Below are positions 1 through 36,729 of a DNA stretch of 36,729 nucleotides, one piece after another (within the stretch, counting starts at the first letter, position 1; each line of letters opens with the position of its first letter). The DNA lies in contig CAZBDF010000001.1 of NCBI GenBank assembly GCA_964490385.1, forward strand, positions 1 to 36,729. Reading direction: 5' to 3'. The DNA comes from an uncultured Lentimicrobiaceae bacterium (GTDB taxonomy: Bacteria > Bacteroidota > Bacteroidia > Bacteroidales > 4484-276). The position numbers and the translations under genes were made by a program. The notes under the pieces were generated by a model. That model saw only the letters and a list, made by a program, of their open reading frames with translations, did no database searches and was not told the origin of the DNA.

Positions 1-340
1 TAATTTTATTTAAGATTGCTGATTAATGAGTGTAGATTTTTGATTTATTATAATTTGATAATCAGGGACATCTTAAATTAAAAATCGTTAATCGACAATC
101 ATACATCATAATCATTGCCTAAACTTATTAGCATTGGTCCTCAGTTCGCAGTCTTCAGTGCCCTTGCTTAACCTACATTATTATGCATCATGTTTGTAAT
201 AAGTAGGGGTCATTGCGAGCGAAGCAAAGCAATCTTTTTCCAGCAATCCGTGTTTGATAAGTACTACTTTTTTTACTAAACTCTTTCCATAATAATTTCC
301 TTCCCACACCCTATTTCCTTCTCATCAACGTTAACCATTC

Positions 341-1390
341 ATGCTAAACCGATTTATAATTCTGTTCTTTCTAATTTTACAGTCGATTGTTGCATTGCCC
401 CAAAAGCCTGTAACAACATTTGACATTCCCATTTTTGCCTACCATCGCTTTGGTGATGATCGATATCCAAGCACAAACATTTCGCTGAAAATCTTCGAGG
501 AGCAGCTTCAATACTTGAAGCAAAATAATTACACTGTACTCACCTTTGGTGATGCTATTGCGAAATGGGAGAATTCTGGGCCAATTCCTGAAAAGGCGGT
601 GATACTTACCGTTGATGATGGCTATTTGAGTTTTTATACCGGCGGATTTCCATTACTGAAAAAGTACGACTTTAAGGCCACAGTTTTTGTTCAAACCGGA
701 ACGGTTGGTGGAGGTGATTTTATGTCGTGGCAACAAATCAAGGAGATTCAGGATGCCGGGATTGAAATTGGCAACCATTCTGATTCGCATGCGTATTTTG
801 TGAATTTACCTGAAAATGAAAGGAAAAGAGTTTTTCAATTAGATTTTGAAACTGCGTCTTCAGTATTAAAAATCCATCTTGGGAAGGCTCCCCAAATTTA
901 TGCATACCCTTATGGTGAATGGACAAAAGACATGGAAGACGTACTGCAAAGAAAAGGCGTGCTGGCAGCAGCAGTACAAAAATCAGGTGTGTTTTGCGAA
1001 AGCAGCCCTGCCTTTGCTATTCCGCGTTTCCCGATGGGCGGGCCATTTGCTACCATCAATGGATTTAAAAATAAGCTACAAATGAAAGCACTTCGAGTTG
1101 CGGAAGTCTCGCCAGCGACACCATTTTTGAATGAGAATCCACCCAAGCTGACTTTAAAACTTGTTCCCGGGAAAATCAACATCAACCAGGCCCAGTTTTT
1201 TGTAGGTGGGAAAAAATCAGAAAATATCGAGGTGAGTTTTGACAACGACATTCCTATCATTGAAGTTGTATCTCCCGAAAAACTCACCGACCGCCGCACG
1301 CTCTACACCATCACCGCTCCTTCGGTTGATGGGAAAACCTGGCACTGGTACAGCCATTTGTGGATCAGTCCGGAGGTGAAAGAGGAGTAA
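341..1390 (+). CDS. Secreted polysaccharide deacetylase family protein (NodB-homology / CE4-type)
   Basis: 349-aa ORF with a hydrophobic N-terminus (MLNRFIILFFLILQSIVALP). NodB-type motifs TVDDGY and HSDSH are at the expected spacing. Family call by motif recognition only. Confidence 0.85.
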   Translation: MLNRFIILFFLILQSIVALPQKPVTTFDIPIFAYHRFGDDRYPSTNISLKIFEEQLQYLKQNNYTVLTFGDAIAKWENSGPIPEKAVILTVDDGYLSFYTGGFPLLKKYDFKATVFVQTGTVGGGDFMSWQQIKEIQDAGIEIGNHSDSHAYFVNLPENERKRVFQLDFETASSVLKIHLGKAPQIYAYPYGEWTKDMEDVLQRKGVLAAAVQKSGVFCESSPAFAIPRFPMGGPFATINGFKNKLQMKALRVAEVSPATPFLNENPPKLTLKLVPGKININQAQFFVGGKKSENIEVSFDNDIPIIEVVSPEKLTDRRTLYTITAPSVDGKTWHWYSHLWISPEVKEE

Positions 1391-1527
1391 TAAGCTCACC
1401 AGCATCAATTAAAACTTCCAGTTTTTACCTTTAATCGTTTGCCCCAGGCAAGGCAACACTTGATTCAATACTCATGAAGAAATCGCATGGCCTGTCTGAA
1501 AATATGGCTGGCAGCCATGGCCTGAGT

Positions 1528-1758
1528 TTTGAATTTACAAATCCCTCGTCCGGGAATTTAATCAACATCGATATTATCGCGAAGGAGCTACAAACTGTAT
1601 CTTTTCGATTGTTTGGTTATCAGGGGCAAGTTTTATCGGAAACGCCAAAAAACACAATTCACCCTGGCAGAAGTCAATTTTCTTTTATTGTTGATTTCTT
1701 CCCGGGGATAGGGGAATCCATGCCTACAATTGTATCTGTAGTAACAAAAGATATTGTC
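1528..1758 (+). other. Orphan T9SS C-terminal-sorting-domain-like coding remnant, in frame with and directly upstream of the cyanophycinase signal peptide
   Basis: The 5' extension of ORF 1474..2613 translates as FEFTNPSSGNLINIDIIAKELQTVSFRLFGYQGQVLSETPKNTIHPGRSQFSFIVDFFPGIG. This follows the pattern of the bona fide CTDs in this window (YPNPa..l.i, then v.i.d..G..v, then l..G.Y). A CTD has no sensible role in front of a lipoprotein signal peptide. Confidence 0.3.
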
Positions 1759-2613
1759 ATGAGAAGAACCCAACTTTTTCAGTTTGTTGTGCTCGTATTG
1801 TTTTTCCTTATCAATGGATGCCAATCAAATACTCAAAAAGGCGAAACCGGTAGCCTGTTTATTATTGGCGGGGGCCAGCGCCCTCCTGAACTTATGCAAC
1901 AATTATTGGATGCTGCCAATCTCCAACCTGATGATTATATTCTTATCCTACCCTTTTCGAGTATTGAGCCCGTGGAATCTTCCAGGTATGTTACAAAGCA
2001 ATTCCTTGAACTTGGGGTATCAACTATTAAAACCCTGTTTCTAAATACTGATTCATTGTTATCTGCGTCAGCGCTGGATTCGGTGAGGGAAGCACGACTG
2101 ATTTATATCACGGGTGGAAATCAGAATTTGTTTATGAAAACTGCCAAACGAACCGGTTTAACCACTGCTATCCACGATGCATATATGCAAGGTGCAATGA
2201 TTGCCGGAACCAGTGCCGGGGCAGCTGTTATGAGTAAAAAAATGATTACCGGCAATCAGCTATCACTCGCTGAATACTCGGGGAATTTTAGGACAATCCA
2301 CCAAAATAACATCGAAATTAGCGAGGGTTTGGGGCTGCTTAACAACGCCATCATCGACCAGCACTTTATCCAGCGCGCGCGCATGAACCGTTTGCTTTCG
2401 GTTGCTATCGAATACCCGGACGAGTTATGCATTGGTATCGACGAATCCACTGCAATTCTTGTAAATGGAGATAATGCAATTGTAGTTGGGAGTAGTCAGG
2501 TTGTTGTAGTCAGTAATCACGACAAGCTAATGAAAACTCACAATGGTTTGCTTGGCGCTGAAGATCTACAAGTAAAAGTGCTGCTTCCGGGAGATTCTTT
2601 TAAAATTGATTAG
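1759..2613 (+). CDS. Cyanophycinase (peptidase family S51), predicted lipoprotein
   Basis: Cyanophycinase signature blocks are present: IIGGG, ITGGNQ, GTSAGAAVMS (nucleophile Ser), DQHFIQRARMNRL (His) and GIDESTAI. Start moved from the ORF-track 1474 to the ATG at 1759, which gives a lipobox-type signal peptide MRRTQLFQFVVLVLFFLINGC. Confidence 0.85.
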   Translation: MRRTQLFQFVVLVLFFLINGCQSNTQKGETGSLFIIGGGQRPPELMQQLLDAANLQPDDYILILPFSSIEPVESSRYVTKQFLELGVSTIKTLFLNTDSLLSASALDSVREARLIYITGGNQNLFMKTAKRTGLTTAIHDAYMQGAMIAGTSAGAAVMSKKMITGNQLSLAEYSGNFRTIHQNNIEISEGLGLLNNAIIDQHFIQRARMNRLLSVAIEYPDELCIGIDESTAILVNGDNAIVVGSSQVVVVSNHDKLMKTHNGLLGAEDLQVKVLLPGDSFKID

Positions 2614-2626
2614 CAGGTATTGATTT

Positions 2627-4039
2627 ATGAAAATAAAAACAATCGCCCCCAAAATCCCTGACACTTTTTCTATTCTGCTCATTATCATGGTAATATTTAT
2701 CGCCCTGACCTGGATAATACCTGCCGGGATGTACGACCGTGAGGTTTCAGATTTTGGGGGCATCCGCAAAGAAGTGCTGATACCAGGTTCTTACCGCCAG
2801 GTAGATTCGAACCCCCAGGGGATTGGTGCATTTTTAATGGCACCCATCAGGGGATTTATAGCTGCATCACAAATTATTGGGTTTTGCCTGCTTGTTGGAG
2901 GGGCCTTTGGAGTTTTCAACCGCACGGGAGCCATCAATGCCGGATTGACACAGGTGCTTAAAAACAGTCGAAAAAATCCCCGCCAGAAAAAGTTTATTGT
3001 CCCTTTGGTGATGCTGATTTTTTCACTTGCTGGCGCCACTTTTGGCATGAGCGAAAGTGTTTTGGTATTTATAATAATAACCATACCACTGTCACTTGCA
3101 TTGGGCTACGACAGTATTGTAGGTATTTGCATGTCGTTTTTGGCAGCTGGGGTAGGCTTCGCAGGTGCATTTTTCAATCCATTTACCATCGGTATCGCGC
3201 AGGGCATTTCCGAGATCCCCTTGTTCAGTGGTTGGGAATACAGGATTGTAATATGGCTTGTACTAACACTTGCCGCGATACTTTTCGTAGCGCGATACAT
3301 CAGGAAAATTGAAAAAAACCCTGAGCTCAGCCCGGTTTATCAAATTGATCAAAAAAGGAAACCAAGCACCATCGACAAGAATGACACCACAAAAATGACA
3401 ATAAAGCATAAAATCATTCTTTGGATATTGCTCGCTACTTTTATTATCCTGGTCATTGGATCGAACAACTGGAAATGGTATATTAACGAGATAGCGGCAC
3501 TTTTTACCGCTGCTGCAATCGTGGTGGCAATCATCTTTCGCTTGTCGGGGAAAAATGCGATGGAGGCTTTCGTGGAAGGTGCAAAGGGAATGACAATGGC
3601 AGCCTTGGTAATTGGTATTTCGAGGGGCTTACTTATCATTGCCACTGATGGCAAAATCATCGATACCATGCTTCATTCAATGGCTGAAGCCACGTCAGGA
3701 GTATCACCCGCCATTACTGCCCAAATCATGTTCCTGGTGCAAGGGGCCATCAACTTCTTCGTTCCTTCGGGTTCGGGGCAGGCGGCGCTTACCATGCCGG
3801 TTATGGCACCCCTAAGCGACCTGGTTGGTGTTTCGCGTCAAACGGCGGTACTGGCTTTTCAGCTCGGCGATGGTATTTTTAATATGATTATCCCCACCAG
3901 TGGAGTTACCATGGGCGCGCTTTCTATTGCCAAAATTCCTTATCAATTGTGGTTTAAATGGTTGCTTCCGCTAATCCTGATCCTAATGATCTTGGCCATG
4001 ATCTTGATGATCCCTCCCACAATTATGTTTCAATATTAA
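2627..4039 (+). CDS. YfcC / C4-dicarboxylate anaerobic carrier (DcuC-like) family integral membrane transporter
   Basis: 470-aa polytopic membrane protein with many hydrophobic helices. Its overall sequence resembles YfcC-type 'putative basic amino acid antiporter' proteins. It starts 13 nt after the cyanophycinase stop, so it is probably co-transcribed. Confidence 0.8.
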   Translation: MKIKTIAPKIPDTFSILLIIMVIFIALTWIIPAGMYDREVSDFGGIRKEVLIPGSYRQVDSNPQGIGAFLMAPIRGFIAASQIIGFCLLVGGAFGVFNRTGAINAGLTQVLKNSRKNPRQKKFIVPLVMLIFSLAGATFGMSESVLVFIIITIPLSLALGYDSIVGICMSFLAAGVGFAGAFFNPFTIGIAQGISEIPLFSGWEYRIVIWLVLTLAAILFVARYIRKIEKNPELSPVYQIDQKRKPSTIDKNDTTKMTIKHKIILWILLATFIILVIGSNNWKWYINEIAALFTAAAIVVAIIFRLSGKNAMEAFVEGAKGMTMAALVIGISRGLLIIATDGKIIDTMLHSMAEATSGVSPAITAQIMFLVQGAINFFVPSGSGQAALTMPVMAPLSDLVGVSRQTAVLAFQLGDGIFNMIIPTSGVTMGALSIAKIPYQLWFKWLLPLILILMILAMILMIPPTIMFQY

Positions 4040-4053
4040 CCTGATTTATCCAG

Positions 4054-4087
4054 AAAAAAAAGAGGCTGCCCGAACCGGGCAACCTCT
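4054..4087 (-). terminator. Rho-independent terminator for the minus-strand T9SS gene, between convergent genes
   Basis: Stem agaggctgcccg (4061-4072) pairs with cgggcaacctct (4076-4087): 12 bp with one mismatch and a 3-nt loop. The A7 run at 4054-4060 reads as a U tract after the hairpin on the minus strand. Confidence 0.6.
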
Positions 4088-4112
4088 AATCAAAACTATG
4101 AGAAAAATCGTA

Positions 4113-5765
4113 TTACTTGATTACAAACCTTGAAGTTTGTGTTTCATTCGCTGTTTGAACTTTCAAAAAATATACACCGGCAGGCAGGTCGGAAACACTG
4201 ATTGTTTGGGTGTTGCTATTACTAACATTGGATTTCATAACGAGGCTTCCATGGATGTTAACAATACTTAGGTTTTGGATATCATTTCCTGAAACAATAT
4301 TCAAAATATCTGTTGCAGGATTTGGATATATCGCGAGCGAAGTAACTTCCTGATCAGATATACCTGTTGTATTGGTGATATCATCAGCATCGCGTGGGTT
4401 AAGTCTATACTCTCCAAAAGAAAAATCGACAACACCGGTGATACGGTAAACTTCACCAACTGTTAAAACCACATTTAGCAGCTGATAATCCACGTTATCT
4501 CCAATTTTAAATTGTGTTGTGCCGTCATCATCTGTACAGAGATAGTAGAAGTCCTCTTCGTTGTATTCAGTTACCAGGGCATTTTGAATATAGGTTAGCT
4601 GGCCTTCCCATTTTTCAGCCGATTCGCTGCCGGCAGGAAGAGTTATGTCTATATCGGCACCCATAATGAGTGAAGCAGGGTAAGGGTTATTCCCGGTGCT
4701 AAGGGTCTGAATGAGTATTGGGGAAACCAATTCATTTAAATCGTAATAAACATCTCTTTTTGCAGTAAAGATTACCTCGTCGCCCACGGCAACTTCTTCC
4801 TGAAAACTAAACCCAAAAATCATTACACCATGATAAGCACCTTCAGCATCGTGAACCCAAACATTGTTGTAGGCATCGTTGGCTGAAATGATTGCATGGA
4901 AGGTTGCAGAAATATCATTTTCGAGTACGCCATCAGGATTTGCATCATTGGTATGCGCGATGGATGCCATTCCTGCATAAATGTTAACAGGCTCGTCCAT
5001 TCCATCCTGGTTAAGCTGGTCAATGGTTAAATCGAAAACCATACTTTCGGATGCGTCACTCAGGTGTACCAGAGTCGCATCATCAGCATCAATCATAGCA
5101 CTACTAAAGGTAATATCTGTTGTGCCACTCAACATGAAATCAGCAGCATTTACTGCTTCAACATTTCCATTATAGCGCACATCCACTTCAGTTTCGCTCA
5201 TGCAATATGCATTTTCCATGGCCAATGTGGTCCATTCTTCGTATCCGCCATTTACAACAAGGTTGGTTCCACCGCTTTCTACAAAGGAAGCATTGTCAAC
5301 ATACACGGTGGCTTCATCCACAAAATCATCCTGGTCGTAAAACTTGATCCAAACGTAGGAAAATACAGCCTCATCAGGAACTACCGCAGTCCAGGTGATG
5401 GTTTGCCACTCGGGATTGTCTTCGGAATATATGGGAGCTTCGCCATAAATGTCATTCCCATCAGCATCGTAAAAATCTGCATAAATCTTTAAGCGGCCCC
5501 TGGTATCATTATCCAGGATATCCAGTGAAAACGTGTACTCTGCTCCTGTATTCACTGCGAAGTTGTCGCTTAGTAAATATGGCACATTGGTGGTGTGAAG
5601 GTTCATCTGGCAGGATTTAGCCCCTTCAGTAAAAAATTCCGTGTTGGGCTCCAGGCTAATATCGCCCGGGCTTGGTGCGTCGATGAACCAGTTTGTTGGT
5701 ACCTGGGCCGTAAGATTAAAGGCCAGTACCATGCATGTTAAAAAGAGTAAATGTTTCAGTTTCAT
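4113..5765 (-). CDS. T9SS-secreted protein with an N-terminal CBM-like beta-sandwich, a central OB-fold-like region and a C-terminal Por/T9SS sorting domain
   Basis: Signal peptide MKLKHLLFLTCMVLAFNLTAQ. C-terminus is LAIYPNPATDILNIV...LPAGVYFLKVQTANETQTSRFVIK, a typical T9SS CTD. The N-terminal roughly 170 aa resemble carbohydrate-binding-module-like jelly rolls. The internal domain calls are tentative. Confidence 0.8.
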   Translation of the reverse strand: MKLKHLLFLTCMVLAFNLTAQVPTNWFIDAPSPGDISLEPNTEFFTEGAKSCQMNLHTTNVPYLLSDNFAVNTGAEYTFSLDILDNDTRGRLKIYADFYDADGNDIYGEAPIYSEDNPEWQTITWTAVVPDEAVFSYVWIKFYDQDDFVDEATVYVDNASFVESGGTNLVVNGGYEEWTTLAMENAYCMSETEVDVRYNGNVEAVNAADFMLSGTTDITFSSAMIDADDATLVHLSDASESMVFDLTIDQLNQDGMDEPVNIYAGMASIAHTNDANPDGVLENDISATFHAIISANDAYNNVWVHDAEGAYHGVMIFGFSFQEEVAVGDEVIFTAKRDVYYDLNELVSPILIQTLSTGNNPYPASLIMGADIDITLPAGSESAEKWEGQLTYIQNALVTEYNEEDFYYLCTDDDGTTQFKIGDNVDYQLLNVVLTVGEVYRITGVVDFSFGEYRLNPRDADDITNTTGISDQEVTSLAIYPNPATDILNIVSGNDIQNLSIVNIHGSLVMKSNVSNSNTQTISVSDLPAGVYFLKVQTANETQTSRFVIK

Positions 5766-5791
5766 AATTAATTAATTTTTAGTTAAACATA

Positions 5792-6946
5792 TTATCTGTA
5801 TTTATCAATTCCTATCGCGTAAGGGTTGCAGTCAGTTATAAAATCTTCCTTCTCGCTGCCATCGAGGTTGGCGCGTACAATAATGCCATTGGTTTTGTCG
5901 CTCCAGTATAATTTGCCTGCATCCAAATCGATGTCCATTCCCCAGCAAAATATTTCTGTCATTTCGGGGGCAATCACAACCTCCCCTGTCCCATCCAGGT
6001 TAGCCTTGCAGATGCCTTTGTCGAAATCGGCATAATACATTTTATTGTTTTCAACATCTATGCACATGGCACCACCATTTGTTCCGGGTACCAGTTCAGT
6101 AAAGGTATTTCCATTGAAATCGACACTGTACATCCCGCCGGTAAAATCATACTTATCATTTGTAAAAATAAACTTTTCTGATAAATAATCCCAGGCAAGG
6201 TCGATGGCCATTTCGGGAGGTGTGGAAAGCGACATGGGAATAAATATCTCCGATTCACTGCCATCGAAGTTGCACCTGCCAATGGCTTCCTGGGTTCCCC
6301 AGTACAATTTATCACCCACTATTTCGAGCCCAAAGGGATCGATAAGGTTGGGGTCGTTGATATCAATCACTACCTGAAGGTCGAAGCCTTCGAGGTCGTA
6401 ACTATAAATCACACCCTCGCGGTAATCAGAAACAATTACCCTTGCATTGCTGGTGTCGATTACCATTCCATAGGGTTTATCCAGGCCGGTGTGCCCAAAG
6501 TCCTGAACTATCGGTGCATTGTCGTCTAAAACTGCATACCGCACGCTGTGGGTAGTACGGTCGGTAAAATAGAGGGTTTTCGTTTTTCCGGCAGTAGGAT
6601 CCTTCACCTGCAAGTTTACAACCTTTTTAAGTGTATTGTAGTAAACCTCGTTAGACGCACCAACGGTAAGCGCAACAGTGTAAGTGCCCGGCTCGGTGTA
6701 GCTTATTTCCGGTTCCATTTCGGTGGATGTTTCGCCATTGCCAAATTCCCACAGGTAGGATGTGGCAAGAATAGATTTATTTGTGAATTTGACTGTTGTG
6801 GGAGCAGTAAGGTTATTGGTGGCCTCGTATTCGAAGTTGGCAATGGTACTGGCTTCCGGCATCAGTTCCCCGTCTTTGCATGCATCCAGCAGCAGTATCC
6901 CAATTAGGATGAAAATAAGGTTTAAAAATATTGTCGAACGTTTCAT
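5792..6946 (-). CDS. Lipoprotein with a PKD domain followed by YWTD-type six-bladed beta-propeller repeats
   Basis: Lipobox signal MKRSTIFLNLIFILIGILLLDAC. PKD-like segment VKFTNKSILATSYLWEFGNGETS...GTYTVALTV. Repeated KLYWGT, KMYYADF and KLYWSDK blade motifs. Confidence 0.8.
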   Translation of the reverse strand: MKRSTIFLNLIFILIGILLLDACKDGELMPEASTIANFEYEATNNLTAPTTVKFTNKSILATSYLWEFGNGETSTEMEPEISYTEPGTYTVALTVGASNEVYYNTLKKVVNLQVKDPTAGKTKTLYFTDRTTHSVRYAVLDDNAPIVQDFGHTGLDKPYGMVIDTSNARVIVSDYREGVIYSYDLEGFDLQVVIDINDPNLIDPFGLEIVGDKLYWGTQEAIGRCNFDGSESEIFIPMSLSTPPEMAIDLAWDYLSEKFIFTNDKYDFTGGMYSVDFNGNTFTELVPGTNGGAMCIDVENNKMYYADFDKGICKANLDGTGEVVIAPEMTEIFCWGMDIDLDAGKLYWSDKTNGIIVRANLDGSEKEDFITDCNPYAIGIDKYR

Positions 6947-6964
6947 TGTATTAAGTTTTTCGTT

Positions 6965-8290
6965 TTAATAGCCGGGATTTTGATTTTCGGGGCCAATTGC
7001 TGAATTTGTATTTATTTCGGCAAAGGGGATTGGAAAAAGTAGCTGGTCGGAACTGTTCACTGTTGGCAGGGTTTGGAGGGCAAGATTGCTCCTGATTAAA
7101 TCGAACCATCGCTGGCCTTCAAAGGTAAATTCCAACTGGCGTTGCTGAAGCATTTCCTGGAGCAGGGCATCATAATCCTGCAGGTCGACAGGCTCCAGCA
7201 TCGCCCTTTCGCGAATGGCATTGATGTCGGCATTGATTCCATCAAAGGCCGACTGCTGGCGGATACGGGCTTCGGCACGGATGAGGTACATTTCGGCAAG
7301 CCGGAACACGTACACCCGATCAGCACCGCTTGAAATCTGCCAGTATTTGATTGAATATGGCTTATCCGAAAAACCGTCGAAGGAGGCATTCAGGCGTGTA
7401 TCTTCTGCAGTAAATAGATTGATCAAATCCTCAGTTGGCGACACTTCGTAACGGCCTCCCAGCGAAGAAGGGAAACAATACTCGGCCATGCGGTTTTTGT
7501 CCTGATCGTTGTACTGCACTTCAAAAATAGATTCAGTATTGTTTTCGGAATTAAACAAGGAACTATAATCCGCCACAAGCGAATAATTGGTATTATTAAT
7601 TACAGCATTCGCGTAGCTTTCCGCGTCAGCCCACCTTAGGTCGTAAAGGGCAATTTTGGCAAGCAAAGCTTGTGCCGCTACTGACGATGCCTTCCCGCTG
7701 GCCGTGTTGCCAATGTTTTGGCTGGCAAATTCAAGATCACCAACAATGTGGGTCAACACGTCTGCCATGGACGAACGTGGTGTATCCAAATCGTCGGTCG
7801 ATAAAGTTGGTGTAACTTTTAATGGCGTATCCCCAAAATACCTGACAAGGTTAAAATAAGCCAGGCTCCTGATAAAATACAATTGCCCGGTGATGTTATT
7901 TTTATCTGCATCAGAAATATTTTCTACATTAGGCAGGTAATACAATACATTGTTTACACGGTTGATGGCAATATAACAAGCATTCCAGATTGATTCCGCG
8001 ATGGTATTGTTCGAAAGCAGGTTGTTCAAACTGATGTTGTAATATTCCAGGATGGTTCCGGTGGCATTGGCATTGTCCGACGAAAGCTCGGCAGCTAAAA
8101 CAGTATGCCGGCCATAAAATCCTGGCAATTGCAGGGCATCATAACAACCGTTGAGGGCCTGGTTGAGGTCTGATTGTGTTTGAATAGCCTCATTGGCAGG
8201 TATTGATTGTGTAGGCCCTGTATCAAGCTTGGCGCAGGATGCTGCTACAAATATCAAAAACAGAAATAATATATTCTTTTTCATTGTCAT
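6965..8290 (-). CDS. SusD/RagB family outer-membrane nutrient-binding lipoprotein
   Basis: Lipoprotein signal (FLIFVAASC) and the TPR-like SusD sequence character (LYFIRSLAYFNLVRYFGDTPL, AEMYLIRAEA, QRQLEFTFEGQRWFDLIR). It lies 6 nt downstream of the SusC-type gene. Confidence 0.9.
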   Translation of the reverse strand: MTMKKNILFLFLIFVAASCAKLDTGPTQSIPANEAIQTQSDLNQALNGCYDALQLPGFYGRHTVLAAELSSDNANATGTILEYYNISLNNLLSNNTIAESIWNACYIAINRVNNVLYYLPNVENISDADKNNITGQLYFIRSLAYFNLVRYFGDTPLKVTPTLSTDDLDTPRSSMADVLTHIVGDLEFASQNIGNTASGKASSVAAQALLAKIALYDLRWADAESYANAVINNTNYSLVADYSSLFNSENNTESIFEVQYNDQDKNRMAEYCFPSSLGGRYEVSPTEDLINLFTAEDTRLNASFDGFSDKPYSIKYWQISSGADRVYVFRLAEMYLIRAEARIRQQSAFDGINADINAIRERAMLEPVDLQDYDALLQEMLQQRQLEFTFEGQRWFDLIRSNLALQTLPTVNSSDQLLFPIPFAEINTNSAIGPENQNPGY

Positions 8291-8296
8291 AAGTTT

Positions 8297-11200
8297 TTAA
8301 AATTTGAGATTTAAACCAACAGAAAATACGCGAGCAGAGGGATAGGTAAAAAAATCGGTACCATAGCGTAAATCATCATTTCCGGCATAATTAACTTCCG
8401 GGTCCATCCCGCTGTAGTTGGTTATCGTGAAAAGGTTTTGGGCTACAAGGTATAATTCCAGACGGCTCAGGCGCATTTTTTCAAGAACTTTTGGTTTAAA
8501 ATCATAAGAAAGCCTTACAGTTTTAAATCGGAGATAAGAGCCATCTTCAATAAACCTGGATGAAGCCCTGTCGTTAATGTTGAGGTCGGCATTGGTGGCA
8601 CGCGGAATTTGGCTAATGTCGCCCGGCTGCCGCCAACGATTCTGTATAGCTTGCAATTGATTGTCCTGCCCTTTCATCGACTCGATGTACCTCCTCGTGC
8701 CATTAAAAATGTCGTTACCATAGGTGTATTGAAGCATGATGTTCAGTGTAAATCCCTTGTACGAGAATATATTGGTGAGTGAACCAATAAAGTCGGGGTT
8801 GGGATCGCCAATAACCGTCCGGTCATTTTCGGTAATTTCACCATCGCCATCCACATCCCTAAAAACGATGTCGCCCGTTGACGGGTCAACCCCGAGGGAT
8901 TCATAATTGTAAAAAACCCCAATAGGGTAGCCAACCCTCACGCTGTTTTCGCCCCTTCCAATCTGGTCGATTGGAATATCGTTGTACAATTTTGTTACTT
9001 CATTGCGGTTCAGGCTGAAATTTGTTGAAAGATCCCATTTGAACTCCCTTTCAATAATTTTGGCACCAAGCATAATTTCAATACCGTTGTTTTTCATCTC
9101 GCCAATATTTGAGATATAGGATCCAAAACCTGATGAAGGCGGAACCGGCCGGTATAGAAGGAGGTCCTTGGTTTGCTTGTTGTAAAAATCAAATTCAAAG
9201 GTTAGCTTGTTACTGAACATCGAAAGGTTAAATCCAATATCAAACTGGGTTGTCGATTCCCATTTCAGGTCAGGGTTTGGAAGTTGTGATGGATAGATGC
9301 CCGGGTTGAGTTGGTAATTTGCCCCTGACGAGTAAAGGTTCATATAGGCAAAATCAGGGATTCCGTCGTTACCCGTTAAACCATAACTTACACGGACTTT
9401 TAAATCATCTATGGAACTAACATTGAAAAAATCCTCTTCAGAAATCCTCCACGCGGCCGAAGCGGCAGGAAAGAAGCCATACTGATTATTGCCACCAAAC
9501 TTTGAAGAGCCATCATAACGGCCACTCAGGGTAAACAGGTATTTGTATTTAAAATCATATTTAACCTCGCCAAAAAAGGAATTCAGCCCGCGGTCGAGCG
9601 CCGAGGCACTGCCAGCGGTAATAGTAGCAGCCGAAGCAATGTATTGGAAGTTCTCGTTGGGGAAATCCTGTCCGCGCAAATAAGTTGACCTGCGTTGGTA
9701 TTTTTCAAAACTATATCCCAGCAGGGCATTAATTTGATGCTTCCCGTCAATTTCAGTTACATATCTTAAAATATTATTGCTCACAACATTCATCACGTTG
9801 GCAGTTGATTCAATGCCGAGTCCATTGTATTTTCCACCCTGTCGTGTCGTGGGCGGGTCGTAGGTATGCTCGCGCAGGTTATAATAATCGGCACTCCATT
9901 TGGTGTTAAAAGTCAATCCCTTATAAATCCTTATATCTGCAAAAATGCTTGAAATGCTCCTGAAAGAATAGTTCTCGTTGACGTGTAGGTTGCCGATAGA
10001 CACCGGGTTTGCAAATGGACCGTCATCGTTATAAGTACCATCGGGATTGTAAACAGGATATATGGCCGGCATGGCAATGGCATTGGCCAGCGGCGAATTC
10101 AAGGATTGGTCGCCTTCCTTACGGTCGTTCTTCGAGTAACTCAAACCTATATTGGCCCCAACATTGATAAAGTCGTTTACTTTCACATCGAGGTTGGCGC
10201 GGCCATTTAAGCGGTCGTATGCCGTCCCAATCAAAGTACCTTCCTGAGTAAAATAATTTCCCGAGATATAGTACTTGGTTGATTTTGACCCTCCGACAGC
10301 AGACAATTCATAGTTGGCGATTGGCGCTGTGCTCAACACTTCATCCAACCAATCGGTGTCAATGGTATTGGTCTCAATTTCTTCCTGTGAATATACAGGC
10401 AATCCACCGGCTGCAATACTTGCATCATTTTTATACTCCATAAATTCCCTCGCGTTGAGCATGTCCAGTTTTTTGGCTACCTGCTGAACACCATAGTAGG
10501 CACTGAAATTGATTTTAGTTTTTTCGGCAGATCCTTTTTTCGTGGTAATCAGGATCACACCATTTGAAGCACGGCTTCCATAAATTGTTGTTGCTGATGC
10601 ATCTTTCAAAACACTTATTGATTCGATGTCGCTGGGGTTAATGTCGGAAATGGCACTGGTGGTTTGGCCACTAAAACCTATTTGTCCAAAATCGCCGGTA
10701 ATGATCGGGATTCCGTCAACCACGTAAAGGGGCTCACTCCCGGCGTTGATGGAACTTATCCCACGCACCCTCACCGAGATTCCCCCACCAGGTGTTCCCG
10801 AATTACTTACCACCTGCACACCCGTTGACTTTCCCTGGAGAATTTGATCGATACTAGAAACTGGTTTCTCGGCGAGTTCATCGCCCTTGATGGTACTCAC
10901 TGAACTGGTGAGCAACTTTCGGCTTGATGAACCATAGCCAACCACAACCATCTCTTCAAGCTGTGTTGCAACTGGGCGAAGGGCTACATCAATCTCATTT
11001 TTGTCAGCCAACACCTCTAATGTTTGGTAGCCAATAAAGGAAAATATAAGCACCGACAAATTATCTGGCACCTCAATTTCGTACGCTCCGTCGATACCTG
11101 TTGCCGTGCCTTTAAGTGTACCTTTTATAACGATGCTCACCCCGGGCAAGGTGGAACCATTACTCGCATCTGTAACAGTTCCCCTGATCTTTTTTCCTTC

Positions 11201-11599
11201 CTGGGGAACTACCGGGGGCGATTTTTCGGCTTTCTTTTCTTTTGGTGTAAGCACTATTTTTTGCTGGATAATTTCGTGCTGGATATTCTTTTCATCCAAC
11301 AAACCATTCAATACATCTTCAAGGGAGGCTTCGTTGTAGTTCACCGATACTGCCTGTTCAACATCAATTTTTGATGCATTGTAGACAAAGGTATAGTCAC
11401 ACTGCTTTTCAATTTTTTGAAGGACGGTCTTTAAAGGCTCGTCTTCCACGTCAAGGTTAATGGGCTTGCCTTGCCCTACACTTGCTTTTGCAGGAATGGG
11501 GATGAAAAATACCACCATTAGCAGCACCATTAAAACCTGGCTAAACACCTGATTAAACCTGGTGGCACCTTTTTGTTTAAAAAGTAAGCTTTGTTGCAT
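8297..11599 (-). CDS. SusC/RagA-type TonB-dependent transducer with an N-terminal STN signalling domain
   Basis: 1100 aa. STN-like segment (PINLDVEDEPLKTVLQKIEKQCDYTFVYN), carboxypeptidase-regulatory-like domain (IRGTVTDASNGSTLPGVSIVIKGT), plug (SVSTIKG...ILQGKSTGVQV, PLYVVDGIPI), and a terminal beta-barrel ending VGLNLKF. Confidence 0.95.
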   Translation of the reverse strand: MQQSLLFKQKGATRFNQVFSQVLMVLLMVVFFIPIPAKASVGQGKPINLDVEDEPLKTVLQKIEKQCDYTFVYNASKIDVEQAVSVNYNEASLEDVLNGLLDEKNIQHEIIQQKIVLTPKEKKAEKSPPVVPQEGKKIRGTVTDASNGSTLPGVSIVIKGTLKGTATGIDGAYEIEVPDNLSVLIFSFIGYQTLEVLADKNEIDVALRPVATQLEEMVVVGYGSSSRKLLTSSVSTIKGDELAEKPVSSIDQILQGKSTGVQVVSNSGTPGGGISVRVRGISSINAGSEPLYVVDGIPIITGDFGQIGFSGQTTSAISDINPSDIESISVLKDASATTIYGSRASNGVILITTKKGSAEKTKINFSAYYGVQQVAKKLDMLNAREFMEYKNDASIAAGGLPVYSQEEIETNTIDTDWLDEVLSTAPIANYELSAVGGSKSTKYYISGNYFTQEGTLIGTAYDRLNGRANLDVKVNDFINVGANIGLSYSKNDRKEGDQSLNSPLANAIAMPAIYPVYNPDGTYNDDGPFANPVSIGNLHVNENYSFRSISSIFADIRIYKGLTFNTKWSADYYNLREHTYDPPTTRQGGKYNGLGIESTANVMNVVSNNILRYVTEIDGKHQINALLGYSFEKYQRRSTYLRGQDFPNENFQYIASAATITAGSASALDRGLNSFFGEVKYDFKYKYLFTLSGRYDGSSKFGGNNQYGFFPAASAAWRISEEDFFNVSSIDDLKVRVSYGLTGNDGIPDFAYMNLYSSGANYQLNPGIYPSQLPNPDLKWESTTQFDIGFNLSMFSNKLTFEFDFYNKQTKDLLLYRPVPPSSGFGSYISNIGEMKNNGIEIMLGAKIIEREFKWDLSTNFSLNRNEVTKLYNDIPIDQIGRGENSVRVGYPIGVFYNYESLGVDPSTGDIVFRDVDGDGEITENDRTVIGDPNPDFIGSLTNIFSYKGFTLNIMLQYTYGNDIFNGTRRYIESMKGQDNQLQAIQNRWRQPGDISQIPRATNADLNINDRASSRFIEDGSYLRFKTVRLSYDFKPKVLEKMRLSRLELYLVAQNLFTITNYSGMDPEVNYAGNDDLRYGTDFFTYPSARVFSVGLNLKF

Positions 11600-11617
11600 A
11601 TTTTTTTGGTTTATAGT

Positions 11618-12577
11618 TTACTTGGTAAAAGATATAGTGATAACATCATCAGTTTTTGAATAGCTCATCGGACTAATTTTTTGCATGAGCAGTAAAACTT
11701 CAGCAAGCGTATTTTTGTCGATAGTAAATGTGTATAGGTCATTATTTCGACCGGGATTTGAAATTTCAATTTCCACGCCATACCACCGCTCCAGCTTCCG
11801 GCATACAGAATAAATATCTTCCTGATCAAACACCAGCTTACCATCTGCCCATTGGGTCAGCATTTGTGCATCTACTTTCGATACACTCCCTGATTTGCTC
11901 ATGCTATTGTAGGTGTGCTGTTCGCCCGGTATCAGTTCAACGCTTTTATAATTTTCGTTGCATGTAACTTGTACCTTGCCCGAAACAAGTACGGTTTGTA
12001 CAAGCGGATCGCCCGGGTAGGAGGCCACCGAGAATTGTGTACCCAAAACAGAAACTGTAATCTCGGAAGTATTTACATGAAAAGGCATGCTTTCTGATTT
12101 GGCCACGTCAAAAAATGCCATTCCGCTTAAAGATACTTCCCTACATTTTTTATCAAAACTTTCAGGGTATTCAATCAGGCTCGATCCGGCCAGGATAACC
12201 TTGGAGCCATCAGGTAGTGTAAGTGGCGTTCGCTGGCCTGCCGGACTTTGTATGCTAAGCATTTTGGGTGAATGCCCAGAAAAAATGTCGCCGGAGTATA
12301 TTATTCCGGCAATGATTAATCCTACGAGCAACACAGCGGCAACCCTGATTAGTGGCGCAAATCTGTGGATAAATGGCTGCCTGATCGTTTTCAGGTAAAT
12401 ATTATTCAACATCCTTTCCCTTGTTTCCTTGGGTAATTCAGCCGGGTTAATGTTGTTCCACTGCCCTTTCAACATTTGCTCCGATTCAGGAAGGGAATAC
12501 ACCTTGTCCTTTTCTTTTGAAGTTGCCTGGCCTAACATGAACCGGGTGAGCAATCCTTTTTTTTCCTCTTTTTGCAT
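11618..12577 (-). CDS. FecR-family transmembrane anti-sigma factor
   Basis: 319 aa with a single central TM helix (VAAVLLVGLIIAGIIY). FecR-type periplasmic domain (LPDGSKVILAGSSLIEYP, VSLSGMAFFDV, FHVNTSEITVSVLGTQF). It lies 18 nt upstream of the STN-SusC gene. Confidence 0.9.
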   Translation of the reverse strand: MQKEEKKGLLTRFMLGQATSKEKDKVYSLPESEQMLKGQWNNINPAELPKETRERMLNNIYLKTIRQPFIHRFAPLIRVAAVLLVGLIIAGIIYSGDIFSGHSPKMLSIQSPAGQRTPLTLPDGSKVILAGSSLIEYPESFDKKCREVSLSGMAFFDVAKSESMPFHVNTSEITVSVLGTQFSVASYPGDPLVQTVLVSGKVQVTCNENYKSVELIPGEQHTYNSMSKSGSVSKVDAQMLTQWADGKLVFDQEDIYSVCRKLERWYGVEIEISNPGRNNDLYTFTIDKNTLAEVLLLMQKISPMSYSKTDDVITISFTK

Positions 12578-12705
12578 CGGAGTTTTATTGTTTGATAATG
12601 TTCATACAACTGTGGCGCAACTATCCCTTAGTGGAAAAAGAGTTTTTTGCAAGATTTTCAGGGGAGGGTATTTGGTGACTGTGTGGAAAAGCAAATTATG
12701 ACTTG

Positions 12706-12836
12706 CCCTGGCATTTATGCCAGGGACTGAAGTGATGCAGGATAATTGGGTTTTAGCCCAAATAATCAAGGTTTGGGCTAAAGCCCATTATAATCAATGA
12801 GCCTTCAATCTCCGGGCTATAGCCCGGGGGAAGTCA
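12706..12836. repeat. Cluster of short DNA palindromes / hairpin modules (GGGCTWWAGCCC family plus a 9-bp-arm palindrome)
   Basis: Four modules: ccctggcatttatgccaggg (12706-12725), ttgggttttagcccaaat (12746-12763), ggtttgggctaaagccca (12770-12787), and ccgggctatagcccgg, a perfect 16-bp palindrome (12812-12827), followed by gggaagtca. The same modules recur at 21697-21795. Confidence 0.7.
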
Positions 12837-12911
12837 GTTTTCAGGTTGTTTTCACACAGTCTTTGAAGGACGGGATTATTGATTCTTTTATTGTCAATTT
12901 TCATGAATTAT

Positions 12912-13466
12912 TCAGGAGTAATCTTTTAGTGCAACACGCAATGCTTTTAATGCCAAACCAATATGCACTTCTACGGTTTTAGCAGAGATGTTAAGCTGCT
13001 GGCTGATTTCTTTGTGCGATAAACCTTTAATCCGGCTCAACTCGAAAACAAGTTTTCGCTTTTCGGGCATGGCATCGATGTGTTGGTGCAATATATCGGA
13101 TACTTCATCAAGCAGAACAGTTTGCTCTGTATCGTTATTATTTTTCAAATGATTTTTCAGGTACTCGATGTAGTTCCATTCGTGAACCATTTTCTTATGC
13201 CGGTTAAAAATGATATTGCGGGCAATGGTAAAAATATAAGCGTTGAAATTAGCACCAGGGTCAACAGAAGTTCTTGACTCCCATAGTTTCACAAATACAT
13301 TTTGGGTTATTTCTTCGGCATCAGCCGGATTGTGAACATAGGTTTGGGCAAAGTAAAAAATCTTGTCGCTGTAAAGGTGGAAGATCTCTGTAAAGGCTTT
13401 TTCATCACCTTCCTTGAAAGCCTGTATGATAGATTGCCGAACCGGTGATGTTTTGTTGCTGCTCAA
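12912..13466 (-). CDS. ECF (group 4 sigma-70) RNA polymerase sigma factor
   Basis: 184 aa. Region 2 (AFTEIFHLYSDKIFYFAQTYV, EITQNVFVKLWE) and a region 4 HTH (LSHKEISQQLNISAKTVEVHI). The only in-frame start near the conserved N-terminus is TTG at 13466, with no ATG available. Confidence 0.9.
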   Translation of the reverse strand: MSSNKTSPVRQSIIQAFKEGDEKAFTEIFHLYSDKIFYFAQTYVHNPADAEEITQNVFVKLWESRTSVDPGANFNAYIFTIARNIIFNRHKKMVHEWNYIEYLKNHLKNNNDTEQTVLLDEVSDILHQHIDAMPEKRKLVFELSRIKGLSHKEISQQLNISAKTVEVHIGLALKALRVALKDYS

Positions 13467-13491
13467 AAAATACTTCTTGCTTGATTAAAAG

Positions 13492-13499
13492 CAAAAGTA
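13492..13499 (-). promoter_or_regulatory. Candidate Bacteroidota -7 promoter box (TAnnTTTG) for the sigma/anti-sigma/SusCD unit
   Basis: The minus strand reads TACTTTTG, 25 nt upstream of the TTG start, inside the 68-nt gap after the preceding gene. This is a motif match only. Confidence 0.3.
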
Positions 13500-13534
13500 T
13501 GTTTTTTTTTTGCGATAGTAAGGCCGAAATTTAC

Positions 13535-15517
13535 TCAGTGTTGCACTATTATTTTTTGTAGAATATTTTCTTTCGTGTCAAATTCGGCTTCAAGAAAATA
13601 AACTCCCGGGATGAGCCCTGTTAAACTTATTTGATGGTCAGACAGAGATTTGCTTTCATTGAATACTTTTTGTCCGGTGATGGAATAAATCGAAACTGAG
13701 AATGCTTGTTTTTGGCAAGTGATATTGAGTAGTTCAGCAGCCGGATTGGGCCAGACCCGAAACAATTCTATTTCTCCCTTTTGATCATTGTCGATTGAAT
13801 ATGCACTAACATGGCTTCCCGTTTGAAACTTTACAGGGCTGTTAATCAGTCTGATTTTCATGCTTTCGAAGCCTGCAATCATTTTGGGCGTGTTGTATTG
13901 CGCCGAATAGGTTTTTGTGGCAAAACCGCCTTTGGTGTTTTGCAATTCAATGATCATGGCAGGGGCATCACCAAAAGAGGTCACAAAAGTGTTCTGATCG
14001 GCAGGGGCATATTTCATGTAGTTCTTGCTTGTAAGCCATATCCCAAACCTGGCCTTGTACTGAAGCATGGCAAAAGGAATTCCGGCAGCGGGATTCATAT
14101 ACATGTCCGAATTTTTGTAACTATTGGGGATAATAACAGTTGTTTTTAGTAAGCCCAGGCCCTCCTTAAAAATTAGGGAGCCGGTTCCCGCGGCATTGTC
14201 AAGCAGGTAATTTTCGATAACTGTTTTGCCGGCAAAGCGGCTGTTATCGCCAACAAATGCAATCACCTTTCCATCGTGACTTACACGATCGGCCAATAAT
14301 GCGCCATTGTTACCCTCATCAATAAAATGTTCCAAGATGTAATATTCGTTGTTTACAAACAAAAACTTTTCTGCTTCGTTGATGGCCCTTTCAAAATCGG
14401 GGTCCTCTCCCATTGATGCCACGCCACTATAAATCTGCACGTTTTGGGCACCAAGGTTATTCAGGCTGTTTTTAAAGGTTTCGGCCACAGCTTGATTTGA
14501 GCCGGTAATAATCAATAGGTCATCCGAAGGATTTCCGCACAGGTTTGCCAGGTTATTCAGCATTTCCTGATTGTCATTTAATGCATCGCCGCCACTGGCC
14601 AATATTAGGTAGTTGCCATTTTCTTCATCCACTTCCGGCGAAAATTCTTCACTAAGACCTGTTATTTCCCCGGTATTGAAATCAATGGTACATCCATGCA
14701 ATAGCTGGGAAATTTCTAACGAATCAACAATCAGCATTTCTTCATCGAGGTGATAAGGTTCTGGGGACAAAGGTTTGTAAAGGTTTGCTGCCCCGGTTCC
14801 GTAAACCATACCTATGTTATCCCGTGAGATAGTCATTGCCGTGGTTTCATCAATTCCTACCCCATCGATAAGTTCGTCACGGTTCATTTTCCAATGGGCC
14901 AGAAAACCCAGCATCCGGCCACCACGTCCACGGTCGGTAAAATGAGAGTCGAAAATATAGCCCGGGAAGAAATCGAAGAAATCATTTTCGAGTGTTAGAT
15001 ATTGGTTGTTTGGGTCCTCGATGCATTCATCGGGATAAACACTTCCACGCTCGGCCGTAAAAATTACTTCCGACAAAACGGCCAGACCGGCTGAAGTTCC
15101 ACAAATCACCCCACCCTGTTCCCATTTATCAATGATAGCCTGTTGGGTTAGCGTACCTTTATATGTAGCGTAATAATTCCACTGGTCGCCCCCTTTCAAG
15201 AATATCACATCATAATTCATCAAACTATCGTAGGTAGCCTGGCTGTTTGCGATGTTCTGCGAATTTATTTTAAAATCTTTAGCAGCCACGGCACCACAAT
15301 GCTCCACAAGGTAGGTCCGCATCCAGCCTGAAGCTGAAGAATAAGAAACTATGGCCACTTTTTTATTAAACGATTGTTCCACTGCCCAGGAGTAAGGTTC
15401 GGTGCTCCAGGCATCCTCTTCGTCCGATTCGCTTCCGCCACCAATTATTAACAGGCTTCCTTGCGAAAACAATATCACGGGAAGGAAAATTAAAATTGCA
15501 AGTAGTTTATATTTCAT
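13535..15517 (-). CDS. T9SS-secreted tandem peptidase-S51 (cyanophycinase-like) protein: intact domain 1, degenerate domain 2, T9SS CTD
   Basis: Signal peptide MKYKLLAILIFLPVILFSQ. Domain 1 has IIGGGSE, FLKGGDQ, CGTSAGLAVLS, FDSHFTDRGRGGRM and GVGIDETTAM. Domain 2 (about aa 303-525) has parallel blocks ILASGGDA, FLFVNNE, FVGDNSRFAG, IIPNSYKN and GIWLTSKN, with no obvious Ser/His. CTD: FRVWPNPAAELLNIT...IPGVYFLEAEF. Confidence 0.85.
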   Translation of the reverse strand: MKYKLLAILIFLPVILFSQGSLLIIGGGSESDEEDAWSTEPYSWAVEQSFNKKVAIVSYSSASGWMRTYLVEHCGAVAAKDFKINSQNIANSQATYDSLMNYDVIFLKGGDQWNYYATYKGTLTQQAIIDKWEQGGVICGTSAGLAVLSEVIFTAERGSVYPDECIEDPNNQYLTLENDFFDFFPGYIFDSHFTDRGRGGRMLGFLAHWKMNRDELIDGVGIDETTAMTISRDNIGMVYGTGAANLYKPLSPEPYHLDEEMLIVDSLEISQLLHGCTIDFNTGEITGLSEEFSPEVDEENGNYLILASGGDALNDNQEMLNNLANLCGNPSDDLLIITGSNQAVAETFKNSLNNLGAQNVQIYSGVASMGEDPDFERAINEAEKFLFVNNEYYILEHFIDEGNNGALLADRVSHDGKVIAFVGDNSRFAGKTVIENYLLDNAAGTGSLIFKEGLGLLKTTVIIPNSYKNSDMYMNPAAGIPFAMLQYKARFGIWLTSKNYMKYAPADQNTFVTSFGDAPAMIIELQNTKGGFATKTYSAQYNTPKMIAGFESMKIRLINSPVKFQTGSHVSAYSIDNDQKGEIELFRVWPNPAAELLNITCQKQAFSVSIYSITGQKVFNESKSLSDHQISLTGLIPGVYFLEAEFDTKENILQKIIVQH

Positions 15518-15531
15518 CTTATAAAAGAGGT

Positions 15532-16692
15532 TTATTTGCTAAAATAGGTTTTCCTGACGATTTTGTAGTTATTGATGATGAGTTCTCCTTTAGCAATCAT
15601 TACAACTATTTCCAGGTTTTTATCCAGGATTAAAAAATCTGCATCGAAGCCCGGCTGGATTTTGCCTTTGGTTTTCAACTTCAGTACTTCTGCCACGTTA
15701 GTACTCAATATGCTGATGGCAGTAGTCATGCTCATTTTCTCTTCCCTTAACATATCCCTGAATTCGTGGAGCAGGCTGATAGGTTTTCCGGTTTCGAGCT
15801 TCACAAGTTTTCCATTTTCATCAAATCCTGGTAAAGAACCCCCGGCATCCGAACTCATCGTAATATGATTGAGTGGTACGCCAGCCGCAATCAATTCTGC
15901 AGCAGCACGCGATGGTTTTATTTCATATTCGGGAAAATACGGGTAGGAGCTGGAAGTTATATCCACCACACCATTTCTGCCATACACTTTTGCATCTTCA
16001 AAAATATACTCGTTGCGGTTGACATGTGTTGGCAAAAATTGTTTGTATCCAAGCTCAGAATTCTCCACCACATCGTATAGGGGTTTAAAAGGGTTTTTGG
16101 CATCGCCCATGTGGATATTTACAATGCCGGCTTTCCCACCCAGCATTCCGCCTACACGAGCGTCTGCAGCAATTTTCGCTATTTCTGATATTGTGGGCAC
16201 CGAACTACGGTGATCGGAAAGGGCAATTTCCCCGGCACCAATCACCTCTTCAATCATCGCGATATCCTCGGCCACGCTACCAAGGATTGTAGGAGGTGGC
16301 ACCTGGTAAGCCCCGGTGTACATGTAGGCGGTTATCCCTTCATTGTTAAGCACTTTGGCTTTCATGAGCACCGAGCGGGGATCCCGTGTTATACCATCTG
16401 TACCCAGACATCCTACAGCCGTACACACGCCGGCTTCAAAAAAATCATTGATGTGCATCTCGGGTGTACGTGTTGCTGGCCCACCTTCACCTCCCGCACC
16501 GGAAAAATGGCAATGGCTATCTATGAAACCGGGAATCAACATGTGACTATCAGCATTAATCACCGTGTTGATATAGGGTGCTTTTCCCGAAATGGATCCA
16601 TCAATAAATTGGATCTTGTTTCCTGCCAGCAAAATATCTTTTTTCCCCAGCGCATCAGGTGAAAAAATCTGTGCATTCTTTATTAGTATCAT
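15532..16692 (-). CDS. iadA: Isoaspartyl (beta-aspartyl) dipeptidase
   Basis: Amidohydrolase-fold IadA signature: PGFIDSHCHFSGAGGEGGPATRTPE, ALSDHRSS, IHMGD, LPTHVNR and MSSDAGGS. Start moved from 16746 to the ATG at 16692 (MILIKNAQIF...), because the 18-aa extension looks spurious. It ends 14 nt before the tandem S51 gene. Confidence 0.9.
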   Translation of the reverse strand: MILIKNAQIFSPDALGKKDILLAGNKIQFIDGSISGKAPYINTVINADSHMLIPGFIDSHCHFSGAGGEGGPATRTPEMHINDFFEAGVCTAVGCLGTDGITRDPRSVLMKAKVLNNEGITAYMYTGAYQVPPPTILGSVAEDIAMIEEVIGAGEIALSDHRSSVPTISEIAKIAADARVGGMLGGKAGIVNIHMGDAKNPFKPLYDVVENSELGYKQFLPTHVNRNEYIFEDAKVYGRNGVVDITSSSYPYFPEYEIKPSRAAAELIAAGVPLNHITMSSDAGGSLPGFDENGKLVKLETGKPISLLHEFRDMLREEKMSMTTAISILSTNVAEVLKLKTKGKIQPGFDADFLILDKNLEIVVMIAKGELIINNYKIVRKTYFSK

Positions 16693-16883
16693 GGTGTAGT
16701 TGTCTGTTTCATTGCATATCAAAAAAAACCTTATGAATAAATACAATTGAAGAACAACAATCCCTTAAAGGGAAGTGGGCTTTTTACTTCAATACTATTT
16801 TCAAATTAACTTTAAAATAAGTCGATTAATATCGGGAAAACAAAAACCATAACAATGTTGCCCATACGGACTTGCTTTGCGTC

Positions 16884-16930
16884 GCAAGTTACAGGTTACA
16901 AGTTGCAACCTGTAACTTGCAACCTGCAAC
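16884..16930. repeat. Hairpin element of the GCAAGTTACAGGTT family
   Basis: Perfect 14-bp stem gcaagttacaggtt (16884-16897) pairing with aacctgtaacttgc (16907-16920), 9-nt loop, followed by the partial arm aacctgcaac. A related element in inverted orientation lies at 24692-24756. Confidence 0.6.
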
Positions 16931-16990
16931 GATTCCGAATTGTTTTTAAGTAACGAAATTATCGTTAACAATAGTGGTCTTCGTAAATGC

Positions 16991-17977
16991 CTATACCCTC
17001 TCCCCCCATCTCTTCTCTGCCCATTGCTTTTGCTGATTGGCATCAAAGAAAGTCCAGGCAACAATGCGGCTTGTTTTGTTTCCCTGACCCATCGGGATGG
17101 TTTTAAATTCGGCGGCTTCTACTTTCTCCAGCGTTGCATAAGCAGATTTAAGGTTTGATTCTTTTGATATCAATGAAGAAAACCAATAACAGGATGCTGA
17201 GAACTTCTTGCTTTCGCGGATCATCTTGTTTACGAATCTTTTTTCACCCCCTTCGCACCACAATTCGTTGCTTTGTCCGCCAAAGTTCTTGATGGGCTTA
17301 ACAACTTTTTTCTTGCTTAAGTTCTTCACCTTTCGAAATGTCCCTGCCTGGGCCTCGGCAAGTGAAGCATGGAATGGAGGGTTGCAAATTGTGAGGTCGA
17401 TGTGCTGGTTTTTGTCGATGATATTGTAAAAATAATCTTGTGGGTCAGCTTGTAATTTTAGCTCAACGTTTTTGCGTATTACCGGATTTAATTCAACAAT
17501 TTTACCCGCCGATTCGATGGCCACAGGATCGATATCGGAGCCAATAAATGACCAGCCATATTCAATGCTTCCAATAATTGGGTAAATACAATTTGCGCCC
17601 ACACCAATATCGAGGCAATTGATTTGGGGCCCGATTGGCATTTTTCCAAAATTTTTGCTGGCCAACAAATCGGCCATATAATGAATGTAATTAGCCCTTC
17701 CGGGGATGGGCGGTGTTAAATAACCCTCAGGGATATCCCAATGATCGATACCATAAAAATGCTTTAATAGCACTTTATTTAACATGATCACCGCTTTGGG
17801 ATCAGCAAAATCGATCGATTCATCACCGTATTTATTTGGCCTGACAAAGGAGGACAAATCGGGGCAGCTCACAATCAACTTACTGAAATCGTAGCGCGAA
17901 CGATGTTTATTGCGCGGGTGTAATTTCGTTTTTTCTTTTTGGGCACTGCCTTTATCCACTTGGGGGGGATTTTTCAT
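16991..17977 (-). CDS. rlmF: 23S rRNA (adenine1618-N6)-methyltransferase
   Basis: 328 aa. SAM-binding block LDIGVGANCIYPIIG and catalytic NPPFH motif (ICNPPFHAS). Overall similarity to RlmF/YbiN. Confidence 0.9.
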   Translation of the reverse strand: MKNPPQVDKGSAQKEKTKLHPRNKHRSRYDFSKLIVSCPDLSSFVRPNKYGDESIDFADPKAVIMLNKVLLKHFYGIDHWDIPEGYLTPPIPGRANYIHYMADLLASKNFGKMPIGPQINCLDIGVGANCIYPIIGSIEYGWSFIGSDIDPVAIESAGKIVELNPVIRKNVELKLQADPQDYFYNIIDKNQHIDLTICNPPFHASLAEAQAGTFRKVKNLSKKKVVKPIKNFGGQSNELWCEGGEKRFVNKMIRESKKFSASCYWFSSLISKESNLKSAYATLEKVEAAEFKTIPMGQGNKTSRIVAWTFFDANQQKQWAEKRWGERV

Positions 17978-18009
17978 TCTCTTCAGTTTTTCTCTTGCTA
18001 CATTGATTA

Positions 18010-19320
18010 TTAAAATTTCAATGCAACTAAAGTATTGGTTATGGAGTTTTTAAATTCATTAGAAACACTAACCTGGTCTGCATAATCAGGCCACCGGCAA
18101 ACTATGGTTTTGATTTCTTCAATAATTTTCTCTCCCTTTTTTATATTGTTCGCTTTTGCAACCGTAATCAGGTCGGCTTTATTAAGGCCCTTATGTTTTC
18201 CATTAATGCTTAGGGTATGCTGGCTCACCCATACATTTGTGGGATCGTACGAATAGCAAAGATCGTAAGCCGGAGCCAGTTCCCATTTGCCGCCTTGTTT
18301 CAACCTGAAAGAAAAATTCTTGGTATGGTCGTCATAGTTTGTCGACATTACATTGAACACCATCCGCCGGAACATTTGTTCAGCTTCAGGGTAAGTCAAT
18401 TTTAGCATTCTCATGGTTTGAAACAATTGCTCGTAACTATAGCCATACAAATTGTTGTAATCAAAATGCTGGATGCCACAGAAGGTCTGTATGTGGTGTT
18501 TGGTGTTGCTTCCTTCCCTGTCAAATCTCTTTGTCATAAAGTGGGCGCGTCCGTTCTCTTCTAATAGCCTGCATTCCATCATTTCAATACCACAGTCTTT
18601 TGCCATCAAATGATAGGCATATTCAATCCTTCCAAATCCATGGCTCATTCCAACCTGTGCATCACTTACACCATCAATTTTGAGCAACCAGTGATCGAAA
18701 CCATTGGGAGCAAATGTTTGTCCTGACCTGACTTCCCCGGTTTTTTTATTAAAAGCAATCACCGCTTTTGGCCTTGCTCCACCGGCAGAAGTTCCAATCT
18801 TTAATATTTCGCCCATGGCTTTGCGCTCATCTTCCCGCAGGTCAACTTCAAAACCTTCACGATCTGATAGCATTAATTGAGCAATTTCTACCAGGCTTTT
18901 TATTTCGATGGCAAAGGTTCGTTTGCTTCTTTTTAGTTTTGATGGTTCAAATTCGAGGGCACCCATCCCCCGGGCTCCTATAAAACATAATTGCTCCACA
19001 GGGTTCATACTATTTGGTGGCCGGCCATTTTGGGCAAGCCATGTATTGATGAGTTGATTTCCGTATTTATCAGGCAGTGAGTCTGCCAACAATCCGGGCA
19101 AACCGTTGAATGTGGCAGATTGCTCGTTTTTCGCTTTGCGAAGTTCAGGGAAGCTGTAAATCCGATCGCCGTTGTTAATGGGCATTTTTATGGGCGATAA
19201 GTCATAAGCCTTTGCCAAAAACTTTTTGTCGTACTGAAAGCTGGCCAGTTGGATATTTGCATCCCAGATTACAGCTCCCGCTATTTCACCCCATATTTTT
19301 ACTTCTACAACATCTACCAT
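18010..19320 (-). CDS. hipA: HipA-family serine/threonine kinase toxin (type II TA)
   Basis: 436 aa. HipA N-terminal coupling region, P-loop-like GTSAGGARPKAV, catalytic loop NYDDHTKNFSF and APAYDL. Its start overlaps the upstream HTH gene by 7 nt (ATGGTAG). Confidence 0.9.
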   Translation of the reverse strand: MVDVVEVKIWGEIAGAVIWDANIQLASFQYDKKFLAKAYDLSPIKMPINNGDRIYSFPELRKAKNEQSATFNGLPGLLADSLPDKYGNQLINTWLAQNGRPPNSMNPVEQLCFIGARGMGALEFEPSKLKRSKRTFAIEIKSLVEIAQLMLSDREGFEVDLREDERKAMGEILKIGTSAGGARPKAVIAFNKKTGEVRSGQTFAPNGFDHWLLKIDGVSDAQVGMSHGFGRIEYAYHLMAKDCGIEMMECRLLEENGRAHFMTKRFDREGSNTKHHIQTFCGIQHFDYNNLYGYSYEQLFQTMRMLKLTYPEAEQMFRRMVFNVMSTNYDDHTKNFSFRLKQGGKWELAPAYDLCYSYDPTNVWVSQHTLSINGKHKGLNKADLITVAKANNIKKGEKIIEEIKTIVCRWPDYADQVSVSNEFKNSITNTLVALKF

Positions 19321-19661
19321 CCTGCGTCTGTGTTTGGGTTTTGTTTATTGCTGCGGGCACGTTGCCTTTTGTTTTTTTGCAGCCTGGCATATTCAATGGG
19401 GCTGATTTCGGCATTAACTTTAAACGCATCCATCACATACAGCAAATCTAAGACCCGCAATACCTGGATCAAACTGCTTAAAGATATTTTCTCTCCCCGT
19501 TCCATGAGGCTGAGTGTTGAGCGGCTCAGCCCTGCTGCATTTGATACATCAGTTTGCGACCGGTTTTGATTCAATCTGTGATGTTGGACAAAACTTCCTA
19601 TTTTTTCCATCAAGGCCTTATCGCTCATCGACGGCCAATCAATGTATGAAATATCATTCAT
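19314..19661 (-). CDS. XRE-family helix-turn-helix antitoxin (HipB-like)
   Basis: 115 aa. HTH segment RSQTDVSNAAGLSRSTLSLMERGEKISLSSLIQVLRVL and a basic C-terminal tail. Translationally coupled to hipA. Confidence 0.8.
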   Translation of the reverse strand: MNDISYIDWPSMSDKALMEKIGSFVQHHRLNQNRSQTDVSNAAGLSRSTLSLMERGEKISLSSLIQVLRVLDLLYVMDAFKVNAEISPIEYARLQKNKRQRARSNKQNPNTDAGW

Positions 19662-19838
19662 TAAGTAGTAAATTTATAGTTACTGCATGAATTTTCATAC
19701 AAAGGTAGTAATTTTTTTGAATAGTCAATTTTTTAGTGCATTATATATCATTCATTAAGTAGCGATATGATGCTTAGTGAATGAATATTCATGCAAATGG
19801 GCAAAATTTAGTATCAAAATTCAAACCTTTGGCACACC
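19651..19838 (-). promoter_or_regulatory. Tandem duplication of about 94 nt covering the antitoxin 5' end and promoter region, with ATGAAnnTTCAT palindromes (candidate operators)
   Basis: The 18-nt string atatcattcattaagtag occurs at 19651-19668 (covering the start codon) and again at 19745-19762. The near-palindrome atgaattttcat is at 19687-19698 and the perfect 12-bp palindrome atgaatattcat is at 19781-19792, at equivalent positions in the two copies. Confidence 0.4.
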
Positions 19839-19939
19839 TCTACTGACGCCCCCATCTTCGCAAACTTCGGCGGGCAGGGAATGACCATCAATGACTTCTT
19901 GTTTGAAAAGCTTTCAATTTCCTCAAATCAATCAGTCTC

Positions 19940-20524
19940 CTAATCAATTTCGATATCATATTTTTCAAGCAGCCCAATTATTCCCGGATAAGAAAACTTT
20001 GCCTTTTTTATGCTGTTCAAATCTACATCAATTGAATAATTGAATGAGGTGCGGAAGTCTGCATGAGTAAGCATAGTATTATCAAATGTAGCTCCCATCA
20101 GGTCACAATTGTCAAATATTGCACTATTTAAATCACAATCGACAAAATCAACATCGTGTAATTTTGAATTGTTGAATACTGTTTTACTAATTTTTAACTT
20201 ATAAAAAGAAGAATGATCGAGAATGCAATTTTCAATGGAAATTTGCAATCCAAATATATTACAATCGTTAAAATGTAAACCCAGCATTTTGCAATCACTG
20301 AAATGTACAATCCGTAAAGCTGTTTTTGTCAGCTTTGCTAAACTCAGGTTGCAGCCAGAAAATTCACAATCTTGGAAAATAGATTCAGACAGATTGCAAT
20401 TTGAAAAATCACAATTGATGAATTTGCATACTTCATATTCACCTCTCTTCAGCTGCTGCTGATTGAAATCAATATTGCTAAAAGTTTTTCCTTCAATATA
20501 TTGTTGGTCCATTTTGCAAAGCAA
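19940..20524 (-). CDS. Pentapeptide-repeat protein (Qnr/MfpA-like right-handed quadrilateral beta-helix)
   Basis: A(D/N)LXX-type repeats run throughout (CDFSNCNLSESIFQDCEFSGCNLSLAKL...DFVDCDLNSAIFDNCDLMGATFDNTML). The true start may be the second Met (20512). Confidence 0.85.
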   Translation of the reverse strand: MLCKMDQQYIEGKTFSNIDFNQQQLKRGEYEVCKFINCDFSNCNLSESIFQDCEFSGCNLSLAKLTKTALRIVHFSDCKMLGLHFNDCNIFGLQISIENCILDHSSFYKLKISKTVFNNSKLHDVDFVDCDLNSAIFDNCDLMGATFDNTMLTHADFRTSFNYSIDVDLNSIKKAKFSYPGIIGLLEKYDIEID

Positions 20525-20535
20525 TAAGCAAAGGC

Positions 20536-21624
20536 CTACTCTCCAAAAATCTCGGCCAGCCTAAGTTGCAAATCTTCACCACGCAAATCCTTGGCAATGA
20601 TTACCCCGTCAGGGTCGAGCAGGAAGTTGGCTGGTATTGAACTAACGGCGTACTTTTGTGAAGCTTCATTGTCCCAATATTTCAAATCCGAAACCTGTGT
20701 CCATGTAAGTTGATCATCGGCAATGGCGGCAATCCATTTTTCTTTGCTGCGGTCGAGTGAAACGCCAAGAACATCAAAACCCTTGTCGCCAAAAGTTTGG
20801 TAAGCTAAAACCACATTGGGGTTCTCGGCACGACAGGGGCCACACCATGAGGCCCAAAAATCGATGAGTACATATTTACCTCGCAGGCTTTCTAAGGAAA
20901 CCGGATTTCCATCGACATCATTTTGTGTAAAAACTGGTGCTATTTCGCCTTCCTGCACACTCTGGAGTTTAGCAATTCTTTCGTTCAGACTAACTGTATA
21001 TTGTGATGATTGAACCGAAGTATCCAGGTTTGATGCAACATCTGTAAGTTCGTTAAAGTCGAAATAATAGCTATAGCGGAGTGTGATGTAAGGTGATACA
21101 ACTGAAGTAATATTGGTCTTTGTGAAGTCAAGAATGAAATCCTTTTCGGCTTCTTCTACCACGTTGAATTCTTCCTCTATCTCTGCCATTGCTTTTTCAT
21201 CACCAAGTTCCTGAGCTGCCTGGTAATCCTGGTAAATGGCTTTACGCTGAGTGGTATAATTTTCCAGCGTTTTATTGAATTTACCGAAAAGTTGCTGTGC
21301 TTCTGATCCCTTAATTTCAGGTGCGGTAATTGTACCGGAAACTGTAATAGCACCCTTATCAACAAAAAGTTGGATGTTCTCACGCATATCGGCAAAAGTT
21401 AACAGGTACAATTCAGGGGATTCGATGTTGCCGGTAAACTTGAAAGCCCCTTCGACAGATTCGGTGGAATCGACGGCGGTGAGTTCGTTATCAACTACAT
21501 TCGATAGTTTTACCAGGCCATCGGGCAGTCCTTCAATATTTCCATCAATAGTAAATTGTGTGTCGCTGGTTGAACAGGCACCCATAAAAATTGCAAGTAC
21601 TGCAATCCATAATAAATTTCTCAT
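20536..21624 (-). CDS. TlpA/ResA-like thiol-disulfide oxidoreductase lipoprotein with an N-terminal DUF4369-like domain
   Basis: Lipobox MRNLLWIAVLAIFMGAC. Thioredoxin-fold C-terminal half with WASWCGPC. Confidence 0.9.
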   Translation of the reverse strand: MRNLLWIAVLAIFMGACSTSDTQFTIDGNIEGLPDGLVKLSNVVDNELTAVDSTESVEGAFKFTGNIESPELYLLTFADMRENIQLFVDKGAITVSGTITAPEIKGSEAQQLFGKFNKTLENYTTQRKAIYQDYQAAQELGDEKAMAEIEEEFNVVEEAEKDFILDFTKTNITSVVSPYITLRYSYYFDFNELTDVASNLDTSVQSSQYTVSLNERIAKLQSVQEGEIAPVFTQNDVDGNPVSLESLRGKYVLIDFWASWCGPCRAENPNVVLAYQTFGDKGFDVLGVSLDRSKEKWIAAIADDQLTWTQVSDLKYWDNEASQKYAVSSIPANFLLDPDGVIIAKDLRGEDLQLRLAEIFGE

Positions 21625-21696
21625 GTAAGTTAAGCTTAAGTTATTTAATGTGATAGTTAATTAAAATTCCAAAAATGCGTCAACTCCGAAAAGTAA

Positions 21697-21795
21697 GGGT
21701 TTGGACTAAAGTCCAGTAACATATTGGTTTTCTGTTACCCCGGGCTTAAGCCCGGGGGAATTCAAACTGCTGACCATTGGAGCTTTAGCCCAAAT
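21697..21795. repeat. Second cluster of GGGCTWWAGCCC-family palindromic modules
   Basis: Modules: gggtttggactaaagtcca (21697-21715); ccccgggcttaagcccgggg, a perfect 20-bp palindrome (21738-21757), followed by gaattca; and ttggagctttagcccaaat (21777-21795). These are the same three modules as at 12746-12836, in cyclically permuted order. Confidence 0.7.
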
Positions 21796-21898
21796 TCTGT
21801 ATTTAATGATCACCTTTCGAAGGGGTTTCAAGTTTTAAAATATTTATTCGCGTGTTTTTAATTTCCAAATTTTCAATCCAGCACATTTTCAAATCAGT

Positions 21899-22405
21899 TT
21901 ATTTTTTCTTCTGCCCAGAAAATAAAAATTGCATCAGGAAAACGAGAACAATTGTAGCTGCACCACTCAGTAAAATTCTGTAAATAGTTTGGCGAATTTC
22001 GCTGAAACTAAATACCTCGAGGAAAAACAATGCCGAATGATGTAGCACCACAAGGATGAGGGTGTAAAAGAAAAACCAACTGAAGCCGAGGTCCTTGATG
22101 CCGGGTTGGATGCCGGGTTCATACTCTCTTTTCGATTTCAGCAATTTCAATACCCCCGGCCTGCAAAAGGCCATGAACACTGATGCCGCAGCGTTTAAAC
22201 CCAATGTATTCGAAAAGAAATCAACACTTAAACCCATTGCAAATGACGATAGCAGCAACAGCCAGCCTGCAGTTTCGAAGGGCAACAACAAAATAAAGTA
22301 AACATAAACGGCAGGATAGATGTAAGTCCCCAGCTGAAGATGATTTAATATCAACACCTGAAAGCCAAGCAATAAAACAAACCGTATGATATTCTTTCCT
22401 AACAT
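21899..22405 (-). CDS. mreD: Rod shape-determining protein MreD
   Basis: 168-aa polytopic membrane protein immediately downstream of mreC. MreD-like sequence (LLPFETAGWLLLLSSFAMGLSVDFF). Confidence 0.85.
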   Translation of the reverse strand: MLGKNIIRFVLLLGFQVLILNHLQLGTYIYPAVYVYFILLLPFETAGWLLLLSSFAMGLSVDFFSNTLGLNAAASVFMAFCRPGVLKLLKSKREYEPGIQPGIKDLGFSWFFFYTLILVVLHHSALFFLEVFSFSEIRQTIYRILLSGAATIVLVFLMQFLFSGQKKK

Positions 22406-22419
22406 CGTGTCAGTTATTC

Positions 22420-23250
22420 CTAATATTTTTGTTCTGCTTTTTCCAACTCACGAATTTCTTCCTCTTGCAAGTTTTGCACTACATACACATGATAAACCCT
22501 GTTGTAATCGACTGCATATTTAATATCGGCAGTATAAAAATTATCACCGGGATTTATCCTAAAATCTTCAATGGTTCCAATATTTACCCCTTCAGGAAAA
22601 ATATGTGAATAGCCACTGGTAATTACCGAATCACCTTTTGTTAATTCCGTGTGCGAGGGAATATCGGTCATGGTACCAATGCGGTAGTTTTCGCCATTCC
22701 AAAGCAGGGTTCCAATTTGTTCGGTCGATTTCAATTTCACACTAATTTTTGAATGCCTATTCAGCACCGACATAACTGAACTGAAATGATCAGAAACTTC
22801 GATGACCTGGCCCACAATACCTCCCGGTGCGATAACTGCCATCTCATTGCCGATTCCATGTATCCTGCCTTTATTCAGTTTCAGGAAATTATTTCTACGG
22901 TTGGTGGAACTGCTTATCACTTTTGCCGCAGTGTATCTGTACTGCTGCATGTAAAGTGTATCGCGATAAAAGAATGAAGTAGTGTCGGTTTTGATAAATG
23001 AACCGGGCAATTTATTTAAAAATGCAGCATTTTCTTCGGCGAGGATTTTATTGGCCTTTCTTAGGGCAAAATAATCGGTAATGTTGGTGTAAACATTCAG
23101 GATGTTGCCTGTAAATCCATTGGTTGAACTCAGGATAACAGAACCCTGATAGTAGGAGTTTTTGACAAGAAAGAGCACTGAAAACACTTCAAGCAAAACA
23201 AACAAAAAGAAGAATTGATATCTCCAAAGAAATGTAAACAGGTTTTTCAT
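22420..23250 (-). CDS. mreC: Rod shape-determining protein MreC
   Basis: 276 aa. N-terminal TM helix, coiled-coil region (LRKANKILAEENAAFLNKL) and MreC beta-barrel core (GIVGQVIEVSDHFSSVMSVLN, GDSVITSG...FPEGVNIGTI). Confidence 0.9.
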   Translation of the reverse strand: MKNLFTFLWRYQFFFLFVLLEVFSVLFLVKNSYYQGSVILSSTNGFTGNILNVYTNITDYFALRKANKILAEENAAFLNKLPGSFIKTDTTSFFYRDTLYMQQYRYTAAKVISSSTNRRNNFLKLNKGRIHGIGNEMAVIAPGGIVGQVIEVSDHFSSVMSVLNRHSKISVKLKSTEQIGTLLWNGENYRIGTMTDIPSHTELTKGDSVITSGYSHIFPEGVNIGTIEDFRINPGDNFYTADIKYAVDYNRVYHVYVVQNLQEEEIRELEKAEQKY

Positions 23251-23303
23251 GTTTGTACTTAAATATCAACAGCCAAAAGTTTTTCAATCATTATCTCAAA
23301 TCT

Positions 23304-23514
23304 TATGAATCCCTGCCTCGCGGCAAGGCGGGCTCTACGAGGATTTTTATTTTCACTATCTGTCCGTTTGTTACAACTATGAAACCCTGCCTGCCGGCAA
23401 GGCTGGCTCTAAGAGGTAATCACTTTTTCGCACTAATGCTGTTCAATGTCCGTAGGACATTCATAATTGTAATAATGTTGTACCAAGCACATTGTTCAAC
23501 CCCGTATGGGGTTG
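23304..23514. repeat. Hairpin-repeat array in the mreB-mreC intergenic gap
   Basis: Two direct copies of a roughly 53-nt unit: tatgaatccctgcctcgcggcaaggcgggctctacgagg... (23304-23356) and tatgaaaccctgcctgccggcaaggctggctctaagagg... (23378-23433). Two further hairpins: atgtccgtaggacat (23446-23460) and caaccccgtatggggttg (23497-23514). Confidence 0.65.
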
Positions 23515-23579
23515 CATAATACAATTTTGGGAATCCATTACAAGAATAATCCAATGGATAGATTTTTATTGATTCATTC

Positions 23580-24602
23580 CTATTTAATAAGGAAGGTAAA
23601 TTTATCAAAATTCTTCAAGGCAATTCCTGTTCCCCTTGCCACAGCCCGCAATGGATCTTCGGCAACATGGATGGGCAATTTTGTCTTCAGGTGCAATCGT
23701 TGGTCGAGGCCACGCAACATCGAACCGCCCCCGGCGAGGTAAATACCAGTTCTGAAAATATCAGCCGACAATTCTGGTGGTGTCATCTCGAGGGCTTGCA
23801 ATACGGCAGTTTCAATTTTCGAAATGGACTTATCAAGGCAGTGGGCGATCTCGGTATAATTTACAGTGATCTCTTTTGGGATACCGGTAAGCATATCACG
23901 CCCATGCACGGCATAGTCGTCGGGTGGGTTGTCGAGTTCGGGCAGGGCAGCGCCCACTTCAATTTTAATTCGTTCTGAAGTCCGTTCACCAATATTGATG
24001 TTGTGTTGCTTGCGCATGTACTCTTCGATGTCAGCGTTAAAATCGTCACCGGCAATTCGGATGGATTTGTTGTTGACGATTCCGCCCAGGGCGATTACCG
24101 CAATTTCGCTGGTTCCACCACCTATATCGATGATCATATTCCCGGTTGGTTCCAACACGTCAATGCCGATACCAATAGCAGCAGCCATTGGCTCGTGAAT
24201 GAATTTAACCTCCCTGGCGCCTGCCTGTTCTGCCGAATCTTTTACTGCACGTTCTTCTACTTCGGTAATTCCCGATGGGATACAAATAACCATTTTTAGT
24301 GCCGGCGGGAACAATGTTTGTCGGATGCCGATCATTTTAATCATCTCACGGATCATGTATTCGGCAGCCTGAAAGTCGGCGATTACACCATCGCGCAGAG
24401 GCCTGATGGTTTTAATGTTTTCATGGGTCTTGCCATGCATCATTTGTGCGCGCTTGCCTACTGCAATGATGCGTCCCGAACTGCGCTCGATGGCAACAAT
24501 TGAAGGTTCGTCCACAACAACTTTATCGTTATATATGATGATGGTATTTGCTGTACCAAGGTCAATGGCAATTTCCCTGGTGAAAAATGAAAATATACTC
24601 AT
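23580..24602 (-). CDS. mreB: Rod shape-determining actin homologue MreB
   Basis: 340 aa. Canonical MreB blocks IAIDLGTANT, VICIPSGITEVEERAV, IDIGGGTSEIAV, GGD.F and LAGGGSMLRGLD. Confidence 0.97.
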   Translation of the reverse strand: MSIFSFFTREIAIDLGTANTIIIYNDKVVVDEPSIVAIERSSGRIIAVGKRAQMMHGKTHENIKTIRPLRDGVIADFQAAEYMIREMIKMIGIRQTLFPPALKMVICIPSGITEVEERAVKDSAEQAGAREVKFIHEPMAAAIGIGIDVLEPTGNMIIDIGGGTSEIAVIALGGIVNNKSIRIAGDDFNADIEEYMRKQHNINIGERTSERIKIEVGAALPELDNPPDDYAVHGRDMLTGIPKEITVNYTEIAHCLDKSISKIETAVLQALEMTPPELSADIFRTGIYLAGGGSMLRGLDQRLHLKTKLPIHVAEDPLRAVARGTGIALKNFDKFTFLIK

Positions 24603-24691
24603 GTTTGTTATCGCGTATTGCTGGTATTAAGAATCTAACTGTTATTTAATAGAAATTAACTATTCCGAAATTATCGGGTAGTAGAGTTTTT

Positions 24692-24756
24692 GTTGCATGT
24701 TTCAAGTTTCAAGTTACAGGGCTTTTCCTTGCAACCTGCAACCTGTAACTTGCAAC
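24692..24756. repeat. Second GCAAGTTACAGG-family hairpin element, inverted relative to 16884-16930
   Basis: Perfect 11-bp stem caagttacagg (24710-24720) pairing with cctgtaacttg (24742-24752), 21-nt loop. Flanked by gttgca...tgcaac and by iterated ttcaagt / tgcaacc sub-repeats. An attccgaa motif lies nearby, as in the first copy. Confidence 0.55.
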
Positions 24757-24824
24757 GGATTCATTAAAGCCTTTCAATCTTATTTTATCTATAAAACTTA
24801 TTCAATAGTTTCAAATATCTCTCA

Positions 24825-26351
24825 TTAATGCTTAAAGTGCCTGATTCCTGTAAAAACCATTGCCATGCCGTTTTTATTGCAGTAGTCGATGGATTCCTTG
24901 TCCCTGACTGAGCCACCCGGTTGAACTACCGCGCTTATGGCTGCCTCGTGTGCAATTTCCACCGAGTCGGCAAAGGGGAAAAATGCATCCGAAGCCATCA
25001 CAGCACCATTCAAATCAAAGTTGAAGGATTTGGCTTTTTCGATGGCTTGTTTCAGTGCATCCACCCGCGAAGTTTGTCCAACGCCACTGGCAAGCAATTG
25101 GTTATTTTTAACCAAAACGATGGTATTCGATTTGGTGTGTTTCACCACAATGTTGGCAAATAATAAATCATCTACCTCATTTGATGTGGGGGCTTTGTCA
25201 GTAACTACTTTTAAATCTTCAGAGGTTTCTACTTTAATGTCCCTGTCCTGTTCAATTACTCCATTCAATACCGAGCGGAATTGTTTTTCGGGCAGGGTAT
25301 ATGCTTTCTTCTTGAGAATAATCCTGTTCTTTTTTGATTTGAGAATTTCAAGCGCAGCATCCTCGTAATCGGGAGCAAGAACTATTTCAAAAAACAGCTT
25401 ATTCATTTCTTCTGCTGTTGCTTTGTCGATGGGTTTATTGGTGATCAGCACCCCTCCAAAAGCCGAAATCGGGTCACCGGCCAGGGCATCTTTCCATGCA
25501 TCGACTAATCGATCTCTTGACGCAATCCCGCAGGCATTGTTGTGCTTGAGAATGGCAAAAGTTGTGTCTTCAAAATCTTCAATCAAATTAACGGCAGCAT
25601 CCAGATCGGCAATATTATTGTACGAAATAGCCTTGCCATGAACTTGCTCAAAAATGGCACTGACATCTCCATAATAAATCCCTTCCTGGTGTGGATTTTC
25701 TCCATATCGGAGCACCTCGGCATCCGAAAAACTATTCCTGAATTCGCGTAATCCAATCTCTTTATTGAAGTAATTAAAAATGGCAGTATCGTAATTTGAA
25801 GATTCAGCAAAGGCAAGGCTGGCAAAATGCTTACGTTCCCGAAGGTTGGTTTTACCACCTCCATTAATCAGGAGCTCGAGTAAGGGCTTATATTGCTTGC
25901 TTGAAGGAACGATGAATACATCCTTAAAATTTTTGGCTGCCGCTCTAATCAGACTGATACCGCCAATGTCAATCTTTTCGATGATTTCGCTTTCATTATC
26001 AGTTGCAGCCACAGTATCTTCAAAAGGATAAAGGTCAACGATGACCAGGTCAACTTCGGGTATTTCATATTTCGAAAGATCAGCCTGATCCTTCTCGTTG
26101 TCGCGACGGTTCAGAATTCCGCCAAAAACTTTTGGATGCAATGTTTTAACCCGTCCGCCCAAAATTGATGGATAGGAAGTAATATCTTCAACACGGATGG
26201 GTTCAGCACCCAATGATTGCAGATAATTATAAGTACCACCTGTCGAATAGATTGTTACACCTAATTTAACCAATTCATTGACAATGGCATCAAGGCCGGT
26301 TTTTTCGTAAACCGAGATTAAAACTGATTTTATTTGCCTGAAGTCTTCCAT
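24825..26351 (-). CDS. purH: Bifunctional AICAR transformylase / IMP cyclohydrolase
   Basis: MGS-like N-terminal domain (VLISVYEKTGL, STGGTYNYL, TLHPKVFGGIL) and AICARFT domain (LRYGENPHQ, ILKHNNACGIA, ASDAFFPF). Start moved from 26444 to the ATG at 26351 (MEDFRQIKSVLISVYEK), since the longer N-terminus looks spurious. Confidence 0.95.
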   Translation of the reverse strand: MEDFRQIKSVLISVYEKTGLDAIVNELVKLGVTIYSTGGTYNYLQSLGAEPIRVEDITSYPSILGGRVKTLHPKVFGGILNRRDNEKDQADLSKYEIPEVDLVIVDLYPFEDTVAATDNESEIIEKIDIGGISLIRAAAKNFKDVFIVPSSKQYKPLLELLINGGGKTNLRERKHFASLAFAESSNYDTAIFNYFNKEIGLREFRNSFSDAEVLRYGENPHQEGIYYGDVSAIFEQVHGKAISYNNIADLDAAVNLIEDFEDTTFAILKHNNACGIASRDRLVDAWKDALAGDPISAFGGVLITNKPIDKATAEEMNKLFFEIVLAPDYEDAALEILKSKKNRIILKKKAYTLPEKQFRSVLNGVIEQDRDIKVETSEDLKVVTDKAPTSNEVDDLLFANIVVKHTKSNTIVLVKNNQLLASGVGQTSRVDALKQAIEKAKSFNFDLNGAVMASDAFFPFADSVEIAHEAAISAVVQPGGSVRDKESIDYCNKNGMAMVFTGIRHFKH

Positions 26352-26403
26352 TAAAATGTAAAAGTATCTGGTTTCGTTTATTTTAACAAGTTTTACAAGG
26401 GTG

Positions 26404-26411
26404 CAAAAATA
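26404..26411 (-). promoter_or_regulatory. Candidate -7 box (TAnnTTTG) upstream of purH
   Basis: The minus strand reads TATTTTTG about 53 nt upstream of the proposed purH ATG. This is a motif match only. Confidence 0.25.
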
Positions 26412-26560
26412 TAGAAAAAAGTTAACACTACTTTGATTATGCATGTGTTGGGTGTAATTTATTTTTTAATGACAATTTTTTACATGAATTTGAATTAATG
26501 ATAAATATTATTGCACTTAATGTACTACTTTTACAAATTAATGACCATTAAATAGCGCAC

Positions 26561-27805
26561 ATGATCTTACTGCTAAAACTCATACGTGAAAGTTATCTTT
26601 TTGCATTTCAGGCAATCATTGTCAATAAGGTAAGGACGATACTGTCGTTGCTGGGGATTACCATTGGTATTTTTTCGGTGATAGCCGTGCTTACTGTATT
26701 TGATTCGATGGAGAGCAGCATCAGGAGTAGTTTAAGCGAGTTGGGCGACAATGTTATTTTTGTCCAAAAATGGCCCTGGGCAATGGGCGGGGATTATCCC
26801 TGGTGGAAATACCTGAACAGGCCCGAACCCAGCGTAAACGACATGGAAGAAATTCAGAGGCGAAGCCAGACAGTAGAGTCGGTAGCAATGATGTTTCAGA
26901 CAAACAGGACAGTGAAGCGTGGCAACAATAGCTACGAGAGTATTGGTGTTATGGGGGTTTCGCATCAATATGATAATGTGATGCCAATGGACATAATGGA
27001 CGGCCGGTATTTTACCACAGTGGAATCGATCGGAGGGAGAAATGTAGCCATTATCGGTGCAGGTATTGCCGACAACCTCTTTTTAAATGAAGACCCTATT
27101 GGCAAAAGCATTAAAATTTTTGGTAATAAACTTACAGTCATTGGCATCTTGGCAAAACAGGGTGATGGCTCTTTTGGTAATTCGACGGATGAGCAGGTTT
27201 TTGTGCCCATGAATTTTGCGAGGAACTACATTAACCTGAGATATATCGGTACTACTATTCTTGTGCGGGGCAAACCCAAAGTAAGTAATGTACAGCTGAT
27301 GGACGAGATGACGGGTATTATGCGATCGGTGCGAAAAATTAAACCTGGCGAGGAAAACAATTTTGCCCTGAATGAGATCAGTGTAATCAACCAGGGTTTA
27401 CAGGCATTTTTTAGCGGGATAGCTTTAATTGGCTGGATCATTGGCGGATTTTCGTTGCTGGTTGGCGGATTTGGGATTGCCAATATTATGTTTGTTTCGG
27501 TACGCGAACGGACCAACATTATTGGGATCCAAAAAGCCATTGGGGCCAAAAATTTCTTTATCCTTTTAGAATTTCTTTTTGAAGCAGTATTTCTTTCACT
27601 CATTGGAGGGGTCGTTGGATTACTACTGATTTTTATGGGAACTTATGCTTTCCAGGGCATGCTCGATTTCGACCTTTTCTTATCACAAGGAAACATCATC
27701 GTTGGATTGGCCATTTCTACCATTATTGGTTTAGTGTCAGGTTTTGTTCCTGCCTGGTCAGCCTCACGCCTCGACCCGGTGGAAGCTATTCGACATGGGG
27801 CTTAA
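26561..27805 (+). CDS. ABC transporter permease, MacB/FtsX family
   Basis: 414 aa. N-terminal TM helix, a large periplasmic MacB_PCD-like domain, and a C-terminal FtsX 3-TM bundle (GIANIMFVSVRERTNIIGIQKAIGAKNFFILLEFLFEA). Confidence 0.9.
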   Translation: MILLLKLIRESYLFAFQAIIVNKVRTILSLLGITIGIFSVIAVLTVFDSMESSIRSSLSELGDNVIFVQKWPWAMGGDYPWWKYLNRPEPSVNDMEEIQRRSQTVESVAMMFQTNRTVKRGNNSYESIGVMGVSHQYDNVMPMDIMDGRYFTTVESIGGRNVAIIGAGIADNLFLNEDPIGKSIKIFGNKLTVIGILAKQGDGSFGNSTDEQVFVPMNFARNYINLRYIGTTILVRGKPKVSNVQLMDEMTGIMRSVRKIKPGEENNFALNEISVINQGLQAFFSGIALIGWIIGGFSLLVGGFGIANIMFVSVRERTNIIGIQKAIGAKNFFILLEFLFEAVFLSLIGGVVGLLLIFMGTYAFQGMLDFDLFLSQGNIIVGLAISTIIGLVSGFVPAWSASRLDPVEAIRHGA

Positions 27806-27811
27806 GGGATC

Positions 27812-27968
27812 AATGATAAAATGCGAGAATGATTGAATGTGAGAATGCGAAAATGATGAAATGCGAAAATGATAAAATGCGGGAATGATTGAATATGAGA
27901 ATGGGTGAATGTGGCAATGTTCAAAATGCAATTTGATGATTTGAAAATGCGATGATTTGGTAATTTGG
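27812..27968. repeat. Low-complexity periodic array of (r)aatg-containing 7-8-nt sub-units, including a 56-nt direct duplication
   Basis: aatgataaaatgcgagaatgattgaatgtgagaatg... (27812-27867) is repeated as aatgataaaatgcgggaatgattgaatatgagaatg... (27868-27923). The aatg periodicity continues to about 27968. Confidence 0.6.
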
Positions 27969-28030
27969 CAAGATAAAGTGATGAAATTACCTCACAGAGC
28001 CCAAGGACGACCAAAGGGCATCCGTATGGA

Positions 28031-28097
28031 TTACCAATCACCAAATACCAAATACCGATCACCATTTACCGACTACCGACTACCGATCACCGATCAC
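28031..28097. repeat. Low-complexity taccgatcac-type short tandem repeats
   Basis: Sequence ttaccaatcaccaaataccaaataccgatcaccatttaccgactaccgactaccgatcaccgatcacc. It ends at the stop codon of the small minus-strand ORF. Confidence 0.6.
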
Positions 28098-28328
28098 CTA
28101 CCTACTCACTCTGCTTCCTGTAAAAGTAAAACTTCCTTGCTTCATCCGCACACCCTTAATCACTTCTGTACCAACAACTTTTCCACAACTGCATTTAACC
28201 TGGCCGTTTTCGCGTTGACTATAATCTTTGCTAATGCGTGCATCCCAGCAGGTAATTATTTTGCCCTTACCAACTTTATGGTATTTAAAGATTTTTGACC
28301 GGCAGGAAGCACATTTGATGGTGAGCAT
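28098..28328 (-). CDS. Small Cys-rich (zinc-ribbon-like) hypothetical protein
   Basis: 76-aa ORF with CxxC (CASC) and CxC (CSC) pairs about 40 residues apart and a basic composition. It is divergent from recJ and has no overlapping competitor gene. Coding status is unproven. Confidence 0.5.
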   Translation of the reverse strand: MLTIKCASCRSKIFKYHKVGKGKIITCWDARISKDYSQRENGQVKCSCGKVVGTEVIKGVRMKQGSFTFTGSRVSR

Positions 28329-28480
28329 ATATGCGAGCTTGTCTAATAATTTAGAATTCTATTTTTTATTTTTTATCATCATACTAACACTTAAAGGCTT
28401 AGCAAATTGCAATTTCATATTAATAAAATTCAGGCATTTGAAAGCTTAATAATTTTTATCTTTACGCAAAAAAAACATTT

Positions 28481-30247
28481 ATGGAAAGGCGCTGGGTTGT
28501 TAAGAATAAAGGGGATACGGAAATCGTTGCCGAGTTATCCCGTGCCCTGAATATTAGCTCGCTACTTGCATCACTTCTTGTACATCGTGAGGTATCAAGT
28601 TTCGGGGAGGCCAAAGATTTTTTTCGGCCTAAACTTCTTCAGTTACACGATCCTTTTTTGATGAAGGATATGGATATAGCGGTGGAAAGGATTGAGATGG
28701 CGATAAGAGATCGTGAAAAAATCCTTGTTTATGGCGATTATGATGTTGATGGCACAACGGCTGTTGCTTTGGTATATACTTTTTTGAAGTCAATTTATAA
28801 AGAAGTTGGTTTTTATATTCCCGATCGCTATTCCGAAGGCTATGGCATTTCGAAAGCCGGGGTGGATTATGCCGAAGAAAATGACTTTAGCCTTGTTATT
28901 GCGCTGGATTGTGGAATAAAAGCTGTAGATAACATTGCCTATGCAGCCGAAAAGAACATAGAATTTATTATTGTTGATCATCACCGGCCAGGTGATGAAC
29001 TTCCACCTGCCTATGCAATCCTTGACCCAAAAAGATTGGATTGCGATTATCCCTACAAAGAATTGTCGGGTTGTGGATTGGGTTTCAAATTGGTGCAGGC
29101 ATTTTCACAAAAAAACAACCTACCCTTTAAACGGCTTGAAAAGCTGTTGGACCTTGTGGTTGTTAGCATTGCATCTGATATAGTACCCATAAGCGGCGAG
29201 AACCGCATCCTGGCCTATTACGGGTTAAAAGTACTTAACTCAAACCCCAGGCCTGGTTTCATTGCCATCCTTAATTACAGCAATATTAAGAAAAAGGCGG
29301 ATTTTCAATATCTTGAAGATGATTTTGTTTTTAACCGCAAATTGGGTATCAGTGACCTGGTTTTCCTGATCGGCCCGAGGATTAATGCTGCCGGCAGAAT
29401 GGAAAGTGGGAATAATTCGGTAGAATTGTTGATCAGCAAAAATATAGAAGATGCACTTGAAAAAGCCGTGCAGATCAATCAATTCAATACTGAGCGCCGT
29501 AACCTCGACATGCAGATTACACAGCATGCGCTCGAACTTATTGCCAACGACCCGGATCATCCCAATCAAAAATCTACCATTGTTTATCATCCCGAATGGC
29601 ATAAAGGCGTACTGGGAATTGTTGCTTCCAGGATGACGGAAAACTATTACCGTCCAACCATAGTTTTAACCCAATCGAATGGATTTATTACCGGTTCGGC
29701 AAGGTCGGTTAAGGATTTTGATGTTTACAATGCCATCGATCAGTGTTGCGATTTGCTCGAACATTTTGGCGGACATAAATATGCAGCCGGCATGTCGATC
29801 AGGCCCGAAAATTTTGAAGCATTCAAGAAGCGATTTGAAGATTACGTTTCTGATACCATCGAAGATAAGATGTTGATCCCGGAAATTGCCATAGATGCCA
29901 AAATCAAACTGAACAATATCAGCACAAAGTTTTACCGCATCCTCAAGCAATTCGCTCCCTTTGGCCCCGAAAACATGGCTCCAATATTTATGACCGAAGG
30001 CGTGGTTGACACAGGGTACGCATGTATTGTTGGCAAAAACCACCTAAAGCTGAGCGTCACCCATCCGGATATTTCCGGATTCCCGGTTGCGGGTATTGCC
30101 TTTCAGCAAGGGGATAAATTACCCATTGTTCAAAGCGGAAAACCATTTTCAATTTGCTACCATATCGAAGAAAACGAGTGGAACGGCCATGTTTCCTTGC
30201 AACTCAACATCAAAGATATAAAGCCTATTGAAGAGGAAGAATATTAG
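28481..30247 (+). CDS. recJ: Single-stranded-DNA-specific 5'-3' exonuclease RecJ
   Basis: 588 aa. DHH motifs (VYGDYDVDGTT, LDCG, IIVDHH) and the DHHA1 motif GGHKYAAG. Confidence 0.95.
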   Translation: MERRWVVKNKGDTEIVAELSRALNISSLLASLLVHREVSSFGEAKDFFRPKLLQLHDPFLMKDMDIAVERIEMAIRDREKILVYGDYDVDGTTAVALVYTFLKSIYKEVGFYIPDRYSEGYGISKAGVDYAEENDFSLVIALDCGIKAVDNIAYAAEKNIEFIIVDHHRPGDELPPAYAILDPKRLDCDYPYKELSGCGLGFKLVQAFSQKNNLPFKRLEKLLDLVVVSIASDIVPISGENRILAYYGLKVLNSNPRPGFIAILNYSNIKKKADFQYLEDDFVFNRKLGISDLVFLIGPRINAAGRMESGNNSVELLISKNIEDALEKAVQINQFNTERRNLDMQITQHALELIANDPDHPNQKSTIVYHPEWHKGVLGIVASRMTENYYRPTIVLTQSNGFITGSARSVKDFDVYNAIDQCCDLLEHFGGHKYAAGMSIRPENFEAFKKRFEDYVSDTIEDKMLIPEIAIDAKIKLNNISTKFYRILKQFAPFGPENMAPIFMTEGVVDTGYACIVGKNHLKLSVTHPDISGFPVAGIAFQQGDKLPIVQSGKPFSICYHIEENEWNGHVSLQLNIKDIKPIEEEEY

Positions 30248-30278
30248 CGTTTTGGTGCATTTCATATTGAGACAACAT

Positions 30279-30320
30279 AAAAAAAGCCTCTCCAAAAAAA
30301 TTTGGAGAGGCTTTTTTTTT
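30279..30320. terminator. Bidirectional rho-independent terminator between convergent recJ and the T9SS cargo gene
   Basis: Perfect 13-bp stem aagcctctccaaa (30284-30296) pairing with tttggagaggctt (30301-30313), 4-nt loop. Flanked by an A tract on the left and a T9 tract (30312-30320) on the right. Confidence 0.8.
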
Positions 30321-30330
30321 GCCGGTTTTA

Positions 30331-30414
30331 GTCACCCGGTGAATAAGCCCTGAGATCATTTCTGCTTTCAGGAGTTCAGTTTCTAATGCTTATGCAAAAT
30401 TCACCGGGTGTGAC
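30331..30414. repeat. GTCACCCGGTGAAT-armed inverted-repeat element, copy 1
   Basis: Left arm gtcacccggtgaat (30331-30344), right arm attcaccgggtgtgac (30399-30414, one extra t). Internal hairpin cctga-N14-tcagg starts 4 nt after the left arm. Confidence 0.6.
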
Positions 30415-30421
30415 ATGTTAA

Positions 30422-30504
30422 GTCACCCGGTGAATATGTCCTGAAACAATTGTTGCACTCAGGAGTTTAGTACCCTCCTATCTTGAGGGGATTCACCGGG
30501 TGAC
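30422..30504. repeat. GTCACCCGGTGAAT-armed inverted-repeat element, copy 2
   Basis: Perfect 14-bp arms (30422-30435 and 30491-30504). It has the same cctga-N14-tcagg internal hairpin at the same offset as copy 1, plus a second hairpin ccctc-N7-gaggg. Confidence 0.65.
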
Positions 30505-30527
30505 TTGTTTCGTGCTACTAGCATCAA

Positions 30528-30635
30528 GACCTCATCCCCCAGCCCCTTCTCCTGAAGGAGAAGGGGAGTGCCAACGCACGGACCGACCTCTCCCCAACCC
30601 TCTCCTGAAGGAGAGGGAGTGCCAGCGCACAGGCT
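30528..30635. repeat. Two tandem GC-rich hairpin units of about 53 nt ('GEGWGEV' element), abutting the stop codon of the 1201-aa gene
   Basis: Unit alpha is gacctcatcccccagccccttctcctgaaggagaaggggagtgccaacgcacg. Unit beta is gaccgacctctccccaaccctctcctgaaggagagggagtgccagcgcacaggct. Each has a 9-10-bp central hairpin. They are about 90% identical by eye to the units at 36205-36362. Confidence 0.75.
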
Positions 30636-33600
30636 ATTGTAGCACAAGTTTTCTAACTATCTGCATTCCTTCTTGTGTTATTTTCAGGTAATATATTCCT
30701 TTCGGATGTGAAGCAAGATCAACACTGAAACCGTTAAATTGATCGTTGCCTTTCAGCAGTATGTTTCCATGGATGTCCAGTACTTCCCAATCGTTAACTT
30801 CGTTTGTGTTTTTCAATTGAATATTGAATTGGGCATTGGATGGATTTGGATAAATAGTCACTGATGTATTTACTTCTGAAGCTCCACTAATTCCGGTTGC
30901 CTGGATGCTCTTTATTGCCGATAAGCCGTGATTCACAAAATATCCATTTTGAGGCATTTGTTCATCAAATTCTACTTCCAAGGGATATTCCCTGGCAGTG
31001 AACAGATTAAAAATCCGAAAGTGAAATTGTTCACCCTCAGTCATTCCATCAACAAAAGGTGTAGTTGGGTCATCGCCATTTACCACAATCGCAAATGAAG
31101 CCTGAGTATTTTCACGGGAACATCCATACAAAACACCATCATCGCCAAATACACCAATTTGTGTTCCGGCTGATAGATCAGCTATTGCATTTTCGGGAAA
31201 AGCAATCGTGTGCGAAAATGGTGAGGCCGAAAGTTTACCCCAGTAGGAATCACAGAAATTGGTTTCAATATTTTTGAAGTCAGGTTTTTGGCTGGCACAG
31301 TCCTGGTAACTCAGGCTAATATCATCCGAAATCTTTATTTCGTAGGCTTGTCCGGGAAATAAATTTGTCAATGTATAAATCCCCATTTCCGGCCACCAAA
31401 CATTATTTCCAATCAGATCTTTTACGATTTCGATATTTGAAACCTGACCGCTAAAAAGAGCGTTGGCATCCACCGAACATGTTGATAATACCGGGAGATA
31501 GTACCAGGATTGCGCTTCGATTGACAGGCTTAATTCGGTGTTCTCCAAAGGTGTTCCACAAATTTCGAAGTTTTGCCCTGCATACGTTTTTATAACATAA
31601 CCCGAATTATTATCCCATGCCCCTATACTGTTAATGTTGTTGACGGGCCAGTACATAGCATTCAGGTTTCGCACAATTATCAAATCGTTTACCATGGGAG
31701 CAAACAATTCTTCTACAACCGGATTTTGAGGGGTAAGCCATAGCGAAATATCATTCCAGTTTTCTGAAAGTGTTATTTCCTGGCAAACCTGGCCTTCTAG
31801 ATTTAGTAAACTGGAAAAGCCATAGCTCTCAAATTCACCTGATGATTGTGGCATAAAGGGATTATAAGTAGCGAAAGCAGCGTAGCTTATTGCTTTATCA
31901 CATTTGTAAATCTTCCACTGGATTTGTTCACCGTCATCAAAGCCATCTTTTTCGGGTGTTGAAGGATCATCGCCATAAGCCGTGAGTTCAACATTTGAAA
32001 CTCCTGTCCATTGCACCCATCCACCACATCGGTCATCGCCATCATCATCTTTATAAAAAACACCTATCCAATCCTTGTCTTCAAGTGCCTTTCCAAAAAT
32101 CTGAGGATTAGCATCCAGCGGTATTAAAATCGTATGAAATAAAGGTGTTTGAGAGTATGACCATGCCGGATCGCAAGCATTGTTGATTCCTTCAAAATCC
32201 ATATCAAATATATTTACAACAACATTCCCAAGGTTTCTGGATTCAGGGAGAAAACTCCAATCTTCCTTAAAAGCGGTGATAGCCCCATTCCAGTTTACAG
32301 GAATAGAGGCTGTATATTCACCATTGATATTGGTGTAAACTGAAGTTTGATCGCTCAGTTGCACTTCAACGTTTTCTACAGGATTTCCAAATTCATCGCT
32401 TACAGTTCCGCTCACCAGAATTGAAGACAAGGGTTCTTCCCAGCTAAAGGGCGGGTATTCAATTGTAAATTGGTCTGTTGTACCAACCATTGCCACTGAG
32501 TAGGCAAAGCCTGGTTGCAGCATTGTAAAACCAGCGTTTTCGGGCGTCCAGAATTGGAATGTGCCCCAATCGTAAATCATTTGAATTTTGTCTAAATGGC
32601 CATTAAACAAATCTTCGATTGCAATAGGAATATCAGTAAGTACCGGCAGGTAGATAAGCTGGCCGTTCATTTCGAAAACCTTGCTTGAAATGTACGCTCC
32701 ATAAACCGATAAACATGCGGGTGGGTTGTTAAAGTTGGCCTGGTAGCCCACAGCATTCCAGTTTCCAATTTCATTGATGCCTGTTGCGGGATTATAGACC
32801 TTGCCTTCCACATCTTTAATTATCGTCAGGTAAGCTTCAACCGGAGCCAGGACTTCAGCCATGGATAAATCCCCATTATCGATGTAAGAGGAAATCCCCC
32901 GCCATCCACTTTGTGAAATTGGAATAAGCTGGGTTGGGATATGGAGTAAAGTGTTTTTGGAAACAGTGATGTTATATGGATCCAATCCCTCTGCAGAAAG
33001 CGTTAAAATCACCTCACCGCTGATAATATCATTTTCTCCCAAATAGTATTTTGGGTTCAGGCTGGTTGGGTCATCAAAGGTTCCGTCCCCTACCGTTGAC
33101 CAGCTTATAGAATTTGCAGCCTGCACCGTTACACTCAACTCAAATGGCAGCCATTGATCCTGCTCAAAATCAAAATGAGCACAATCTAACCAAAAGTCAG
33201 ATTCTAGTAAAATTACCGGGTGTGGATCGATGTTTACGGTTTGGGTATTTGTGAGGCTCCAATGTCCGTTTTGATCCATAGCCCGGACAAATATGGTGTT
33301 TTCGCCGGAAGGCACATCAGTAAGATTAGCAACAAAAGTGTAGCCCTGGATATTTGGTGCAGCACTTATGGGCAGGGCAATGCCATTGCCTTCACCAGGA
33401 TCTGAATTGAAAAAGTACTCAGCCCTGACGATATTTTGCGTTTCAGTAATTATGCTTTCCTTGAAAAATGAAATTGTGTTGGCAAAGCTCCAGCTTCCAT
33501 TGGCATCTTTTGACCGAACATACAATCGGTGAAAACCTTTGGTATAATCCGAAATATCAATATTCAAGTTTATTGAGCTGATATTAGTGGCAGCAGTAAT

Positions 33601-34239
33601 CGGAATTTCAGTTCCATTTCCTTCACCCGGGTCTTCATCCAAAAAATATTCAATGTAGGTGATGTCAGGAATTTCGGGATAAATGGTTTCATTATAAAAA
33701 GACTTTACAGCGGTCAGGCTCCAATTTCCATGGCTATCCATGGCGCGGATATTCAGGTGATGAAACCCGTTTTTTAATTCCGAAATGTCTGCTACAAAAA
33801 GTATCTCACTAATTTGCGGTGCAGCACTCATTGGAATTTCAATCCCCTTGCCTTCGCCGGGATCGTCATCCAGAAAGTATTCCACAGAAATAATATCTGG
33901 AATTTCAGCATAAACAGTTTCCTTGTAAAACGATTTTGCGCTGCAAAGACTCCATTTATTTTGGCCGTCTTTGGCACGCAGATAAAAATGGTTGAAGCCA
34001 TAATTCAGTGATGAAATGTCCAGGTCCAGATGTTGGTTTATAATTTCGTTTGCAGGAGCAATGGGGATGGAAATGCCATTTCCAAAACCCGGATCGACAT
34101 TGAAGAAATATTCCATCTCAACTATACAACTATCGCAATAGTCATTGTTGGAAGGGATTTCAGGTAAGCCTGATACATGCAAGCCCGGAAGGATAAGCAC
34201 AAAGCATAAGACAAAGATTTTAATTAGTTTTCGCATCAT
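30634..34239 (-). CDS. Large multidomain T9SS-secreted protein (paralogue A)
   Basis: 1201 aa. Signal peptide MMRKLIKIFVLCFVLILPGLHVSG, four 77-aa EYF.D.DPG.G.G repeats, a carboxypeptidase-regulatory-like domain (ILVSGTVSDEFGNPVENVEV), two HTI.(I/F)P...GDDP.TP..DG domains, and a T9SS CTD (IYPNPSNAQFNI...PKGIYYLKITQEGMQIVRKLVLQ). Confidence 0.85.
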   Translation of the reverse strand: MMRKLIKIFVLCFVLILPGLHVSGLPEIPSNNDYCDSCIVEMEYFFNVDPGFGNGISIPIAPANEIINQHLDLDISSLNYGFNHFYLRAKDGQNKWSLCSAKSFYKETVYAEIPDIISVEYFLDDDPGEGKGIEIPMSAAPQISEILFVADISELKNGFHHLNIRAMDSHGNWSLTAVKSFYNETIYPEIPDITYIEYFLDEDPGEGNGTEIPITAATNISSINLNIDISDYTKGFHRLYVRSKDANGSWSFANTISFFKESIITETQNIVRAEYFFNSDPGEGNGIALPISAAPNIQGYTFVANLTDVPSGENTIFVRAMDQNGHWSLTNTQTVNIDPHPVILLESDFWLDCAHFDFEQDQWLPFELSVTVQAANSISWSTVGDGTFDDPTSLNPKYYLGENDIISGEVILTLSAEGLDPYNITVSKNTLLHIPTQLIPISQSGWRGISSYIDNGDLSMAEVLAPVEAYLTIIKDVEGKVYNPATGINEIGNWNAVGYQANFNNPPACLSVYGAYISSKVFEMNGQLIYLPVLTDIPIAIEDLFNGHLDKIQMIYDWGTFQFWTPENAGFTMLQPGFAYSVAMVGTTDQFTIEYPPFSWEEPLSSILVSGTVSDEFGNPVENVEVQLSDQTSVYTNINGEYTASIPVNWNGAITAFKEDWSFLPESRNLGNVVVNIFDMDFEGINNACDPAWSYSQTPLFHTILIPLDANPQIFGKALEDKDWIGVFYKDDDGDDRCGGWVQWTGVSNVELTAYGDDPSTPEKDGFDDGEQIQWKIYKCDKAISYAAFATYNPFMPQSSGEFESYGFSSLLNLEGQVCQEITLSENWNDISLWLTPQNPVVEELFAPMVNDLIIVRNLNAMYWPVNNINSIGAWDNNSGYVIKTYAGQNFEICGTPLENTELSLSIEAQSWYYLPVLSTCSVDANALFSGQVSNIEIVKDLIGNNVWWPEMGIYTLTNLFPGQAYEIKISDDISLSYQDCASQKPDFKNIETNFCDSYWGKLSASPFSHTIAFPENAIADLSAGTQIGVFGDDGVLYGCSRENTQASFAIVVNGDDPTTPFVDGMTEGEQFHFRIFNLFTAREYPLEVEFDEQMPQNGYFVNHGLSAIKSIQATGISGASEVNTSVTIYPNPSNAQFNIQLKNTNEVNDWEVLDIHGNILLKGNDQFNGFSVDLASHPKGIYYLKITQEGMQIVRKLVLQ
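33202..34125 (-). repeat. Four in-frame tandem coding repeats with a period of exactly 77 codons (231 nt)
   Basis: Repeat starts are IVEMEYF (aa 39), IISVEYF (116), ITYIEYF (193) and IVRAEYF (270). Each unit contains EYF.(D/N).DPG.G.G..(I/L)P(I/M).AA and (R/I)(A/S)(K/M)D..G.WS. Confidence 0.8.
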
Positions 34240-34284
34240 ATTTCCTGATGTTTTTGATGGTTTATCAATTTATTGATCAGGAAT

Positions 34285-35316
34285 CTAATTGTGCGACTTC
34301 ACACTAATATCCAATTCTATTTGCTGATTTTGATAGTCGATATTGTGGTTTAATTTATAGATTGCCGGAATGGCCGGGATGCCCGACAAAACATACGGGA
34401 AGTCACCACCAAACATGCCGCAGTCGATGCCACCAACACCACCACCAACAGCGGGTGATGCTTCTTTAAGTTGCCATTGGCCATCGGTACTCCCGGTTCC
34501 AACAAAAACACTTTCCATGGTAACATTGCCCTGGTTATTATTTGCAAAGCCAAATTGGTCGCTGTTGCTAATGTTATTTGCGTATGAGCAGTTAATTAAT
34601 TCCAGGGATCCATCCCGATAAATATTGTTATTTACCATCGAATTATTGAGGGTGCTATTGCCGTAAATCACATTATTTTTAATGGATCCCCCAAAGCCTG
34701 ATGTGAGATCGAGGGCATGGTGGTAGGAGTAGAGATCGTTGGCATCGATAAGGTTGTTGCTGATGATAATATTGCTTACACCATTTTTTTCACTTTTAAT
34801 TACTTCGGATGTTGGATAAGGATATCCTGTAGTAGAAAAGCTATTGTACAGGTAATTATCCCGAATGATGATATTTGCGATATTGTCGCTGTCAAATAAA
34901 ATCGTGGCATATTGATCGCTGTTATAGGCGATGTAATTTCGTTGGATGATGATTTCGGAAGTTTTTAGTCTGACATAAAATATTTTACATCCCTGAATTA
35001 CCGATTCTTCACTGCCCGGATTAAAGCTTACTGCATTTAACTGGGAGTAATTGATGTCGGCCTGGGTTTCCGGGTTTTCATCAATAAAATATCCATTACC
35101 TATAATGATGAGTTTTTTTGAAAGTGTAAAATCACCATAGTTTGCCGCAGATGGTTCAAGGTAGAGTGTATCGCCAGGGTTAGCATTGTTGTGGGCAGTT
35201 TGTACTGATGCAAAATCAGCATCAGTTCCGGCAGTGCTGTTTACACGCCACACAGTAGCCTCTACATTAAGTATTAAGGCAATTGAGATGATGGAAAAAA
35301 GAAAGAAAGTTTTCAT
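34285..35316 (-). CDS. Secreted right-handed parallel beta-helix repeat protein
   Basis: 343 aa. Signal peptide MKTFFLFSIISIALILNVEA. Stacked Asn-ladder-type turns (IIRDNYLYN, IISNNLIDAN, IKNNVIYGN, VNNNIYRDG, YANNISN). No T9SS CTD was recognised. Confidence 0.75.
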   Translation of the reverse strand: MKTFFLFSIISIALILNVEATVWRVNSTAGTDADFASVQTAHNNANPGDTLYLEPSAANYGDFTLSKKLIIIGNGYFIDENPETQADINYSQLNAVSFNPGSEESVIQGCKIFYVRLKTSEIIIQRNYIAYNSDQYATILFDSDNIANIIIRDNYLYNSFSTTGYPYPTSEVIKSEKNGVSNIIISNNLIDANDLYSYHHALDLTSGFGGSIKNNVIYGNSTLNNSMVNNNIYRDGSLELINCSYANNISNSDQFGFANNNQGNVTMESVFVGTGSTDGQWQLKEASPAVGGGVGGIDCGMFGGDFPYVLSGIPAIPAIYKLNHNIDYQNQQIELDISVKSHN

Positions 35317-35443
35317 AATTCAAGAAAATTAAGAGTTAAAGAATATCGAATTGAATACGTTCAATTACTTACAAGGGTTCAAAATTAAAACATTCCTTTT
35401 TTTATTCTACGGAGTCATGCAATTTATTCTGATTCTTAAAGTA

Positions 35444-35475
35444 AAAGCCTCTTCAGAATAAACTGAAGAGGCTTT
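35444..35475 (-). terminator. Possible terminator/attenuator hairpin between paralogue B and the beta-helix gene
   Basis: Perfect 13-bp stem aaagcctcttcag pairing with ctgaagaggcttt, 6-nt loop. The following U tract is weak on either strand. Confidence 0.35.
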
Positions 35476-35486
35476 AATTGATGATA

Positions 35487-35567
35487 GTCACCCGGTGAAT
35501 TCTGCTTTTGATTTGTCGCAAAACTTGTGGGTTTATTACTCCTCACAAGAACCATTCGCCGGGTGAC
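35487..35567. repeat. GTCACCCGGTGAAT-armed inverted-repeat element, copy 3
   Basis: Arms gtcacccggtgaat (35487-35500) and attcgccgggtgac (35554-35567, one mismatch). The interior differs from copies 1 and 2 but again contains two small hairpins (ttttg-N8-caaaa and cttgtg-N14-cacaag). It lies 10 nt after the stop codon of paralogue B. Confidence 0.55.
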
Positions 35568-35577
35568 CTGTTATGCT

Positions 35578-36729
35578 TTATTGCAGCACAAGTTTCCGAA
35601 CTACCTGTGTTCCTCCTTGTGAAATCTTCAGGTAGTATATTCCTTTCGGATATGAAGTCAGATTAATGGAAAAATCTTTGTCCCTCTCGTCGCCTGTGGC
35701 AATGATCGAGCCGTGGGTGTTAGTAACTTCCCAGTCAGCATCAAGACCTGACAGGTTTTGAAAACCTGTTAGGTCTGCATGGCGAACATTAAATATCCCT
35801 GTTGATGGATTTGGGTAAATATTCACAGAAGTTTCTATTTTTGAAGCTCCACCAATTCCAGTAACCTGGATGCTCTTTATTGCTGACAAGCCATGATTCA
35901 CAAAATATCCAACCTGTGGCATTTGTACATCAAACTCAACTTCCAGTGGATATTCCTTGGCAGTTTCGGGATTGTAAACACGGAACTGCATAGTTTCACC
36001 TTCAGAGAAGCCATCTATTTGTGTTGTAGTTGGATCATCGCCATAGGCAGTTAAAGCCAGGTTGTGATTTTGGTAAGGGACAGCACCGTAGCATTGGCCA
36101 TTTGCTCCATACACAACGATGATATCGTCCTCGCTTAATCCTGAAATTGCTTCGGATGGGATGGCGATGGTGTGGGTTATTGGGGTTTTGACCTCAGCCA
36201 AAAAGACCTCACCCCAGCCCTCTCCTTGAGGAGAGGGAGTGCCGGCGCGCGGGCTGACCTCATCCCCCGCCCCCTTCTCCTGCAGGAGAAGGGGAGTGCC
36301 GGCGCACAGGCTGACCTCACCCCAGCCCTCTCCTTCAGGAGAGGGAGAGCCGCCGCGCTGGCCATCTCCTTCCCCCTCGAGGGGGAAGGCCGGGATGGGG
36401 GTACACTCCGGAAACTCCACCTCAACATCTTCATCCACCAACGCAAAATATGCTTTTCCGGGTTTAATCAAATTCAGCGTATTGATGCCAAACTGTGGCC
36501 AGTAAACATTTGGCCCGGCTATTTCTTTTACGATTTGTAGGCTGCCCTGGATTTCAGCAAACAAGTCTTCTGACATATTATCACAGGCATTCAACACGGG
36601 CAAATAATTCCATCCATCTTCAAGATTTACAGTTAGATTTTGCTGCATATCCCCGGTGAAAGTTACTTGCTGGGCCGTTTCCATTTTCACCTGGTAGCCA
36701 TCCATATCGCTCCAGTTGCCGATGGTATT
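35578..36729 (-). CDS. T9SS-secreted protein, paralogue B (5'-truncated by the window edge)
   Basis: Homologous to the C-terminal roughly 335 aa of paralogue A (YLPVL, VKE/DL.G.NV.WP, HTIA(I/F)P, YGDDPTT, EYPLEVEFD.QMPQ.GYFVNHGLSAIKSIQ, PKGIYYLKI.Q.G.Q.VRKLVLQ). The frame stays open from 36705 to 36729 (NTIGNWSD aligns with INSIGAWD of A). Confidence 0.8.
   Translation of the reverse strand, partial: NTIGNWSDMDGYQVKMETAQQVTFTGDMQQNLTVNLEDGWNYLPVLNACDNMSEDLFAEIQGSLQIVKEIAGPNVYWPQFGINTLNLIKPGKAYFALVDEDVEVEFPECTPIPAFPLEGEGDGQRGGSPSPEGEGWGEVSLCAGTPLLLQEKGAGDEVSPRAGTPSPQGEGWGEVFLAEVKTPITHTIAIPSEAISGLSEDDIIVVYGANGQCYGAVPYQNHNLALTAYGDDPTTTQIDGFSEGETMQFRVYNPETAKEYPLEVEFDVQMPQVGYFVNHGLSAIKSIQVTGIGGASKIETSVNIYPNPSTGIFNVRHADLTGFQNLSGLDADWEVTNTHGSIIATGDERDKDFSINLTSYPKGIYYLKISQGGTQVVRKLVLQ
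35744..35776. repeat. 33-nt palindrome (16-nt arms, one mismatch) embedded in frame in the CTD of paralogue B
   Basis: agacctgacaggtttt g aaaacctgttaggtct. It encodes LTGFQNLSGL and corresponds to a roughly 7-codon surplus relative to paralogue A at the same CTD position. Confidence 0.6.
36205..36394. repeat. Three to four tandem 'GEGWGEV' hairpin units embedded in frame in paralogue B
   Basis: Units at 36205-36255 (beta type), 36256-36312 (alpha type) and 36313-36362 (beta type), plus a degenerate hairpin ccttccccctcgagggggaagg (36363-36394). Translated as PLEGEGDGQRGGSPSPEGEGWGEVSLCAGTPLLLQEKGAGDEVSPRAGTPSPQGEGWGEV. Confidence 0.75.

Follow-up and report, generated by a model that had tools for sequence, protein, structure and literature searches.

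Which substrate is handled by a SusC/SusD locus that also encodes peptidases of the cyanophycinase family? The usual targets of SusC/SusD-type machinery are polysaccharides, and cyanophycin is a cyanobacterial nitrogen-storage polymer; in the window (the whole 36.7-kb stretch of DNA analysed here, from an uncultured Bacteroidales), genes of both kinds lie together (Table 1). The locus probably serves the utilisation of cyanophycin and belongs to a type first described in Salinivirga cyanobacteriivorans, whose transport complex is reportedly described, in the abstract of a 2017 study, as homologous to polysaccharide utilization loci (PULs). The cyanophycin interpretation, put forward in a preliminary description of the sequence, is supported by conserved adjacency of the genes, the lack of glycoside hydrolases in orthologous loci, retained CphB residues, the interchange of the dipeptidases IadA and IaaA and the co-variation of STN, FecR and ECF sigma.

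Table 1. Features of the proposed cyanophycin utilisation locus (positions in the window).
Feature	Position	Strand	Basis or remark
S51 cyanophycinase with lipoprotein signal (MRRTQLFQFVVLVLFFLINGC...)	1759..2613	+	TIGR02069 153.2 bits
YfcC/DcuC-family inner-membrane carrier	2627..4039	+	Pfam DcuC 370 bits
Predicted bidirectional intrinsic terminator	4061..4087		between two converging units
T9SS protein, 550 aa, CBM-like	4113..5765	-	Por_Secre_tail
PKD + YWTD/DUF5050 beta-propeller lipoprotein	5792..6946	-	Pfam PKD_4, Ldl_recept_b, DUF5050
SusD-family lipoprotein	6965..8290	-	Pfam SusD_RagB, SusD-like_3
SusC/RagA TonB-dependent transporter, N-terminal STN domain	8297..11599	-	TIGR04056 926 bits, STN (PF07660) 36.7 bits
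FecR-type anti-sigma factor	11618..12577	-	Pfam FecR, FecR_C
Structured element, ~185 nt, in sigma-fecR gap	12677..12861		13-nt inverted repeat at its bounds
ECF sigma factor	12912..13466	-	Pfam Sigma70_r2, Sigma70_r4_2, Sigma70_ECF
T9SS-secreted S51 peptidase, proposed extracellular cyanophycinase	13535..15517	-	Pfam Peptidase_S51 + Por_Secre_tail
IadA isoaspartyl (beta-aspartyl) dipeptidase, cytoplasmic	15532..16692	-	TIGR01975 460 bits

All ten genes were reproduced, with their coordinates, by domain and family assignment, and HMM searches recovered the S51, IadA, YfcC, SusC/SusD and STN domains or families proposed earlier, the NF008611 YfcC model remaining below its cutoff (398 bits, cutoff 500). 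Within the minus-strand block the genes are separated by 14, 68, 334, 18, 6, 18 and 26 nt, in agreement with the description of gaps of 6-68 nt apart from one filled with repeats. The unit of S51 lipoprotein and YfcC-type carrier converges on this block, and what is predicted to be a strong bidirectional terminator splits the two units; its 12-bp stem contains 8 GC pairs and is followed by a T-run, and it is the best terminator-like site within positions 1-17500. The element of the sigma-fecR gap has palindromes in its interior, enclosed by inverted repeats (GACTGTGTGGAAA/TTTTCACACAGTC), and its computed fold has an energy of -74.5 kcal/mol (z = -7.7). The element is absent from all other loci compared, and the gap measures ~115-120 nt in two of them (L002 and L003) and 334 nt here; the element probably represents a small insertion, either mobile or REP-like.

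Recurrence was assessed in 23 related loci that carry the 660-aa S51 gene and have 8 kb or more of flanking DNA on either side (well-flanked loci). An orthologous SusC/SusD pair adjoins the secreted S51 gene in 19 of them, so that the arrangement goes beyond chance; four (L008, L028, L029 and L083) have no such pair nearby, which counts against the cyanophycin reading. A second S51 gene is found in 16 of the 23, IadA in 14 and YfcC in 12, in at least four gene orders. The gene order of the locus recurs in a 4.86-Mb genome (45-79% identity) and in the closest MAG, the closest relative of the uncultured Bacteroidales being a MAG from a lake; elsewhere in Bacteroidales and Cytophagales, the neighbourhood of SusC/SusD and secreted S51 occurs in several rearranged orders. 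Two cultured Flavobacteriaceae, Christiangramia lutea and Galbibacter mesophilus, possess orthologous SusC/SusD genes as well: the SusC clade (38-39% identity) lies beside an IaaA-type Asparaginase_2, S51, YfcC and further S51 genes, and the 660-aa secreted S51 is missing from both SusC/SusD loci. The adjacency of S51 and SusCD that the preliminary description asked for in relatives is conserved, with differing gene orders, in Bacteroidales, Cytophagales and Flavobacteriales.

Glycan PULs typically combine SusC/SusD with an ECF sigma factor and its anti-sigma factor, and the locus could be an ordinary PUL of this kind with CAZymes elsewhere and S51 and IadA as coincidental neighbours; the CBM-like fold in the T9SS protein and a CE4 deacetylase gene (341-1390), 370 nt from the cluster, would fit. 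However, neither the locus, as noted early on, nor any related cluster contains a glycoside hydrolase or lyase; in place of such enzymes, orthologous SusCD loci have just surface proteins of the binding type and additional S51 genes. The CE4 gene, initially taken as the edge of the locus, is not conserved beside it in relatives, and the S51 adjacency extends across three orders. A glycan PUL is, on this evidence, extremely improbable.

SusC orthologues in the related loci share 38-82% identity (paralogues ~28%) and SusD orthologues 31-73%. The STN region (residues 69-120 of SusC) occurs only in loci that also carry FecR and the ECF sigma factor, and its presence coincides with theirs in 29 of 29 loci. 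Bacteroides PULs with trans-envelope signalling have the same features, i.e. adjacent susC and susD, STN on SusC, FecR (or FecR-like) and ECF sigma factors and surface lipoproteins after susD; in the loci compared here the regulatory module is strictly coupled to STN. Unlike them, the locus has as its enzymes serine peptidases of family S51 and a dipeptidase of the amidohydrolase type, and no glycoside hydrolase, lyase or esterase; its predicted substrate is a polyamide rather than a glycan.

Both S51 proteins possess the Ser nucleophile of CphB (GTSAG), D-x-H, the Gln of GGDQ/GGNQ and the Glu of GIDE, and both keep the Arg pocket R178/R180/R183. The lipoprotein, whose reading frame is open from 1474 and whose signal peptide and lipobox begin at 1759, exceeds the equivalog cutoff of the TIGR02069 cyanophycinase model (153.2 bits, cutoff 126.6). 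Aligned to CphB (3EN0/7UQW) and to 7UQV, it keeps GTSAG, DQHF, R-x-R-xx-R and GIDE; it scores 73-97 bits against CphB-type structures vs ~32 bits against PepE, and its homologues are named cyanophycinase by NCBI. A signal peptide with terminal Cys is present in 14 of 16 orthologues; the periplasmic placement initially proposed for the lipoprotein is unsupported.

The secreted protein consists of a catalytic S51 domain (~20-292; Pfam S51 at residues 22-235), a degenerate S51-like domain (~300-570) and a type A C-terminal domain (586-660; Por_Secre_tail at 588-658), and more than 350 homologues share its length of ~660 aa. It retains GTSAG, D-S-H, R-G-R-GG-R and GIDE, and its AF2 model (pLDDT 91.5, pTM 0.81) matches CphB structures in Foldseek (TM 0.75-0.81; E-values 1e-16 to 1e-19). 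Its earlier designation as a tandem S51 protein is right for the fold alone; Pfam gives no match in the second half, and the Ser and His motifs are missing there, leaving a functional second S51 domain unsupported. Most probably this half is a second copy of the S51 fold without catalytic activity, and its packing against the active domain makes the single chain resemble the CphB homodimer. CphB (Synechocystis, intracellular) and presumably also CphE (Pseudomonas, extracellular) have the S51 fold, Ser nucleophile, His and Arg pocket in common with the two S51 proteins of the locus, and the secreted enzyme is predicted to be extracellular, as CphE is by description. In contrast to both, it is exported by the T9SS, carries the type A C-terminal domain and the additional degenerate domain of ~270 aa, and with 91.9 bits falls short of the TIGR02069 equivalog cutoff (126.6).

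This score, together with a Ser in place of CphB Gln173, counts against cyanophycin as the substrate, as does 7UQV, which among solved structures is nearest in sequence to both S51 proteins and which was deposited under the title 'pseudo-CphB'; should the 7UQV protein fail to act on cyanophycin although its pocket residues are the same, calling cyanophycinases from sequence is less secure than it seems. The same observations favour a locus for the import and degradation of another aspartyl-rich or isoaspartyl peptide substrate, with cyanophycinase-like S51 proteins of different specificity. Candidate substrates would be general oligopeptides as in RagAB, isoAsp-damaged proteins, poly-aspartate or Lys/Orn variants of cyanophycin, and the S51 family also includes aspartyl dipeptidases (PepE) and, according to the title of one paper, McC-processing enzymes. 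Against such a substrate stand the lipoprotein scores, which exceed the cyanophycinase cutoff and favour CphB-type structures over PepE, the Arg triad kept in both S51 proteins and the lack of any other recurrent peptidase family in the related clusters.

The dipeptidase bears on the same choice. IadA surpasses the cutoff of the TIGR01975 beta-aspartyl-peptidase model (460 bits, cutoff 331), with a match beginning at the Met encoded at 16692, and has no signal peptide. In the Flavobacteriaceae (L086 and L087), the IaaA-type Asparaginase_2 replaces it; IaaA and IadA are the two known isoaspartyl dipeptidase families (PMC10206079), so that, beside the same SusC clade, the dipeptidase step appears to be filled by either of them. 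This independent double recruitment suggests beta-linked Asp dipeptides as end product and argues against another peptide substrate. Both enzymes are promiscuous and accept many beta-aspartyl dipeptides, so neither fixes the substrate, a point on the side of another peptide and against cyanophycin. Altogether, a different peptide substrate is unlikely.

The YfcC-type carrier is proposed to import beta-Asp-Arg dipeptides; at least 12 loci have it beside an S51 orthologue, among them loci in MAGs of Ignavibacteria and Aminicenantes and in the cultured Flavobacteriaceae. S51, IadA and YfcC might instead turn over the cell's own stored cyanophycin, with a functionally unrelated SusC/SusD unit: some Bacteroidota encode CphA, and in producers cphB-type genes usually cluster with cphA1. 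Yet the 36.7-kb window contains no cphA, the T9SS export domain on one S51 protein and the lipoprotein signal on the other imply that neither is cytoplasmic, and the same SusC clade accompanies S51 genes through several rearrangements, which makes turnover of an own store very improbable.

The remaining proteins are presumably exposed on the surface. The 550-aa T9SS protein is a predicted non-catalytic surface protein, modelled (AF2, pLDDT 83) as a CBM4/16/22-like jelly roll, an Ig-like module and a beta-barrel followed by a type A C-terminal domain. Its N-terminal module matches CBM4, CBM16 and CBM22 in Foldseek (TM ~0.6-0.69), its homologues have CBM_4_9 or LTD domains, and orthologues occur in three related loci (L002, L003, L005), with weaker ones in three more (L007, L021, L085). 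The PKD/beta-propeller lipoprotein, whose signal peptide ends in ...LLLDAC before KDGE, is a candidate surface substrate-binding protein; it is kept downstream of SusD in 13 of the 23 well-flanked loci, and loci elsewhere that lack it have PKD + Cleaved_Adhesin lipoproteins instead.

Related systems have been described. RagAB of Porphyromonas gingivalis (Madej et al. 2020) is, by description, likewise a SusC/SusD-family pair with a peptide-type, non-glycan substrate supplied by T9SS-secreted peptidases; unlike in the window, where surface enzyme, second enzyme, carrier and dipeptidase are encoded together, its substrates are ribosomal oligopeptides made by gingipains and its locus holds no dedicated downstream pathway. 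In Citromicrobium sp. JLT1363, a TonB-dependent transporter lies beside a cyanophycinase gene (Tang et al. 2012; PMC3400609), a similar genome-context prediction of outer-membrane uptake of cyanophycin-derived material; this transporter is alphaproteobacterial, and no SusD partner, T9SS enzyme or ECF/FecR module is described for it. The closest likeness is the 'cyanophycin utilization locus' of Salinivirga cyanobacteriivorans L21-Spi-D4, for which Ben Hania et al. (2017, Environ Microbiol 19:1134) are cited as reporting cyanophycinases together with iadA and a transporter. As in the window, there are two cyanophycinases, which by this account differ by one Por (T9SS) secretion domain; the likeness rests on the published description rather than on gene-by-gene orthology. 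The literature searched yielded no biochemical or expression data on any member.

The locus could serve cyanophycin degradation in the following manner: The T9SS would export the 660-aa S51 enzyme, which would stay on or near the cell surface and cut cyanophycin, an activity predicted from its domains and retained catalytic residues. The polymer or its oligomers may be held at the surface by the PKD/beta-propeller lipoprotein, the CBM-like T9SS protein and SusD, and beta-Asp-Arg oligomers or dipeptides would be imported by SusC at the expense of TonB energy. Substrate loading of SusC, possibly sensed through its STN domain, may signal via FecR to release the ECF sigma factor and induce the locus. 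The lipoprotein S51 would trim imported oligomers to dipeptides, which may cross the inner membrane via the YfcC-type carrier and be split by cytoplasmic IadA into Asp and Arg. The products of known cyanophycinases are mostly dipeptides, which would give no obvious need for a SusC/SusD importer and a second cyanophycinase and counts against this scheme. The idea of a cyanophycin locus was published for Salinivirga in 2017; the window locus, in an uncultured Bacteroidales, is no discovery in that sense, it is a further member of this kind.

A profile and ORF search of the window (a metagenome contig, ENA ERZ27315495) reproduced every S51, IadA, YfcC, SusC/SusD and STN assignment made in the preliminary description. 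The genes from iadA to the 550-aa T9SS protein are separated by gaps of 14, 68, 334, 18, 6, 18 and 26 nt, counted from iadA onward, with susC and susD forming an adjacent pair across the 6-nt spacing; the genes for the S51 lipoprotein and YfcC converge on this block, and a bidirectional terminator hairpin is located where they meet. The iadA reading frame is open up to 16746, and the TIGR01975 match starts from the Met encoded at 16692. In the profile search, neither glycoside hydrolase (GH) nor polysaccharide lyase (PL) domains were found in the block, in keeping with the earlier reading of the locus as lacking both. Upstream of iadA, rlmF and a hipBA pair are both unrelated to the locus. A scan for sigma-70 promoters returned 42 sites versus 36 expected and is uninformative, the model not covering Bacteroidota promoters; the Rfam search gave no match to known RNAs within the window. 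Elsewhere on the contig, two T9SS-sorted proteins with almost no recognisable domains flank an ORF without Pfam match.

Features of the window and of selected comparison loci (coordinates in the window unless a locus is named)
Feature	Coordinates	Strand	Remarks
iadA	15532-16692	-	TIGR01975 (beta-aspartyl-peptidase equivalog), 460 bits vs cutoff 331, model positions 2-388 of 389
Secreted S51, 660 aa	13535-15517	-	S51 + Por_Secre_tail (type A T9SS sorting domain)
Second domain of secreted S51	13535-14620	-	residues ~300-570
ECF sigma factor	12912-13466	-	
Structured element, ~185 nt	12677-12861		gap between ECF sigma gene and fecR
FecR anti-sigma	11618-12577	-	
SusC with STN domain	8297-11599	-	TIGR04056, 926 bits
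SusD	6965-8290	-	SusD Pfam domains
PKD/propeller lipoprotein	5792-6946	-	PKD + YWTD/DUF5050 propeller repeats
T9SS protein, 550 aa	4113-5765	-	
Bidirectional terminator hairpin	4061-4087		between yfcC and T9SS-protein stop codons; 12-bp stem with 8 GC pairs, a T-run on each side
YfcC/DcuC carrier	2627-4039	+	
S51 lipoprotein	1759-2613	+	TIGR02069 (cyanophycinase equivalog), 153.2 bits, over 126.6 cutoff
Open frame before S51 lipoprotein	1474-1758	+	95 codons
CE4-type deacetylase	341-1390		
hipB-hipA toxin-antitoxin pair	18010-19661	-	HTH_3; Couple_hipA + HipA_C; beside rlmF; also on second contig copy (L001)
T9SS-sorted protein, 1201 aa	30634-34239	-	
ORF, 343 aa	34285-35316	-	
T9SS-sorted protein, 375 aa	35578-36705	-	
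Asparaginase_2 (IaaA-type), Christiangramia lutea (L086)	9021-9968		between SusD and S51/YfcC pair, at the place of IadA
Asparaginase_2 (IaaA-type), Galbibacter mesophilus (L087)	9042-9983		between SusD and S51/YfcC pair, at the place of IadA
DDE_Tnp_1 transposase, comparison locus L084	12209-14074		between secreted S51 gene and iadA; second copy at locus edge

Alignment with the solved cyanophycinases placed the GTSAG nucleophile, the D-x-H motif, the Gln of GGDQ/GGNQ, the Glu of GIDE and the R-x-R-xx-R motif in both S51 proteins. Following Law et al. 2009 for roles and numbering, we take these to match the catalytic residues of CphB and the pocket beside Ser132 (Q101, D172, Q173, R178, R180 and R183). 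The set is complete in the lipoprotein; the sole departure in the secreted enzyme is a Ser at the position of Gln173, and its TIGR02069 score, 91.9 bits, lies under the 126.6 cutoff. Within S51, the lipoprotein falls into the cyanophycinase branch, since it scores 73-97 bits against CphB-type chains and ~32 bits against PepE. The nearest solved chain to both proteins by sequence is 7UQV, titled 'pseudo-CphB', and their putative assignment as cyanophycinases carries the caveat that this title implies.

The secreted enzyme had initially been described as a tandem S51 protein, a description that holds for its fold but not for its chemistry. In an AlphaFold model built on 40 homologues (pLDDT 91.5, pTM 0.81), the first domain superimposes onto CphB structures with TM 0.75-0.81 (E 1e-16 to 1e-19), and it is followed by a second, conserved alpha/beta domain with the same order of strands and helices. 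Searched alone, this second half has no match in Pfam; BLASTP of half against half gives E = 0.04, and hhalign of the two half-profiles a probability of 9.5%, yet in register. Where the first domain has the nucleophile elbow and D-x-H, the second reads VGDNSRFAG and IPNSY, thus lacking the Ser and His motifs, and it has invariant residues of its own, including G423, R427, G430 and W494. Mainly from the one-to-one order of secondary structure in the model, we conclude that it is probably a degenerate, non-catalytic duplicate. CphB is itself a homodimer, so that the packing of the two domains may amount to a pseudo-dimer within one chain; the second domain may mimic the CphB dimer or else serve as a substrate-binding module.

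The remaining surface proteins appear to be of the binding type. As modelled (pLDDT 83), the 550-aa T9SS protein starts with a jelly roll resembling CBM4, CBM16 and CBM22 modules (TM ~0.6-0.69), which is followed by beta-sandwich and barrel modules and the sorting domain; no catalytic fold was found in this model, and relatives of the protein carry CBM_4_9 or lamin-tail domains. In the PKD/propeller lipoprotein, the lipidated Cys is followed at once by an acidic stretch (CKDGE), a pattern tied to surface exposure in Bacteroidota, and its gene comes after susD, as is typical for surface binding proteins. For the S51 lipoprotein, a signal peptide ending in Cys is present in 14 of 16 orthologues, and the residues after the Cys give no indication of the face of the outer membrane on which it lies. 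Its likely start is at 1759, because the open frame upstream has no family match and the orthologues begin at the signal peptide.

Homologues of the secreted S51 protein of ~660 aa number more than 350, chiefly from MAGs of Bacteroidales, Lentimicrobiaceae and Cytophagales. Within the genome collection, the window is closest to a lake Bacteroidales MAG, Tobar13m-G16, with 64-85% amino-acid identity over the cluster. The same order as in the window (IadA, S51-T9SS, ECF, FecR, STN-SusC, SusD, PKD/propeller, T9SS protein) is present in a 4.86-Mb genome (L002), where the proteins are 45-79% identical and a DcuC-family gene is likewise convergent. A scan with one genome per species yielded 80 loci, no Salinivirga record among them, against which all window proteins were compared by tblastn. 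A full-length orthologue of the secreted S51 protein is encoded in 47 loci, of which 23 are well flanked (at least 8 kb on each side). Orthologues of both SusC and SusD are found in 19 of these 23, a second S51 in 16, IadA in 14, the PKD/propeller protein in 13, YfcC in 12, and ECF together with FecR in 10; the recurrence of S51 next to SusC/SusD, which the preliminary description had proposed to check, is thus borne out, in varied gene order. An orthologous SusC/SusD pair near the secreted S51 was not found in the other four well-flanked loci (L008, L028, L029 and L083). SusC in the loci with such a pair is 38-82% identical to that of the window, as compared to 27-28% for unrelated paralogues in the same stretches.

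Three further arrangements recur: (i) FecR-SusC-SusD-PKD-(T9SS protein)-S51-IadA-ECF-S51-YfcC in L006, L007, L021, L084 and L085; (ii) IadA on the opposite strand, followed by S51, an S51-like gene, SusC, SusD, PKD and YfcC, in L009-L013, L018 and L024; (iii) S51-SusC-SusD-PKD-PKD-S51-YfcC in Cytophagales, among them two strains in culture, Marivirga sericea DSM 4125 (L039) and Marinigracilibium pacificum KN852 (L040). That the linkage has been kept through so much rearrangement is strong evidence for shared function. Extra genes within the related clusters encode lipoproteins with PKD and Cleaved_Adhesin domains, T9SS proteins, more S51 proteins and one transposase; none encodes a GH or PL, and the possibility raised earlier, that orthologous SusC/SusD loci carry GHs instead, found no instance in these clusters. 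The CE4-type deacetylase, which had been placed at the far edge of the locus, is matched in none of the related loci and was rejected as a member; in the closest MAG, DUF3857 genes are found in its place. Outside Bacteroidota, S51-YfcC pairs were also observed without SusC/SusD, in MAGs of Ignavibacteria and Aminicenantes (L042, L045, L055 and L069), which suggests that the pair is an older module for producing and taking up dipeptides that SusC/SusD joined later.

The regulatory module varies as a unit. In all 13 loci where the SusC match covers the STN region, FecR and the ECF sigma factor are present; in all 16 where it starts only at ~residue 130-138, both are missing. The co-variation is consistent across the 29 loci (drawn from L001-L085), and it follows that STN, FecR and the sigma factor make up an optional module, closely coupled, on top of the conserved core. 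In the window, the gap between the sigma factor gene and fecR contains a structured element with a predicted fold of -74.5 kcal/mol (z = -7.7), ends that form a 13-nt inverted repeat (GACTGTGTGGAAA / TTTTCACACAGTC) and three or four GC-rich palindromes inside. It was found neither in the same gap of related loci nor in any of the 87 other loci, and it resembles a small insertion of the MITE/REP kind.

The predicted dipeptidase varies as well. In cultured Flavobacteriaceae, homologues of the S51 lipoprotein are annotated as cyanophycinase, and in Christiangramia lutea and Galbibacter mesophilus, whose SusC proteins are 38-39% identical to that of the window, the order is SusC-SusD-Asparaginase_2-S51-DcuC/YfcC-S51. 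Asparaginase_2 is the family to which IaaA belongs, according to PMC10206079 the second enzyme besides IadA with known beta-Asp-Arg hydrolysis. Judged by sequence and position, it is a putative non-orthologous replacement for IadA at the dipeptidase step; this swap at the same step speaks for a locus built around beta-aspartyl dipeptides as its product.

In the best-supported reading, these components would act in the following manner: The secreted T9SS S51 enzyme would cut cyanophycin at the cell surface, where SusD, the PKD/propeller lipoprotein and the 550-aa T9SS protein would capture the cleaved material for TonB-dependent import by SusC, and a signal may pass from STN via FecR to the ECF sigma factor. 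The lipoprotein cyanophycinase would then trim the imported material, YfcC would take up the dipeptides, and IadA would hydrolyse them in the cytoplasm. Gene content, active-site residues, folds, conserved linkage and the terminator support in silico the reading as a cyanophycin utilisation locus with which the analysis started; the enzymatic activities, the inducer, the placement of the lipoprotein in the envelope and the size of what SusC imports are predicted. The presence of a second, non-cytoplasmic cyanophycinase suggests that oligomers, not dipeptides alone, are imported. Oligomer import and trimming is the weakest step, because published cyanophycinases yield mainly dipeptides, as stated in PMC10206079. 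Probably, the substrate is cyanophycin or a beta-aspartyl polyamide very similar to it. On balance, we also favour, somewhat more guardedly, the combined view of a SusC/SusD clade in Bacteroidales, Cytophagales and Flavobacteriales that is dedicated to cyanophycin oligomers instead of a glycan, with optional polyamide sensing by STN/FecR/ECF and with a secreted enzyme in which an active and a dead S51 domain make up a single-chain pseudo-dimer suited to T9SS export.

The idea itself has been known since 2017. A cyanophycin utilization locus with cyanophycinases, iadA and a transporter was proposed by Ben Hania et al. for Salinivirga cyanobacteriivorans L21-Spi-D4, as outlined by Sharon et al. 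2023, and Sorokin et al. 2018 distinguish the two Salinivirga cyanophycinases by a Por secretion domain. The same dichotomy, one Por and one non-Por enzyme, is seen in the two S51 proteins of the window. Taking Salinivirga by its description, the two loci share a Por/T9SS S51 protein, a second, non-T9SS cyanophycinase, iadA and transporters, which in the window are SusC, SusD and YfcC. The 2017 abstract reportedly describes the transport complex as sharing homology with polysaccharide utilization loci (PULs). For Citromicrobium, Tang et al. 2012 (PMC3400609) had earlier deduced from gene context that a TonB-dependent transporter takes cyanophycin as a substrate. In the searchable literature, no study was found that validates a SusC/SusD importer of cyanophycin by biochemistry or genetics in any organism, and the window locus is a further case of a known, still hypothetical type. 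With PULs that employ trans-envelope signalling it has in common the susC-susD pair, STN on SusC, FecR and the ECF sigma factor; the architecture is PUL-like, but the locus is not one for polysaccharides, because no GH, PL or CE is present within the cluster or its relatives. In the predicted import of peptide-type cargo, it is functionally similar to RagAB.

The present analysis adds a picture of a broad and modular family, whose conserved core comprises S51, SusC, SusD, one surface lipoprotein, another S51 and YfcC, together with the exchange of IadA for IaaA, the co-variation of STN, FecR and ECF, and cultured strains suited for a direct test (Marivirga sericea DSM 4125, Marinigracilibium pacificum KN852, Christiangramia lutea and Galbibacter mesophilus). 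Decaying cyanobacterial blooms and mats set free a large pool of fixed nitrogen in the form of cyanophycin, and a dedicated, inducible outer-membrane importer, if the proposal is true, would explain how anaerobic Bacteroidota compete for it in stratified lakes, mats and sediments. A well-defined non-glycan substrate would then join the SusC/SusD repertoire, which would help in understanding cargo recognition and signalling in these systems.

Follow-up and report, generated by a model that had tools for sequence, protein, structure and literature searches.

The window, by which we mean the whole 36,729-nt stretch of DNA analysed, carries on its minus strand two paralogous genes for T9SS cargo proteins, called A and B here. 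Gene B runs off the window at its 5' end. Both ORFs end in ...RKLVLQ*, an ending that is common to relatives, and their stop codons differ (TAG in A, TAA in B). Outside two conserved patches, A and B proteins share only about 40% identity. The features of the two gene ends are listed below, with sequences in gene sense unless stated otherwise.

30279..30318, either strand: bidirectional intrinsic terminator, common to recJ (plus strand) and gene A (minus strand), from terminator scan and fold
30331..30504, no strand assigned: two tandem armed palindromic elements in the 3' UTR of A, GTCACCCGGTGAAT ... ATTCACCGGGTGAC, from sequence
30505..30516, minus strand: spacer of A, 12 nt, AGCACGAAACAA, ancestral, homologous to the 10-nt spacer of B, AGCATAACAG (35568-35577), from alignment
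30517-30527, minus strand: 11 extra nt, TTGATGCTAGT (plus strand ACTAGCATCAA), inside the indel and outside the units, from alignment
30528..30581, minus strand: unit alpha, CCGTGCGTTGGCACTCC-CCTTCTCC-TTCA-GGAGAAGG-GGCTGGGGGATGAGGTC, nhmmer E = 3.8e-9
30582-30584: 3-nt joint between alpha and beta
30585..30635, minus strand: unit beta, of BoxC/triplex-motif type, AGCCTGTGCGCTGGCACTCC-CTCTCC-TTCA-GGAGAG-GGTTGGGGAGAGGTC, nhmmer E = 1.5e-11 and 8.9e-7
30634-30636, minus strand: stop codon TAG of gene A (the plus strand reads CTA)
30634..34239, minus strand: gene A, coding for a T9SS cargo protein of 1201 aa whose C-terminal domain is Por_Secre_tail, from the ORF list and Pfam (PF18962, E = 1.3e-13)
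35487-35567: single armed element of B
35578..36729, minus strand: gene B, T9SS cargo gene, paralogue of A, 5' end beyond the window; the empty site
36201..36402, minus strand: in-frame four-unit array of B, three direct units (beta-alpha-beta) and one inverted, from nhmmer and translation

An earlier, sequence-only reading of this DNA had compared the plus strand around the two stop codons and described an extra block in A. Global alignment of the minus strand together with direct reading confirmed the comparison: gene A reads ...AAACTTGTGCTACAA-TAG-[CCTGTGCG...GATGAGGTC-TTGATGCTAGT]-AGCACGAAACAA-GTCACCCGGTGAAT... (outer brackets mark the block), and gene B reads ...AAACTTGTGCTGCAA-TAA-AGCATAACAG-GTCACCCGGCGAAT..., so that its end is CAA-TAA-AGCATAACAG followed by the armed element. 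The pairwise alignment fixes the indel to within 1-2 nt and shows that the 3' flanks of A and B are homologous, not unrelated; homology flanks the indel and continues via spacer and armed element into similar terminators (GCCTCTCCA.../GCCTCTTCAG...). Between stop and spacer, A has 117-118 nt (30517-30633/4) that B lacks, and these consist, as had been described, of two hairpin units in direct orientation, first beta and then alpha, and of 11 nt outside any unit. The block has a G+C content of about 66%, against 40.5% for the genome, and nhmmer places its units in a family found throughout the genome (E = 1e-6 to 1e-11). An assembly chimera was ruled out because both flanks are collinear with the gene end, spacer, armed element and terminator of B.

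Results also confirmed that the consensus end of the unit overlaps the complement of the stop codon, leaving TAG in A where B has TAA. Indeed, the first two bases of beta (AG; consensus end AGCC) are bases 2 and 3 of the stop codon (30634-30635). As the unit consensus starts with AGCC, the boundary of the block is ambiguous by 1-2 nt. The parse CAATAG+AGCAC requires one substitution relative to B and the parse CAATA+AGCAC one 1-nt indel, and the insert can alternatively be measured as 115 nt with a direct repeat of 3 nt, TAG. A TAG that was there before and a G supplied by the unit would therefore be equally parsimonious among these two or three parses, and the proposal that the element itself brought the third base of the stop codon becomes one parse among them. 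The TAG...TAG repeat at the edges of the block may be a 3-nt target duplication or the trace of a microhomology deletion in B.

The 11 nt outside the units form an 11-mer, TTGATGCTAGT, with 4 occurrences in the genome, about the chance level. GCTAGT within them lengthens the complementarity to the end of gene A, and the 11 nt join a 13-bp stem around the block. We considered whether a decayed duplicate of the gene end lies to the right of the block and rejected it, the best local alignment being CTTG-TGCTA (shuffle p = 0.32, genomic p = 0.26). Separately, the 12-mer GGTCTTGATGCT is also found in the coding sequence of B at 35737, there after a mini AGACCTAACAGGTTT hairpin, as a single 12-nt match.

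Unit beta is composed of three blocks (CCCTCTCC-TTCA-GGAGAGGG-TT-GGGGAGAGG), of which the third, GGGGAGAGG, is the exact mirror of GGAGAGGG plus one G, and its predicted RNA hairpin has a free energy of -25.1 kcal/mol. In alpha (CCCCTTCTCC-TTCA-GGAGAAGGGG-CT-GGGGGATGAGG) the third block mirrors imperfectly. Together, beta and alpha make a 107-nt dimer, whose only other full copies are in B (36256-36362, 84% identity) and at C157:5045-5147 (84%); its nearest sequence relative is the in-frame array of B, and single alpha-like units of other genera reach 90-98% identity. The search of Rfam gave no match at the gathering score and weak whalefall-1 matches on beta units only.

Across the genome (an assembly that is 82% complete), the nhmmer census found about 130 units at 56 loci, 52 of them intergenic. 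A 203-bp MITE with about 40 copies, a TIR starting GTAATTATTTAGG... and a TSD of 8-9 bp has an inverted pair of units as its core, and its TSDs were recognised in 12 of 25 copies (1.0 expected). In addition, two contigs whose flanks are 100% and 99.8% identical differ in one module, of which they have 4 and 1 copies. The suggestion that the units are, or recently were, mobile or recombinogenic thus holds for the family, which is supported as unstable or mobile in a general sense by the MITE ends and the difference in copy number. The copy in A has neither TIRs nor a convincing TSD, so that its transposition is unsupported. Triplex motifs have been tied to genomic instability, and their loci are prone to deletion and rearrangement (PMC4666352).

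We also looked at gene ends elsewhere. Among the 67 T9SS-tail gene ends in this genome, A is the only one with a unit at its stop, which the 66 others lack, as do 39 of the 40 gene ends surveyed in relatives. For the MITE, 4 copies are found 12 nt or less from a stop, against 2.9 expected, which is no enrichment; the survey of insertion contexts that the sequence-only reading had in mind, with stop codons as a candidate, therefore gave no general preference. Moreover, no motif is shared by the left flanks of bare units. Stop-abutting units, rare overall, nonetheless recur in A-like genes of another genus: elements stand 0-2 nt past the stop in the A-like genes L002/L013, L017, L003 and L004 of other genera, and a stop-flush element is also found in L068. 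Because the 3-4 stop-flush cases in one subfamily exceed what uniform landing predicts (roughly 1%, a rough estimate), real site targeting at the stops of this subfamily may be at work.

Within the A/B subfamily the empty-site members are B, L016, L084 and L005. The comparison shows that the order of stop, 1-14-nt spacer, armed palindrome and GCCTCTC-type terminator is ancestral to the subfamily and retained in B and several relatives. The genome has 21 arm sites, and the arms of the equivalent elements of relatives co-vary. No orthologous locus was found in the compared genomes (recJ is not beside the A/B cassette in five relatives, including G002 of the same genus), and the closest relatives in metagenome and genome scans have at most 59% identity. 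Arrays of units occupy the linker site of B in B-like paralogues from three or more other genera, and for this reason the in-frame array of B is, judging from this distribution, ancient. A and B do each carry units at sites that are empty in the other, as had been pointed out; since the array of B is old, however, this pattern is weak evidence of recent mobility.

In the 3' UTR of A the dimer is followed by the two armed palindromes and the terminator. The predicted fold of this 3' UTR has z = -11.5, with the 13-bp stem enclosing the block, and in the predicted mRNA the dimer makes two stem-loops of about -25 kcal/mol each, starting about 10-17 nt past the UAG. From these models, protection of the 3' end is a likely effect of the dimer on the RNA, some damping of termination or translation is perhaps another, and a specific function would be less likely. 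A further candidate target of insertion was a conserved small hairpin that holds the stop codon in its loop. This hairpin is predicted in B and in A without its insert (z about -2.4), and since it is missing in L016 and L004, it is not a general target.

The insertion that had been placed at or within the stop codon lies at the boundary between stop and 3' UTR of A and is best read as derived, being absent from B, from the 66 other gene ends and from L016, L084 and L005. We consider it probable that one beta-alpha dimer entered the short spacer between stop and palindrome of A in a manner unlike that of a transposon, the polarity (a gain in A) being drawn from parsimony among the paralogues only. 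Cut-and-paste transposition would not have placed the copy in A and is disfavoured because the ends of the block, GCCTGTGCG... and ...GGTCTTGATGCTAGT, have no terminal inverted repeats and there is no clear TSD, the possible target duplication being just a 2-3-nt TA/TAG repeat, within chance. Copying-in would be more likely, either by replication template switching provoked by structure or by break repair from another array, and the linker beta-alpha dimers of the paralogues B and C157 would be the likely source pool. The dimer of A is flush with the stop and leaves the end of the ORF unaltered. Had a copy landed ahead of the stop, the ORF would have grown by about 39 codons, and a landing in the palindrome or the terminator would have damaged these; selection within the 12-nt free spacer would therefore largely explain the position exactly at the stop. 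The event was probably small and near-neutral, and the block of A is a real yet fairly ordinary small-repeat insertion.

Other origins were weighed against this one. A doubtful one links the units, as non-autonomous partners, to a nuclease or transposase (DUF559 Vsr-like, or of HUH/RAYT type) that prefers gene ends; the stop-flush position would then be a matter of target choice. The recurrence of stop-flush elements in the A-like subfamily of another genus and in L068 speaks for it, as does the fact that in relatives 5-6 of 13 strong DUF559 genes have units on either side at about 200 nt or less; in L102, moreover, GGGGATGGGGC and GCCTCACCCC enclose the DUF559 gene, and in the C387 arrays of this genome they form the same junction without the gene. 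However, this genome at 82% completeness has one Vsr-like DUF559 match, with no units nearby, the repeats around its Y1_Tnp gene at C288 belong to a different family, and the copy in A has no TIR or TSD. Neither the gene ends (1/67 and 1/40) nor the MITE (4 against 2.9 expected) show stop enrichment, and the left flanks of bare units have no motif in common. Quite unlikely is the view that triplex units, alone or with a DUF559 cassette, are break-and-copy elements favouring the extreme 3' ends of genes while preserving the ORF, with ...KLV(V/L)Q-stop as a recurrent landing site; the ORF may then be preserved by a stop-flush landing, as in A, or by a second copy of its final 20-45 nt, as seen with the G016 orthologue.

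It is unlikely that units or similar GC hairpins were already at the stop of the subfamily before the genera split, and that B and the other empty members lost them by short-repeat deletion. GC-rich elements 0-1 nt past the stop in the A-like L002/L013, L017 and L003 of other genera would fit with this, together with the TAG direct repeat on both sides of the block and the reported tendency of TM loci to deletion and rearrangement (PMC4666352). Yet the elements at the stops of relatives differ in subtype, orientation and architecture (a reverse unit, spacer and forward unit, or an unrelated hairpin), clean independent losses would be needed in B, L016, L084, L005 and L004, and the dimer of A, only 84% identical to any other copy, resembles the linker dimers of paralogues and not the stop-site modules of relatives. 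Very unlikely, finally, is a gene-end cassette of last codons, stop and units that spreads between T9SS genes via ...KLV(V/L)Q-stop homology, the junction being made once and then copied. Here the sequence after the units of A has no significant similarity to a gene end (local alignment p about 0.3), and the junction CAATAG|CCTGTG is found in no other gene of this genome. The idea draws on a second gene end after inserted elements in G016 and a metagenome contig, canonical as ...GGAGGATTGCAAACAATGAAGAAGCTGGTGGTGCAATAG in L013/L014 and decayed in L015 and L017, on the finding that the same 35-mer is the true end of at least seven G016 paralogues, and on a module that was amplified in tandem together with the gene end (4 versus 1 copies).

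BoxC, PIT and triplex repeats have been known since the 1990s, and we know of no accepted account of how they arose, how they spread or what they do. To these repeats the locus adds a clean pair of filled and empty sites in a Bacteroidota genome, where the insertion lies at a stop codon and is placed to within 2 nt, and a 3' UTR in which palindromic elements of three kinds follow one another. Further additions are units within a TIR/TSD MITE of the same genome and units bracketing DUF559 nuclease genes in relatives. The stop-flush dimer is one data point on whether triplex repeats target gene ends, and it also advises caution, as a stop codon that seems to be supplied by an element can be an alignment ambiguity. 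If the break-and-copy view were true, it would give an insertion mechanism and a target rule to the orphan BoxC/PIT class.

Among known systems, Rickettsia palindromic elements (RPEs), which are about 150 bp long and AT-richer, are similar as hairpin repeats tolerated in or at the edge of ORFs, and the arrays of B and relatives are read in frame. The copy in A differs by its position outside the ORF, and there is no sequence relationship. Enterobacterial REP/BIME are short GC-rich extragenic palindromes that cluster in 3' UTRs between stop and terminator, often very near the stop, and form stable stem-loops in the mRNA. The units share with them the extragenic location clustered in 3' UTRs (the 3' UTR of A; 52/56 unit loci intergenic) and the mixed intergenic mosaic, here of triplex units, armed palindromes and AGACCTAACAGGTTT hairpins. 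They differ in not being simple palindromes, as they have a third purine block. A search for a RAYT gene with triplex units on its flanks found none: the surroundings of the PF01797 matches at C288 and C58 are free of these units, C288 being flanked by another repeat. Likewise, no DUF559 gene bracketed by inverted units was found in this genome (82% complete), the one Vsr-like match having no units near.

MITEs and their truncated REP-like derivatives are also comparable; one example is QMITE2 of Coxiella, which is mostly found in 3' UTRs (PMC10969869). The 203-bp MITE of this genome, with its core of a unit pair, offers a parallel, and bare units without its ends resemble truncated MITE derivatives. 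In contrast, the block of A is a direct dimer and not an inverted pair, has no remnant of a MITE arm, and is of a subtype (GGCACTCC leader, CTCTCC stem) unlike the MITE core units.

In architecture the units are of the BoxC/PIT/TMECO kind, intrastrand triplex motifs of the G/C-rich class II described by Holder et al. (2015, PMC4666352) and, as cited there, by Bachellier and by Hoyne and Maher before. Both alpha and beta have the three blocks of these motifs (pyrimidine arm, purine arm, mirror purine block); their hairpin folding was computed, and the mirror block would be able to pair as a third strand. The likeness extends to details: a C/T-rich arm, a 4-nt loop, a complementary G/A-rich arm, a 2-3-nt loop and a mirror G/A-rich block ending in GTC, in G+C-rich islands of a lower-G+C genome that are mostly intergenic, occur as solo units and inverted pairs, and vary between close relatives. 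In a similarity search over 2510 genomes, for which the query was not alpha or beta of A but C176:3498-3553, their sibling within the nhmmer family, this sibling was 85% identical over 45 nt to the BoxC of the E. coli fimH-gntP intergenic region, in low-complexity sequence. There are also differences. The host is a Bacteroidota (Lentimicrobiaceae-like) MAG and not a proteobacterium or cyanobacterium; the units have a conserved 5' leader, (A)GCCNGTGCGNTGGCA, and form direct head-to-tail beta-alpha arrays, some translated in frame; and some ride a TIR/TSD MITE, whereas PMC4666352 saw no link to mobile elements. The strict TMECO pattern, CCCTCNCCC N3-6 GGGNGAGGG N3 GGGNGAGGG (PMC4666352), has 0 matches in the window. 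Published TMECO have 9-nt stems and a 3-nt second loop, while the units here have 8-10-nt stems, other interior bases and a 2-nt second loop. Because stem length, interior bases and second loop depart from the published pattern, the units are, by their sequence, members of the broader G/C-rich class rather than TMECO sensu stricto.

The ends of genes A and B, two paralogous T9SS cargo genes, were aligned globally in gene sense and the alignment was then checked by eye (C, G and L below number contigs of the own genome unless a genome is named, genomes of the family, and loci of relatives or metagenome contigs). Results showed that A reads ...CTTGTGCTACAA TAG CCTGTGCG...GATGAGGTC TTGATGCTAGT AGCACGAAACAA GTCACCCGGTGAAT..., with the extra block running from CCTGTGCG to TTGATGCTAGT, while B reads ...CTTGTGCTGCAA TAA AGCATAACAG GTCACCCGGCGAAT.... 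The indel is placed at the stop codon with homologous flanks on both sides; to its right, homology spans the spacer, the armed palindrome (a palindromic element of the 3' UTR) and a similar terminator. The block described by the sequence-only reading was thus borne out, and so was the contrast of TAG in A with TAA in B. As both flanks are collinear with B, an assembly chimera was ruled out.

Genes A and B, their setting and the parts of A's block (block in plus-strand coordinates)
28481-30247, plus strand: recJ, convergent with gene A
30279-30318: bidirectional terminator common to recJ and gene A
30517-30527: extra nucleotides of A's block, ACTAGCATCAA
30528-30581: unit alpha of A's block
30582-30584: 3-nt joint between the units
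30585-30635: unit beta of A's block
30634-34239, minus strand: gene A, 1201 aa, T9SS C-terminal sorting domain (Pfam PF18962, E = 1e-13)
35578-36729, minus strand: gene B, 5' end off the window, T9SS C-terminal sorting domain (Pfam PF18962, E = 1e-12)

Each unit opens with a conserved leader (A)GCCNGTGCGNTGGCA, after which come a pyrimidine arm, a loop of 4 nt and the complementary purine arm; 2 nt further on, another purine block mirrors the first and terminates in GTC. By this architecture the unit is a predicted G/C-rich class II intrastrand triplex motif, the kind known as BoxC, PIT or TMECO (PMC4666352), although the strict TMECO pattern had no match anywhere in the window. BoxC copies in 2510 E. 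coli genomes align with a sibling unit of the same family (on C176) at 85% identity over 45 nt, and the single E. coli match that we inspected is the fimH-gntP intergenic BoxC. A's block is made of repeats of an already known kind, the BoxC/triplex-motif repeats. Rfam gave no match above threshold for the units; beta-type units matched whalefall-1 (RF01762) weakly, at 19-21 bits against a gathering score of 37. The beta units share their hairpin-plus-purine-tail layout with the whalefall-1 consensus (CUCUCC hairpin ... AGGGUGAGGAC), so this metagenomic "sRNA" motif may itself be a repeat of the triplex-unit class.

Sub-threshold whalefall-1 matches in the window, all in beta-type units
30585-30619, minus strand
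36205-36239, minus strand
36313-36347, minus strand

We also asked whether the block was gained in A or lost in B. No unit lies at the stop in the 66 other T9SS-tail gene ends of the own genome, and in six relatives L068 is the only one of 40 further paralogue ends whose stop has a unit no more than 4 nt away. Genes of A's narrow subfamily end in KLV[VL]Q, followed by the armed palindrome and a GCCTCTC terminator, and the empty arrangement is found in B, L016, L084 and L005 among others, with spacers of 5-14 nt. A gain on A's lineage would be the simplest history. In five relatives (L132-L136, compared with window 28481-34239), one of them of the same genus with an 85% identical RecJ, recJ is not followed by the cassette of A, a beta-helix gene and B, so the position of this cassette is specific to the own genome; the closest A orthologue in the collection scans is 59% identical in protein.

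As a separate observation, the armed palindrome shows co-variation of its arms from one genus to another: a matching 3' arm accompanies each of GTCACCCGGTGAAT, GTCATCCGATGAAT, GCCACGCCGTGAAT and GTCAACCGGTGAAT. Its place is constant, just past the stop of the T9SS subfamily and ahead of the GCCTCTC-type terminator.

Armed palindromes with co-varying arms
30331-30504: window
35487-35567: window
L016, L084, L004 and L013: relatives and metagenome contigs

The own MAG (618 contigs, 4.73 Mb, 40.5% G+C, the window being contig C1) was searched with a broad nhmmer profile, which found 130 units at 56 loci, 52 of them intergenic. A 203-bp element accounts for about 40 of the 56 loci, with 25 full-length copies; its ends are terminal inverted repeats, GTAATTATTTAGG.../...CTAAACAATTAC, and its core is formed by two triplex-motif units inverted relative to each other (for example G000:C34:10077-10278, C103:6883-7082 and C516:380-576). 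Flanking direct repeats of at least 5 nt (5-8 nt or more) were present in 12 of the 25 full-length copies against 1.0 expected from shuffled pairings, and typical target-site duplications are 8-9 bp. This element is a genuine MITE; the finding stands out because Holder et al. (PMC4666352) found triplex motifs without a link to mobile elements. At C182, C76 and C387 there is a second module, consisting of a reverse unit, a spacer and a forward unit, as single copies and in tandem. A's block, in contrast to the MITE, is a bare direct beta-alpha dimer without terminal inverted repeats. The full 107-nt dimer has only three occurrences in the family's 23 genomes, namely A, B's in-frame array (84% identity) and the linker of a paralogue on C157 (84%). 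In other genera, identities of 90-98% are reached by single alpha-like units, even though protein identity of the best A orthologue is only 59%.

It had been proposed that the element itself gave the third base of A's stop codon. In head-to-tail arrays and in the MITE core a unit starts as (T/C)-AGCC-N-GTGCG, so that by consensus A's unit begins at the A or the G of TAG, and the right-hand junction of the block reads ...GCTAGT, then AGCACG. The ancestral site may have been CAATAG+AGCAC, one substitution from B, with a 117-nt insert; it may equally have been CAATA+AGCAC, with a 1-nt difference from B in the A run and a 118-nt insert giving the G; or a 115-nt insert may lie between TAG direct repeats. 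As none of the three parses is favoured, supply of the third base is possible but not demonstrable.

The claim that the units are mobile or recombinogenic holds in general terms, considering the MITE, a module found in four copies in one sample and one in another, and the published association of triplex motifs with genomic instability (PMC4666352). That each of the two genes has units where the other has an empty site weighs little as an argument, as B's linker array recurs across genera and A and B are distant: they share 78% protein identity over the last 27 codons and about 40% outside two conserved patches, and are not recent duplicates. B-like paralogues in G016, G009 and G019, which share 33-59% identity with B, have unit arrays at the linker between FPEC(T)P and THTIAIP; C157 (5045-5152) has one there too, and the arrays translate as ...PSPxGEGWGEV / TPLLLQEKGxGDEV.... 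Thus either B's array is old or the linker has long been a hot spot; in both cases the in-frame array belongs to the protein family as an old or recurrent trait and is not an event specific to B.

In-frame linker arrays in relatives
L029 (G016:C108)
L030 (G009:C1137)
L044 and L056 (G009:C680)
L045 (G016:C105)
L047 (G019:C209)

B's sorting domain also contains an in-frame palindrome, AGACCTAACAGGTTTTCAAAACCTGTCAGGTCT (35737-35776, minus strand), which represents in minimal form a third hairpin element (AGACCTAACAGGTTT ... AAACCTGTTAGGTCT) seen in 3' UTRs of relatives (L013 ~6350-6440, L015, L017). TGATGCT follows it in B, and identical bases follow unit alpha in A.

Does the placement flush with the stop carry meaning? 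Elements likewise begin 0-2 nt past the stop in the A-like genes of another genus: the 59% orthologue (L002/L013/L018) and the paralogue L017 have CAA TAA directly followed by CCCCATCCCC..., a reverse-orientation second-module unit, L003 has a different GC hairpin 1 nt past TAA, and L004 has the armed palindrome 1-2 nt past TAA. The 3' UTRs of A's subfamily are packed with palindromic elements as far as the stop itself, so an insertion sparing both ORF and palindrome is confined to about a dozen nucleotides, and this explains much of the coincidence. On a rough estimate, three or four flush cases nonetheless exceed what uniform landing would give, which leaves room for some targeting. Across the own genome a preference for stops is absent: a stop lies within 7 nt at 4 of the 56 unit loci, and 4 MITEs are within 12 nt of one against 2.9 expected. 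With the insert taken out, A, like B, forms a small hairpin whose loop holds the stop (z ~ -2.4); this hairpin is not kept in L016 or L004.

Leads on mechanism came from relatives. In the A orthologue at L013/L014, a 202-nt module directly past TAA comprises a reverse unit, a spacer, a forward unit and a second copy of the gene end (the last ~40 nt, including the stop). Four tandem copies are present in one sample and one in the other, with flanks 100% and 99.8% identical, and assembly collapse is possible. G016 likewise has a stop-site module followed by a second canonical gene end (...GGAGGATTGCAAACAATGAAGAAGCTGGTGGTGCAATAG), the 35-mer of which forms the genuine gene end in at least seven paralogues of that genome, and decayed canonical gene ends follow other small palindromic inserts at paralogue stops.

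Gene-end copies
L013 5394-6204 (Ga0307990_1000633): four-copy module
L014 5369-5572 (Ga0307991_1002717): one-copy module
L015 ~5565-5700 and L017 ~4350-4700: decayed copies, ...GGAGGATTACAAACCATAGAAAAGCTGGTGGTGCAATAA and ...GTGAAGAAGCTGGTGGTACATCAG

These second ends suggest either insertion with a long gene-end duplication or recombination between paralogue ends; in A, the sequence past the units has no significant gene-end similarity (p ~0.3). Among candidate partner enzymes, 5-6 of 13 strong DUF559 genes of relatives across the family are bracketed by triplex-motif units within ~200 nt. At L102 the gene sits exactly between GGGGATGGGGC and GCCTCACCCC, a junction that is gene-less in the tandem arrays of C387:4127-4711. 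The only DUF559 gene of the own genome is Vsr-like and has no units nearby.

Unit-bracketed small DUF559 (Vsr-like nuclease) genes
L100 (G014:C73)
L101 (G011:C66)
L102 (G009:C938)
L103 (G016:C10)
L104 (G020:C815)
L105 (G018:C208)

A 174-aa Y1_Tnp (IS200/RAYT-like) gene on C288 (4400-5480) has an unrelated repeat family on both sides (GGGCGTTTACGCCC palindromes and GGATTCCGTAGCTCAGGGCTTCAGCC units) and looks like a separate REP/RAYT system. Overall, the unit-carrying MITE, the DUF559 cassettes, the gene-end duplications and the conserved in-frame arrays are more interesting than A's locus itself.

At the RNA level, A's 381-nt 3' region is predicted to be extremely structured, with a computed fold of -176 kcal/mol (z = -11.5) and a predicted hairpin of about -25 kcal/mol in each unit. 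In this fold the gene end (UUGUGCUAC..UAGC) pairs with GCUAGUAGCACGA in a 13-bp stem that closes around the dimer, and the first stable pairing is predicted ~10-17 nt past UAG. In E. coli, as Liang, Rudd and Deutscher reportedly described in 2015, mRNA 3' ends are protected by REP hairpins that lie no more than about 15 nt from a stop, and these hairpins can also reduce translation by stalling terminating ribosomes. By analogy, a modest REP-like effect on A would be the most likely functional outcome of the dimer.

Follow-up and report, generated by a model that had tools for sequence, protein, structure and literature searches.

How a tandem array of GC-rich palindromic repeats comes to be read in frame inside an intact gene for a secreted protein, and at which level it is kept there, is the question raised by gene B of an uncultured Lentimicrobiaceae bacterium. 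The window, i.e., the whole stretch of DNA that was analysed, spans 36,729 nt of contig CAZBDF010000001.1 and holds the C-terminal 383 codons of gene B on the minus strand (35578..36729), which runs off the window. The product is predicted from its sorting domain to be a giant cargo secreted by the T9SS. In the reading preferred here, which is given a probability of roughly 0.7, a four-copy array of triplex motifs colonised the linker of this T9SS cargo, has long been resident in it and is maintained at the nucleic-acid level.

Gene B, its linker and the units of the array

Within the window, gene B consists of module N (36391-36729), module C (35773-36192) and a Por_Secre_tail sorting domain (35581-35751), all on the minus strand. 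Since the array precedes this T9SS sorting domain with its secretion signal, the ORF of gene B must stay open. It is intact over at least 2283 aa, and over 3287 aa in strain L153, and a pseudogene reading of gene B was rejected. Paralogue A (30634..34239, minus strand, 1201 aa) carries two module N - module C pairs and a T9SS sorting domain. No triplex motifs are present in its last linker, which is short; module matches are separated by 54 nt in A and by 198 nt in B, in line with the preliminary description of this locus, in which A was said to have a short linker where B has the array.

A fold search with the two flanking domains returned Ig-like tandem matches of low TM and a good match to T9SS C-terminal domains, and in the models the linker joins two beta-rich folded domains. 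In an AlphaFold model these domains reached a pLDDT of 85-90. Residues 115-176, i.e., the linker, fell below 50 and had no secondary structure, and the array segment is thus predicted to be disordered. The array region encodes peptides such as GGSPSPEGEGWGEVSLCAGTPLLLQEK, which are rich in Pro, Gly, Glu and Ser and are read in a frame without a stop codon, pointing to a potential for in-frame translation within gene B; the array peptide quoted in the preliminary description was exact. When the 71-aa array peptide was used by itself as a protein query, 21 candidates and no significant match were obtained, the low-complexity query probably not being seedable by the word index.

In the direction of gene B, the array is ordered as one inverted copy followed by three direct copies. 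The inverted motif, gamma (36368..36401, plus strand), has the sequence CCTTCCCCC-TCGA-GGGGGAAGG-CCG-GGATGGGGG and is read antisense by gene B as TPIPAFPLEGEG. It is followed on the minus strand by unit beta-1 (36313..36363; 51 nt or 17 codons, GQRGGSPSPEGEGWGEV; triplex motif 36315-36345) and unit alpha (36256..36312; 57 nt or 19 codons, SLCAGTPLLLQEKGAGDEV), whose triplex motif at 36258-36294 is CCCCTTCTCC-TGCA-GGAGAAGGGG-GCG-GGGGATGAGG. The last unit, beta-2 (36205..36255, minus strand; 51 nt or 17 codons, SPRAGTPSPQGEGWGEV), comprises a 20-nt spacer and the triplex motif CCCTCTCC-TCAA-GGAGAGGG-CTG-GGGTGAGG at 36207-36237. A junction remnant encoding FLAEV (36189..36204, minus strand) is a partial copy of a unit end (TGACCTCAGCC vs TGACCTCACCC) and sets the lower limit of the feature at about 36189. 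It creates a direct repeat, GAGGTC...GAGGTC in the gene sense, at the 3' junction, for which a duplication or a decayed unit is possible; the remnant is absent from homologue L001.

Two further motifs were found in the 3' flank of paralogue A, so that four of the six motifs of the window lie in frame inside ORF B and two outside it. There, a beta unit (30585..30635, minus strand, 51 nt; triplex motif 30587-30617) adjoins and overlaps the TAG stop codon of A, and an alpha unit (30528..30584, minus strand, 57 nt; triplex motif 30530-30566) lies upstream of a terminator-like hairpin at 30318-30279. The sharing of alpha and beta types between the array and the region right after the stop codon of A (30528-30635) had been noticed before. 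The tandem GC-rich hairpin units within the minus-strand ORF B (35578..>36729) were likewise recovered as first described, together with their high GC content (0.695 at 36200-36399 vs about 0.42 nearby) and the further open frames across them (36172-36540 and 36239-36505 on the plus strand, 36177-36446 on the minus strand).

Two earlier statements had to be corrected. No unit was said to be a multiple of three, but the units measure 51, 57 and 51 nt, their start-to-start spacings are 57 and 51 nt, and all are in the same reading frame. The fourth hairpin had been taken as degenerate, but its 9-bp stem is perfect and a mirror G-tract of its own accompanies it on the plus strand (36368-36401); it is therefore an inverted motif of a third subtype, and the feature ends at 36401 and not at 36394. 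Unit length follows 3n+27 nt, each extra base triad adding exactly 3 nt, so copies, subtypes and changes in copy number all keep the frame. Chance is excluded as a source of the array: the hairpin pattern was matched five times against an expectation of 0.01, the full tripartite motif occurred six times in the window and not once in 100 dinucleotide shuffles of it, and the four motifs of the array compare with a mean of 0.006 in 1000 shuffles preserving array composition.

Assignment to the triplex-motif repeats

The units of the array are BoxC/PIT/TM intrastrand triplex motif repeats and not REPs. Known since the 1990s, such repeats are distributed across phyla; to our knowledge they have no accepted function or means of spread, and we know of no transposase or other mechanism that spreads them. 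Each unit here is composed of a C-rich arm, a 4-nt loop, a G-rich arm, 3 nt, a mirror G-rich tract and a 20-nt spacer. The ITxF criteria (Holder 2015) ask for a stem of 6-15 nt with at most one mismatch, a first loop of 1-6 nt, and a third tract on the same strand, set off by a loop of 1-6 nt, that is a G-rich mirror of the purine arm (G on G, A or T on A). All six motifs of the window have a pyrimidine arm and a complementary purine arm in perfect stems of 8, 9 or 10 bp with 4-nt loops, and a mirror tract matching at 8/8, 10/10 or 9/9 positions after a 3-nt loop; on the opposite side of the hairpins only 2-5 positions match. The mirror tract covaries in sequence with the hairpin subtype. Among all loci retrieved, it was present on one side in 79% of 273 such hairpins and on the other side in 0%, with more than 15 subtypes and a second loop of near-constant 3 nt.

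A literal sequence search of the literature pointed to Holder et al. 2015, in which the E. coli motif TMECO is given as CCCTCTCCC-TGT-GGGAGAGGG-CC-GGGGTGAGGG (PMC4666352). The tripartite layout is the same and the core nearly so, with GGAGAGGG-NNN-GGGTGAGG here and GGGAGAGGG-NN-GGGGTGAGGG in E. coli. The window units, which read GGAGAGGG / GGGTGAGG (one triad shorter), GGAGAAGGGG and GGGGGAAGG, miss the strict TMECO pattern CCCTCNCCC-N3-6-GGGNGAGGG-N3-GGGNGAGGG and therefore fall into the broader TM class and not into the E. coli subtype; 19 motifs in other loci do match GGGAGAGGG / GGGTGAGGG. The core is common to Chloroflexota, Lysobacterales, Chitinophaga, Hymenobacter, Prevotella and Lentimicrobiaceae. 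Both the E. coli repeat and the one described here are multi-copy, form inverted pairs, cross phyla and come without an associated transposase; none was detected by Pfam among the scanned window ORFs with a length of 150 aa or more, the window being 36.7 kb of the genome. They differ in host (Bacteroidota vs E. coli), in stem length (8, 9 or 10 nt vs 9 nt in strict TMECO) and in the conserved 20-nt spacer, by which only the window repeat becomes a tandem unit of 51 or 57 nt. Location also differs: E. coli BoxC/TMECO copies are reported to be always intergenic (PMC4666352), whereas the array of gene B is intragenic and the four motifs in it are read in frame. Holder et al. saw triplexes in vitro with single-stranded oligonucleotides but neither with duplex DNA nor in vivo (PMC4666352), and the triplex structure of the alpha, beta and gamma units is putative, as read from their layout.

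The preliminary description called the array REP-like, which holds only loosely and fails on the missing tags and the third mirror tract. REP membership was rejected: no GTAG or CGTC tetranucleotide ends the palindromes or stands next to the stems, and no cognate RAYT (an IS200/IS605-like tyrosine transposase) was found among the scanned ORFs of at least 150 aa in the 36.7-kb window. Intragenic GTAG/CGTC REPs and BIME-type arrays (Di Nocera et al. 2013, PMC3733652) are also short palindromes inside genes, encoding 20-30 aa and often in modular proteins, and they mix subtypes and orientations as the gene B array does; they lack its third mirror tract. A terminator role was rejected as well, as no motif was called terminator-like or combined a GC-rich stem with a T-run, and the sole such site near A is the hairpin at 30318-30279.

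Age of the array and direction of change

In homologue P0001 (locus L001), which shares 76% protein identity with B, the array is kept unit for unit. At least 14 other loci have motifs in this linker that share orientation and frame with those of B, and 34 motifs were counted in the linkers of the gene B family in other loci. In these linkers, antisense copies always adjoin module N and sense copies module C, and the reading frame was the same in 29 of 31 cases. This constancy may reflect shared ancestry of the linker, not selection or repeated insertion, and frame preference within the family was set aside as evidence for selection on account of that confounding. Outside the family motif frames vary, and some of the ORFs there are probably spurious. 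Judged from these comparisons, the array in the gene B linker is not recent. The earlier alternative of a recent disruptive insertion fits poorly with the unit-for-unit array in the 76% homologue, the at least 14 loci with the same linker and the intact ORF.

Array-type peptides were present in 12 of the 120 best homologues of B, namely in 10 of the 21 closest and 2 of the 99 others. In the retrieved loci, 158 of 221 motifs lay outside long ORFs, a count from loci retrieved by pattern or homology and hence from a biased sample of genomes. In-frame copies were also found in a GSCFA-family protein and in a Tex homologue (L119), a conserved protein unrelated to B. When this homologue is aligned with the solved structure of P. 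aeruginosa Tex, the alignment is interrupted at the segments with motifs, which are additional. Since the motif family is cross-phylum and mostly intergenic, is mostly lacking from distant homologues and is extra in Tex, the change is concluded to have run from non-coding to coding, and the intergenic copies are concluded not to derive from the gene B linker. The earlier proposal that a palindromic repeat was captured as a coding linker thus stands in its direction and not in its naming of the repeat as REP. Neither an empty site nor a clean target-site duplication was found among the homologues; an empty site for comparison is lacking because motif-free homologues have non-homologous linkers.

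Rickettsia palindromic elements (RPEs), reportedly described by Ogata et al. in 2000 and 2002, are alike in being small palindromes that occur both in non-coding DNA and in frame in functional ORFs at fold-compatible sites. The gene B array, and the copies in the Tex homologue and the GSCFA-family protein, are likewise palindromic repeats in frame in intact ORFs. Homology in sequence was not found, the RPE families being about 100-150 bp and CGTC-tagged (PMC3733652) and the units here being 51 or 57 nt with an unrelated consensus and no CGTC tag. RPEs enter many unrelated genes once each, whereas the arrays recur in one linker of one family, a contrast that is softened by the Tex and GSCFA examples of the triplex motif. 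Intragenic ERIC and other MITEs, for which in-frame fusions are known (Delihas 2007; review PMC10969869), are also small mobile or repeated sequences with open frames inside genes. Their greater length, terminal inverted repeats and target-site duplications set them apart; ends of this kind are not evident here, and no terminal inverted repeats distinct from the hairpins were found in the array.

Maintenance of the array and its meaning

Between B and its L001 homologue, third-codon-position identity was 80% in the array and 95% in the alpha unit, compared to 51, 71 and 57% in module N, module C and the sorting domain, respectively. Synonymous sites in the array are more conserved than those of the combined flanks (p=0.003; 61 codons, one sequence pair); against module C alone the difference was not significant (p=0.21; 61 codons, one pair). 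In the preferred reading, the repeat would primarily be a non-coding, structure-prone DNA element that settled in the linker joining two beta-rich folded domains of a protein secreted by the T9SS and persisted there for long. It would be tolerated through its frame-safe unit length, a stop-free frame encoding a disordered peptide, and its site between domains. The sequence would be maintained at the nucleic-acid level rather than as peptide, likely by conversion or turnover among copies or by selection on DNA structure. As likely consequences, the linker would vary in length and recombination between paralogous modules would have a preferred breakpoint. The mode of spread, the mechanism of conversion and a benefit to the cell are what we infer here.

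Recombination may weigh more heavily than this. The array could be a preferred crossover or gene-conversion junction at which C-terminal modules, each a domain with the T9SS signal, are swapped among paralogous cargo genes and surface proteins would be diversified by way of DNA structure, a reading that we consider rather unlikely. To be doubted to the same degree is its general form, in which triplex arrays in linkers serve Bacteroidota as recombination junctions for shuffling T9SS modules, the frame always being kept because each base triad equals one codon. Identity breakpoints between homologues do coincide with the array in the three pairs examined. The paralogues P0009 and P0011, 0.9 kb apart in L002, share 75-92% DNA identity ahead of the linker and are set apart by indels within the array; from the last motif on, about 480 nt are 100% identical. 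Identity between P0007 and P0011 remains at 100% until within the first motif and is 53-88% past the array. In the comparison of B with L001, synonymous sites are 51% identical before the array and 71% identical past it (p=0.004). In strain L153, three of the four substitutions in the array are clustered in one spacer and make it like the L001 spacer, and triplex motifs have been linked to local genomic instability in E. coli (Holder et al., PMC4666352). However, the pairs are three in number, any low-constraint linker between modules would also mark breakpoints, and the adaptive role is purely conjectural. Strain comparison, as proposed in the preliminary description, also speaks against the recombination reading: the array was present in all four assemblies (99.1-99.8% identical), with no presence/absence or length polymorphism among them.

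Selection may instead act on the protein, the Pro/Gly/Glu-rich segment being a flexible spacer of given length or composition and the palindromic DNA being incidental or its historical source. Many homologues retain the segment in frame, and invariably in one frame and orientation; the ORF is intact, with an essential sorting domain downstream, and the linker is predicted to be disordered. This reading is nevertheless judged improbable in view of the synonymous sites, more conserved than in the combined flanks, and the perfect stems and mirror tracts. The peptide itself varies, as amino-acid differences among unit copies (E, Q, T) sit on the codon of the hairpin loop, and the same DNA units stand untranslated right after the stop codon of A. 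Moreover, some close homologues have no motif or an unrelated hairpin repeat at the same place, and linkers differ widely in length, between about 18 aa (paralogue A) and roughly 100 aa (P0011).

A regulatory role has little probability. In it, stacked hairpins or sense-strand G-quadruplexes would pause ribosomes or RNA polymerase or mark a site of RNA processing, and might thereby help the upstream domain to fold during translation. The array RNA is predicted to be stable (-126.4 kcal/mol, z=-3.66 vs shuffles), and the E. coli motif was proposed as a G-quadruplex/hairpin switch (bioRxiv 10.1101/032615). Against this, the E. coli motif showed neither promoter nor terminator activity in the work of Hoyne and Maher and left RNA polymerase unaffected, and RNA does not support triplexes of the purine motif (both as cited in PMC4666352). 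Rfam 15 gave no matches in the window at gathering score and only a tRNA in ten related loci, and the number and subtype of motifs vary freely between homologues, some of which have none. A mis-assembly or a recent insertion in a dead gene is scarcely credible even for a GC-rich repeat in a short-read metagenome assembly whose window holds just the 3' part of B, and mis-assembly was rejected, since two further assemblies, L054 and L151, which come from different samples and match the window at about 99.8% overall identity each, carry the array unchanged, and since it keeps its number of units with four point substitutions in strain L153 (99.1% identical), lies in an ORF intact over at least 2283 aa to 3287 aa and has a homologous counterpart in the 76%-identical protein.

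The preferred reading of a long-resident DNA element places BoxC/PIT/TM repeats, described as intergenic, in frame within proteins of some Bacteroidota, where in-frame copies recur in one linker of a secreted-protein family and occur also in a Tex homologue. The equivalence of a base triad and a codon offers a simple structural reason for their tolerated translation. The RPE paradigm, by which selfish DNA becomes protein segments, would thereby be extended to another repeat class and another phylum, and the family provides a system for testing whether the motifs promote recombination and whether conservation acts on DNA or peptide. If the arrays do act as recombination junctions, BoxC/PIT repeats would have a concrete role in the diversification of surface proteins.

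Architecture and class of the array element

Gene B, a T9SS cargo protein gene with a Por_Secre_tail domain, runs on the minus strand from 35578 to past 36729, where it exits the window. Within its last 383 codons lie three direct repeat units in gene sense, beta-1 (36363-36313, 17 codons, GQRGGSPSPEGEGWGEV), alpha (36312-36256, 19 codons, SLCAGTPLLLQEKGAGDEV), and beta-2 (36255-36205, 17 codons, SPRAGTPSPQGEGWGEV), with start-to-start spacings of 57 and 51 nt. The fourth element, gamma, is located on the plus strand at 36368-36401 and is read antisense in B as TPIPAFPLEGEG. It has a perfect 9-bp hairpin and its own flanking G-tract and is therefore the same kind of element, inverted. The preliminary description had considered this hairpin degenerate and no unit to be a multiple of three; with these two factual corrections, its observation is real. 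Its higher GC content (0.695 in the array against ~0.42 around it) and its additional open frames across the array were confirmed.

Each unit is ordered as a C/T arm, a 4-nt loop, a complementary G/A arm, 3 nt, and a G-rich tract mirroring the G/A arm, with G opposite G and A or T opposite A. Purine arm and mirror tract are GGAGAGGG and GGGTGAGG in beta, GGAGAAGGGG and GGGGATGAGG in alpha, and GGGGGAAGG and GGATGGGGG in gamma. The mirror match was perfect in 6 out of 6 motifs of the window, while the opposite hairpin side matched at only 2-5 positions. Of 273 such hairpins in all sequences compared, 79% had a mirror tract on one side, compared to 0% on the other, and more than 15 subtypes were found in which all three segments covary. 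Matching the core sequence literally against paper texts pointed to Holder et al. 2015 (PMC4666352), where such an architecture is described as the G/C-rich intrastrand triplex motif, formerly BoxC, then PIT. Judged by its sequence, the array element can be placed in this broad class, although the strict 9-nt E. coli pattern does not fit it and no Rfam family matches. REP identity was rejected, as the element carries no GTAG or CGTC tag, and the earlier label “REP-like” is only loosely apt. With one genome per species scanned for this lineage’s pattern, the same core was found in Chloroflexota, Lysobacterales, Chitinophaga, Hymenobacter, Flavisolibacter, Prevotella, and Lentimicrobiaceae.

The hairpin pattern had 5 matches against 0.01 expected. 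The full three-part motif occurred six times in the window and in none of 100 dinucleotide shuffles, and four times in the array, where 1000 shuffles keeping the array’s own GC-rich composition gave a mean of 0.006. Apart from these six, the 36.7-kb window has no pyrimidine/purine hairpin with a stem of 7 bp or longer. An assembly artefact is very unlikely, as the array is identical in two assemblies from other samples that are ~99.8% identical to the window, L054 (ENA ERZ27315495) and L151 (JGI 3300005919), and strain L153 (99.1% identical) has the same four units with four point differences. The strain comparison proposed earlier found the array in all three, with an unchanged number of units. 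Three of the four L153 substitutions cluster in one spacer (counterpart of 36296-36345), which then resembles that of the distant homologue L001 (AGCCAGTGGG); the remaining one disrupts the base pair next to the loop in the beta-1 hairpin.

Reading frame, protein context, and conservation

Motif length follows 3n+7 (31, 37, and 34 nt for n = 8, 10, and 9), and the lineage-specific spacer of 20 nt extends the unit to 3n+27 nt. One extra base triad is one extra codon, so that alpha and beta differ by two triads, or 6 nt. In sense orientation, one of the three frames holds a TGA (within GGGGTGAGG), while the frame used by B is open; together with the unit length, this keeps the array in frame. 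The untranslated copies behind paralogue A have the same lengths of 57 and 51 nt. These alpha and beta units (30528-30635) begin inside the stop codon of A and are followed by a terminator-like hairpin (30318-30279), a position that probably places them in A’s 3′ UTR. None of the motifs has terminator-like features.

The called length of B is 2283 aa on the truncated L054 contig and 3287 aa in L153, and in the L153 protein Laminin_G_3 and PKD domains were called as well. HMMs derived from sections of the homologue alignment located module N at 36391-36729, module C at 35773-36192, and the sorting domain at 35581-35751. The gap between N and C is 54 nt in A and 198 nt in B, where it is filled by the array. 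In the AlphaFold2 model, residues 115-176 are predicted without secondary structure at pLDDT <50, compared to 85-90 in the flanking beta-rich domains. Among the fold-search results, Ig-like tandem domains reached only low TM (~0.15), and T9SS C-terminal domains matched well (target TM ~0.8). The sorting domain of B also contains, in frame, a second hairpin repeat that is unrelated to the triplex motif (AGACCTGACAGGTTTT / GAAAACCTGTTAGGTCT, 35744-35776). It encodes DLTGFQNLSGLD at low pLDDT and is absent from A; members of its family are also found in 3′ flanks (L002 and L057) and, in L001 and L090, at the homologous position.

Third-codon-position identity between B and L001 was 80% over all units of the array and 95% in the alpha unit, compared to 51% in module N, 71% in module C, and 57% in the sorting domain. 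The array differed from the combined flanks (p=0.003) and from module N (p=0.0003), while the difference to module C alone was not significant (p=0.21). Copies differ from one another at the loop codon, which is E, Q, or T, and within the spacer. Both patterns favour an array constrained or homogenised at the nucleic-acid level, as judged from one sequence pair and 61 codons. Compared to shuffled sequences, the array RNA folds more stably (z=-3.66). Other work, as cited by Holder et al. (PMC4666352), is reported to show that RNA does not form purine-motif triplexes and that the E. coli motif is without promoter or terminator activity.

Age and direction of the event

In P0001, the closest homologue of B (locus L001, 76% identical in alignment), the array matches unit for unit, with one unit decayed. 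This argues against a recent insertion that happened to preserve the frame, and the event in B’s lineage is old. Among the compared loci, 34 motifs were found in the N-C linker of homologous genes on other contigs and MAGs, including Lentimicrobiaceae and “Bacteroidetes bin.444”. Antisense copies always adjoin module N and sense copies module C. The frame is identical in 29 out of 31 cases; for the other two, a shift of the detector’s anchor may be responsible.

Array-like peptides occurred in only 12 of the 120 best homologues, 10 of them among the 21 closest and 2 among the 99 others. At the same linker position, several close homologues have peptides from a different, unrelated hairpin repeat. 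In homologues without triplex motifs, the N-C linker peptides QNLTG, LSGL, and LSEF are similar to the sorting-domain hairpin peptide of B. On an unrelated contig, a homologue of Tex (transcription accessory protein; L119:8853-11552) has three sites between domains that together hold six in-frame motifs. When this protein is aligned to the solved structure of P. aeruginosa Tex (PDB 2oce), the alignment breaks at these motif-bearing extra segments of about 40, 69, and 39 residues. Furthermore, a GSCFA-family protein carries one antisense in-frame motif (DLTPQPPLQKERGSAG) on three related metagenome contigs (L113:314-1333, L117:1-888, and L122:2113-3120). The rarity in distant homologues, the extra segments in Tex, and the GSCFA case indicate, at the level of sequence comparison, a direction from non-coding repeat to coding sequence, which upholds the earlier proposal of a palindrome captured as a linker.

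Identity breakpoints, other occurrences, and novelty

The neighbouring paralogues P0009 and P0011 (L002) are 75-92% identical before the linker, have indels in the array, and are 100% identical over ~480 nt past it. For P0007 and P0011, identity stays at 100% until inside the first motif and is 53-88% past the array. Between B and L001, synonymous-site identity was 51% on one side of the array and 71% on the other (p=0.004). Such breakpoints would fit the local instability associated with these motifs in E. coli (Holder et al. 2015, PMC4666352), with three pairs compared and any linker perhaps behaving alike.

The gene content of the window is ordinary Bacteroidota chromosomal, with SusC/SusD, an ECF sigma factor with FecR, MreB/MreC, RecJ, and other T9SS cargo proteins, and Pfam scans of the window found no transposase. 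A third repeat family (30331-30504 and 35487-35567) forms inverted pairs GTCACCCGGTGAA ... TTCACCGGGTGAC, ~70-90 nt apart, with two copies behind A and one behind B (5 arm matches against 0.03 expected); these look like MITEs. In L002, a ~240-nt repeated element with a triplex motif (1641-1883 and 11297-11539) was called as 80-aa minus-strand ORFs. One copy begins 5 nt past the stop codon of the T9SS gene P0011, echoing the motifs directly behind A. In Chloroflexota genome OZ219802.1 (L004-L052), the motif lies at the core of a longer element that is present more than 20 times (...TTGCATAACCCCAC...motif...GGTCTTTTTGCTACGATGG), Flavisolibacter copies (L040, L042, and L048) share an upstream TGCATAAGCC, and motif pairs in L075:249-1941 recur every 660-670 nt, as if within a larger tandem repeat. 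The exact beta-type motif (24 specified bases) was present on 56 stretches of predicted viral contigs (L154-L209, IMG/VR), several of which have at least two copies; the motif might move between phyla on viruses or prophages.

By its sequence, the array element belongs to a repeat class that is already known, and palindromic repeats in frame have precedents in RPEs, intragenic REPs, and ERIC elements. In the literature searched, no BoxC/PIT-type motif was found to be reported as read in frame. The recurrence of triplex motifs in a single linker within a T9SS cargo family, the triad-codon arithmetic of the unit, and the coincidence of identity breakpoints with the array all appear to be new.
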